Below, piece after piece: positions 1 to 64,000 of a stretch of DNA of 64,000 nt (position 1 is its first letter; every line of letters starts with the position of its first letter). Below the pieces are notes generated by a model. That model ran no database searches. It was not told the origin of the DNA and saw only the letters and a program-made list of their open reading frames with translations. The DNA lies in the NCBI RefSeq assembly GCF_004010195.1, contig NC_057711.1, positions 145,353,369 to 145,417,368 of the forward strand, given 5' to 3'. This stretch comes from Chiloscyllium plagiosum (lineage: Eukaryota). The position numbers and the translations under genes are program-made.

Positions 1-765
1 TTTCAGTGGCACTGAACTGCTAAAACTCTGCCAAGTGTATTCACCAATCCTGGTTTAGGGTTTGTGCTGCATCTACAGTATTTGGCACCTCACATGCATG
101 TAACTTGCTTTGGAGTTGCTCAGCCATTGGCATGCTAAACACTAATGTCATATGATCTTAGTGTAAATCATCATGTCAAGACCAGCACCAGTGTAAAAGA
201 ACTTGGACACTGCACTAGAGAGCTATAATTTCTGAACTTTGTTTAGATGTAAACAAAGGAGTATTGTCAGACCTAAGAGCTAAAGAACTTGTCGTGAGGT
301 TTGGGGGGGGGGGCGCGCGTGTGAGGTGGTGGTGATGGCAAGAACAAGCAGCCTCTGAGTACCTGAAAAATCCCTCATTCCTAACTGCCACTTGTAATGG
401 CAGACTTAAGTGTAATAAAGCTCTGAACTTTTAGTTTCATTTAATCAACTGAAGACTTAAAAATTTAAAACTCCTTTTAAATAGCTGCACTGAGTAATAA
501 TTTTACTAAATTGTTGGACTGAATTAGTTGCATTGAAGCATGTCACTGACTTAATGTCCAAGTATCAACAATCTCTCACTTGGTTACATATTTTCTGCTG
601 AAAATGCATACTTGTGCAATGCTATGCACAAGTCATGCAACTAGCCAATTCGATTTATCCTTTGTGTGGAAGGACCACTTATACTTGCAGATGGCTCTGC
701 AACTAACAGATATCCATCTCAAATAGGACTTTGACACCAAACTCTTGTGTTTTTTGCTTTTGCAG

Positions 766-969
766 AAGGCACTGCCTTTTTGCTGACTGCTGGACAGCAA
801 AGGCTAGGGATACTGGACTTAAACAGCAGGAAATTCACCTCCATGGCAGTTGATAAAGAAGTTGTGGCTATTGCTTACAATCAAGCAAAGGATGCTTTTT
901 ACTGGGTTGACATGGAAGGGAATATATTTTGGTCGTTAGCTGAAAACTCAAGCATCCCAATTTACAAAG
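766..969 (+). CDS. LRP exon, YWTD propeller A start
   Basis: ttttgcag acceptor; EGTAFLLTAG...AFYWVD...IYK; G|gtaatt donor; phase 1-1. Confidence 0.85.
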
Positions 970-3900
970 GTAATTTTTAACTTTTATACTTTAAGAAGTG
1001 TGCATGCTTGACCGTACTCCTATGCTCCATAGGACTTTGTCTCCATCCAGTGGAATTATTACACTAGTTTTAAAACTATTGGAGACTTTTTGTTAGAAAT
1101 TTTAACAAGATACATGTTGAAATTTAAAGCATGGAATTAAGTGATGCAAAACTGGATATTTCTTGTCACATGAACAGATCACTTATGCTTAAATTGACTG
1201 TCACATGCCATGGTGATATGTCTCCATTCACAAAATTAATCTCTAACTTGGAACTCGACCTGAATATGCAAATACAGCTGCTAAATTCCTCTTTATTTTG
1301 GGTGTACTTGGAACTAAAGCTTGCCAAATAATTAAATGCTGAGGATGTTACAAATAAGGCCCTTAGAAGCTGGTCACACCACAAGCAAGACCTACCCAGG
1401 CAGTTTTTCTTTGTGACTACTAGACTAGTGGGTGTGCATGTAGTACATCACCTATGGCCATTCCCTCCCCTCAAAACATTTACTTTTGGATGGGGGTGAT
1501 TATCTCTTGGGAGCAAAAGACCAGCTTATGGGAGTAGTTGTGCTGTACAGTACAGCAATGATTAGGGGACTCAACTGTAAGGGGAACTGACTGGCAATTC
1601 TGTGGCCACTAAATGGATGACATTCCCTCCTGGTAACAGGGTCAGGGATATCTGTAGGGCATTCTTAAGGGGATGGTGAACAGTCCATGATGGTTCATGT
1701 CTGTATGAAGGACATGGGTTTAAGAGGTCTTACAACAGCAATTAAGTTGGCTAACAGATTAGAGGATCACTATAGCTTCAGTCTTGGGCTTACTTCCAAT
1801 GTCATGTGTAACTGAGTATACAAATAGGTCGGTGAACAAGTTTGTGTAGGAGGGTGGTCTTTAGACTTGTCATTGGGACACGCTCTCTGGTAAGCGGAAC
1901 CTATAACCAATCCAGCTTGAACCTGATCAGAAATGGGTTCAATATCTCCACACTGGGCAGCTTCTCCATGCTACTAAGAGACATTTTGCAATTTGATCAG
2001 GGGATGAGGCCTGTAGGTGAAAAGCTAGGTGCAAGTTCCTATCTATTTCAAGGAAATGTTAGGACCATTGAGCAGATGGAGATATGGCGTGGGAGGTTCA
2101 AAACATTAAATTGATCTCAGTTCAAGGAGCTTGACTGGTCAAGTGGATGAACTTGTGAGAATGACATTTGTTGCAATTTTAGATTCCCTTGAAGGAAGGG
2201 AAAGATTAGCAGTTCAACATTCCACTCCAGTTTCAGGTGTGACTTAGGATATAAAGCAATTGGGGTATTTCCTTTTTGAGAGACAATCACTGCTCGAATG
2301 AGGGAGAACCCCTCTCTGCTTCAAATGAAGCCAACTGGGTAGAGCTTACAAATTTGTAAATGCCTTGCTGGGTGATTGTGTCCAACAGAGGAACAAGATT
2401 ATAGTAGTCTTTCAACTTTTAATACTAACTGGGATTGCCTTTGAGTTAGGCAGGGTGCAACTTCTGAAGAATGTCCAGGAGAGCTTTATGCCAGTACATT
2501 CTAATACAGATATGGTAGTTTAGACTTAATCCTAGGGGATGAAGCCAGTCAAGTGGGTTAATCTTTAGGACTAGTGACTGTAACCTAACTTTCCTTCTGG
2601 AAAGAGGATAATGTAGAAGCTGTCTAATTTGGAAAGGCCAGTTTCAATATCTCTAAACAGAATCTGTCAAAGATATTCTAACAGCTTATTACAGAAATCT
2701 ACATTTGGAAAGTGAGTCTGTGTTCAGGACCAGCATCTCTCAGTAAAAAGTGGAGCTGGTACACTTCTCAAACCTTGCATGTTGAGAACCTTTCCAAAAG
2801 GAAGAATACGTCTGAGATACTAATCCAGGAGGTCTTCCATCTCGGATGGAACAAGTAATGCCATGCCTAACCAACTTTGATCTCTTATTGAGGGGAATGT
2901 CAAGCAGCTGAGTATGTTTAGGTCTAGACCCAATTTATGGTGAATTTCTAATCTGTAGATATTTCAGTGAAATAATGAAGCCTACCAATTTTTTGATTCT
3001 TTTTATGGAATGTAATTGTGTAACAATTTTCTTTCCTTCAGAGATTGCCTTTTAAATGCTACTTGATTGTTCAACTCTACCTGCAACACTTAAACTTTAA
3101 TCCAAGACATTCAACCTAATTGAACCACATTAAATATTTGACTTGTTTATAAACTATATAATGGCTGACCTTCTTCTCTAGATGCCAGAGGAGTGACCAG
3201 TGTGGCTGTTGACTGGTTTACTGGGTTGATTTTCTGGACCAACCTCATTGAGAAGAGAATTTGTGCTGGTATGTCTAATGGCAGTGGATTTGTATTCATC
3301 CTAAAGAACATAAATCCAGAGCAACTAGTCCTTCTGCCGGCAAAAAGGTAAGAAGCTGTTGGTGTACAAAGCTTCTGCTCACCTTTTTTAGTTAGCTTGA
3401 TTAGCAAATGTACACAACAGGTGATATACAGCAAAACCTATACACTACTTCAATGGACAGCCTTGATAGCAAATGAGTACAAATATTTCCTGATCCACCT
3501 ATAAGATTCTCTCTCAGCGGTTGAGACCAAAATATTTCGAGTTAAATGTCATTCTTGAGGCTAAAATGATCAAAAGGTACTGCGGGAAGTAGGATAGGGT
3601 ACTGGAATTATCAAATTACCCTTTGGCCCATTTGAGTCTACACTGACCAATCATTACTAAATCTACCCTAGTCCCACTTTCCAGCACTGCCCAAAGACCT
3701 TAAATATTTGAGATTAAGCAGTCATCCAGGCAGATTTCTGAAGATGAGGTTTCACCCACTCACTAGAATCACTAGTGATTCCAAATCCCTATCAATTTAA
3801 TGAGTTCCTCTAATCTCTTCTGTCTCCATCATTTCACTACTTTCAAAGTTGTCTCCTTAACTCCAACTAAAAAAACTATTGCTTTAAATCTATTCATCCT

Positions 3901-6900
3901 TGCTCATCCTTCATCTTGTGCACCTCATTCTGATCTCTTCCACACCCACTTTTGCCCCCCTTCCACCCACCATTGGTGTTAAGTTGACTTATCAATCCCT
4001 CCTCCATTTTAAAATGCTACATCCCAGGTACCATGCTGGTGAATATCCTCTGCTCTCCCTCTAATACAATCTCATCCTATAGTGCAGTGACCAGAACTTC
4101 ACAATACTCTAGCTGTGTCTTAATTGTTTTTTTTTTGTTCACCTCCTGCTTTCAGTTATGGCATTGGTTTTTTAGACGTCCCATAGGTCACATTAACCTA
4201 GATGAATAATCAGCCTTTCAGGAACCTGGACAACACCTTGATCCTTCAGAGCTCCCTAGTCTGCTACCTATCCACTGCTTTCCTGTCTCATTACTACTTG
4301 CAAAGTGCATCACCTTGCATTCTTGAGTCCAATTCAATCTGCTGACTTGCCCATCTGTTCAATCAGCCTATATCCTCTTGTATCCTCAGACTTTACTACC
4401 AAGTCAATACTTCAGTAAATAGTCATCAGTAAACACTTACTTCCTTCTTTCCCGCCCCCCCCCCCCCCTTGCTATTTCTATATATCAAGAGACTCTGCAC
4501 TGATCTCTGGTAGACCAGTGGACAGCAGCCTCCAGTTAGACTGTTCTATCACCACCATCTACCATAAATCTCCTGAGCTGGATGATCAGGTACTATAGTG
4601 TTGAATGGCAAAGCTGACTTGAGGTTTTTGGTTCCAAACAAATGCAAAGTGGCCTAGTGGTATTATCACTGGACTGTTAAACCTGAGACCCAGGCAAAAT
4701 TCTAGGCTCCCAAATTCAAATGCCCATGGTAGGAGGTGGAATTTGAATTCATTAGAATTATCTAGAATTGGGAACCTAATGATCACAAACTGTTTTCTAT
4801 TTGGGGGGAAAAACCTATTTTGGTTCACTAAATAACTCCCTTTGGGGAAGGAAACTGCCATCCTACCTGGGCTGGCCTATGTCTGACTCCAGAACTGCAC
4901 CAATTTCCCTCCGGGCAACTAGGGATGGGTAATGCTGGCATAGCTAGTGATGTCACATAAGTGGAGTAACCTGTCACTAAACACTTTACATTTAAAGACA
5001 TTGTTGAGGTTAATTGGTGTTTAAAATGACTACATAAGATTTCATCAATAAACAGTTGCTTCAAATTTATATGGTAATATAGACTTGTTCATGCTGCCAT
5101 TCAAACTAACCAGAAAAATGTTTCCTCCATGCCACAATGACCAATCACGTACTAACATGAAATAAACTCTTGGGTATGGTGAGTAATTCAGAACAATAAT
5201 CCCTAATTTTCTTGGGTGGGAAAGAAAGTTTGCAAAGTGAAACTAGTACAAATTAAGTTACTTGACTGCTAAACTTTTACCAAGATTGGAAGAGCAGCCT
5301 AACCAGTTTTGGATGTTTTAATCCCATGTAAAACCAAATACCCACATGTAAGATCTAATGCATTTCATGGCATGGACTTTGAGTGCCACCTTCAGTCTCC
5401 TGCTTTTGAGCAAGCCAAATGGATGTTTTAACTTCTGTGAAAATTGCAAATTTTAATTTCCTTGCCTTATAGGCAAATCACTAAAATGAAAGCAGAGGAA
5501 TAAATATTTGAAAGTAATTGTTCCCAAAAGTAATTGTGCCTGAAGTATCTTTAAGCATGAGGAGACCTTAGACAATGTGAAACGCACTCAATTGAGTAAT
5601 TGAACATTTCCAAGTCTACTATCTCATGGAAATCTCGCTCAAGTTAGGAGTATCTTATCCCATTTGAGATGGGCTCTATAGCAGAGGAACTAAATATCCA
5701 TTTTAATTGAATAAAATTCAAATAAGAACTTCAGTTGGATCTGTTCAGTTGCAAGGGATCACAAATCCAGCAAAGGTTAACTTAAACTTCCTTTCAGTCT
5801 CATGTTCTGGGTAAACCAAAGAGATGACATCGACTCCAAGGTTCACATTGAGACTGCAGGAATGGATGGATCTGGAAGAAAAGTGCTTGTGGTCCTTGAT
5901 TCATTGAAACCAATTGGTTTGACTCTTGATTATCCAACTGAGAGGCTGTACTGGTTCAATGAAGATTATGAAGTAAGTGCACTTAGCCTGTTGGAAGGTC
6001 CTAACTGGGCACCTGATTCATGAGGGGAATTTGTATTTTTAAAGTTTCTGAATTTGTTTTAATCCTTCAAACAGCAACATAATGGATGAGTGGCTCAGTT
6101 AAATATTTTGCAATTGGCTCTTGTGTTTAAAACCACTTTCTAGATATTTAAAATCTTCCATTTTTCACTGGGTTTAGTGTTGACAAGCAAATTTAGTCTT
6201 TGGCTGCTTATCTTCTAGAATCTGACATACAGCATGGAAACAGACACTTCAGTCCAAGTTGTCCATGCTGACCAGATATCCCAACCCAATCTAGTCACAT
6301 CTGCCAGCACCTGGCCCATATTACTCTAAACCCTTCCTATTCATATACCCATCCAGATGCCTCTTAAATGTTGCAATTGTACTTTCCTCTGGCAGATTAT
6401 TCTATACACATACCACTCCCTGCATGAAAAAGCTGCCCCATCAGTCTGTTCCCCTCTCCCTAAACCTATGCCTTCTAGTTCTGGACTCTACTGACCCAGG
6501 GAAAAGACTTTGTCTATTGATCCTATCCATGCCCCTCATGATTTTATAAACCCGTAGAAGGTTGCCCCTCAGCCTCTGACCCTCCAGGGAAAACAGCTCC
6601 AGCCTGTTCAGCCTCTCCCTAATAGCTCAATCTTCCAACCCTGGCAACATGCTTGAATTTTTTTCTTTGAACCCTTTCAAGTTTCACAACATCCTTCTGA
6701 TAGGAAGGATACCAGAATTGCACACAATATTCCAACGGTGGCCTAACCAAGATACTGATCAATTGCAACATGTCCTCCTAACTCCAGTACTCAATATTCT
6801 GACCAATAAAGGAAAGCCTACCAAACACTGCCTTCACTATCCTATCTACCAGCAACTACTTTCAGGAGCTATAAACCTGCACTCCAAGGTCTCATTGAGC

Positions 6901-9900
6901 AACACTCCCTGGGACCTTTATCATTTAAGTGTAGATAAAGACCAAAACAATTTTGGCTCAATTTTCCTGCAAAAGATTTGCAATGTTAAGTATGACTAAC
7001 TCTACTTTTGAAGTCTGTTGAAACAGTTAGTGTGGATGGCAGTGGGAGATTCTCCATTTCTAACTTGGACATCAGAAAACCTCAAGGATTCTCAGTATTC
7101 GAAAACAGCTTCTACTGGTCTGAAGCAAGTAGAGTTCTTGTATCCCACCATCTAAAAAGGCCAAAGGAAGTTTTGCTAGATCCTGCAGTAGTTTCCATTT
7201 TGACCATAACCAACCAACAGCAGAGTAAGTCCTGGTTTCTAAATAGAAAGACGAAAGAGTAGATGTTATTTCTAATCAACATGTTACTGATAATCAAGTT
7301 GACTAATTTGATTTTGCAGGTAGTCACCAATGTCAGAAAGCAGAGTGCAGTCATATATGCTTACTCTCTCCATTGAACACTAAAGGCTACAAATGTGCTT
7401 GCCCTGAAGGAACATACCTAGTATCTGGAAAATGTGAAGGTAAGTTTTTAAAGCTTAAAATACTGTTTCACAACAGCGTAAATTACACTACTACTCTATG
7501 CAGTGGTTTGGGATTGTCTTTATCCAAAATGAATAAATGGTTACCTGTCACCTTTTAATGGCATGCTGCAACTTTTTAGATTTGATGTATAAAGAGTAAA
7601 AGACAAACAGGAATTTCTTCAAGTGGCCCTAGAGACATTATCCTTGCCAAGGTAGAATTAGCAGCAAGCCTGAACTTGGCATTTTGTGGCTATCAGAGAC
7701 ACTGTTCAAAAAGTTCATCTCGGTGCTATGAACATCCAGTATTTGATTTTGAGATTTACCTATGCCCTAACTGTTTTTTAGAACCAGAAACAGTCCACTT
7801 GCTGATTTTGAGTCTGCTCCACACTTGTTAATGGCTGATCCCCATTTCTCCACCCCCCCATATTTTTTTTCAGTTAGTTTATTCTCTTCAAAGAATAAAC
7901 ACAGGCTCAACCCCTCAATCTCTATAACTGGGATTCACCAATAGACCACATTTAACTGCCTCAAGCAGCTTTCCCTTAAGGAGATAAACAGTTCACATTA
8001 ACTGTCCTAGGTACAGTCTAACTAGTGCACTGCATGGCTTAGCAAAATCTTTTACATGTTCCCTCAAAAGGAATACTCTATTTGACTTCCATAATGATTA
8101 TGGGTCAATTACTGTTGTCTACTCTAAAGCAATAGGTGTCATCAACAGTGCTGTCAAACAGCACCTCAGTGGCACCTAGTTTGGGTTTCACCCAGGGCCA
8201 CTCAGCTCCTGACCTCATTACAGCCTTGGCTCAAAGAGGGATAAGAGTTCAATTCCAGAAGCATGATTTACCCTTTACAAATGCCACACTTGACAGTCTG
8301 GCATCAAGGAGCACTAGTTTGTGTTAAACTGAATCAGTGGGATTTGAGGGCAAACTCTCTGGAGTCTTGCCTGCAGACAGGAAGATTGTGGTTGTTAGTC
8401 AGTCATCTCTGCTCCAGGGCATCTCTGCAAGAGCTCCTCATGGTTGTCAAACCATCAGCTGCTTGAATGGCTTCCCTCCAAGTCAAGTGGGTGAGCAATG
8501 TTTAGAACAACTCATGACTCTGTTCATTTTCAAATGTTCCATGTTCATGTCCAGATTATGCTGGTTTATTTCCAGTCTGAGTGGAAAGTAACACTGCCTG
8601 GTCATTGCCACAAATGCCATCTCAGTTGATCATTTAACCATGTCCCTTGACAGCCAATGATACCATCACAGAACCCCTCCAGCAAAATTCTGGGGTTTGC
8701 CATTTAAACATGCTCAATTGGCTCATGCAAAGCAGATGCTAGTAATACTGGAAAGTAACTCTACCCAACTCTGTGCCTATCCTCTATCTACAAGGCACAA
8801 ATCTGGAGTGGTGGAATACCGTCTCTCCACTTGCCTGAATGGATGCAGCTCAAGTGACACCATTCTGACAAAGCAGGCAGCTTAATTAGGACCACATCCA
8901 TTCCTTCACCACTACCTGGTACACTGGCAAAGTTATACAGTGCAGCTTTTAGATGGTAGCAAAGATGCAGTCCATACCCATAATCACTTCCATCTAAAGG
9001 ACAAGCCTAACCAACAGGAACACCTCCAAGCCACCAACCAGCCTGAGTTGGGGAAAAAAAATTGCTGTTCCTTCACTGTTGCTTGTCAAAATCCTAGAAT
9101 TTCCTCCTAAGGACACTGTCTAAAGTACAGGCGTGTGGACTGCAGGAAGGAAACCACTTGCCACCATTTCTGAGCTACCAGGGACAAACAATAGTTGGCA
9201 GCTGTGCCCACATTTCTGAATCACAGCATAGAAACAAACCCTTCAGCCAAATTCAGTCATGCCAACCAGGTTTCCTAAACTCAACTTGTCCCATTTGCCA
9301 ATGTTTGGTCCACTTCCCTCCAAACAATTTCTATTCATGTACCTGTTCAAATATCTCGTGTTGCACTTGTGCCTTTGTCTACCACTTCCTCTGGCAGTTC
9401 AATCCACATACACTCCTCTACCTTGTGTGGAAAAAGCTGCCCCTTAACAAATCTTTCTGTTCACTTTGAATACTGCTTGGTTTTGAATTCTGCACCCTAG
9501 GGAAAAGACCTCTACTATTCAATTTAACTATCCCCCTCATGAACTTTTTTGACCTCCTACACAAGTGGAGTTAAGTCTCAGCCTGTCTGGCTACTTCAAA
9601 CCTCTAGTTCAAACAGCATGCTGGTAACTATTTTCTGAACCCTCTCCAATTAAATTATCCATTCTATAACTGGGTACCCAAAACCATAGACCTACTCCAG
9701 GAGAGGCATCAGTCCTGGACAACATCATGACATTCCAGCTCCTATACTCAATCGTGAGCAATGAGGGCAAGCATGCTAAACACTATCTTAACCACCCAAT
9801 CTACCTGTGACAACTTTCAAAGAACTAAGATCTTGTGGTTCAGGTTCAATGTTCAGCAACGCTCCCCAGACCTTGCCATCAACCAAGTCTTGCCTTGCCA

Positions 9901-12900
9901 AAATGCCACACCTCACCACTTTTTTTAATCTAACTTAATCCATGTGCACTCAGCCCATTTGGCCAGTCTGATCAAAGTCCTGTTGTACTGAACTTTTTGT
10001 TTTACAGTCCATGGCACCACTTTGATGTCATTTTGCAAACTTACTAACCATACCTCCTATGTTCTCCTAATCCTTTTTATACAAAGAACAAAGCAATGGA
10101 TCCAGAACCAGTCCCTCCAGAACTTCACCAGTCACAGGCCTCCATTCTTTAAAACAACCCACCAGCACCCCCTGTCTCCTACAATCATGCCAGTTTTATG
10201 TCCAATTGGCAAGCTCTCCCTGATTTTAACCTTTCTAATTAGTCTACCACTTGGAACCCTGTCAAGGATTTTACTGATAGTCTGCCCTCAACAATCATGG
10301 TTGCATCCAGAAACTGTTACTGAGCCATGATTTCCCATTCACAAAACCAGCTGACTCCCTAATCAGTCCTTGCCCCTCCAACTTGTACATGACGAGTGTC
10401 AAGTACCATCTGTATGATAGCTCTTCAACTTGTGAAAAACGCTCTATTGTGGCTTTTATGCAATCTTAATCCACTTAAATACTACTCACTGCTCTATTAC
10501 CTTCCTGCCAGCACAACTTCACTTTTCTCATACCTTTTAAGCAAGGGGCAACAACTTTATCTAAACTAACACTCTGCAGACTAATCCTCACTATCTGCTT
10601 TCCCACCAACTTTGTCATTTGCAAACTTGGTAGCAGTATGCCCTCTTTAAAGTGATCAAGATGGTGTGAAAACTGTGCCCTCATTGATTCCAATGATACT
10701 GCAGTAGTGAAGCCCTCATCTTGAAATACCATTCTAGATATTGACCAGCCAATCCAATCTATCCCTATAATGTTCAAATTTCATAGGCTTTTTGAATTTT
10801 TTGGAGTAACATTTGGCACTTGTTGCCATCAACTGCCTTTAGAAGTTGTAGTTTTAGATCTGGTTCTATTTTTGTCCTGTTGCCATATCCAAAAAATTCA
10901 TATTTCAACCATTTTCCCTCCAGTCATGCTGGTTCTGCATGATATAATTTGTTTCCTCTTGTTTCATTGAATGGTTAAAATCCACAAAAATCTCTAAAAC
11001 CAATATTTTTAGAGTACATACCTTGTAATTAAGGTACCAGTCACTGATCTTACACTGGACATCTCAAGCCTCCCAATCAAATGTCTAGATTTGGCTGGGG
11101 TTCTAAGTATACTTTATTGAAATGTGGAAAGGAAGATTCTTCCAAACAACATTGGCTATGAAACTTGAACATCCAGAAAAGATTTAAAAGGATGTTGCTA
11201 GTGTTGGAGGATTTGAGCTATAGGGAGAAGCTGAATAGGCTGGGGCTGTTTCCTCTGGAGGGTCAGATGCTCTGATGACTTTTTAAAGAAGCTTAATTCA
11301 TGAGGCATGGATAAGATAAAGACAGTCCTTTTTTTTTTCCCCCCTTGGGATGGGGGTGTCCAGAACTAATCCAGAAAAGATTTAAAAGGATGTTGCTAGT
11401 GCTGGAGGATTTGAGCTATAGGGAGAAGCTGAAAAGGCTGGAGCTGTTTCCTCTGGAGGGTCAGATGCTCCGATGACTTTTTAAAGAAGCTTAATTCATG
11501 AGGCATGGATAAGATAAAGACAGTCCTTTTTTTTTTCCCCCCTTGGGATGGGGGTGTCCAGAACTAGAGGGCATAGGTTTAAGGTGAGGAAAGATTTAAA
11601 AGGGACCTAAGGGGCAACCTTTCATGCAGAGTGGTGCATGTGGAAGAGCTGCAAGAGGAAGTGGTGGAGGCTGGTACAATGCAATATTTAAAAGGCATCT
11701 GAATGGGTATAAGCAAATAGTACTAGGTTAGGATATCTGGCATGTCAAAGTTGGACCAAAGGTTCTGTACTGTACACTTTTTTTTTCTATGACTGACTAA
11801 TACCAACTCCCCCCACCCCCACCATAGCATCTGAACCTAGCTGTTTTGGTTTGAGTAGCTTTTTAAAAGCCAATTTGTAATTCAATCCCATTCCTTAAAC
11901 TTTATTTTGTAGCATTTCAGGAGAATCTTTTTACATCTACCTGTTGGCATACAGCTTGTCAAATAATACCCAAACCACTTTCAACCCCTTTGGTCTGAAC
12001 ACTGACACTAAAAGTACATCTTCCTGTTAACACTTTCCTTGATACCTATCATTTAAATTAAGGTATGGATTTTGGCTAAACTTTTAAAGGAATGTGAATT
12101 TTTATTCATTTGGAAGGGACTTTAGCTCACTATTCCAAATGACTCTTAAACTTTCTGGGAAAGAATCTTATGGTTCCACTTTCCAGGTTGCTGAGTTACA
12201 AAAAGCTCAGCTTCACATTAGCAATTTTCTACAGAAGCAGATGGCAGGTGTTGCTTTGTAGGTTGGATTCAAGTGCTTCTAGCAGAAGAGCAGTTTGCTC
12301 TTTGTGCAGAGGGTTTGTAACATCCTTCCAAGGTGGGTTTGGAAGTCAGTTAATACCTTCTGAGGATTATAGGTGGGAGAGACTGCATCTGGTGAATTTG
12401 CAGTCAATTGCTTTAAGGAATTTCACTTAAAGATTCCTTCCTGTCTGAAGGATACTGCAAGGGAAAGGGTTGAATTGTCTTGCTGGTGTTTTTGCTAAAT
12501 GGTGTGTATGTATGACTTTTGGTTTTGTGCAAACAAGTACACTGACAGCACGTTGCTTAGTTGCTGACTACAGTAACCAAATTGCAAAAGGTGGTCCATC
12601 AAAGCAGATTTCACTACAGAATCTGGCTTGTTCTTATCACCAACTGGGAGCATGAAGCTAATCTTGCACCTCAAATCCCAGTTGTGTGAATTTTACTAAA
12701 ACAGGAACTATAGCAATGTTTCTGTACAATCGCACTCATGTTGGCAATATTTCACCTAGATGAGAAATTTAATCTTTTTACTTAAGCTGATACAGCCAGT
12801 TTGTCAATATTTCTGCTCCTTCCACAGTTCAATATTATGATGCCCTTCATCAGTAGCTGGTGATAACTAATACCATGCACTGGTGCTTTTAACTTGCAGG

Positions 12901-15900
12901 AAATCATTCTATCTGCACAATTGCTAATGGAGGCTGTTCAGAAAGGGATACATGTATCCAACACACTAATGGAGTTTACTGCTTTTGTCCAGGTAGTGAG
13001 GATTGTTCTCCGGGTAACTTATTTACATCTTGCTTTATCAAGTTGACCATTTACAAGCATTGTCCTTTTACAGTCTCAGGGTGGCATGGCTATACATATG
13101 CTTGTTTCCATGTTGCACTTCAGACATTAGGCATAAAAATAGTGGAGAAACTCTGGTAGAATCTGCACAGAACTTTGCTATCAAGAAGTAAAAACACCTC
13201 TCTCTCCTTTTGTGAACCACAAGTTAGACTTGTTCACTTCTCCAGAATTTTAGTTTTTGATGTTATAGCATCAGTACTGGTTTCTTGTGAAAATTGTCCA
13301 CAAAATATATGGTGACAACCAAAAGGTAATGATTTAACCTCTGTGCCAGGGTGCAGGCATAATACCATTTAAATGCTGATAATGGGTTATTTTACATCAA
13401 CTTGAACAGATATATTGGACTTCAGTTTAACCGTTCTGAAACAGAACCCCTCAGTGCAGTGCTTCCTCAGTACTGTACTGGCAGCTGTCAGTGCCGAAGC
13501 CCAAGGTGGGACTTGGTGGTCTCAGCTAACCACTTGCTAATTTGACTCCAAATGAAACACTTAACTCTGTGGGCCTGTATGTTGGACATCAAATTTTGTA
13601 GGGGAATTCTCTGCCAAATTGAACACTGACTTGGAAATCATGGTTATCAGGCACAAATTTACCAGCATTCCAATTAATGGTATTGACAGACAGCAGGGGG
13701 TGGACAAACTTTGCTATACCAGGACTTTCAGGCACATGGATGGGTCAGACCAGAGTTAAGATCATAGGATGGGCTTTCAACACTACCTTTCTTTGGTTCC
13801 TGTGGAAGCTCCATGAGCTAGGAGCATCATGTGCATAATGCTTAACAAACTCCTGTGTTCTTAATACATAGTACTAGGACAAGCAAATTAGGTCCATGCA
13901 GTGACTCAATGATTAGTACTCTGCCTTGCAGCACCAGGAACCTGGGTTCCATTCCACCCTAAAGCAATTGTTTGTGTGGAGTTTGTCTTTGGGTTTCTTC
14001 CCACAATCTAAAGATGTACACTGGTTGGCCATGCTAAATGTAGGGTATCAGGTGGGTCTAGGTGGTTCCAACCTGGAGGGTTGGTGTAAACTGGCCTCCT
14101 CCACTCTATATAGGATTCAATGATTCTAGTATTATTTTTCTACAGAGAAGCATTCTGACCAATGCATCAGTCAGAACATTATGGAGTTTGTTCATTGAAC
14201 TATTACGTTGAGGTTGCATTGAATGCTACTGGTAATTTTACATCAGCCTTGCATGTAATCCAAGCAATTTGAATTACTGAATCCTCACTTTGTTTTTCTG
14301 GCTATCCTATTTTAAATTAGCCAACTCTTATTCCTTCTCACAAACATTTTTCTGAAAAAGCAAGGTCCCAATTAGATTAACCTAGTGAGCAGTCGGATCA
14401 CTTTTAGTTTTAATCACTGCATTCTACACAGTCTATTATTGTACCAGAGCTGAACCTGTCTTACTAGACTAACAATCCTCTATATTGACCAGGTAGATGC
14501 AGAGCCTAGAATGGAGTTGATCTAACTGGAGACTAATTTATTCACTGAATTGTTTAACTAGCAACTGTGGCTGGAGCGAACATGATCCGATTTGAATGAC
14601 TACTTCAATCTGCAGCTGTTAGAACCAATTATGAATGCTCCAAGATTGAATTTCTAAAACCAAAGTAAACCTAGGTGACCATCCATACAAAGAATAAGTC
14701 CCAACTGCTACCTCTTTGGTTTGACAAATATCTAATTTTAATCAATGGTAAAATAGGGCCTCAGTACCCTATTTGACTTGAGGTTGAGACTTGCATGGTC
14801 AAGTTAAAGGACCTCATGGTGATGAATGGAAATCTTAGACACCACCCCAGTGCTTTGCTACTTGGCCAATCTGATTATCAATTAAGATTTTAGACTTTGG
14901 GAAGCTAACTCGAAGCACAATTGTTGCCCAGCTGGATCCAGTGCTTACTGGAGGGGAAGAAAATACAATGTGACCTCTGCTTTGTTTTCTAGATACTTGG
15001 GAAGTTCAGCAGGACTATGATACAACACTGCAGTGTGATCGCACCTTCTTTCTTTGTGATGATGGATCTGAATGTGTCAGTATGGATTACAAATGTGATG
15101 GTGACAGAGATTGTCCTGATGGGTCTGATGAGATTGGCTGTTCAGAAATGTGTGGTGATCCAGGTATCTAATCACACCACTTTTTTTCTAATCTCGATAC
15201 TTCCTGCTAATGTATAAAACAAAGCTTGTATTTGCTATCTAGTCTACTGCAACTGTACAATGCAGCCCTGTCTCTGGGGAGACCCAACTTGTATAGTGAC
15301 CTCTTTTCATACTGGTTATAAGCATGACCCTAACTGTCCATCATACCTGGTTTTATGCTTTCATCTATTTCTGTATAGGTCCAGGGTGCTGAGGGCCAAA
15401 TGCAGGCTGGAGAAACAGTACCACCTGTTTGTAATTTTTAAGCCTTCTAGACTGTAAGAAGTCAAAATCTGTCCTTAATCTAGACTATCCTTTCTCCACT
15501 ATCACCAGCGTTTTTTATTTTGTGCCTTTGTTTTCACTGGCTCCTCTTTGGTATTGTTCCCTTGTTTGTTCTGATGCTTTTGATCTCCAATCAGCCTGAT
15601 CTTTTTGGTGACTTGCCCTACTGATCCACTGTCTTCCCATGACTCTTCCATCTTTTTCAGTTCTGCATCATTTGCCCCACACTTGTGGCAAGAGAAACAG
15701 TTAACAAGACTTGCTAAGTTTTCCAGTTTCTCTTGTTCCCCCATCTTCAATGTTTGCATTTTTTTTGCATCTCTTCAATACTAATGCAGTTAGTGCAGAC
15801 AAGAGGCTGAGTTTTTGCCTCCATGTAGCAATTGGAAAAAAGTATCTAACAGAGCATAGTTAAAGCTGACAAATCCCTTCAAAATGAAGGGAGAAATAGC

Positions 15901-18900
15901 ACTCTGCTTATACTATGGTTGGTTGACTCTTAATGGGTAGATCCTGATTTGCAAGTGAAACCTTTTTAAACTGACTGGAATTCCTACTGTCTTTTTTTCC
16001 ATAGATGTTCATCTTGGTTCAGCTTCTCAACATTACAAAAGTGCAGGGATAAAACAAAGGACTCAAATCTAAGTGTTTAAATTGGCACTAAGGTTTAGAG
16101 CCTGACTGACTTGTGAATATTTAGTAATATATCTGGGCTGAATTGTTCTATTTGTGGGCTTTGCTAGCTAGATCAGCATGTATTACCCATCTTTTAGTTC
16201 TTCGAAGGTGGTGGTAAACTGCTACTTTCTAACCAGTCCACTTGGGGTAATTAAACCCTACCCTCTGCTCAGAACTGTTGAAGTTTACATTTTAACAATC
16301 TCCAAGGAATAGTGTAATATTTCAATTCCAGGTGGTGGGATCACTGCCATCTGCAACTTCCATGTTTCTTGTTGCTAACCTATGTTGTGTTAGTGGTCTT
16401 GGAATGTCTAAGGAGCCCTGGTTTTAAAAACTCTGCCGAGTAAGTGTTGCAGTGCAGATTGGGCAAAAACAATGATTGCAGATGCTGGAAACCAGATTCT
16501 GGATTAGTGGTGCTGGAAAAGCACAGCAGTTCAGGCAGCATCTGAGGAGCAGGAATTGAGCAAAGGCCATATGATGGAAATACTTAAATTGGGAATATAG
16601 TTTCCTCAATTAGAATTTGAGAACAAGATTCCTAATGGCCTTAGAAACTGGCACTTGTTCAGTCACTCGTGTATTCTGACTAGACACTGCAACACATCTG
16701 ATTAAAATTGTCAATTCCTTCAAATGAGCAAAGCAGAAAAGTTAGTCTTGCAGATCTAAAATGCAAGACTCTTCAAAGGTGAACATTACTTCAATTTACT
16801 GCTTAATATTGATTCTTAATTTGTGACAAATGTTTTGGATTATCTTCAGCCAGTGTATTAGCACATCCTTTCCTTTCAGATGCATTTCATTGTTCAGATG
16901 GGACCAGATGTATTCAGGGGGCATTGCGCTGTGATGGCATTGCTCAATGTCCAGATGGATCTGATGAAATGAGTTGCAGCCAAGAATCTGATACCTGTGG
17001 CTTCTGGTGTGATGATCACCAGAGATGTATTCCTTCAGACTGGATATGTGATGGCAGTGAAGATTGTACAGATAAAACCGATGAATTTAACTGTGGTAAG
17101 AGGTGTTAACTTCTCCCTGTATTAAACTGTTCTACCACAAGTTTCTCAAGTCTGAATCTTGTAACTTTTTTATCTTTTTAATGGAAATCTAGTTCATGAG
17201 CACTAAACTATTTCTCTATTGGATCCTATATCCAACTGTTCAACTTTTTAAAAACTGTACAGGGGGCTCAATTAAATTTTTCCTTCAATACTAAGAAGGA
17301 ATGCAAACTCTTCAAGGGGAAAATACTGTCCATATTAAAGTGAGGAATAACCTCATTTCTAATGATGCCAGAAGTGTTTTAAAAACTAAATCTTGCATTG
17401 CTCTACCACTCTTTTTAGCAAAAGTGGTGATCGCAGTCGCTGTACATTAATGTACATTAGCCACTGATGCTTAAACACCTTTTTTAGCAATGTCACTTTG
17501 TTAGGTAGTAAAGCTGGAAGCCCTTCCAACTAAGCAATTTTTAATGGTGTTGGGGAAGTAATTCCCTTCAACCAATCCACCTTGCTGGAACATCCTTTGT
17601 CTCTGCATCTGCGTTCTGAGACTGTGGGGCCAGGGTAGATATAGCTTGATGGGCTGAAGGGACTCCCCTAATATAGCATCCACTGAGGTCCATCAAACCA
17701 CCTCTCCCTCCCCTCATCCCTATACAAAGCAATTAAAATCAAAGGTTCTATTTTCAGTGTTGTGAACTTCAGGAGTTGAGCTGCATTGAGAAATTTTATC
17801 CAGATTTTCGATGTATTGCTTCCATAAACTGGCTTGGTCCAAAGTTTGAAATGCATTTTTAGTTGGCAATTGATGTAATGAAGCTTGAATGGTGTTAAGG
17901 TATTTGTCTTTTTTTTTGTTTGCACTCTAGCTTGGGACCTGTCAAATGTGGTATCCTTCTTCCTGACACCTAATTTATATAGACCCTGGCTGAAGCTGTG
18001 GTTAGTCTGTTTCCATTTGGAGACTGCTTTCTTATTCTAAGGTGGTGTGCAAACCACTTCCTAGAAAAAGGTCTGTTTCCAGTGAAGGACTTCTTTCTTC
18101 CCAAGTTAATGCTGACATTGCACTAGTAGCAATCATCAGACCAATTTTTCATTGGAAATCTAAATGGAGCTAGTCTGCCTGTCTCTCTTCATAGAACATA
18201 AACCAACAAATGTACAAGTCTGTTCAACTATATCCATGTGGTTATTAACAGTTAATGTTAGCCTAGTAGCAGATGCCACCTCCAGATTGCTAAAACCAAT
18301 CCAGCAATCAGTGCTTAACCATGTTGCCTCCTATTAGCCCACTAGCAAACGTAGTAGGCACTACTGTGGACCTTACCACTCTTGTCTGTAAAGCACTGGT
18401 GATAATGCTGCAGCAACTTTGTTTTTCCCCAATGAACTCCCAGTTTTTTAACTTGATTTTTGTGGACTGGCAAAGATTTGTTTCAATGAAAAATCTTTTG
18501 CTATAAAGTGGTTGTGGGGCATTACATCGCTTCAAGAAAAGCATCAATTAGAGTTTTGGCTCCTCATGCCCTATAGTGTGCATGCTGAATTTGCCCTCAA
18601 TCTGTTTTTAACCCAAATTAATGGAGTTCAGTGTTTTCACTTGTGTTTTAACCAGTTGAAGTGCAGGCTGCCTTTTCTATCTTGTCAGTCTAGCTTTCTC
18701 CAATGTGAGTTTATTGGCAAGTCCTGAAAGTCATCTGTCACTTGAGTGGCATGCCGAACCCACAATAGCTAGCTTGCATTAGCAAGATCTGACTAGTTAA
18801 ACACAGGCTATTTCCTGAGGGGGTTCCAACTGATTCAGTGATATTATAGAAGGGAGTTTTATTTCCTTACCTCAATTTTCTTTCCCTGATGGGATAATTA

Positions 18901-21900
18901 AGTTTGACTGTCTAGATTAATTTGGGCCTTAACAGAAATGTCTTGTCTAGATGTATGGTGGCATCCATATTGAACTTGTTAAATATTTTCAGAATAGTGG
19001 ACTTCATATCCTGTTTTGGTTATGACATGGTCTGCAAGAAAAATTCTTTTGTTGTTTTGGACAGACTGTAGCAGTGATGACTTCATCTGCAATGATGGCC
19101 AGTGTATTTCTCTAGCTTTCCGCTGTGATTCAAAATATGACTGCAAGGATCATTCGGATGAACACAACTGTCCCAGAAAGACAAAAGTTGTTTGCAAGCC
19201 TGATGAGGTGATGTGCCCTGTCAGTAAAGAGTGTATAATAAAGGAATGGTGGTGTGATGACGAAATGGACTGTGAAGATGGGATGGATGAACAGGTATAT
19301 CAGTTTGCTGTTTAAGTTCTAAATGGCTTGCATAGACTTTAGTTTGTAATCTTCAAAACTAACTTGTCCTGGCAAAAGAAGCAACTAAGAATGATGTCAA
19401 ATATATTTTAAACACAACCTTACCTTGTTTAACCAGATTGGTATTGAATGTGGGGGATCAGCTAGCTCAGCTGGTTGGATACCTAGTTAGAAATGCCCAG
19501 TGACACAACCAGTGCAGGTTCAGTTCCTATACTGGCTGATCTTGCCATGAAGGTCTGGTTGTCTTCTCTTCTCTTCTCCCCTCATGAGGTGTGGTGACAC
19601 TTACCAGTCATCCTAGCAACCTTGTGGTCCCCTCAATTACGATAACATTACCTTATGATTTGTGAATGAAGTTCAACCAAGGAACTGACTAATGGGATTG
19701 GGTCAGACTCTAAGTATTAAAGACCCTTCAGCTTATCTTTAGCATAGGTTTAGGTATTATTTAAGGTGAAGCTATATAAAGTCAACACTCTACTCCAGTG
19801 TTAATTGACTTAGCCAAAACTTTCCACTTGCTCTTGGAAAATGAGGTGGCATTAATGGTTTGAAATTGGTATCTTCCCCAGAGTAAGCAGCTAATGTGGT
19901 GTTGATTCTAGAATGAAGTGACACTCGGGATGAGAATTCATCAACTTTTGGCAAAAGATCTTTATTTCCAGGACATTAGAATTTGATCAGTATTCACAAA
20001 CTATGCTAATATAAAGTAAATGTAATCTGAAAAGTTAACCCTGAGGTAAGCATCTGGTTTGAGGAAAATTATTTGGATTTTGAATACTCCATGTATTCAA
20101 CTTTTTTACAAGCATAAAGCACAGTCGAACAATAAATCTTAGTCTTGTTGAAATTACTGCAATTGAACAAAATTCAGTATCTGATTCTCGATGCTTGACT
20201 TTGATTTTGAACATGTTTTTAAAATCAGTAACTTTTTTTGAAGCACTGCAAGGTTTCAAAAGTTAAGTGCCAGGAATATCAATGGACATGTGGTGACCAC
20301 TCCCAGTGTATTCCAGACTTTTGGTATTGTGATGGGCAGAGAGACTGTAAAGATGGCAGCGATGAGATTAAGTGTGAGTAACTCTCCAGGATCTAGTTGT
20401 CTTGATTGGTATATGGTCTGTGTATAGAAATGTCAATTTTTGACTCTCTGCTTCTGATACAGGCAAACCAAGACTCTGCATGAGCTCTGAATTCCAATGT
20501 GCTAATTCAAAGTGCATCAACATGACATTGGTCTGTAATGGGAAGGATGACTGTGCAGATGGTTCAGATGAAGGAGATGACTGTGGTGTTCAAGAATGCA
20601 AAAACTGTACACATGTATGTTATAGGACACCATATGGACCTGTAAGTATTAATCAATATCTGCAGAAGTGATCACTAGAATCATTCTGTTACATGAGGAC
20701 ATTTGCCTCATTATCTGTACCAATTTCAAAAAGAACTGCCCAGCTAGTTCCATACTCTAGCCATATCTCTCGCCCTCTAAACTCCTCACTCTTTCAAATG
20801 AGCTATTTTATGAAACCACCTAGGGAATCTGCCTCTACGCTCAGGTAGCATATTCTAACAATTGTGGAAAGCTTCTCCATTTGTGATTTTCTCTTCTAGA
20901 ACAGAAGAGAATAAGCTCAATTTCTTCTAGCGAATATCCTTCGGTGCAAAGATTTACTGGAATATCCCCCCAGGGCTTTAACATCTATCAATGTCCCCAG
21001 ATTGAATTTTAATCACACTCCAATGACTTGTGGAGATGTAACTCTTTTTTTATTTGTACTCTCTGCCTCTAGTTACACCCCAAGGCTCCTACAAGACTTC
21101 CCTGGTCACCTTCAGAATCATGTATATGCAACCCCTTCTCCTGTGCCCCCTTTTTTTTTCCCCCCCATTAAGCCAGTGTAGTCTGTTTCTTCTACCAAAA
21201 TGTATTGGCACTCTTTTTTTAGCATTTAAAATTCACTTGCCAGGAGGTGGTCCATTTTGGCCAACTTGTCTGTGTCCCTCAAGCCACTTAGCATTACCCC
21301 TCCATTCACTCCTCCTCCTCTTCTCCTAACTGAGTATCAGCAAATTTAACACCTTCTCCAAATAGTTTGTTAATCTGGAAAGCAAGGGTTGGAATAATAT
21401 AGTGCAGAACAGGCCCTTCAGCCCTCAATGGTGCACTGACCTGTGAACTATTCTCAGTTCATTCCCTTATACTATCCAATCATCCCAAATTAACTAATTC
21501 CTGGGAACACGGGCATTTCAGATTGTAGAAAGTTATCTAGTGTTTTAGTAAATGCCATTTAAGGTGACCATTATCTGATTTTTTTAAGATTTTGGGCAAA
21601 TTCAAAGATTAACTAGACATATTTTTCTCAAGGTAAAAATGTTTTATTTCTAATGCTGGTAAATAGGGTTCTGTTTAGTAGTATGTAGATAATAAAGCTT
21701 GCCTCTACCAAAGCTTCTGTTGTAAGTCAGTCTGCAATATCCTATTGAGCTTCAGACAAGCTGGCACATGATTTCCTTCTCCATTCCTTCTCTCCCCACC
21801 CCCCACACATTGCTTGTATATTTTTGAAGACTATACATCCAGTGACAAGAGCAGCAATCCTGGGTGAGTTTGACCAGACTCTAATCCTCCCAAACAGTGT

Positions 21901-24900
21901 TCAGCATGCTAAATAGCAACTTGCTTGTCCACCATGACAGCAAAACAGATTTGAGCCCTGAAGTGTTTTAGCTACGTGGCAGGTTCTACCTGCCTAATGT
22001 TAATATAGGTTCAATCATTAGCAGATTCTGATAAATCAGAAGATTAATGAACTGCAAGTCTCCCAATGGGGAAAAACTCAGGTGAAGCAGTGAAGTGCAC
22101 CTCCCTTCATTAGCCCAGCAGAAGCCACAAAATCATTGGTCACCATTTTAGCACTAATAGGCAGATTCAACTGAATTGAATTTGTCACATGTACTGAGGC
22201 ATAGAGAAAAGCTTTGTCTTATGAGCAATATAAGCAGATAACATTGCTAAATAGCATAGGTAAAAAATATGTAAACAGCAGCAAAATAGGTACAAGTGAA
22301 TGCTAAGAGTGAGTCCATCCTATGATCAAACTAATTTGCATTCCTTACCTACTGCCAAACAATGGTTTGCTGAAGAATACCTGGCACACCTCAACCAGCT
22401 GCATACAAGCAATGCACAGTACAATTCCTATCTGAATCTGGCTACTGTATAGCTAGGCAAGACGAGTGCTATCCCACTATTAATGACTTGCAGCAAGCGC
22501 AATGTAAAATTGCAGGCTTGCCAGCATGTTTACAACTCTTGGTGGTTTAAAGGTGTTTGTAATAACTTGAGGATTAACTTTGTTACAGAAATGTGGCTGT
22601 GAGACTGGGTTTAAGTTCATGACTGACTTCCACACATGTATTGATGTGGATGAGTGCAAAGAACTGCTGACCAGACCATGCAGCCAAATATGTCTGAACA
22701 TGAATGGGACCTACAGCTGCAGTTGTCACTCTGGCTTCCTGCTCCACCATGATGGATATAGTTGTAAGGTGACAGGTAGGAACAAATGCATTGATCATAT
22801 CTGACACAAACTTCTAACTACTAGGAGATGCTTGTTTTGGTTCAATGTCCCAGTATACCAGACAACTTTCTATTTGAACACCATTTTTATCATTCCCAAC
22901 TATCCAGTAACTGGGACTTCCCTGTGGATACAGCTGACCTAGTGCCCTTAATCCATTGTGATGCTGTCCACCTGCTCACTTGACACTGCTAGTCTAAGCA
23001 TGCATATGCCTTTCAGGGACAGGAGATGTGCACTGCATCACTAATCTTGATATTTCAGACACCCTGAACTCTTGAGTTATGACTTTTTTCTTGTAAACCC
23101 ACAGATGGCAATTTTAAAGACACAATCTCAAGTGTTGTGATGAGAACTCAGTTGAGTGCTTGCAAATAGGTCTGGGTTGTGGAAAATACTACTTTGGAAT
23201 GAGACTGAACTGTCATCTGGTTTAAATGTCTTGCAAACACCATAGTTAAAGCAAATGTAAAGTTGACTTGTGTTCCTTAAAATCTGAATTACTAGCTTGA
23301 CGTTTACCATTGCAACCCAGATGTTTTTAAAATGTTCTAATTCCTTGGAATTGGCGTAAAGTGTTGCATGCTCTTGCTGACCCATCTTTGTGTCCTGTCA
23401 GGTTTATATTGCTTTATGTAGAGCCAGTAAACTTGCACACTTGACAATTTACAAAAAATAGCTTCTAATTCCACTATACCTGCTAATGATTCCATTATCT
23501 AATAAGTTAATCTACTCTTGCTTGATTGGAATTAAATTTCTAAAACTGTTCTTCCTTAAACTATGACAATCTTATCTAGGTGTCATGGGATCAATATCTT
23601 GAACTGAATTTTGTTTTGGTCTAGTAATCTCTGTTTGGTACAAAGTCATCTTCCTTCATTGATCTGAAACAAATGGCTGATACCTGAGATTTTGTAGGGT
23701 TTCATGGTTTCACCACCTTCTGCCCACTGCTTTTCTCTTGTTTTTAAATATTAGGTGCTGAGCCAGTTATTCTTGTGACTATTCACCATGATATTTTGCT
23801 GTATGGATTGCACAGTGCTGAAAAAGACATTCTGCCTGAAGTTTTCAAAACTGTCATCTTTTCCCTGGACTATGACTGGAAGGAAAAAGTAATCTTCTGG
23901 GTTGATGCTTTTTCTGAAAGTATAAAGTGGATGAAGCTAGATCTTAAAGATGAAGGAACACTAATCAAAGGTCAGCTTATCAATTGAGCTCTATTTTAGT
24001 TTGCATTTAAAATCAACCTAATGTAGGTAAAGCTCTAAGTTCCAGGTTTTCAGTACTTTTTTTAGATTACTTAGTGTGGAAACAGGCCCTTCAGCCCAAC
24101 AAGTCCACACCGCCCCACCGAAGTGCAACCCACCCATACATTTACCCCTTACCTAACACTACGGGCAATTTAGCATGGCCAATTCACCTGACCTGCACAT
24201 CTTTGGATTGTGGGAGGAAACCGGAGCACCCGGAGGAAACCCACGTAGACACTGGGAGAACGTGCAAACTCCACAGTCAGTCGCCCGAGGTGGGAATTGA
24301 ACCCAGATCTCTGGCGCTGTGAGGCAGCAGTGCTAACCACTGTGCTGCCCACGGTGTTGCAAGAGTGCAAGAAATAAGGGCACTTAGTGGCAGATTGGGG
24401 ATTTGGGGTGAGGGGAAGAAACTTAGTAACAATTAAGATTGGGGGGGTTAGTAAAAGTGATTTGGGAACACGGTGTTGGTCTTTGCTTTTACACAATCTC
24501 AAATCCATCTTCAAATTTCAAATATTTATCAGCTAATTCATTCAAACAAATCATGGCTAGTTGTGCCATCCAGATTCCTCTAGGAATCAAATGTCCAAAC
24601 CTGAGTGCACTAACACTTCAATTCAATTCCTGGCTTGCTGTCTCATTAAAATCTATAAATCAGCTGTACAAATCAAAAGGTGAAATCAGTACAATGTTAC
24701 TTGTGCTCCAAACTTTGGAGCAAGCTGTCCCATTCACCTTTCCAATTTGAATCTATGCCAATGTAACTATTTCCAATTTGTGTATTTCCTGAATCTATAG
24801 AATTGCACATTGTGGAGGGGGCAGTATCCATAAACTAGAATTAAATGATTTAAAACTATCCTTTTAAAGGACTATAAATGCTGGTGAACTAGATTACATT

Positions 24901-27900
24901 AGGGGAAGAAACCTTTTGAGGTGATTTTGAGGGTGTTGGGGACAGGATGGTGGTGGGGGGAGAACCATTACTGGGCTGTGCCTTGCTAGAAGCTCCAGTT
25001 TAAGGACTTTGCAAGAGTGCAAGAAATAAGGGCACTTAGTGGCAGATTGGGGATTTGGGGGTGAGGGGAAGAAACTTAGTAACAATTAAGATTTGGGGGG
25101 GGGGTTAGTAAAAGTGATTTGGGAAAGCTGGATCAGGTAGAGGTGAAGGAATGTCATAATGACTGGGTGAATTGCAAAATCAAAGGAACCCTTAAGACCT
25201 CTTCAAATGAAGATTAGTCTAAGCATAGTTTCTCAACCAACTCACTTTAAAATCTCTCTGCAGGAATAAAATCTGATTGTGTGGCTGTTGACTGGGTAGG
25301 CAGAAACATTTATTGGACAGATGGAGTTGCTAGCCATATTCTAGCAGCCAAATTAAACATGACACTGAATGGATCCCAGGAATATACAGTTGTGGTTGAT
25401 ACAGATATTGACCAACCTCATTCTTTGGTCCTGCAGCCACTTAATGGGTAAGTCTTCAATAACAAATTTCATTTGCTTGCTACTTTAGTCTGAAAAGACC
25501 AATGATTGTAAAATATCAATTTAGTGTTAAGTGCACACTTAGCATTTCTTGATGTTAATGACACTTGACATTTTTGAAGTTAACTAATTGCACCCTGAAT
25601 CAATGGGCAGAAAAGTAGTCCTTAACCTATCGGTTACTCAAATGCCAGCAGTGTTGAAAGTCTGGAAGCTACAAATCAAAGCAAGGCTGAGCAAAACCTA
25701 AGGCATATACCATAATCAGTAATAAATTCCATGTACTATACCATTTTATAGGCTGATGTACTGGGCTGAGATTGGAGGTGAGCCCCACATTGAGAGAGCA
25801 GGAATGGATGGAACAAACCGAAGACTCCTTATCAAAAGTGGACTTGGTTGGCCAACTAGTCTGACCATTGATCCACTTGGCAGGAAACTACTCTGGGCTG
25901 ATAGTAAACTGCATTGTATTGGTGTGGCCAATTTAGATGGCTCAAATATAAAGGTAGGAGCTTTAACAAAACTATCTAGCTTAGAGCTCACTAAAACATG
26001 GTGTTCAATAACTACTCTTGTCAGATTTTTCAGCTGACCCATACTCGTAGACCATTTGCTGTAGCTTTATTTGAAGATGAAATTTTCTGGACCGATGTGG
26101 AACTGAGAACTGTTCAGAAAGTTGACCGTCTGGGAAAGAACAGAATTGTCCTCTGGAAACGCAATGTTCAACCTTATGGATTAAAGGTAGAGAAATCACT
26201 ATGGCAGAAGGGAAAATCTGAGTGGTGAAAGTGTTGAATGAAAAACAAGGAAACCTGATTTTTTACCTGCAGGTGATGCACGAAGTTCTGCAGCCACAGG
26301 TGTATAATCCTTGTGAAAAAATGGGCTGCAAGCACTTGTGTTTATTGGGCCCAGGATTGAAGGCAAGCTGTCACTGTGCACTGGGAATGTTGCTGGCAGA
26401 TGATGGGATAAGTTGCTTGAAATCTGATGATGAACTTTTCCTTCTCATTATTTCTCCCACTGTCCTCCTTCAGGTAAGAATTGAGCATCTTTTTTATGCC
26501 TACAGTTTCAAACTGTGTAGGTTATCTACAACCCCCTCCCCTCCCTGCCAAGTAAATGATACCAGGCATAGCAGCCAATTTGAATAGCAAGTTAATAACA
26601 CCACCTTTCCTGAAATGTTAGTCTGGATACCGGGGGCTGGCTTGTCTGTTCAATTTAATTGTCTGATCCATCTTGGATGACCAAATTCAAACTGACCAAT
26701 AGAAAATAAGCTTGTTCTAACTTGCTAGGCTTCAGCACGGTTACTAGGGTCACCGGAACAGAATTTGGCTTATTTATATTGGTCAGTACTTCACGAGCAG
26801 CTGTAATCCTTCATAGGATCCACTGCAGCTCATGTTTGACTTTTTTCCTTACCTGCTCAACCTGAAAAGAGCTTTGTATTGAAGGTTGTAGAAGAAAAAA
26901 TCCCAAAATGGACTGAGCAGAACAAACTTTAAAAATAGAAATCTGACCAAAGTGGCTTGGTTCTGAATTGAAAAGGCACCATTTCTATAATAACCTGATG
27001 AGCTTATGCTCAATATTGACTGACTGTTCTGATCTTTGGATGTTGCCTGACTGTGCGCATTTCTAGCACCACACTTTGATCTATAGTCCTCTTTCTCCCA
27101 GTTCCAATTTTGTAAAGGCAAAGCAACAACTGTTTTACAGAAGTAAAACCAAACTAATGGAGTTGCGTATTTCTAAAGTGAACTTATCAGAATTATACTG
27201 ACATTTGAGCTGTAGTGACCTTTATGCTGAAAATACCTCCCATTTACCTGCAAAACTTTTTCCTAAACCTGGATAGGAATCAATGACTAAGCTGTCAAAT
27301 TTCAGAGCTTTGCATTCTGACCCAACCCTACCTCTAAACTGACCATATGGTTACTGAAGAATCACTTCAACATTCTATTTCATAGTTCTCCCAATTTTGA
27401 AATCTCCAGTGCGGGAGGATGTGGAGTAAGGGTGGGTATAAATTTTCCCCAAAATATGGGGGGAATCTGTCTGGTTAAATGATCCAAATTAGAAAGCTAT
27501 ATAGTGCAAATGACTGTAGGCTACTGAACATCAGGATCAAAGGCAAAATTACTTGTAACACAGGCTTCAAACATGTTCTACAATCTTTGTCCAGTTGCAT
27601 TACACCAATACAATGTGCTCTGAAAATTTGCTCAGTTCAAAAATGAGGTAAAATGTTTTGGAGGAAAAACAGACAAATCTGACTATTTGCAAGAGGTATA
27701 TAAAGATCAGATTAAACCAACCTTTTATGTATCTGAAAGGATAAACAAAATGGCTTGGACTAGGTTTCATTTGCAGGTCAGAACTTGTTTGTTCCCTATA
27801 TACTTTTGTCTTTGGTCTTGAGCTAAACTAGTACGAAAGTACCTAGCTGGACTGACCAGTGGATGGCTACTGGCCTGACAGTGGTCAAGAATTAAAGGTT

Positions 27901-30900
27901 TTTAATCAAGCCACCACAACTCCTTGGTTTAAGCATAAGCTGAAAATGTAAGCCACTGCAACATGAATCTATCTTTTATATGTTTGGCTTTCTTGTCAAA
28001 TGAAGACCGATACAGCCCACCCTGTCGCATTCCAACAATGGGCATGGCAATATGAATTCCTGTTATAAACTTGGCTAACTCTGCATTTATCTAGTTGGGT
28101 TGACATTGTTGATCTGTTAATGAGACAAATGTCGTTATTACCACTTTTTTCAAGCTGAAATTTACTCTTATCTGTAACTAGTTGTGTTCAGGTTAAACTT
28201 TTCTGTACTCCATTCTGATGTGCAGCATTGGTTCAGGGTACATTCATGTACAAGTTATCTTCGCTAAGCTACTGTGCATCCCAGGTAAAGCTTTTTTCTC
28301 TTGGGCATGATGGGTCAAGTAACTTGACTTTATATAAAGATGATCTCTTCTAGTTTCTTCAAAGCTGAAGATGTTTATCAGTGCCATTTAGTCCACTTGT
28401 GATGCATGTATTTTTTCCTCACCAGGTATACTTGAGACACCTACAGCCAGATACAGGATTAAAGGCTTTGCCAGAGCATGTAGCATACCAACTAATTAAC
28501 AATCAAGTATCCTCAGCCGATTATATCTGGAAAGACAAATTAGTCTATTTTTCAGATTCTGAAGAAGGCATTGTTGGAAAAGTTTTGCTAGGATCAAATT
28601 CATCCTCTATGCAAAGGATTTTTCAGGTTAATGGTATCATATCACTGACTGTGGACTGGTTGAGTGGCAATCTCTATTGGATCACCAGCAATCCTAGTGT
28701 AATTGAAGTGGCATCTGGAAATGGTGCTTACAGACTTGTTCTGATAGACTATCTCTACCATTCAACTTCACTTTCATTATATCCACCTAATGGTATCATG
28801 TGCTTCTCTGACTGGGGATTAGAAGACCAAAAAGTTGGCCCAAGAATTGAATGTTCCCAAATGGATGGCCAGAAGCGCAAAGTACTTTGGAAAAAGTGTC
28901 GCCTCCCCACAGGTCTACTTATTGCAGAATCGGGTACTCGGCTTTATTGGATTGATCTGGGTAGGTATTGCTGAAGGAATCAACTGAACTACAGTCTCCT
29001 CTGTTTACACTAAATGCCAAATGAATTAAAGCTGGGCCAATGTAAAGTGCAGTAGGTTAGAACTGTGCCTTGAAGGCTACTTTTTGGATCTAATTCCAGT
29101 AGAATAGGAAAAGTCAAAGTCTTTAAAAATGCATTGACCAACTTGGCAACCTGGGGAGCCCTATTCTAGCTACAATGTTAGCAGTGGTTAATATTTCCTG
29201 GGGTATTTTTTGTTTCTGGGCATCTGGCTGAAAGTGGTAACTTCTATACCTTAATGCCTCTCTTCCAGGATCCCTGAGAATTTGAGTAGGACTTTTTTTT
29301 GGGTGCACCAATCTTCAATTGTATATGCCAATAGTAAAGTCCAATGAAGTGTTCAGACCAGATGTAGTGTTCAAGCTTTGTTTTTCAAATCTATCATGGC
29401 TTGGCTTCAAATATGTCTCCAATCTGACTTTTACTATAGTAAAAATGTGTACACTTTATAGTGAGCTAATATTTTGAGCAGCTCAAAACATTGTCTTGGA
29501 GTAACTTTTCTCCCATTTTATAGATCACAATGTTATTGACAGTGTCCTGTTGGATGGCTCAGAATTTCGAGAAATTCAAGCAGGTCTTGAAGCCCAGTCT
29601 GTCTTTGCGTATGGGGAGAACACTCTGTTCTGGACAACTGTAAACAATGGTAAGTTAAACTTCAACTGATTTTCAAATGTAGCCTGTGGTCAGTGACATA
29701 ACTAAAACTTCTGTTTGATAGGTTACACAAGGATGTGGTACAACATGATTGGACAGAAGAAGCAACTGTGGTTTGAAGTACAGCAGAAAATTGTTGGCCT
29801 GAAAGTATACAACAGACTGCAGCAACAAGGTCAGTTTGCCGTATAATAAAATGGCCTGGAGTAGATGTTTGCTTGAGGTTTGCCCATATCCCTCAGATCT
29901 TCAGTGATAGGCAAGTTGTTGGAGGGAATCCTGAGGGACAGGATGTACATGTATTTGGAAAGGCAAGGACTGATTAGGGCTAGTCAACATGGCTTTGTGC
30001 ATGGGGAAAACATCTCTCTCAAACTTTGTTTGTGGAAGTAAAAGGATTGAGGGTAGAGCAGTAGATGTGATCTATATGGACTTCAGTAAGGCATTTGACA
30101 AGGTTCCCCATGGGAGACTGATTAGCAAGCTTAGATCTCACTGATTACAGGGAGAACTAGCCATTTGGATACAGAACTGGCTCGAAGGTAGACAGGGTGG
30201 TGGAGGGTTGTATTTTCAGACTGGAGGCCTGTGACCAGTGGAGTGTGATGGACAGTGAAGAAGGTTACTTCAGATTACAACAGGATCTTGACCAGATGGG
30301 CCAATAGGCTGAGAAGTAGCAGATGGAGTTTAATTCCAATAAATGAGTGCTGCATTTTGGGAAAGCAAATCTTAACAGAACTTGGACACTTGGGAGTTTG
30401 CTGAGCAAAGACCTTGGAATGCAGGTTCATAGCTCCTTGAAAGTGGAATCACAGGTAGATAGGACAGGTGGAGGTGTTTGTTATGCTTTCCTTTATTGGT
30501 CAGAGTATTGAGTACAGGAATTGGGAGGTCATGTTGCAGCTGTACAGGACATTGGTTAGGGCACTTTTGGAATATTGTGTGCAATTCTGGTCTCCTTTCT
30601 CTCAAAGGTATTGTGAAACATGAATGGGTTCAGAAAAGACTTGGATGTTGCCAGGGTTGGAGGATTTGAGCTACAGGGAGAGGCTGAACAGGCTGGGGCA
30701 GTTTTCCCTGGAGCATCGGAGGCTGAGAGATGACCTCGGGCTTACAAAATTGAGGGGCATGGATAGGGTAAAGAGAGACACCATCTTTTCCCTGGGGCTG
30801 GGGAGTTCAGAACTAGAGGGCATGGGTTTAGGGTGAGGGGAAAGATAAGAACTAAGGGGCAACTTTTTCGTGCAGAGGGTGGAATGTGTATGGAATGAGC

Positions 30901-33900
30901 TGCCAGAGGAAGTGGTGGAGGCTGGTACAATTACAACACTTAAAGGCATCTGGATGGGTATATGAATAGGAAGGGTTTGGAGGGACATGAGCTGGGTGCT
31001 GGCAGGTAGGATTAGATTGCATTGGGATATCTGGTTGGCATGAACCAGTTGGACTGAAGGGTCTGTTTCTATGCTGTACATCTGACTCTTACACATTTTA
31101 AAAGCTTTTTAATGTAACCTTGAGCAGTAAGATAAGAACTTGGTGAATGTCAAAGGATTGAGAATTGAAAGCAGGAAGGATAACTGCACCAATGCTGCAT
31201 TAAATATTGCAAAACTTTTTAAATGTGCAGGAGACCACTTAAGCACTTTAGAATTAGACATTCTAATTGAGAATTAGACTATTTACATAATTTTGAGCTA
31301 ACTTTCAAGTTTACACAACTGTACATAAGCACTTGTAGGCTAAATGGGAGGTGACAGTTAAGTGCTACACTTACAATTCATTATGCTGATTTTTGACATA
31401 ATGTGCTACCCAAATGTAAACAAATAAATTCCATTGAAGACCATGGATGTTACAAGTGCTTTGAATGTAGTTGCTTTGATATAACTTCCAATTACTGCAC
31501 AAGTTAGATTTCTGACTTTCTGAAGTAAAAATATATTCTAGTGTACATACCATTTCAGCAGAAAAATGGGCTTTTCTTTAGTCCCAGGCATGGTTGCAGT
31601 TGTGTTCGTAGAAGTAAATATTTCCAAATAGCACATCGCTATCTTAAATTACAGGGTTCAATTTCTGTTCGGAGAACAATGGAGGTTGTGACCACTTGTG
31701 TCTAGCGTACCCAGGAGGAAGATCGTGCAGATGTTCAACAGGGTATCTGCTCACCAATGGCAGCAAGTGTGAAGCCATAGAGTGCCAACCTGAGACTTGG
31801 CAGTGCCAAGATCAATTGAGCTGCATTTTGAATGAACAAGTGTGTGATGGCAAAAAGCATTGTGCAGATGGATCTGATGAAATGGAGTGTAAGTAAAGGA
31901 TTGTTTTTGCTTTGGAACAGATTTGCAAATCTTCTAGTAATGAGTATATTGACTAATCATTAGGTACTATGAATGTGTTAGCAATCTTGGATTTGTGACT
32001 AATCCCACTGTATGCATGGGATAAACTGTATTAAATGGACTGGATTCTTGTCTGGTTGCAATTTCAGTTTACAATAGCCAGGTAACTCCTCAATTATTCT
32101 CAAATGCTGGTCCCAATTTTGTACACCTACCAGCTGTTAAATGTTTTTAAATATACAGCCTCTTTAATTCCGGGTTTCAATTCCTATTAAATATCACTAA
32201 AGTCAGATCTTTTTGTTATGAAGAGGAAATTCATTGCAACAAATAGAATAAGGCGACCTCAACTTGAGTAACTTCAAATAGTGACTGTTCAGTGCCACTC
32301 ATTTGCCCTGAAAGAAAAATCATAAAACAAGTGAGCACTTTAAGAGGCAACTTGCTCTGAGCTCCAGACATACCAACATGGGTTTATACTATTCTAAATG
32401 GCAGTCAGTTATACAGCTTAGAAGCAGACCTTTGGGCCTAACTTGTCCATGCCAACCATGTTCCCAAACTAAACTTGTCCCACTTGCCTGTTAGTTTCTG
32501 CTAATCTTTCCTGTTCATGTAATTATCTAAATGTCTTTTTAATGGTGCAATTGTACCTGTGTCCACCATTTTCCTCATGAACCACCCTTTGTGGAAAAAG
32601 CTTCCCCTCATGTCTTCAAATTTTGTCCTCTCTTTAAAAAAAAATATGCCCCCAGTTTTGAACACTCTCTCACCTTAAGACCCTTGTTGTTCACTTTTTT
32701 TTTTCCCTGTACCCCTCATGATTTTATAAACCTCAACATCCAACACTCATGAAGTCCCAGCCTATTTTTTAAACTCCTTCTCCATTTCTGACTGTCCTTA
32801 TAATTTTCTGAACCCTTCTCCAACTTAATCACCTTTTTTCATAGCAGGGCAACCAGAACTCTACTTAAGTACTGCTTCCTGTACATGCTGCCCCAACACT
32901 TTTTTTCAATAAATGGTCTTGGCAATGAAGACAAAGATGCTAAATGCCACCAGTGATGCAAGCTTCAAAAATTTATATACCTGACTCCCTAGGTCTGTTC
33001 TACATCACTACCCAGGAGCCTGTACATTTAACTGTACAAGTCTTGCCCTTGTTATCAAAATGCAATACCTCCATTATCCAAATGGGAAAAACACCAGTAA
33101 TGTCAAGATCATAAATCTTGCTTAAACCTTGGATCTCCATCTTGTAGACTCTAGCAAGACTTTACTGTAGAGATGTGAATTCTTTTAGAATTTCTGAACT
33201 AATTCATTGTTTCTATAGGTCATAGAACATGGGAACAATCTGCACTGACAACATATGTACTTCCTAGATCTTCAGTTTCTCCCTCTGATCAAGAACACTC
33301 AACTACTTCAAAATGGTTTCCAGTTACTGACACATACCTTTCAGAAAATCATTCAATCTCCTCCAGTGATAGAGAGAGAATTTCAACTGCACATAGTCAT
33401 GAAGTTTCCCTGCAGTATGCTACTGCCTCTGCTGCAACAGAAAATGTCTCCACCAGCCAAATGGGTAACTTCAGTGCAACAGAAGGTGCTGGACGATCCA
33501 GCTCCTGTACAGCAGAGATGTGTAACATGCATGGGAGGTGCTTTATAGCCAATGACATGGTTATGTGCAAATGCCATGAAGGGTACACTGGAAGGTTCTG
33601 TGAAGATGAAGAGATGCCAGGACTTAGTGTCATTGTCATTTTGGGAATACTTGTGTTAGTCCTCCTTGTTGCTATTGGGACAATCGCCTTCAAAAAGAGA
33701 GCTGCAAAAAGGTTTGTTTTAATTCATTAAGAATTTCATTCAGTTTCTCTGGAAACTATGTACTGTTGTTTGAATGGTAACTCCATCTGGTTCCATGACA
33801 TCTTGTTAACATCCTCCTAGTATGAATGAGTGGGGTAAGAATGGGTTTTGGACAAACTTTGTCCATATCACCCAGACAAGTTAGTAATACTTGGCCCATG

Positions 33901-35842
33901 TTAACCTGTTTAGCTACTTCCCCTGAAGTGTAGATTTTGCATGTTCCAAACTCTGCAGCTAAAAGCAGAAGTGACTCAATGCAGTTTACATCTTAGCTCA
34001 GTGAATGGGATAAGCCAAAAGTTAAGGTATGACAAATACTTTGATCGATGAATTGAGACCAGATTTCTTCTTACCAATTATCCTTTTAGGTTCACGGCAG
34101 AATTTATTTACAGTTTTTTTAAAAAATGCAAATTATCTTTGCAGGAGAGCTGGAGCCAACTTGCAACAGACTACAACCAGCCATGGGAATCAGACCTTCA
34201 GGAATGAGGCTTTTGTAGAAGTACCAGAGGTGATGCAAAAATGAGGACTTAACTCCTACTAAGACTTGTTTATTTCAATGGATTGGTTCCCATTCCAAAT
34301 CTGTAGGGAAAACTTCTGCATGGTTCTGTTTTTTTAATATAAACTATTAAGGAGATTGTAGGTGGCCAGATGACTGTTGCAGACAACCAAAATGGAGATA
34401 GCTGTAGATAATGAGAACTGCCAGAGGGTACAGCAAGTTGGGCTGGAGATGGAATTAATTTGAACAAATGCAACATGATCTATTTTGGAAGGCCTAATGC
34501 AGGGGGTGAAGTAATAAAAGTAAATGACCACCTTTTATCAACCTCCCACAGGATCTGTATACAAATTCCAGTTCCTAACTGGATAGGTCAAGAATGCAGT
34601 CTGCTTGCTGCCTTATTGATCAGGGAATAGTCTAAACGTAAATAATGGTGCAGGTGTAAATGTTCAGACACATCTGGAATGTTGTGTACAGTTCTGGTTG
34701 CCACACTACCAGAAGGATATTAAGGCTTGAAGCTACAGAAGATTTACCAGGTTGTTGGCTGGTTTAAAGAATACTTACCTGAGGAGAGATTGGACAAACT
34801 TGGTTTATTTTCACTTGAATGGTTATCTAATGAGTGGTTTTCTGGCTCTCAATTGAGGCATGGGTAATGAGTTTCCCCCACTACCCCCTGTAAAATGTCT
34901 ACTTGAGGATTCCTTTCAAGAGGGGTGCTAAATTGAGGGTGGAAAGTGCTGAGAAGGCACTGCGAGAGGTGGTTACAAAAGCAGCATTTCAGGCATCTTT
35001 ATGCATAAATAGGGAGGAGGATACAGACCAGAGACATGTTTTAGTTTATAAAGGCACATGTCAGCATAGTTTTGGTGGGCCAAAAGGCACCTCTTATGCA
35101 ATACTTTTTTTTTTCTATTCTTTAATTCTGAATTTCTCCTTCACCTGTACCCACCCACCAAATGGGAGTTGGAACACTCTACCAATAAGAGTAGTGATGT
35201 GACTTCCCCATAGCCAATTAGTAACCAGAGTCCTTCACAGTTCACCTACAAACACCACTAGGCATTAAGTTAGGGGCATTGTGACTAGAAAACAGTTTCA
35301 ATATTGAATCTGAGGGAAATGGTTCTTGAACCACCTGGGATGGAGTACCTCCTGCCCTTTAGTTCACCAATAAATAGATTTTTGGCATGTCAGTTGAGGG
35401 CTGACAGTTCTGGTCAGCTCTGCTACAAATTCACAAGATGTGAATAGTTTGGTTTAATCACTTTGCAATTATTTCCTGATTAATTGTACTGAGTGGCACA
35501 AAAGGCACTACATTAGAGCCTAATCACTCCCCTTTTATCCCTACTGGAAGGCTGAATCCAGCTCCTGTGTGCTGTACATGTGAAGTGTATATAATTGAGC
35601 TGTTCACACTTGTTTCCAAATGTAAGTTTTTTTTAGGATCTGAGCTAAAGATGCAACCATGTGCTTAAATCTAAATTCCCTCGCCTCTAGTTAGTAATAC
35701 AATAACCACTCTACCCTGATGCATTTATACTTGGTGCTAGAACTTCCTGTGATGTCTGCCACATGTAAAATCAACTGTCAAGATGTCAAAATTAACTCTA
35801 GCAACTTTTTTTGTTTTGCAGATGCCACAGACAACCAATTGA
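766..35842 (+). CDS. lrp13: LDL-receptor-related protein, Lrp13-like (vitellogenin-receptor type); 24 coding exons in window, 5' end upstream of window
   Basis: Manually spliced GT-AG exons are phase-compatible throughout (4670 nt) and give YWTD propellers, EGF repeats, 7 clustered LDLa repeats plus one isolated membrane-proximal LDLa, S/T stalk, TM and short tail. LDLR-family membership is clear; Lrp13 orthology is inferred from the 7+1 LDLa layout. Confidence 0.7.
1430..2950 (+). mobile_element. highly decayed CR1-type LINE fragment
   Basis: Remnants of CR1 ORF1 and endonuclease-region motifs; no intact ORF. Confidence 0.5.
3182..3347 (+). CDS. LRP exon, YWTD propeller A
   Basis: ctctag acceptor; DARGVTSVAVDWFTGLIFWTN; AG|gtaaga donor; not in the ORF track on this strand. 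Confidence 0.9.
3600..4570 (-). mobile_element. decayed CR1 3' fragment
   Basis: Reverse-strand CR1 RT and 3' motifs (e.g. gaccagaac..acaatactc). Confidence 0.55.
4645..4960 (+). mobile_element. tRNA-derived SINE with conserved core and LINE-derived tail
   Basis: A-box-like gtggcctagtgg head; ggttcactaa...ggaaggaaactgcc core; tail related to the LINE 3' end at about 62120-62170. Confidence 0.6.
5798..5972 (+). CDS. LRP exon, YWTD propeller A
   Basis: LMFWVN...IETAGMDGSGR...LTLDYPTERLYWFN; tttcag / gtaagt. Confidence 0.92.
6226..6930 (-). mobile_element. CR1 LINE 3' fragment
   Basis: Reverse complement matches the CR1 3' ends at 30400-31087 and 50890-51200. Confidence 0.85.
7014..7224 (+). 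CDS. LRP exon, YWTD propeller A end
   Basis: SVETVSVDGSGR...FSVFENSFYWSE...NQQQ; A|gtaagt donor. Confidence 0.9.
7320..7439 (+). CDS. LRP exon, EGF-like repeat
   Basis: CQKAECSHICLLSPLNTKGYKCACPEGTYLVSGKCE, 6 Cys; phase 1-1. Confidence 0.92.
8130..9220 (+). mobile_element. decayed CR1/L2-group LINE fragment
   Basis: RT remnant (GF..GHSAPDLITAL); 3' part homologous to 61708-62180. Confidence 0.6.
9225..10380 (-). mobile_element. CR1 LINE fragment
   Basis: Reverse-strand CR1 RT and 3' UTR motifs. Confidence 0.7.
11171..11795 (+). mobile_element. CR1 3' fragment containing a 198-bp tandem duplication
   Basis: CR1 3' motifs; 11171-11368 repeated at 11369-11566. Confidence 0.85.
12900..13013 (+). 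CDS. LRP exon, EGF-like repeat
   Basis: ttgcag acceptor; CTIANGGCSERDTCIQHTNGVYCFCPGSEDCSP, 6 Cys; G|gtaact; phase 1-1. Confidence 0.8.
13385..13535 (-). mobile_element. DeuSINE-like (SacSINE1/AmnSINE-type) fragment
   Basis: Reverse strand cagtacagtactgaggaagcactgcactg resembles the Deu domain as recalled. Confidence 0.5.
13895..14128 (+). mobile_element. degenerate HE1-type V-SINE
   Basis: Homologous to the copy at 24062-24349, with deletions. Confidence 0.65.
14993..15163 (+). CDS. LRP exon, LDLa repeat 1
   Basis: CDRTFFLCDDGSECVSMDYKCDGDRDCPDGSDEIGC. Confidence 0.93.
15230..15770 (+). mobile_element. decayed Penelope-like element 3' end (GIY-YIG remnant)
   Basis: Frameshifted LVYC..C...GET...KHDP...CRLEKQ..LF resembles the PLE GIY-YIG C-terminus, followed by pyrimidine-rich UTR and a pLTR-like end. 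Confidence 0.5.
16461..16580 (-). mobile_element. Penelope-derived short element, family 1, decayed
   Basis: gctggaaaagcacagcag..caggcagcatc motif shared with 51209-51339. Confidence 0.7.
16880..17095 (+). CDS. LRP exon, LDLa repeats 2-3
   Basis: FHCSDGTRCI...CDGIAQCPDGSDE...WICDGSEDCTDKTDEFNC. Confidence 0.93.
19065..19294 (+). CDS. LRP exon, LDLa repeats 4-5
   Basis: CSSDDFICNDGQCI...DCKDHSDEHNC...WWCDDEMDCEDGMDEQ. Confidence 0.93.
19453..19650 (+). mobile_element. tRNA-derived SINE, decayed
   Basis: tagctcagctgg A-box and ggttcagttcc B-box-like motifs. Confidence 0.5.
20244..20373 (+). CDS. LRP exon, LDLa repeat 6
   Basis: [33 protein letters not shown]; T|gtgagt. Confidence 0.92.
20463..20641 (+). 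CDS. LRP exon, LDLa repeat 7 plus EGF start
   Basis: CMSSEFQCANSKCI...DDCADGSDEGDDC...CTHVCYRTPYGP|gtaagt. Confidence 0.93.
22589..22775 (+). CDS. LRP exon, EGF end plus calcium-binding EGF
   Basis: KCGCETGF...CIDVDECKE...CLNMNGTYSCSCHSGF...CKVT. Confidence 0.93.
23755..23970 (+). CDS. LRP exon, YWTD propeller B
   Basis: AEPVILV...SLDYDWKEKVIFWVD...LIK. Confidence 0.92.
24062..24349 (-). mobile_element. HE1-type V-SINE, young
   Basis: tRNA-like head, V-domain (gtggagtttgcacgttctccc), CR1-like tail; CpGs retained. Confidence 0.88.
25264..25447 (+). CDS. LRP exon, YWTD propeller B
   Basis: IKSDCVAVDWVGRNIYWTDG...DQPHSLVLQPLN. Confidence 0.93.
25752..25953 (+). CDS. LRP exon, YWTD propeller B
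   Basis: LMYWAEIGGEPHIERAGMDG...WPTSLTID...ANLDGSNIK. Confidence 0.93.
26025..26186 (+). CDS. LRP exon, YWTD propeller B
   Basis: PFAVALFEDEIFWTD...QPYGLK. Confidence 0.92.
26273..26473 (+). CDS. LRP exon, EGF plus start of propeller C
   Basis: VMHEVLQP...NPCEKMGCKHLCLLGP...CHC...SCLK. Confidence 0.92.
26993..27085 (+). mobile_element. Penelope-derived short element, decayed hammerhead
   Basis: cctgatgagcttatgctc...ggatgttgcctgac...tctagcaccacac; GAAA lost. Confidence 0.5.
28426..28960 (+). CDS. LRP exon, YWTD propeller C
   Basis: VYFSD, VDWLSGNLYWIT, MCFSD, QMDG and LYWID motifs in one 535-nt exon. Confidence 0.93.
29524..29649 (+). CDS. LRP exon, YWTD propeller C
   Basis: VIDSVLLDGSEFRE...ENTLFWTT. 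Confidence 0.88.
29722..29829 (+). CDS. LRP exon, YWTD propeller C end
   Basis: YTRMWY...IVGLKVYNRLQQQ; phase 1-1. Confidence 0.85.
29893..31090 (+). mobile_element. CR1 LINE ORF2 and 3' fragment
   Basis: SQHGF and VDVIYMDFSKAFDKVPH RT motifs; CR1 3' UTR; frameshifted. Confidence 0.92.
31655..31888 (+). CDS. LRP exon, EGF plus isolated (+1) LDLa repeat
   Basis: CSENNGGCDHLCLAYPGGRSCRC...CQPETWQCQDQLSCI...CDGKKHCADGSDE. Confidence 0.93.
32405..33085 (-). mobile_element. decayed CR1 3' fragment
   Basis: Homologous to 9225-9900 and 6226-6930. Confidence 0.7.
33219..33711 (+). CDS. LRP exon, Ser/Thr-rich stalk, EGF and transmembrane helix
   Basis: About 85 S/T-rich residues, CTAEMCNMHGRC...CKCHEGYTGRFC, hydrophobic LSVIVILGILVLVLLVAIGTIAF, then KKR. 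Confidence 0.92.
34145..34229 (+). CDS. LRP exon, cytoplasmic tail
   Basis: ttgcag acceptor phase 2; RAGANLQQTTTSHGNQTFRNEAFVEVPE; donor uncertain (GAG|gtgatg) or read-through to TGA ending at 34244. Confidence 0.75.
34365..35110 (+). mobile_element. decayed CR1 3' fragment
   Basis: W.M.FN..KC and HLE.CVQFW remnants. Confidence 0.65.
35822..35842 (+). CDS. probable terminal coding exon (MPQTTN*)
   Basis: Strong polypyrimidine tract plus cag acceptor, phase 0, TGA, and AATAAA 49 nt later. Confidence 0.6.
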   Translation: MPQTTN

Positions 35843-35890
35843 AGCCTACAGAAATATTTTTGCCCTTGTTTCAAATTTTATTTTAGCTTA

Positions 35891-35896
35891 AATAAA
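35891..35896 (+). terminator. polyadenylation signal of the LRP gene
   Basis: AATAAA shortly after the putative last exon stop. Confidence 0.6.
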
Positions 35897-35954
35897 CTGC
35901 TGAAACATACCTTCTGATGTATTGCACTTCATTCCTAAGTTACACTCGGGAAAA

Positions 35955-36165
35955 AGTACAAAGTTTTAAAATCAAACACCAGGTTATCGTCCAACATGGT
36001 TATTTGGAAGCACTACCTTTCAGAATGCTACTCCATCAGGTGGTTATGGATATAAGATCCTGATGAAGTAGCAGCACCTCAAGAGTGCTTACAAATACCT
36101 GTTGGACGAACTGGTGTTGTGATTTTTAACTTTGTACTGATCCAGTCAAACACTGGCACCTCCCA
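35955..36165. mobile_element. Penelope-derived inverted-repeat element, family 2
   Basis: Arms gtacaaagtt...acaccag / ctggtgtt...aactttgtac; decayed CTGATG cores; homologous to 52512-52595. Confidence 0.7.
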
Positions 36166-37024
36166 ATTCTGGGGGTGAAAGTAAATACCGTGGAATTAGC
36201 TGCAGTTCACTTGATCTCCCCAAGGTGGTGCTCAAAGCCAATCAACAAATGCGTTTCATGGCTGAGGAAACTCAAACTTAAGACTCCATTCTAACATGTT
36301 TTAACACAGAATGGTGTCCAAACATCCACATTTTCCTTTTTTGCTGTCTTGTAACCTGCCTGCATGGTTCTTAGTTTTTGTAGGATGCAGGTAAATTGAG
36401 GTACTAGGTTAATGTAATGCTGCCCTTTTACTTAAGTAAAAGTTTAAGTCAACTAAGTTTCAGTGACCCTTTAACTGGACTGCATCTAGTTTGATCAATG
36501 CTGCTCCAAGACACTGCTTTTCCCTCTTAGTAAAAAAAATTAAGCAATGTTGACACTTAAAACTAGTCTAAACTTGATGTCACCATATAACTACCATAAA
36601 GTTACACAAGGTGTAATGTTAATAACCAATTGGAATAGTCTTTGAATTATTGGTTCAAAATTTCTTGCTTTAGTTGAGCAATATGCACCTTCAAATAAAG
36701 AATCAAATATTTACTTTCTGGATTTTTAATTTACAGAAATTTCTAGTTAACTTGTCCACGAGCTGTTTTGCCACTTGCCCCTTTACATTATCTATTATGT
36801 AGATAATGCCACTTAACTGCCTTTAATCCTTCTGCCTGTTTTAATGCATTTTGTTTGACTCTAATAGCATTTGTATGCAACTAATGACTGAATTCATCAA
36901 ACTCATTTGAATCACTTTTTCAACCTTCCCTAACTGCATCTAATAGTCATGCATACTATGAAAGCAGCTGGGAAACCATTGGTCACATTTTTGTTTTGCA
37001 GAATTTCTATTGCACCAAATTGTG

Positions 37025-37318
37025 CATGTGGCTTAGTGGTTAGCATTGTTGCCTCTCAGCACTAGGGAGCCAGGTTCAATTCCAGTCTCTGGTGACTGTG
37101 CAAACTCTAGACATATTCTGTGTTTGCATGGGTTTCCTCCCACAATCCCAAAATGGGCAGATTAGGTGGATTATCCCTACTAACTTGCCCATTGTGTTCA
37201 GATGTGTAGGTTGGGTAAATGGGGGGTGGGGGGAGAGGAGAAGAGAAAGAGGTGGGGTCTGGTGGGTTGGTGTGGACTTTGAGACAACAGGCCTGTTTCT
37301 ACATTACAGGGATTCTAA
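37025..37318 (+). mobile_element. HE1-type V-SINE, decayed
   Basis: gtggcttagtggttagc head, ggttcaattcc B-box. Confidence 0.7.
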
Positions 37319-38884
37319 TTCAAAGACACTCCTGCCCAATGCTAACTTTCTCTTGCTTATCTAATTTTGTACAGTTACAGGGTTCAAAGACCTCCGTCTA
37401 CCTGGTTCACATTGTAGGAGGTGGCCATTTGACTCTATTGCACCAACTCTTCAAATGCACAAAACTGTTATTCAACCTTCACCATACCCTTACTTTCTAT
37501 TTACCCTGCCTCCACCACACTTGCAGACAATGCATTCCAGACCTGAGGCAAACTTTTACTAATCTTGCAAATCACCAATATGTGCCTCCTTTTCCACATG
37601 TTAAAGCATCTTAAAATAAAATTTCTCCTGCCCTTCCATGATTTTGAAAACTTGCATCAAATTCTTTTAGCTGCCTTCAGCTTGTGCTACATGACCATTC
37701 AAGTATTATGTACAGCATCCAGTATTTAATATTCAGTTTTCAAACTGCTACCACAGTCTAAGGGCCTCCCAATAACACACCAGCAAAGTTTCCTGCTATG
37801 AATGCAGCTCCAGTTCTCTTTTAGATGCCACCTACTCTAGAACCATGTTCCAAGCCTGCACCATCTTTTCCAGCCATGCATTCTGAATCTTAACCACCTT
37901 CAGTAATCCATTACATATTGTACTGAGTAATTTCCAGCTGACCATGTTTTTAGGTTCTGATTATTTTTCTGCCTAAATTTTTGGCTGTGGGACCTGATTT
38001 AACTCATTGATCCTAACGTGCATTAGGAGGCTAGCTGGTCACCATTCCCCAGAAGAATGCCCTAAACTCCTGAACTTTTCTTTCCTGGTACTATTGTACC
38101 ATTTTGGAGTCATGGGCATTTGTAGCTATCTCCTCCATCCGTGTAAATACTCCTTTCTTTAGTTCTGTTCATGCTGCTCCAATTGTGGCTCTCTATTCCA
38201 TTATGGATTTCAGTACCACCTTCAGCTTCAAAAGTTGGAAATCTGTGAGCAGGACCCCATGGGATTCTCAACTTCCTGTTTGAATGTCACCTATTCCTTT
38301 TCTGCCTCAAGTCCCTTAAACTGCAGTATCGCCTCTTCCCTGAACAGGCTATTCACCACACTCTGGAGTCTGTTTTGCACCTACATCTAATCACTCTTGT
38401 CCTGAAACTTGAGCTTCAGTTCCTCTAACTGGCAGCACCTTCTGCATATATGGTAATTGAAAATCCATGGTCACTCGCCATACAACAGGTCACCCATTCC
38501 ATTTGACACTTTCAAGTAGATTCTTGGAACCAGAAAATGTCCCCAATTTTTGGGAATCTGGAGCCATTTGCAGTGGCCAATGGATGCTCTTATCTACAGT
38601 TTCTGTGGACTGTGGTGGGAGACCTGTGAGTGGTCTTCCAGTTGCACTGACACCAGTGGCCCAATAATGCTGCCTTAATGGTCCTATTTTATTGCCACTG
38701 GTAGGGGACTCTTGTGATGCAGTGGTAGCATCCCTACCTCTGAGTCCAAAGACCCAAGTTCAAGTTACACTTGCACCAGAGTGTCATAACATCCCTGAAT
38801 AGAAAATATTTACTGCCACTAATATTAACCCAGCAGGAGTCATGGCCCTCAATATGAGGTGCACAACAACCCTGACTTGTTTGT

Positions 38885-38970
38885 CAAAAGCTGGAAAAAC
38901 ACAGCAGCTCAGGCAGTATCAGAGGAACAGAAGAGTCAATGTTTCAGGCATAAGCCCTTCATCAGGAATG
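38885..38970 (-). mobile_element. Penelope-derived short element with CpG-decayed hammerhead
   Basis: Minus strand cattcCTGATGAagggcttatgcctGAAAcattgac. Confidence 0.75.
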
Positions 38971-39614
38971 TGACACATTCAAATGAGAGCAGAAAAAGAA
39001 CAGGGATTGGGTATGAGGAGATAATTTTGGGAATCAAAATACAGAAGCCAATTATAGGCACACATAATTAATAAACTGCTGGAGAAACTCCACAGATCTG
39101 GCAACCTCTTTGGAGAGAGAAACTGTTTACATTTAGGGTCTGATTAACTTTAAAAGTTCAGCTCTTTTGTCTGTTTGAATCAGGGCTGAGTGGCCTGGCA
39201 GAACCTAAACTTGGCATCAGTGAGCAAGTGCTGCTTGATAGCACTGTTGCTGATCAAGAGTTGATTGAAGTAATTGGCTGATTTGGATTTGTCCTCCATT
39301 TGTGTATAGGATAAACCCAGGCAATTTGCTCAGTAGATGCTAGCATTATAGCTATAAAAGAAGAACATGGCTAGGGGTGCCATACATTTTGGAGCATATG
39401 TCTTCAATACCATTACCAAAAGGTTGTCAAGGTCTGTGGCCTTTGCAGTATCTAATGCCTCCAGCCTTGTTGTGATATTGTGTGGAGTGAATCAAATTAG
39501 CTGATGTGATACTGGGACCTCTGGAGCAAAATATGTCACCTTTACTTTTCACTGAGTTAGCAGGTAATAAAATTGTCTTATTGTTTGCTCAAGAAAACTT
39601 TGTAATTAGTCTTG

Positions 39615-40150
39615 TTTAATTTATTGTCACGTACTGAGATGCAGTGAAAAGTGTTGCTTTGCATGCTATGCAGGCAGATTGCACCATATGTCAGGGTAGC
39701 AGGACAGTGAGGGATGGTGTTACCACAGAAGGGGCAGAGACAGATCAGACTTCACATTTGTGAAGTCCATTCAAAAGTCTGATAAAAGCAGGGAATAAGC
39801 TGTTCTGGAATCTGATCATGCATGTATTCAAATTCTTTGATCTTCTCAACAGAAAATAGTGAAAGAGACTTGAACCAAGGTGGGAGAGGTCTTTGATTAT
39901 GCTGGCTGCTTTCCCAAGGCAGCAGGAAGTATGCATGGGGTCAATGGATGGGAGGCTGATTTGGGAGATGGACTGGGCTGTGTTCACGACTCTGGTTGGC
40001 TGCGGCCTTGAGCAGTTGCCATACCAAGCTGTGATGCTCATAGAAGCTAGGATGCTTTCTATGGTGCATCTATGAAAATTGCTAAGAATCCTTTCTGAAC
40101 TTCCTTAGCTACCTGAGGAAGTTGAGACATTGAGTTTTCTTGCCCATTGC
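39615..40150 (-). mobile_element. Rex1/Babar LINE 3' fragment
   Basis: ITAWYGNCS...RFQNSLFPAFIRLLN typical of the Rex1 ORF end. Confidence 0.85.
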
Positions 40151-43100
40151 ATCCTCTGTTATTGTTCACGATGGAAACAGCTAACTACATTTCCAATGGA
40201 GGAAGTGTAGCCACTAAAAGTAAGTAGTGTTCAAAACTTAAACTTTTATGTTGTGATCCATTTGGGAGATTCAAAAGAGAGAGTGCTGAGTCACCCCTCC
40301 TCGCTCATTGTTAATGATTGCAATCAATCTCTGCCCCCAAAGAATGAGCCATTAAAAATTAAGACTCTCATTGTTTTAAGGAAATGCATTATTGGAAATT
40401 TCCACTACTACTCCTGGTTTTGATTTAAGGAGATCCAGTGTTAATTCCATTGTTCACTCTTCATCAAGCTGTTCTAATACTGCTACAGCTTGGCAGCTAC
40501 CTGGTAGTATGTCAATTTGCCCAAGTAAGTGCTGTCCTCAAAAAGCAAGATAAATCCAATCTGACCAGTTATCAATCGGCAACAAGTGATAGAAATGACC
40601 TCATTCCTCGACATGCAATGGCTTTACAGTCCGATTCCCACACACTCAACATGCTGGGAGTTTCCATTGCCCAGAAAACTGTCTATAACAGCCCGGTAAA
40701 TACGATGTTCCTCAGGCAGGTCAGAGGCTATGACAACAAAATTGTGTCTCACCCCTGAGTATACTAAACAGATTTTATTCCATCAACTTTTTTGTAGCGA
40801 ATAATAAATTAAAGTAGTTTGCCCTACTCTTCAATTCTCATTTGTCTACCACTGAAGGTCTGCATTAAACACTAAGCTTTATATCTTGCTTAACATCCTT
40901 TACTACTGCTTAGGTGCTGTCATTATTTTTGTCCCTGTCATTGGTAGGAATTGTATCTTTCCTATAATGTGCTTTGTCACTCTCAGAAGCTATTCTTGTG
41001 CTATTCAATTAACTATTTCCTCATTCCTTTAAAACTGGATCTTTTCTAAAATTAAACCACTTTCTTTTACTGTCCTTGGAGTCTATTTTCATCCACATTA
41101 TACTTTCAGAATAAATGTCAATGCAGGCATTTTCTTCCAGTCTTACTTCAGAGACATGACAACATTGATTGCAATAATTTGTATCTGTATCACATTCAAA
41201 ACGTAATGTCGGTAAAGGTGCCAAAATGCTTCAGAGGGATTGTGAACAAAAAATGATGGCATCTCATTGGGCAAATGACCGTAAGTTTGGTCTAAAAGGT
41301 ATGTTTTGGGCAGTGTCTTTAAAGGAGGGACGTGAGAGGTTTGGGGAGAGAATTCTATATTTTGGGGCCCAGGTAGTTGAAGCCACTGCTGGCAATGAAG
41401 TAGTTAAAATCTGAGTTACTTTAGATGGCAGGATTAGAGCAGAACTGATACATCAGAGGGTTGTAGGGCTGGAGGCAATTGTGGAAATAAGGAGAGGTTC
41501 CAAAAATCATAATTACAAGTGGAATGGAGATTTCAATCAGAATGGGTTTGAATTACATGTCAATATCTTTCAAATGGTAGCCTGTAGCTAATGCAACTTT
41601 TTTTACTGTTCTAAGAGCTGAATTTCTTCCAGCCTTAGACAGGGTGTTCAATTCAGTCTCATTCTTGCACTATACCTCCAAAGAGTATAAACCGAAGTGG
41701 GTCAGCGATTTCAAACAGTGAATCTGATTAATGGTGTTTGGTGAGGTGGGGACAAAGTGGTTTGTTTGCTTTATTTTCTTCATTGTCTGATACTCAACTT
41801 CTAATTTGATGCAGTGGAAGATGCTGTTGGTAGGAAGCTACTCCATTTTTAAAAAAATCATTGCTACAGTTAAAATATGACAGGGTGGTTTGGCCGAATG
41901 GAAAAGACAGCCAGTGGCATGTGGGAAATCATAGATACACCATGTGTCCCTGATTAACACATCCAAACAAAGTATCAGCATCTGAGCTCCAAGCTTCAGG
42001 ACTTGAGTAGTTGCGGGAGTTACAGTTGTGTATCTACATGGTAGAGGACGAAGTATATGGTGTATTTAGGAACTTGGTCACACAACAGCGTTAGGGATGT
42101 GAGGACCGATAAGGAATGGGGACCAACAGGCAATCCAAGAGACCTAGGCAGGTAATGCATGAGTCCCTCGACGATTTTAGTTGCATCTTGGTTTTCTGCT
42201 TTAGATGTTGATGAAGTAATGATTCCGCTGAGAAATGCAGTCAGAGGCAAGTTAGAGGTAGCATTACGTGTGGTTCAGCTTTAAAAAGGGGGTGGAAGGC
42301 AGTACCGGTACATCATTTATTTTAGCCAGGGGAACGGAGAGGCACATTAGCAGCCAGAAACGTGACTCCAGAGTGGCATGGTGCTAGAGTCAAAGATTTT
42401 ACAAAATAGATAGAGTATCATTCTGGGGGAGTGTAAAGAGCCAGATGTTTGGTACCAACATGGACCACGAGACTTTAGTAGGAAAGGGGACGAGGCTGTG
42501 AAAGCAGATTCCAGAGAACAAGGTATGAGTAGGAGTTTATATACTCTGACTATTTGTGGAACAGCAAGACATGATTGTCAGCACAATCTTCCCAGTTAAG
42601 TGTAAATACTACTGAACTAGATATCATTCTCTGAAGTTGAGGTCATGACTTCTGAATATTAAATTGCCTGCTTAGTGCCAGAGTAAAGGACATCTCCTTA
42701 CAGCAGGAATGGGAGAAGAGGATTCATCCATCTTGCATCTGATTTGGGAGTAGCACTGAGCCCCTCACACCTGCTTCACCATTTGATATCATGGCTATTT
42801 TGATTGTAATCTCATCTTTATCTACCCCGATAACTTTTCATCTCCTTGCTGTAGTGGTCCACAAAGGAGCCAATATGGCATAGACAAACCAAGATGAAAG
42901 CACAATACTGTGCATGTTGAAAAATCAGGAATAAAAACTGAACCTGCTGGAAATTAACAACAGGACAGGTGGATCTATGGAGAGAGAGAGAAGCAGTTAA
43001 CGTTTGGATTGAATGTTGTCTATGTCAATAAGCTCTGGATTAACTTCGATTTGGGCTGATGTAAGTGGCATTCACATTACACAAATGCCAACCATTAATC

Positions 43101-44359
43101 ATCTCCAACAGGACACTTTATCTCATGGTTGATTTGATGGTGGTGATTACTAGGTGAAAGTTGCCATAGGCGATTTGGTGGTGGGGAACACTGTTCACTT
43201 GTGTTCGATAGCATTTCCAACAATTTAAAAAGAAGACAATCTATTTCCTTTTGACTTGCTGAGTCCACCACTATCAACATCCTGGGAAATATCATCCTAA
43301 GGGAAAGAAACTTTTTATTTTTTGGTGCAATGTATCTTGGATTAAGGAAAACAAAAAATGCTGAAGATCACGGTGGGTCAGATAGCATCCATAGAGAGAC
43401 AGTAAGATAACATTGAGTCTAGAGGCTCTCCATCATTAAAGACTGACAACTTTGTGTTTAAAATGGTACCCTTCAGTGTTCTAATAGTTTAGAGATCTTT
43501 TGCTTGCTTTCAGAACTCTTTTCTTTAATGAAATGCACAGTCTAAAACATAAAACAGTTTTAGGCAGCTGGGCTGTATTTTCCAATAACCTCAGCACAAG
43601 AATATTTTTGTTATAGAGCTGATTTTAAGCGTGAGACAGCAAACTGGCAAGACCAATTTAAGACTTGTTTAATTCTAAAACTCTGCCTTGTGAAATAAAT
43701 GACTAACATTCAAACCAACATCTTGACTGACAAGGGAGTTGATAGTTATCTGAATGTGAATGTGAACTTAAGCCCATAATCAGATCAGCTATAATCTTAT
43801 TGAATGATGGAAAAGGCTAGAAAGACCAAACAACCCATTCTCTACTCTTCATATGCTTCTAAGTGTATTCACAAAAGTAGAAGGGTTGGGCCAATTAAAT
43901 TCAACCAAAGTAGGTGGATTATTATATTCCACGGATTTGCCAGATGTTAGGCTCCTCTTATTTGTTTTGCTTCAATCCTTGGTTTTCACAATGGGGTTGG
44001 CAGAGGGAATTAATTATATTGAGCCTCCTATTGTGCAAAGCTTCCTTTGGTCCTTAATGATATTGGGTATGTGATGTGTGTAAAGAAAACTGTCATATAC
44101 TTTACAGCTACTTACAGAGTTGCTTAACTCTCAGCAAAACACACCTGATTGACACTGTTGAGCTGGATCTGATTATGCATTGACCTTTGCAAGTGATTAC
44201 AGATTTTTAAAAAATCAAAGGAAATCGATCTTTTCCAAATAAGACTCCGTTACACTATTTTGAGTTCATATTTCTGACCTCATCCATATTATCATTTTTA
44301 TAAATGCAACACCAGTGTTTCTTACCTTTTGACACTATTCTTGCTTTTCTATGAACAAG

Positions 44360-46695
44360 GATAAGTCAGGACCTTGCAGGAAGAGCAAATTACATCAGAA
44401 TTAGGCAGGAGTTAGGAAGTGTTAATTGGGAGAAGCTGTTATTAGGCATGTTCACATTTAACATGTGGGAAATGCTTAAAGATCTGCTGAGGAGAGTTTA
44501 GATTAGATTCCCCACAATGTGAAAACAGGCCCTTCGACTCAACAACTCCACACCGACCCTCTGAAGAGTAACCCACCCAGATCCATTTTCCTCTGACTAG
44601 TGCACCTAACACTATGGGCAATTAAACATGGCCAATTCACTTGACCTACACATCTTTGGACTGTGGGACAAAACCCACACAGACATGGGAAGAACATGAA
44701 AACTCCACACAGACAGTCACCTGAGGCCGGAATCGAACCTGGGACCCTGGTGCTGTGAGGCAGCAGTGCTAACCACTGAGCCACCGTGCCACCCTTAAAT
44801 CAATGACCTCCTTGTTCAAGTAATGAGGAAGGAAAAGGCTGGCAAGGTAAGGGACCATTGGATAATGATGGAGGTTGTGAATTCAGTCAAAAGGGAAAAA
44901 GCCTATGTAAGGTTTAGGAAGTTAAAATCTGACAGGGCCCATGAGGAATATAAGGAAAGTACTAAAAGCAGGGAAGTAAGAGAGCAAGAAGGGGCCATGA
45001 AATGACTTTGGCAAGTCGGGTTAAAGAGAATCCCAAGGCATTCTAAGGGATGCATTAAAAACAAAAGGATAATTAGGGTGAAGGCAGGACCACTCAAGGT
45101 TAAAGGGGAGAAATTGTTCTTGGAGTCAGGGGATGTGGATGAGATCTTAAATGAGAACTTTGCATCAGTATTTACCCAGGAGAAGGATATGGAAGATAGT
45201 GAGATTTGTGTGGAGAATGCTAACTTTGAGATTGAGAAAGAAGTGGTCTTGGATCACTTGAAGAGCATTAAGGTAGATAAGTGCCCAATGGCAGCTACCC
45301 TGGGTTACTGAGAGAAGCAAGTGGAGTTTGCTGGGGCCTTGACCAAGTTCTTTGAATCCTCGCCAGTCACTGGAGAGTTCCCAGAGGACTGGCCAGTATC
45401 TAATGTTGTTCCTCTGTTCAAGAAGGGAAATAGGGATAATCCAGGAAACTATAGACTGGTGAGTCTCACATTGATGGTTGGGAAGCTATTGGAGAAGATG
45501 AGAGCAGTGAATGTTGTTTACATGGTTTTTAGTAAGGCTTGCAACAAGGTCTCTCACGGTAAGCTCATCCAGAAGACTAAGTTGCATGGGATCCACTGTG
45601 ACTTGGCCAAATAGATTCAGAATTGGCTTGGCCATAGAAGGCTGAGGGTAGAGGTGGAAAAGTGTTTTTCAGGGTGGAGGTCTGTGACTAGTGGTGTTCC
45701 ACATGGTTCGATACTGGGACCTCTGCTGTTTGTGATGTCTGTAAATGACTTGGATGAAAATGTGGATAGGTAGCTTAATAAGTTTGCAGATGATACAAAG
45801 ATCAGTGAAGTTGTGGATAGCATAGAAGGTTGTCAAAGGATACAGCAGGATACAGATCAGTTGCAGATATAGGCAGAGAAATGGCAAGTGCTGTTTAATC
45901 TGGTTAAACATGAGGTGCTGCACTTTGGGAGATCAGATGTTAAGGAAATGTAAACAGTTAATGGCAGGGCTGCGAACAGCATTGATGTACAGAAAGATCT
46001 TGGGGTTTAAGTCCATAGCTCCCTGAAAGTAGCCATGCAAATAGATAAGGTGGTAAAGAAGGCCTATGATATGCTTGCCTTTATTGGTCAGGAAACTGAG
46101 TACAAGAGTCAGGATGTCATGTTGCAGCTGTATAAGATTTTTGTTAGGCCACACTTAGAATATTGTGTTCAGTTCTGGTTTGCCACATTACAGGAAGGAT
46201 GTGAAGGCTTCAGACTGGGTGCAGAAGAGGTTTACCAGGATGCTACCTAGATTAGAGGGCTTGGGTTATAAGGAGAGGCTAGAAAATCTCAGGTTGTTTT
46301 TTCTTGAGTGATGGAGGCAGAGGGGAGACTTGATACAAGTTATAAAATTATGAGATGCATAGATACGATTGACAGTCATAATCTTTTTTCCCAGAGTTGA
46401 AATATCTAATACCAGGCGGCACACACTTAAGTTGAGAGGAGGAAATTCAAAGGAAACATGAGGGACAAGTTTAGTGGTAGCAATCTGGTAGCAGTCTGGA
46501 ATGCACTGCCAGGGGTGGTGGTGGAGGAGGTATGATAGGGACAATAAAGGGACTTTTAAATAAGCTCATGATTATGCAAGAAATGAAAGGATATGGACCA
46601 AGGGCAGAAAGAATGGATGAGTTTAACTTGGGTCATGTTTGGCACAACATTGTGGGCTGATTGATCCACTCCTGTGCTGTATTGTTCTATGTTCG
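44360..46695 (+). mobile_element. CR1 LINE ORF2 fragment, interrupted by a SINE
   Basis: PEDW..NVVPLFKKG..NYR.VSL, GVP.GS.LGPLLF, KFADDTK and RPHLEYCVQFW motifs with stops and frameshifts. Confidence 0.92.
44498..44794 (-). mobile_element. HE1-type V-SINE nested in CR1
   Basis: Minus strand ggcacggtggctcagtggttagc head, V-domain, tctaatcta tail. Confidence 0.88.
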
Positions 46696-49269
46696 ATTGA
46701 GTATCTTGTATCAAGATGGGAATAAGCTATGACTGTCTCCAGCTCAACTTCAGCAAAATTGGGCCCATTCTTTCTAACTCACTCTAGAAACATTGTACCT
46801 TATCATAGTGTTCATTTGGTCTTTGCTCCTCGTTTCTTTTCCACTATGTGACAGAACCATGAGAATTGTAGATTCACTTAGCTAAGTTTCAAAGCTCACT
46901 GTTACAGTGGAGTGAACAGAGATAGGGTGAATTATTTCCTTACCACGCTTAGCTTCTGTTCATCAAAGAAAGTTGTTTCCAAAAACAGACAGTATCTCCC
47001 TTGAACTAAAAGCTGCACATTGTGAGTAACTCTAATAGGATGGGGTATCACAGGCTTAACAATGATTTCTTTATTATACTTGCTACATTATACAGCATGT
47101 GGTGTTAAATATCACGTAATTCTAAAATGAATAATGGAATTTATTTATAATAAATAATTACACAGACACAAATCTACAGCAAAATGCTGACGGTGTGAAT
47201 TCTTCCAAATCTACTGATTTCATAATTACATTATAACATTGGTTAACATTCATTACAACAGTGGAATTGTATACATTATATCCACTACTGTCTGTACAAT
47301 CAGCTAAGAGTGGGTGAAATAAAACTTATCATTATTCAATAATGTCGATTTAATACTATATATATTCTAGATGTGCAGAAAAATTTGTGAAAGAATATTG
47401 AATCCATCATACTTAAAACAGAGCCAAAAAACATAGCTTTCCAAATATCTTTCTATCCCTCAAATGTATCCAATTTCTACTTTCACTTTGAATGAATGAC
47501 AATGATTTATTGTCACATATATCTGAAAAGATACAATGAAAATTGTTCTGTCGCCACAATCCAGCGCCATTTTAAGATACAAAAGAATAAAAAGATAGTA
47601 CTTAAATAGAGTTCATCTTCATTGGCCAGAGTCCCTACGGGCTTATACTAGATCCCTGCGTTGGGCCCACGATAGCCAGGAATACTCACCGCACAATCGC
47701 TGTAGCTGCTGCCTCCAGAGGCTATGGTTTCAGCCCTATTCAATAGTAGATGTAGCATCTGAAATCTAATATTTTACAAAGTAACCTGTGGAAGAACCAT
47801 ATAAAAGGTATGACTGTGTGCTGTCAACAAGAATTCTGGGATTGACAGGATTATGATTTAACAGCTGCAAATGTCTGACTTCCAATCCCTACAGGAAGTA
47901 TAAAGACGCAAGTTGATTCCTCAGACATACCATCACCTATTTTCACATTCTTTCAGCAACCTGTGAGCTTCAGAGATAATAGTCTATACTGCACTCTGGA
48001 AACAATATTTAACATTTTATGCTTTCTATGTCATCCTATGTTTATTCTGTCACAATTGTGCTCTTCACAAGGGATGGTTTTGCTTGCTATTCAAATAAGC
48101 CACTATTTCCCTTTTATATCCTTAGAAAAGGCACATGCACTAATTGAACTTTTCTTGGCTAGTAAAACAGCATTTAAATATGGATTAAGCATATCTCAAT
48201 TTCCATTATTTCTACCTTACGTAACATATTGCATTACTACTAACCACAGAGCAGTTACATAATTATATTCAATAGCTGTTAATTTACATTTATCAAATCC
48301 AGATTTCCATTGGTTTCTCATGCAAAGTCATTACCTTTGTTTGTAAAAAAAATCAACATATTGGCATGTCTTATTTTCCAGTATTTGAGCATTATCAAGC
48401 ACATGCTAGCTTCCTAAAGTTTGTTGCATGTTAGTTTGTAGATGGCATATAATTGCTTCATCCTTAAATCTACTGAAGACATAGATCTCATTGTTGCTTT
48501 CATTAATGATTTTTTTTAACAATTTTAATCTGTGAGCATCACTAGCAAGGGTTGGTATCATCCGTCCCTAGTATCTCTCTAGAAAGGTATGACAAATATT
48601 TAATGATTTCTGGAATCCTTTATTTGTGGTGAAGACATTCCTGGAGTGTTGATAGATAAAATGTTTCTTGATTTTGACCCAGCAATGATAAAGAAAAGTT
48701 TTTTTTGTCCAAATCAGGATGCTGTGTAATGTGGATGGAAACTTGGGAATTGATGGTGGTCCCATGTAATTGTTGTCCTTGTTCTCCTGGTTGTTGGAGG
48801 TACCAGGTTTATGAGATACTGCTGAAGAAACCTTGGTGTGAGAAAACACACACAATTATTTTCAGCTGCAATGTCACAGGAACAAATGCTCATGATTATC
48901 ACTGATAGAGGAAACTCAGGACTGAATCACTTCCAGTTATGTTGTTAATAAAACATCTAAAAGCTGAAAATATAATAACAAATTGTCAACATGTCTGACA
49001 AATTTTAGTGAATTATTTGGAGAAGTAACAGAAAGTGTATTTATGTGGTCAATGCAGAAGGTGTAATATATTTTAGGTTTTCAAAAGACAATGTATAGTA
49101 AAGTCATGATGTTTTTCAGAACAGGTGAAGTCAGGAAACAAGATACAGAATGGATATCGAGTGAGATTTGAACCAGAAAATAGAGTGTCAGGCTTCAGGG
49201 CAGCTACTCAGAATGGCTAAAGATGTGAACTCATGTTCTATAGGGTTGGTTGCCAGATACATATTAATT

Positions 49270-49510
49270 AGGAGAAAGTGAGGACTGCAGATGCTGGAGA
49301 TCAGAGCTTAAAAATGTGTTGCTGGAAAAGTACAGCAAGTCAGGCAGCATCCGAGAAGCAGGAAAATCAACGTTTCAGGCAAAAGCCCTTTATCAGGAAG
49401 CCCGAAACATCGATCTTCCTGCTCCTCAGATGCTGCCTGACCTGCTGTGCTTTTCCAGCACCACTCTAATCTTGATTCTAATCTCCAACATCTGCAGTAC
49501 CCACTTGTGC
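49270..49510. mobile_element. Penelope-derived inverted-repeat element, family 1
   Basis: About 110-bp inverted arms ctgcagatgctggagat... / ...atctccaacatctgcag. Confidence 0.8.
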
Positions 49511-49549
49511 CTATATATGTTAATGATGTGGACTCAGAAATCAGAAGGA

Positions 49550-49740
49550 CAGATCTCCTACCGTATCCGCGGGTGCTATGTTCCAAGACCTATTACGGAC
49601 ACCCGAAACTGCAGATAGTAGTGAACCCTATCATTCCAGGAATTATTTCTGGAATGTTCCATATAATATTTTCAGGCTGCGCTAAGCCACAGATAACTGA
49701 AACCGTGGAAACTGAATCCGTGGATACAGGGGTTCTCCTG
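49550..49740. mobile_element. Tigger/pogo-type (MER2-like) MITE
   Basis: Imperfect TIRs cag...gtatccgcgg / ccgtggatac...ctg followed by TA. Confidence 0.65.
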
Positions 49741-50359
49741 TACAATTTTAAAATGTTCTAATAATTATCAGGGATATAGTCAATAATGAGGAGGATTGTA
49801 TCAAATTATGATAAGACATTGTTTGACTCGGAGATTCGGTGTGTAATTGGCAATTTGTTTTCAAAACAGAATACTGTACACTTTGTTCTGGTTGCAAATT
49901 ATATAAAGAATATAGAGGCTCTTGAGAGATCACAGAAATGATAAGGAGGTTCAGCAAAGACTGAACAGGCCAGTTCACATTTCTGCAGAAAAGACTGAGA
50001 GATGATCTTACAAAAAGTCCTTAAGATTATGACAGTTAAAGATGGATGTAGGAAAACTGATTTGCACTTATGAATGAATTGAAATCTAGGGGCAACAGCT
50101 GCTCACTAACACTACAAATCCAATAATGGGTTCAAGAGGAACATTTCTCTATTTCTTATTTTAAAAAATGGCTAGAATGTGAAGGTTCTTCCACATGGGA
50201 ATCAATATTTCTTTTTAATGGAAAGCTAGACAAATAATAATTAGAAAGGAATAGTATTCTGACAGAGATAGAGCAACTTCTGTATCTGAAAGATGGAACA
50301 ATTGGTCTAAAGGATCTGTTTAGTAGCTGACTGTAATTCCTAGTTTAATTCTCTCCTAC

Positions 50360-51200
50360 AGGAAGCATGTTGTGAAACTTGAAAGGGTTCAAAAAAGGAT
50401 GCTACCAGGGTTGGAGAGTTTGAGCTATAGGGAGAAGCTGAATAGGCTGGGGCTATTTTCCCTTATGCTTCCTTGGTTGATGGGTGACCTTATAGAAGTT
50501 TATAAAATCATAAGCGTCACGGTTAAGGTAAATAGACTAGGTCTTCTCTCTGGTGTGTGTGTGTGGTGGGGTGGGGGGGAGGGGTGACATCCAAAACTAG
50601 AGGGCAAAGGTTTAAGGTGAGAGGCAAATGATTTAAAAGGGACCTAAGGAGCATGAGAGAGTGGTGCATTCATGGCATGAGCTGCCAGAGGAAATGATGG
50701 ATGCTGGTACAATTACAAGATTTAAAAGGCATCTGGATGGGTACATGAATAGGAAGGGTTTAGAAGGATGTGGACCAAATGCTGGCAAATGTGACTAGAT
50801 TTAATTTAGGATATCTGGTCGGCATGGATCAGTTGGACCGCAGGGTCTATTTCCTCGCTGTACATCTTTATGACTCTACAACTCTTAAGTTGTTCCCTGG
50901 GAAGAGGAGTCCAGAACTAGAGGGCATAGGTTTAGGGTGAGAGGGGAAATATATAAAAGAGACCTGAGGGGCAACTTTTTCACGCAGAGGGTGGTACAGG
51001 TATGGAATGAGCTGCCAGAGGAAGTGGTGGAGGCTGGTATGATTGCAACATTTAGAAGGCACTTGGATGGGTATATGAATAGGAAGGGTTTGGGCCGGGT
51101 GCTGGCAGGTGGGACTAGATTGGGTTGGGATATCTGGTCGGCATGGACGGGTTGGACCGAAGGGTCTGTTTCCATGCTGTACATCTCTATGACTCTATGT
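50360..51200 (+). mobile_element. two head-to-tail CR1 3' ends (about 50360-50880 and 50890-51200)
   Basis: Each ends in tgtacatc..tatgactcta. Confidence 0.85.
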
Positions 51201-51208
51201 TAAACCAT

Positions 51209-51339
51209 CGGCAAAAATGAGGACTGCAGATGCTGGAAACCAGAGTTTAGATCAGAGTGATGCTGGAAAAGCACAGCAGGTCAGGTAGCATCCGAGGAGC
51301 AGGAAAATCGACGTTTCGGGCAAAAGCCCTTGGTCAGGT
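51209..51339 (-). mobile_element. Penelope-derived short element, family 1, 16-bp TSD
   Basis: ctctatgttaaaccat at 51193-51208 and 51340-51355. Confidence 0.85.
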
Positions 51340-51376
51340 CTCTATGTTAAACCATACCTGATTGAACCTGGTCCAT

Positions 51377-52075
51377 CTACAAGTCAGCGTCCCAGGGAGT
51401 TGACGTGGATCGGCTGGACACTGGTAAATCTATCACTGTGACTGGGTTGGTAATGCCAGTGGGATATCTGCTGGCGGGATAGGCTGGGGCCGTCGGGTAA
51501 TAAGTTTTGTTCGCCGGGCTGTGTCTTTCCAACAGCTTGCCGAAGCTAAACATCAAGTGGATGCCGGCGATGGTGATCAGGCTACCGCCGACGAAGCCGA
51601 GCACCACCGCGTAGCCAACATTGAGGTCGGTGCCCCCCACGGTGTTGGGGATCTGCCGAAGGAGGTGGGTGTACCAGGAGACAGGAATCAGGGTCAGGAT
51701 CCCTCCGAGCACCAGGATGATGCCCCCGACCCCTGCCACCCTGTAGTGGGGGATGTCAGTCCAGCAGCGCACCCCGAAGGTAGTGACCAGGATCCCGGCC
51801 GCAGACACCACCAAGGAGGCGATCATGAGACCTCGGGCGATGGCCAGCACTGGGTCGTTGAAGTAGGAATCGTCGGCGAGTCCGCAGGTCAGCTCCCGCA
51901 CCGACTGCTCGTCCTTGCAGATCTCCCAGAGCCCCTGGTGGTGCACCTCATCCAGAGCCCCGTTGGGAATCCCCGACACGTCCCTCCAGGCTGGAGCGGC
52001 CAGGCAGGTTATGACCAGCACGTAGCCGGCCGGTGAAAGCACCAGCCCCAGGATCATCACCGCCGGGGTCCGCAT
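51377..52075 (-). CDS. cldn23: claudin-23-like, single coding exon, 232 aa
   Basis: Four TM helices, ECL1 W...GLW..C...C claudin signature; N-terminus MRTPAVMILGLVL and C-terminus WDADL resemble CLDN23 (MRTPVVM.../...DSDL). Confidence 0.88.
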   Translation of the reverse strand: MRTPAVMILGLVLSPAGYVLVITCLAAPAWRDVSGIPNGALDEVHHQGLWEICKDEQSVRELTCGLADDSYFNDPVLAIARGLMIASLVVSAAGILVTTFGVRCWTDIPHYRVAGVGGIILVLGGILTLIPVSWYTHLLRQIPNTVGGTDLNVGYAVVLGFVGGSLITIAGIHLMFSFGKLLERHSPANKTYYPTAPAYPASRYPTGITNPVTVIDLPVSSRSTSTPWDADL

Positions 52076-52170
52076 CCTGACACAGCCGCTGCTGCTGAAC
52101 TGACCACAGCAGCCGCTCGCTCATCGCTCCACCGAGGCGCAGGGCGAGGCTGTCCTCTCACGTTACACCG

Positions 52171-52251
52171 AAACCAGAAAGACTGGTTTTCTCTATATAT
52201 ATAAAAAAACCACTCAGTGACCTCATTTCCAACCCTTCTGCACCCGCCCCC
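52171..52251 (-). promoter_or_regulatory. claudin core promoter (TATA-like box, GC box, GRHL-like site)
   Basis: TATATATATAG at about 52193-52203, roughly 120 nt upstream of the ATG; GGGGCGGG at about 52243-52250; AAACCAGTC at 52181-52189. Confidence 0.55.
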
Positions 52252-52334
52252 GGAGCTCCAGGAGATTGCAATCACAACACGCCGATGAGAGCCACACAAC
52301 GTGTTTAAATATTTACAAACAAAAAAAAACCCAA

Positions 52335-52490
52335 ACATTGCTGGAAAAGCCCAGCGGGGTCTGGCAGCGTCTGTGGAGAGAAATCAGAGCTAACGTTTCG
52401 GCTCAAGTGACCCCCCTTCCCTCACAACTTTTTCCATCATTTTCTGTTTTTGTTTCTGACTTAAAGCATCCGCGGTTCTTACAAAATGTT
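52335..52490 (-). mobile_element. Penelope-derived short element, family 3
   Basis: Minus strand ...gaaggggggtcacttgagccGAAACGTTagc; related decayed copies near 39075, 42945, 43360, 53300 and 55245. Confidence 0.6.
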
Positions 52491-52562
52491 TGAAGAACAG
52501 TTCTGAGGAAATTAAAAGTCACACAACACCAGGTTATATAGTCCAACAGGTTTAATCGGAAG

Positions 52563-52595
52563 CACTAGCTTTCGGAGCGCCGCTCCTTCATCAGG
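52563..52595 (-). ncRNA. minimal hammerhead ribozyme motif in a family-2 element (52512-52595)
   Basis: CUGAUGA-A-GGAGC-GGC-GCUCC-GAAA-GC-UA-GUG. Confidence 0.7.
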
Positions 52596-53382
52596 ACAAC
52601 AACCTGCTGTTCTTTGTTTTATTTTAATGTTTAAAAACGTGCGAGTAATTGGCGGGGGGGGGGGGGCAACCTGTTTGTTTTTCTTTTGGGAGGTCGGAGG
52701 GCAGATCGAAACCAAATTGTGTTGCAAAGAAAAACCGGAATGCAATGCAAGGGTCCCTGTCAAACAGGTTCCTGCCCGAGTTTCGACCAACTCCGGCTCC
52801 CAGATGTCATCAACCGCATTCCTACATTGTTGGTATGTGCAGAGGAATGAGAAATACTGCACCGAGCGGTTCGGTTAAGACGTTTTTATTCAGCTGAGAA
52901 GATTTCAGAACGCAGAATCTAAGGAGCTTGTGTGGTTTTAAACAGTTAAGTGGGGGGGGGGGGGAAGCTACCCGGTCTCATCAGAGACAGAAAGAGCATT
53001 AACTTTTCTGGTGAATACAAGCCGTTCAGTATTTAAATCGATGGGAAAATATTGAGAGATCGGCCCTGGGGCAGAAGCAAATTGTTCAGTTATTAAGTTA
53101 TTCTTTAACTACTTCCAGCGCTGACAAAAAGTCACTTGTCTGACTTTTTAACTTCCTGAAAGTGTTGCGTATTTCCAGCGTTTTGGAAGTAATTTTTAAT
53201 TTTATTCCCGCTTTTCTGCACTAAGGCTTCCCCCTGTGTTCTGAATCTTGGGCTAAATGGTAAAAGGGACGATAGCCCAAATAAGAGAATAGGGAACAAA
53301 AACAGAAATTGCTGGAGGAAGTCAGCAGGTCTGGCAGCGTCTGTGGAGAGAAGCCAGTTAGTTTACTGTCTACTGTTCTCCA

Positions 53383-53727
53383 GTTTCCTCATTCCCCCAC
53401 CTTGTCTCAGTCCTAACTCTCGAACTCAGCACCACCTTCCTAACCTGCAATCTTCTTCCTGACCTCTCCGCCCCCACCCCCACTCCCGCCTATCACCCTC
53501 ACCTTAACCTCCTTCCACCTGTCGCATTTCCAACGCCCCTCCCCCAAGTCCCTCCTCCCTACCTTTTATCTTAGACCGCTTGGCGCACTCTCCTCATTCC
53601 TGAAGAAGGGCTCATGCCTGAAATGTCGATTCTCCTGCGCCTTGGATGCTGCCTGACCTGCTGCACTTTTCCAGCAACACATTTTCAGCTCTGATCTCCA
53701 GCATCTGCAGTCCTCACTTTCTCCTAG
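53383..53727 (+). mobile_element. Penelope-like element 3' UTR / pseudo-LTR
   Basis: C-rich UTR, then attcCTGAAGAagggctcatgcctGAAAtgtcgatt and the family-1 tail. Confidence 0.75.
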
Positions 53728-53744
53728 AAATTAGTATAGCCAAT

Positions 53745-55160
53745 TGCAAATTAAGCAACACTATTGCCTATCATGGCTACTACCAACAAGCTCTGACATA
53801 ACCATGGAGTACTTTGAAAGGTTGGACATGGTCCATGTCAACCCTAGCCTCCCAGCCTGACTTGATCCCCTGCAATTTGACCTACACTCATCACTGGAAC
53901 ATCTGGATGACAAGGACAACTATGTCAGGCTCCTACTTATCGACTTCAGCTCTGCCTTCAAAACCATAATACCCACCAGACTAATCTCAAAACTCTGAGA
54001 CCTAGGTCTTGGTTCTGCCCTCTGCAACTGGGCCCTCGCTTCCTGACTCATTCACTGTAATCAGTGAAGATAAACAACAGCAAATCCTCCATGATAATCC
54101 TCAGCATTAGCGCCCTGTAAGGGTGCGTACTCAGCCCTGTATTGTATTCGATGTATGCCCACGACTGCATAGCCAAATTCCATATGAATGCCATCTCCAA
54201 GCCAAATTCTGTACGAACGCCATCTCCAAGTTTGCTGACGACACCACCATTGTAGACCGATATCAAACAATCCTGATGAAGGGCTTTTGCCCGAAACGTC
54301 GATTTTGCCTGTCCTCGGATGCTGCCTGAATTGCTGTGCTCTTCCAGCACCACTGATCCGATATCAAACAATGATGAGCCAGAATGCAGGAAGGAGATAG
54401 AGTGCTTGGTGTCATGGTGCAATAATAACAATATTGGCAAAACAAAAGAACAGATTGTTGACTTCCGGAAGAAAGGAGAGGGACACACCCCAATTTACAT
54501 CAATGGAGCTGAGGTTGAGAGTGTCAAGTTCCTAGGATTGACGATAAACAACAATCTGTCCTGGATCTCCCACGTGGTTGCAATGGTCAAGATGGCACAA
54601 TAACATCTCTTCTTTCTCAGGCAGCTTGGGAAATTCAGCATGTTCACAGGGACTCTCACCAACTTCTACAAATGCATCATAGAAAACAATCTATCTGCGT
54701 ACATCATGGTTTGGTACGGCAAGTGCTGTGCTCAGGACCAAAACTACAGAAGGTTGTGTACACAGTCCAGACCACCCATCTATGGACTCCATTTACACTT
54801 CATGTTGCAGTGGAAAGGCTGCCAACATCATCAAAGACCCCACTCATCCCACTAATACTCTCTTCCAACCTCTTCCATTTGGGGAAAAGATACAGAAGCT
54901 TGAACACGTGCCCCAACAGATTCAAAAACAGTTTCTTCCCTGCTGTTATTAGACTGCTGAAAGGGACCTCAATAGTTTCAAATTTAACGTTGATCTTGCT
55001 TTGTGCACCTCTTGTACTGCTTGTAACCTTGTATACCTCACTCAATCTAAACACCCTATGATCTGTATGTCCTTGTTTGCTATGATCTGCTTCTACTGCT
55101 CACAAAACAAAAAAAATTCACTATACTTAGGTACATTTCTTAACAATAAATCAAATCAAA
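53745..55160 (+). mobile_element. Rex1/Babar LINE ORF and 3' fragment
   Basis: LDPLQF.Y, DFSSAF.TI, KFADDTTI and RFKNSFFPAVIRLL motifs; caaat tail. Confidence 0.9.
54269..54304 (+). ncRNA. minimal hammerhead ribozyme motif at the start of an 86-bp insert (54272-54357, 15-bp TSD)
   Basis: AAUC-CUGAUGA-A-GGGC-UUUU-GCCC-GAAA-CG-UC-GAUU; TSD ccgatatcaaacaat at 54257-54271 and 54358-54372. Confidence 0.75.
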
Positions 55161-56614
55161 TATTACTGCATTGTTAGTATTACTAGTACTGGATCAAACA
55201 GAAATGGGTGAACAACTGGTAGCTGAGTAAAGTGAAATAATGCAGATGTTGGAAATCTAAAATGGAAATAAAGAATGCTGAAAGCATTCAAGAGGGCCCA
55301 GAAGCATTCGTGGAGAGAGAAATAGAGTTATCAAACTGAAATTTTAATTCTTGCCGAACTTCAGAATCTCCTTCCTCATCGGGCCTAACCTTAAGACAAA
55401 TATTTTCTGACACTTGGATTATACATTGTATTTTCCCTAACTAACCATTATTGGCAAAATCAGGCTACAAGTGCAGTGAGACCCATCTCAATGTCTGGAA
55501 CAACTTTGCCATCCCTTACACTTTTCACAAGTGTCTTTCTCCACCCAAGCCTCCAAAATTTACTTTGCAAATGGCAGGATGTTGTTCTGCTCCTTATGAG
55601 ACAAATCAAAATTCCATATTAACATTATGTAATTAGCATATCCTCCTTACATTATTGATTATGTAATTATCAGCTTTTCCCTCATTGATTGTATCATTTG
55701 TTATCTCACTAACAGGAAATTTAATCTGTGAAGCAGGGTTTCTGCAATATATTGGATTCACTAAATAATTAGGATATATGGCACAGAAATATGCAATTCG
55801 GCCCAAACAGTTTATGGAAAGTCCTCATGCTGCACAGGCACCACATAGCATCACAAACAACCAAAGGATTTTGGAGGAATTCCTGATTTTGCATCTCTAA
55901 AAGTTAAAGTAGTCTAAATATTATGGCATCAGATGATGTGATCTAAAGAGTTTTAGATGGTATACTTTGGAGGTAATGTTTGAACTCTTTGATGTTGCTA
56001 AAGCTACTGCTCCCACTCTAGTTCTACTCCTTGTAGCATCTATTATTTCCAGTTTTAATACTAGAAGTAACAAATTAAACAGCAAGGTAGAATCTTCCCA
56101 GCCTGTGAATGAGTGGAGCATGATGAGAGAATTGAGAAAATCAGGGAGCACGTTCAGGAAGGACCTTCTTGACATCAAGAGCAAAAAGTCCCATTTTCCA
56201 ACCAAATGTTGAACAGTGAAAGGGGATTCTTGCGAGTGAGTAGCATGGATTATCACTCACCAACAGCCTCATTATTATTTGATTTCACTTCATTAATGTG
56301 TAGCCTCCCATCCTACCATCCACTATAGGAAAACTAGATCGTGAGAATACCAGGTGGATACCATTCACTGCTTGCTCCTCTCGAGTTCTATCATGGATAT
56401 CCAGCATTAATGTCCCAGGGCATGCTCCCAAGCAGCAGAAATATGCACCCCACTTTCATGGACACTGGTATCTAACAAGTGTCAGCCTTCATGGCACATC
56501 TCCAATTCACTGCACAACACTGCTGCATTTCAGTGTTACACTTTGGAATGCGCCAGCAGCTTTCATTAAGATGCTGTTGCATGGACAGATTTTGTGCAGG
56601 GACAGGCAGCCAGC

Positions 56615-56900
56615 TAATGGATTGGCTGGGTCTGGGTGGGTTGCTCTTCGGAGGGTCGGTGTGGATTTGTTGGGCCGAAGGGCCTGTTTCCACACTGTAA
56701 GTAATCTAATCTAGTCAGCCTCTCCCCATAGTTCAACCCCAGCAACATCCATGTAAATCTTTTCTGAACCTTTCAAGTTTCACATTCTTTTCTAAACCCT
56801 TTCAATTGGAGGGAGACCAGAATTGCACACAACATTCCAAAAGTCGCCTAACCAATGTCCTGTACAGCCGCAACATGACCTCCCAACTCCTATACTCATT
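56615..56900. mobile_element. HE1 SINE 3' half (+) abutting a CR1 fragment (-)
   Basis: gggtgggttgctcttcggagggtcgg...taatcta, then reverse-strand CR1 motifs. Confidence 0.7.
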
Positions 56901-57310
56901 ACTGTCGACAGTACTACAGATATGGTCTCTCGATAGCAGAACCTCCCTACCATTCAATTCTCCTCACTAAAAATAATGACATTCTAAATCATTTTTCTAA
57001 TTACTCACTGTACCCGCATACTAACCTTCTGTATTTCAGAGCTCTGCAATCTCTCAACATTTAGATAATATGCTTCTTTTTCACTCTTCCTCCAAAAAGG
57101 ACAATTTCACATTTTCCTACATTGTGCTCATTTTTCCATGTCTTTCTACACTCATTTAACCTATCTATATCATCTTTTGGTAGCTTCCTTAAATCCTTTT
57201 CAAAACTTACTTTCCTATCTATCGTCAGCAAATTTGCAAATCCTTGTGTCCCTTCATAAATAGTATTTTTCCTAGTACAAATTTCTGCAGCAGACCACTC
57301 ATTACATCTT

Positions 57311-57488
57311 CGGAGAAAACAGAGTCAAAAATGTAACGCTGGAAAAGCACAGCAGGTCAGGCAGCATCGAAGGAGCAGGACAGTCAACGTTTTGGGCACA
57401 TTCATTAAAGGTTTATGCCCAAAACATTGACTCTCCTGTTCCTCAGATGCGACCTGACCTGCTATGTTTTTCCGGCACCACACTTTGT
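57311..57488. mobile_element. Penelope-derived inverted-repeat element, 13-bp TSD
   Basis: ctcattacatctt at 57298-57310 and 57489-57501; a further half copy at about 57514-57603. Confidence 0.8.
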
Positions 57489-59575
57489 CTCATTACATCT
57501 TGCCAACCTGAAAAACAGAGTCAATAATGTGTGGCACTGGAAAACAGACAGAAGGTCAAACAGCATCTGAGGAACAAGAGAGCCAATGTTTTGGGCATAA
57601 TCCACCTGAAATACAACCATTTGTACCTACGCTCTGCTTCCCGTTAGCCAGCTATGGCAGTGTGCTAACCCTGACACCCTGAGCATTAACTTTCCACAAT
57701 AACCTTTGATGTGGCACCTTGTCAAATAACATGGAAATCTAAGCAAAGTATATCCACCATTTTCATTTATCAATTTTCCTGCTATCAATATTCCCACATA
57801 ATTGTGAGCTGAAGTGAACCTATCTAAAGGATTTAGCCTATATTTTAGGTTGGTCAGATAATTATTTCTGCAGGATAGATGGGAGTTGTGAATTGGGACC
57901 CTGTGCAAGCCTAAACATAGCAGACATCAAAAGAATTCCCTGGGAAATTGAAGATTCCCATGGGCAATTCTCTAACCCCACAACTCCCTGAAAGTATCAA
58001 TTTAAGTCAGAGAATTTGAGGGGTTACACTGCAGTTAAGTAAATGTGCAGGAAAAGTCAGGCTATTCAAATTTTTTTTTAACTTCTGAGGAACAATTCAA
58101 TTTACTCCCCAACTTACATCACACACCTCCAATTACTCTTCTTGCTGATTACTGACATTCCCAGATCCTGACCCAACCTTGGATACAACACACACTGCCA
58201 CCAAACTGAACACCCGTTACATACCTCCCTCTTTTCACCCAGTGACCCTTTCTTAATACCAGATACAAAATCGTCTCTCTTCCCTTGGACTTGAAACCCC
58301 TTCATCACCAGAACAGGCATGCTAAACACTCATTACTTAACCTTTCCCACCTTGTGCCCTGGCGGCCTACCCTCTATCATATTGCACCTGCTTATCTGGC
58401 ACCCTTCTCTCTACCCATTTGGCATCCTATCCATCTGACATTGGCACCATACCCTTACAACTTTATCTTGCATACCTATCCTTTCACAAGAGCTATCAAT
58501 GTGGTTATTTCTGATGCTGGATGTTGAAATCACAAAATATGACAACTCGTGCTGCGAAAAACAGGGTGTGATTTGATTTCCCCCAATTATTGTGCCATAC
58601 AAGAAATCTGTCAGATTTAAAGTGTAGCTCTGCATTTCTGAAGGAGCCCTGGTTGGAATGTCGTGTGGGAATTGCAGCACTATTTCTTAATATTAAAACT
58701 AGGAACAAAATGGCAACCTGAGTGTGATTTCCACTCTTCAGAAAGGACATCCAGAATATTCATTCAGGGTTGGAAAGGGTTCCAACATGAAAATTGCATA
58801 CATACAATTATGAGTGGGAACAGGATAAAATCAATGGCAAGGGTTTGCTGCAGGAGCAGAAAACCAATAGCTTTGGACTGCCCAATGTTAAGGGAGATAA
58901 TGCTCATCCAGGAAGATGCACATGTGGAAAATCAGTTTGAGAGACTTGGTAGAAGAACATCTCTTTAGAGTACGTGTGACCCCTGACGTTCACGAGATGT
59001 TGCAGATGATAACATGTAGGTGAACAAGTTGCAGGGGGTTGAGGATCACCAGGATAGATCCTCGAGGAAGTCCAGAAATAAGGTACAGCATGGACAGAAG
59101 CCATTACAACAGAATCTCTGGCTAAATCTGAATAGAAACTAAATGAGGGACAATGCTACCAATTCATATCTTGTGAGAAAAGAGACAACAATTTTGGAAG
59201 CAACAGCATCTTTAAGAAATTTGGAAAGGAAAGCAACCTCTTTGTTACCTGTAAAGTTACTTATTCCAAAGTTGCTGGCCAATCTCATATTCTGTACCCA
59301 CCATAAACTTTAGCTCTTCAAAAAACTCTTCTACTTCTCTGGAATGAGATATGAAATTTCATCTTTCTGATTCAGAAGTGAGAGGTCTGACACTTCAGAC
59401 AACAATACCTATTAAATGTTTTATCTGGCACATACAAACTACTCTCTGTGTAAAAAACGTTGTTTCTTATGTCCATTTTAAAAGTTCCTCCTCTTACCTT
59501 AAAAGTATACCCGCTAGTTTTGAACACCCCCACCACAGTGAAAAGACCCTTACTACTCGTCTTATCTATGCCCCT

Positions 59576-59810
59576 GTTTAAAACAGAGTGGTGCTGGAAA
59601 AGCACAGTAGATCAGGCAGCATCCGAGGAGCAGGAAAATCGACATTTCTGGCAAAAGCCCTTCATCAGGAATAGGCTATATTCCTGATGAAGGGCTTTTG
59701 TCCGAAACGTCGATTTTCCTGCTCCTCGGATTCTGCCTGATCTGCTGTGCTTTTCCAGCACCACTCTGATCTAAACTCTGGTTTCCAGCATCTGCAACCT
59801 TCACTTTTGC
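59576..59810. mobile_element. Penelope-derived palindromic element with a hammerhead on each strand, 15-bp TSD, inside a reverse-strand CR1
   Basis: cttatctatgcccct at 59561-59575 and 59811-59825; about 90-bp inverted arms. Confidence 0.88.
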
Positions 59811-60326
59811 CTTATCTATGCCCCTCGTGACTTTATAAATTTCCATAAGGTCACCCCTCAACTTCCTATGCTCCAGTTAAAAAAGGCCCAGCCTATTTTT
59901 ATAACTCAGACCTTCCATTCCATCCAATCTTTTCTGAATCGTCTCCAATTTAATAATATCCTTCCTATAGCAAAGTGAATATTTGATGATGTGACAAAAG
60001 TTTTGTTCCGAGCCAAGGAGTTTAAGGAGGTAACTCCTGAGCCAAGGGCTTATACAACAGCTGTCCACCTTGGAGCAAAGGCAGAGCAATACTAACCTAT
60101 CCTCTAGATTATGCATTTCATCTTTCACTGCAAGGTCACTATTTACCACAGCATGCAAAGTGTTTGAAATCCTTTTATTTAGAGCATTGTGAAAGAATAA
60201 TTTTTAAAATCAATATGCAGTAAAATTTTTAATGATTAGAATAAAGTTTACATAAACACACAGCTAACAAAAATCCATAGTTTTAATATTCCTTCCCTGA
60301 ACTCATAAAAAGGGATAAGTATAACA

Positions 60327-60635
60327 TGGGATGGCACAGTGGCTTAGTGCTTAGCACTGCTGCCTCACAGTGGTAGGGACTCGGGTTCAATTCCACCCCT
60401 GGGTGACTGTCTGTATGGAGTTTGCTCATTCTCCCTGTGTCTGCATGGCTTTCCTCCGGGTTTCTTCAGTTTCCTCCCACAGTCCAAAGAGAGCAGGTAA
60501 GGGAGGTTGCCATGCTAAATCACCAACTATTTCTAGGGATGTACAGGCTAGGTGAATTAGCCATGGGAAAGCAGGGTTGCAAGAATAGGTTAAGAGGATC
60601 GGTGGGGACTTGATGGGCCTACTTTCACACTGTAA
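60327..60635 (+). mobile_element. HE1-type V-SINE
   Basis: ggcacagtggcttagtg head, gggttcaattcc, V-domain. Confidence 0.8.
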
Positions 60636-61707
60636 TTCGGTGATAAGAAAATGAAAAAAAATGAAATTGATACGAGGACTGTGGGATGTGCAATATTGAG
60701 ATATCAGGTATCATCTACAGCCTGCTCCCTTTGCAAATGTTCTCCACGATAACTTCGATAAGCTCCCAGGTGAGTACTCCCTCGCTGGGTGCAGCCTGAG
60801 TCTCACTTGACCTCCACTCTTGGCCCACTCCCTACACATACAGTTCTTCCCTGGTGTCGACTGCAGCCCGAGTTCTCTTGTGACTGATTCCCTTGATGTT
60901 ACGTCCTCAATCTGGTGTTGTTTCTGAAGTCTAAGCAATGTCCTTCAGCCTGACAAAAAAAAACACGGCATCCACAGTTTGTGAACTGGAATCCACTCTC
61001 ATCACCAGCTGTTGTATTTGTGGTTCATTAGAACCAGAAATTGAACATGAGGTAGACAACGGGTAAACTTGAGCAGGGAATATTTTATTTTGCATCCTTT
61101 CCGCTTCACAGTCAGCCTCTAGCTCCTGCCTCTGGGTCACCTGTCCTGCTCTCTCACAAGGGCAACACAAACCCAACTACATCCACAACAAAGCCATTGC
61201 TTCATTTCCTTCACTGAGAATCATCTGTTAATTCCCTGAAATCTCCCTTGGTTTATAGCGACAGCAATTTTTTTTTTGGCACATCCTAACCTGTTGCCAA
61301 ACATCAGCTGGGCTCCAATATGATGAGGTTCAGGAGGCATTAAGCAGGAGCCAGTGCCAAGAGGCAATGAAGACAGAGAACGAAAGAAAAGATTACCATG
61401 TCGTAGAGGGTGTGATTTCCCTCTCACTGAAGATGTGAAGGTGGCAAGAAGAGGAAATAATGGAATGAGCTGATTCTGGAGAAAAACCCACCACCTCTCC
61501 TCCATCTTTTGTTCTGGGCAAGTAAGTCCATAGGTGACTTTCTGAACTTATCACCAATAAAGGCCTTTAAGCAGCCGACTAATGACCACTTAAGATTCTC
61601 ATCTCACCAGCCCCTGATCACCTGCTTCGACAGGCAGCAAGGATGGCTGGTTTCCTGACTGGAAACAGGGCAACCTGGTCTGCCAGTGCCGGGGTTTGAG
61701 ACTTTCG

Positions 61708-62180
61708 GTTGCCCCAGTCCACCATCTACAAAGCACAAGCCAGGTCTGTGATGAAATACTCCTCACTTGATTTGCACCACATCCACCAGCATCCAGTTAC
61801 CGCACCACCAATGCTCAGTAGCAGCAGTGCGTACTATCTACTGCATGCACTGCAGAAATTCACCAAAGTACCTTACTACCTTCCAAACCCACGACCATTT
61901 CCATCTAGAAGGACAACGGCAGCAGATATTTGGAAACACCACCATCTGCAGGTTCTGCTCCAATCCACTCACCATTCTGACTTGAAATATATTGCCGTTC
62001 CTTCACTGTTGCTGGGTCAAAAATCCTGGAATTCCCTCCCGAATGGCATTGCAGCTTAACCTACAGCACATGGACTCTGCAGCATTTCAAGAAGGTAACT
62101 CGCCACCCCTCTCTCAAGGGTAAGTAGGGTCAGGCAATAAATTCTGGCCATCCAATGATGCCCACTTGCCATGAGTGAAT
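61708..62180 (+). mobile_element. CR1/L2-group LINE 3' end
   Basis: STIYKAQ.RSVM.YS and KSWNSLPN motifs; ggcaataaa..ctggcc tail. Confidence 0.75.
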
Positions 62181-63286
62181 AAAAACAAAAGAACATACAG
62201 AAACAGACCATTCTGTTCCAGTTGGTCTGCGCTGGTGCTTAAGTGCCACACAAGCATCATTCCACCCATCTTCATCTCACCCTATCAGTTTATCCCCAGT
62301 TTCCTGACTGAACACTTTTCCTTCAATCAGGAAAAAAATATTCAATCATTATCATATGCTGTTTGTAGGAGTTTGCTGCTTGCAAACTGGCTTTAGTATT
62401 TCATATGTCAAAAAAGTGATTACACTTCAAAATAACTTTGAATGTGCTCGTCTTTCTTTCTATTCTTTACTTCCTCATGTATTTATCTAGTTTTCTTCCT
62501 GAAATGCATCTATTCTATTTTTATGTTAGCAAGTTTCACATCCTAACCACATTTTTTAAAAAAGTACTCATGGAAACTATCTTGAATTTATGGTCTTTAG
62601 CATTGTAATTCCTCCCTGCTGGACACACTTGCATTTGTCCTTCAAAATCATGAGCATTCCCTTTCTAGAGAAAGACCAGCTGCCCGTTCAGTATTTCCTG
62701 GTATTCTCCAGGATATGTGTCGCCATCAGACAAGATGTATTGTGGTGACAAGGATCAGAAAATTATAGCTTCTTAATTTCTTACATTTCAATAGTGTTAA
62801 CCCTTCAAAAGTGCTTCATTGGCTAAAAGATACTTTGAAACATCCTGACTGGTGAAAGGTGCCATACTGATGCCATTTTAAAAGAGATTACTTTTCAGTT
62901 AAAGATGTTATTCCATGATTGATGAGACAATGGGCAGAGTATTTCCATTTAGCACTGTTCAAGGGTGAGCATATTAGGGTTGCATTCGAGGATATCAGAG
63001 AAAGTAGAAAAAGAGATAGAGGGTGTACTGGATTTTAAAAATGTGTACACTAAGGTACCGCATACAAGGCTGCATAATAAGATAAGAGCCCACGGAGTTG
63101 ATGCTAGATTTTGGCATGGCTACAAGATTGGCTAATAGATACAGAGGATATTTTCAGAATGGCAACCTGTAAGTAATGGAGTACCACAGGCATCAGTACT
63201 GGAACCACACTTACTTACAATATAGATTAAATGAGGAAATGGATGAGGAAAATGAATATACAGAACTCAATGCCTTTGTTGGCGTG

Positions 63287-63786
63287 NNNNNNNNNNNNNN
63301 NNNNNNNNNNNNNNNNNNNNNNNNNNNNNNNNNNNNNNNNNNNNNNNNNNNNNNNNNNNNNNNNNNNNNNNNNNNNNNNNNNNNNNNNNNNNNNNNNNNN
63401 NNNNNNNNNNNNNNNNNNNNNNNNNNNNNNNNNNNNNNNNNNNNNNNNNNNNNNNNNNNNNNNNNNNNNNNNNNNNNNNNNNNNNNNNNNNNNNNNNNNN
63501 NNNNNNNNNNNNNNNNNNNNNNNNNNNNNNNNNNNNNNNNNNNNNNNNNNNNNNNNNNNNNNNNNNNNNNNNNNNNNNNNNNNNNNNNNNNNNNNNNNNN
63601 NNNNNNNNNNNNNNNNNNNNNNNNNNNNNNNNNNNNNNNNNNNNNNNNNNNNNNNNNNNNNNNNNNNNNNNNNNNNNNNNNNNNNNNNNNNNNNNNNNNN
63701 NNNNNNNNNNNNNNNNNNNNNNNNNNNNNNNNNNNNNNNNNNNNNNNNNNNNNNNNNNNNNNNNNNNNNNNNNNNNNNNNNNNNNN
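63287..63786. other. assembly gap (500 N) flanked by CR1 remnants
   Basis: Run of N. Confidence 0.99.
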
Positions 63787-64000
63787 TTTTTTTAGTCATC
63801 CAGCATTCCCTTTACCCACCAGCCTTTCCTTTCACCCTAACAGGAATATCCTGTCTCTGGACTCTTGTTATCTCATTTCTGAAGGCTTCCCATTTTCCAT
63901 TTGTCCCTTTACCTGCGAACATCTCCCCCCAATCAGCTTCTGAAAGTTCTTGCCTCATACCATCAAAATTGACCTTTCTCCAATTTAGAACTTCAACTTT

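What the first reader, a model, noticed from the sequence alone, without database searches (positions are those of the whole stretch)
35955..59810. Three families of short mobile inserts carrying covarying minimal hammerhead ribozyme cores
Seen: family 1 reads CUGAUGA-A-GGGC-UUUU-GCCC-GAAA-CG-UC (54273-54300 +, 59684-59711 +; decayed at 38935-38970 -, about 53600 +, about 49380 -). Family 2 reads CUGAUGA-A-GGAGC-GGC-GCUCC-GAAA-GC-UA (52594-52566 -). Family 3 reads ...GAAA-CG-UU (about 52390-52430 -, core decayed). Catalytic nucleotides are shared while stem II and the stem-III palindrome (ACGU vs AGCU) covary. Established: Penelope-like elements carry minimal type I hammerheads with palindromic stem III proposed to act as dimers, and an extra A after A9 is tolerated in natural hammerheads. 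Inference: these are non-autonomous Penelope-derived or retrozyme-like ribozyme elements at high density (more than 10 copies in 64 kb). I cannot tell whether these particular shark families are already catalogued.
Basis: partly seen in the sequence, partly recalled or inferred. Interest (0 to 1): 0.8.

Follow-up and report, generated by a model that had tools for sequence, protein, structure and literature searches.

The report
Penelope retrotransposon ends carrying hammerhead ribozymes
The short ribozyme-bearing inserts are the 5' leaders of three Penelope-like jumping genes, a known home of such minimal hammerheads; their ends line up so sharply that they probably record where the element's RNA starts and show that the ribozyme was uncut in the RNAs that were copied.

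Summary
In detail: 19 arms (about 14 insertions) of three hammerhead-bearing repeat families lie in 35,955-59,811; only 54273 and 59684 keep a full core with a palindromic stem III. They are not retrozymes. Families 1 and 2 continue upstream into reverse transcriptase plus GIY-YIG frames of Penelope-like elements (Neptune/Nematis-type linker); family 3 into a similar endonuclease end. In families 1b and 2 the ribozyme-plus-tail segment is also the 5' leader before the start codon. Minimal hammerheads in such elements were described in 2014, and this scan met the same thing in another shark genome. Window density (299 arms/Mb) is ordinary for this genome (254/Mb, roughly 0.9 million arms). Best reading: run-off cDNAs from internal priming on uncleaved 5' leaders, often primed on both target strands. 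The start site is inferred; RNA reads were inconclusive. New member of a known kind.

The parts
54271..54354 (+). Family 1a solo insert: intact minimal hammerhead (C3 at 54273, predicted cut after 54300) plus short tail; interrupts a LINE reverse-transcriptase fragment
   Evidence: 15-nt target-site duplication at 54257-54271 and 54358-54372
59576..59811 (.). Family 1a head-to-head palindrome: minus arm 59674-59576 (short tail, damaged stem II/III), plus arm 59676-59811 (long tail; hammerhead 59684-59711)
   Evidence: 14-nt duplication at 59562-59575 and 59812-59825; folds as one hairpin, z -24.4
53376..53724 (+). Family 1b 5'-truncated Penelope end: last codons of the endonuclease frame, C-rich pseudo-LTR, TATA-like and initiator-like sites, hammerhead 53600-53627 (palindrome mutated), long tail
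52509..52595 (-). Family 2 insert: hammerhead 52594-52566 (stem I 5' strand replaced by a remnant of an inverted arm) plus short tail
52321..52480 (.). Family 3 inverted pair: minus arm 52429-52321 with decayed core, plus-strand tail fragment 52430-52480
51210..51338 (-).
   Evidence: about 16-nt target-site duplication
49271..49511 (.). Family 1 head-to-head palindrome; minus arm core has G8 changed to A, plus arm starts in stem II
38890..38969 (-). Family 1a solo insert starting at the initiator-like A; hammerhead 38965-38938 with broken palindrome
35956..36167 (.). Old family 2 head-to-head palindrome, both cores decayed
57320..57598 (.). Old family 1 palindrome (57320-57484) and a further decayed minus arm (57508-57598)
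53292..53352 (-). Family 3 tail fragment without ribozyme
39073..39118 (-). Family 3 tail fragment, weak match
   Evidence: 43.7 bits
42909..42985 (-). Family 3 tail fragment, weak match
   Evidence: 39.2 bits
16462..16555 (-).

Best explanation
The inserts are dead fragments of three endonuclease-positive Penelope-like retrotransposons (PLEs). Shown: each element ends in pseudo-LTR, minimal hammerhead and a ~125-nt stem-loop tail; in families 1b and 2 the same hammerhead-plus-tail stretch also precedes the start codon, so it is the 5' leader. Shown: short copies end 3' at two places (about +85-95 and +120-130 from core base C3) and 5' at an A three (families 1, 3) or seven (family 2) bases before the core. 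Inferred: Pol II starts at that A from a TATA/initiator promoter in the upstream pseudo-LTR. The element's protein nicks target DNA and starts reverse transcription internally at one of the two tail sites, as shown in vitro for the anole element. On the 3' copy of the tail this yields long 5'-truncated insertions; on the 5' leader (of full mRNA or of a solo pseudo-LTR transcript) it runs off the RNA end after 90-130 nt and yields these short inserts. Priming from both target strands gives head-to-head palindromes with the tail on one arm. The RNAs that were copied were not cut by their hammerhead. The short copies lack the TATA-like box and are decaying passengers.
For: A natural 749-aa open frame with RVT_1 (E 1.2e-8), CX4CX2C linker and GIY-YIG (E 2.9e-4, just under Pfam's cut-off) ends in the family-1 hammerhead; family 2 likewise has RVT_1 and the linker. 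20 of 20 family-2 and 12 of 20 family-1b copies picked by their ORF start have the tail running into the ORF; the other 8 are truncated inside the ORF. Random sample: 43 of the 61 arms that reach +3 stop within -10..+3, against 2 of 18 in the next 14 nt; solos alone 16 of 32 against 2 of 16. Match to native upstream sequence drops above the A: 73% to 31% (1a), 59% to 44% (1b), 57% to 40% (3), 49% to 39% to 30% (2). TATAAA lies 30-32 nt before that A in 18 of 20 long family-2 copies. Only 5 of 242 arms start at +29..+33, against 103 at -10..+3. Duplications of 9 nt or more flank 59 of 97 pairs and 16 of 63 solos (controls 0.2% and 1.9%). 86 of 99 pairs are long/short, and either arm can reach the start (33 both, 11 long only, 22 short only, 20 neither). 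Internal initiation at two sites, cutting of both strands and use of uncleaved RNA are reported for anole Poseidon (PMC11167929).
Against: No RNA evidence for the start site: 2,055 reads from one single-cell run lie on both strands with no start or end pile-up; the second run laid none. Family 1 has only a non-canonical T-rich box (0 strict TATAWA in 77 long copies), family 3 a strict one at -29 in 3 of 12; copies of one family are one observation. In families 1 and 3 the A is also the first base of stem I, so a fold-driven stop is separated from a start site only by family 2. Of 18 ORF-bearing family-2 copies with readable ends, 7 stop at +56..+68 (unexplained) and only 3 at -6..+3. The cap-derived G signal is weak (13 G against 7 A, some explained by the partner arm). 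Pair and duplication counts include loci chosen by my queries. The mechanism is carried over from a Poseidon element to Neptune-type ones. No family-3 copy with an RT core was retrieved.
Confidence: 0.68

Rival explanations
1. Self-propagating non-autonomous elements (SINE-, MITE- or retrozyme-like): short or palindromic masters are transcribed, processed by their hammerheads and re-inserted as units.
For: Most arms are short with fixed ends; a -7/0 junction recurs in several family-2 palindromes (these loci were selected by a query bearing part of that junction). Retrozymes are argued to derive from pseudo-LTRs (bioRxiv 10.64898/2026.07.22.740005).
Against: No tandem hammerhead arrays in the window; palindrome junctions differ from copy to copy; short copies share subfamily variants with ORF-linked copies; their ends are not at the cleavage site; they lack the TATA-like box.
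Confidence: 0.1
2. Same Penelope origin, but the 5' pile-up is a stop or template switch of the reverse transcriptase at the 5' edge of the hammerhead fold, not the RNA's end.
For: In families 1 and 3 the boundary A is the first base of stem I; many arms stop inside stem II (+4..+17: 15 of 76).
Against: In family 2 the well-paired stem I starts at -2 but copies extend to -7, 30-32 nt from TATAAA; a structural stall would be expected on the 3' side of the fold (inference).
Confidence: 0.15
3. Palindromes arise by self-priming on an antisense transcript from a bidirectional pseudo-LTR promoter, as proposed for rotifer Penelope (PMC3846280), or by snap-back of one cDNA.
For: 48 of 99 pair junctions have zero gap or overlap, as fold-back priming would leave; RNA reads cover both strands.
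Against: Both arms reach the predicted sense start in 33 of 86 pairs, and either arm can be the one that does; solos show the same boundary.
Confidence: 0.05
4. Ordinary random 5' truncation, with the pile-up an artefact of aligning to references that miss other upstream subfamilies.
For: Subfamilies 1a, 1b and 1c share the tail but differ upstream, so the artefact is possible in principle.
Against: Upstream flanks of 65 solos match one another in only 2 cases, one local duplication; target-site duplications sit at the boundary; in pairs the flank is the partner arm.
Confidence: 0.02

Closest known systems
Minimal hammerheads of metazoan Penelope-like elements (Cervera and De la Pena 2014, PMC4209133)
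   Same: Type I minimal core, extra base between positions 9 and 10.1, G-C first pair of stem II in families 1-3, palindromic stem III, mostly single or opposite-strand copies from truncated elements.
   Different: Stem II is 4-5 bp rather than 7-8 bp as in Schistosoma. Extrapolated load is about 2 x 10^5 descriptor-passing motifs (24 per 382 kb) against about 4,000 and 9,000 reported for coelacanth and Xenopus; descriptors differ. No shark appears in the parts of that paper that I read.
Poseidon of Anolis carolinensis (PAc; Frangieh et al. 2024, PMC11167929)
   Same: Hammerhead followed about 85-125 nt later by two 3' end sites (the 'tail'); uncleaved RNA as template; both strands cut and extended.
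   Different: In PAc the ORF starts inside the hammerhead; here the ATG lies at about +120 (family 2) or +165 (family 1b), so the segment is untranslated. These elements carry the CX2-5CxxC linker that Poseidon lacks.
Neptune/Nematis clades of endonuclease-positive PLEs (Craig et al. 2021, PMC8557442)
   Same: DKG motif, C-terminal GIY-YIG with two inner cysteines, CX2-5CxxC linker, partial tandems, inverted 5' copy, tail at one end.
   Different: No tree with named references was possible, so Neptune and Nematis are not separated; no targeting to (TA)n repeats was evident in the flanks printed.
Non-LTR retrozymes (PMC7229834; bioRxiv 10.64898/2026.07.22.740005)
   Same: Short, non-coding, type I hammerhead, related to pseudo-LTRs.
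   Different: Retrozymes are head-to-tail tandem units of 150-450 bp cut into monomers and circles; these are 85-130-nt solos or head-to-head pairs whose ends do not lie at the cleavage site.

Membership tests
EN+ Penelope-like element | Reverse transcriptase and C-terminal GIY-YIG endonuclease in one frame, contiguous with the repeat | tested here: met
   Family 1: L185, 749 aa. Family 2: L189 has RVT_1 and a GIY-YIG-like end aligned to family 1 at 32%; Pfam did not call its GIY-YIG.
EN+ Penelope-like element | Same for family 3 | tested here: inconclusive
   Thumb, linker and endonuclease-like end align to family 1 at 36-51%; no RT core retrieved and no Pfam hit.
EN+ Penelope-like element | Partial tandems (pseudo-LTRs), inverted 5' copies, 30-40-bp tail at one end | tested here: met
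   Tandem junctions in 5 of 20 family-2 and 2 of 20 family-1b ORF-start loci; 86 of 99 pairs long/short.
Neptune/Nematis type | CX2-5CxxC linker between RT and endonuclease | tested here: met
   Present in families 1, 2 and 3; definition from PMC8557442.
Neptune (as against Nematis) | RT phylogeny with named reference elements | not testable with these tools
   No Repbase or Dfam sequences are held.
Minimal type I hammerhead of PLEs | Conserved core, extra base after A9, stem II, palindromic stem III, short stem I | tested here: met
   complete in 2 window copies and in 15 of 24 descriptor hits of the random sample.
Minimal type I hammerhead of PLEs | Self-cleavage as dimer or with protein help | not testable with these tools
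   Needs in vitro assay; reported activity of such motifs is low or protein-assisted (PMC4209133, PMC11167929).
Non-LTR retrozyme | Head-to-tail tandem units, each with a hammerhead | tested here: not met
   None of 5 tandem repeats in the window holds one; not tested genome-wide.
Non-LTR retrozyme | Unit ends at the cleavage site; circular RNA | tested here: not met
   5 of 242 arms start at +29..+33; circular RNA itself not tested.
Rfam hammerhead families | Covariance-model match | tested here: not met
   No hammerhead among 5 matches at E up to 10.

The most novel reading that the evidence does not exclude
This genome holds close to a million fossil products of one step of Penelope retrotransposition. 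Their 5' ends map the transcription start (first base of the hammerhead region), their 3' ends the two internal priming sites, and their head-to-head pairs record priming of both target strands on sense RNA. That would be in vivo evidence that the hammerhead is uncut in productive templates and that the promoter lies upstream of the RNA start, which explains why these elements need a partial tandem to stay active. My literature searches did not find this pile-up described; a putative TATA and initiator in a pseudo-LTR is in print (PMC3846280).
Probability: 0.55. Interest if true: 0.6.

Novelty: new member of a known kind. Interest (0 to 1): 0.42.

Why it matters
The ribozyme class is known. 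The value lies in the insertion anatomy. What the hammerhead does in Penelope-like elements and how their inverted ends form are open questions (PMC8557442, PMC3846280, PMC11167929). These copies give exact, testable coordinates for the RNA start and the two priming sites in Neptune-type families, and argue that cleavage is not part of the productive path. Practically, about 250 arms per Mb, half in long hairpins, can be mistaken for miRNA precursors or miniature inverted-repeat elements.

Tried and rejected
Rfam: no hammerhead model matched; the miRNA hit is the palindrome. Retrozyme arrays: none in the window. Cleavage-site-defined ends: no peak. Hidden upstream subfamilies or a spliced first exon as cause of the 5' boundary: solos share no upstream sequence. 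Cap-derived G: weak only. Public runs: no RNA holder listed; of two raw single-cell runs one gave reads on both strands without start or end peaks and one gave none, so neither start site nor cleavage could be judged. Structural covariation counts: the MAFFT alignment was out of register, so not run. Solved structures: 0 matches for the ORF. No PLE coding sequence is detectable by tblastn in the window. Monomer folds of three window copies are no more stable than shuffles (z -1.0 to +0.7). Supplementary figure S2 of PMC11167929, which shows insertion ends of the anole element, gave only panel labels and could already show a 5' pile-up; supplements of the 2026 preprint, which includes one cartilaginous fish, were not seen. 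The random sample stayed at 40 stretches. Repbase and Dfam could not be searched, so whether these families are catalogued is open.
Full report
Observation. A minimal type I descriptor finds 4 motifs in the window against 0.01 on average in 100 shuffles; two (54273, 59684) keep the palindromic stem III. The family-2 copy at 52594 keeps its core but has lost its stem-I partner strand; the family-3 copy and several family-1 copies have core mutations. Family references find 21 arms in the window, 19 in the finding's range, grouped into 5 head-to-head pairs and 9 solos. Rfam has no hammerhead match. Positions below count from core base C3 = +1; predicted cuts follow +28, +29 and +30 in families 1, 2 and 3.

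What the families are. The window lies in a 3.56-Gb genome. Searches with each family returned dispersed copies. Walking upstream from family 1 led through a GIY-YIG end into a reverse transcriptase. One natural copy, L185, holds a 749-aa open frame with DKG motif, RVT_1, a CX4CX2C linker and GIY-YIG, followed by pseudo-LTR, hammerhead and tail. Family 2 has its own element, about 30% identical to family 1 at protein level, nearly complete in L189. Family 3 reaches thumb, linker and endonuclease end, but I did not retrieve its RT core. The linker places all three with Neptune/Nematis rather than Poseidon by the definition in PMC8557442 (passages).

The short insert is the 5' leader. Copies picked only by their ORF start show the tail running into the coding frame: 20 of 20 for family 2 (ATG at about +120; one copy visible for only about 20 nt because of a gap) and 12 of 20 for family 1b (ATG at about +165; the other 8 are truncated within the ORF). 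Five and two of them continue further upstream as partial tandems. The tails fold into a long irregular stem-loop in all families.

Ends. In 40 random 10-kb stretches (381,785 called bases) there are 97 arms, 254 per Mb (bootstrap 197-315), or 0.7-1.1 million genome-wide by extrapolation; the window's 299 per Mb is ordinary. 3' ends are bimodal. Of 95 arms away from stretch edges, 43 start at -10..+3; of the 61 that reach +3, 43 stop there, against 2 of 18 in the next 14 nt; solos alone give 16 of 32 against 2 of 16. Over random, window and flank sets, 103 of 242 arms start at -10..+3 and 5 at +29..+33. The boundaries are real: duplications of 9-20 nt flank 59 of 97 pairs and 16 of 63 such solos (random and window only: 9 of 25 and 5 of 17; controls under 2%), and solos share no upstream sequence. 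Native match falls off above an A at -3 (families 1, 3) or -7 (family 2). That A fits initiator consensus sequences (YYANWYY, BBCABW; recalled, from no call). TATAAA starts 30-32 nt upstream in 18 of 20 long family-2 copies; family 3 has a strict box at -29 in 3 of 12 old copies; family 1 has only a T-rich non-canonical box. A putative TATA and initiator in a Penelope pseudo-LTR were noted in PMC3846280 (passages).

Pairs. 86 of 99 head-to-head pairs have one long and one short tail; both arms reach the start in 33, the long only in 11, the short only in 22, neither in 20 (includes query-selected loci). The 59.6-kb pair folds into one hairpin that buries its ribozyme.

Mechanism. For anole Poseidon, reverse transcription starts internally at two sites downstream of the hammerhead, both target strands are extended, and uncleaved RNA is the main template (PMC11167929, parts 1-2 of 4 read). 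Applied here, initiation on the 5' leader gives a 90-130-nt run-off product that begins at the transcription start, and priming of both strands gives the palindromes. Shown: identity, leader position, end distributions, duplications. Inferred: start site, run-off, twin priming. The lack of cleavage-site ends shows only that inserted templates were uncut; cut RNA may simply be lost. RNA reads did not decide the start. Unexplained: 7 of 18 ORF-bearing family-2 copies stop at +56..+68.

Comparison. Minimal hammerheads with an extra base and palindromic stem III, mostly in truncated and sometimes opposite-strand Penelope copies, are described in PMC4209133 (parts 1-2 of 4 read). Retrozymes are tandem units (PMC7229834, passages; bioRxiv 10.64898/2026.07.22.740005, parts 1-3 of 5); the window has none. 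PMC6155905 (passages) names no shark element. Seven searches showed no paper on shark hammerheads of this kind or on a 5' pile-up at the start site; the library lacks most subscription papers, Repbase and Dfam, and the relevant supplementary figure could not be read.

Verdict. The ribozymes are ordinary Penelope passengers, mostly decayed. The sharp, promoter-aligned 5' ends and asymmetric palindromes add a testable view of how these elements copy themselves. Interest 0.42.

Noticed in passing
L143:522, L161:9762(-), L166:4926: A fourth hammerhead family (5-bp stem II with 8-nt loop, extra U after A9, 3-bp stem I) at the end of what reads like a Poseidon-type endonuclease frame (motif likeness recalled), with a TATA box about 50 nt upstream of the core; not found in the window.
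   Followed up: partly
window 51380-52120 (-): Single open frame of the claudin family (PF00822, E 8.8e-17) in GC-rich sequence; the family-2 and family-3 inserts lie 200-500 bp upstream of it.
   Followed up: partly
window 26222-33727 (+): Exons of an LDL-receptor-related gene (EGF, LDL-receptor class B repeats, transmembrane segment).
   Followed up: no
L201-L213: Seven of 18 ORF-bearing family-2 copies begin at +56..+68, inside the tail stem-loop; unexplained second boundary.
   Followed up: no
window 53600(+) and 54273(+): Two family-1 ribozymes 673 bp apart on one strand; their stem-III halves could pair with one G-U wobble, the only plausible cis dimer in the window (inference).
   Followed up: no
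L014, L117: Copies in which coding sequence is joined directly to the ribozyme start, skipping the pseudo-LTR; possible template switches to the RNA 5' end.
   Followed up: no
window 59623-59729: The palindrome scores 49.8 bits against a plant miRNA model (gathering 72); such inserts may pose as miRNA hairpins.
   Followed up: yes
window 63287-63786: Assembly gap of 500 N.
   Followed up: no
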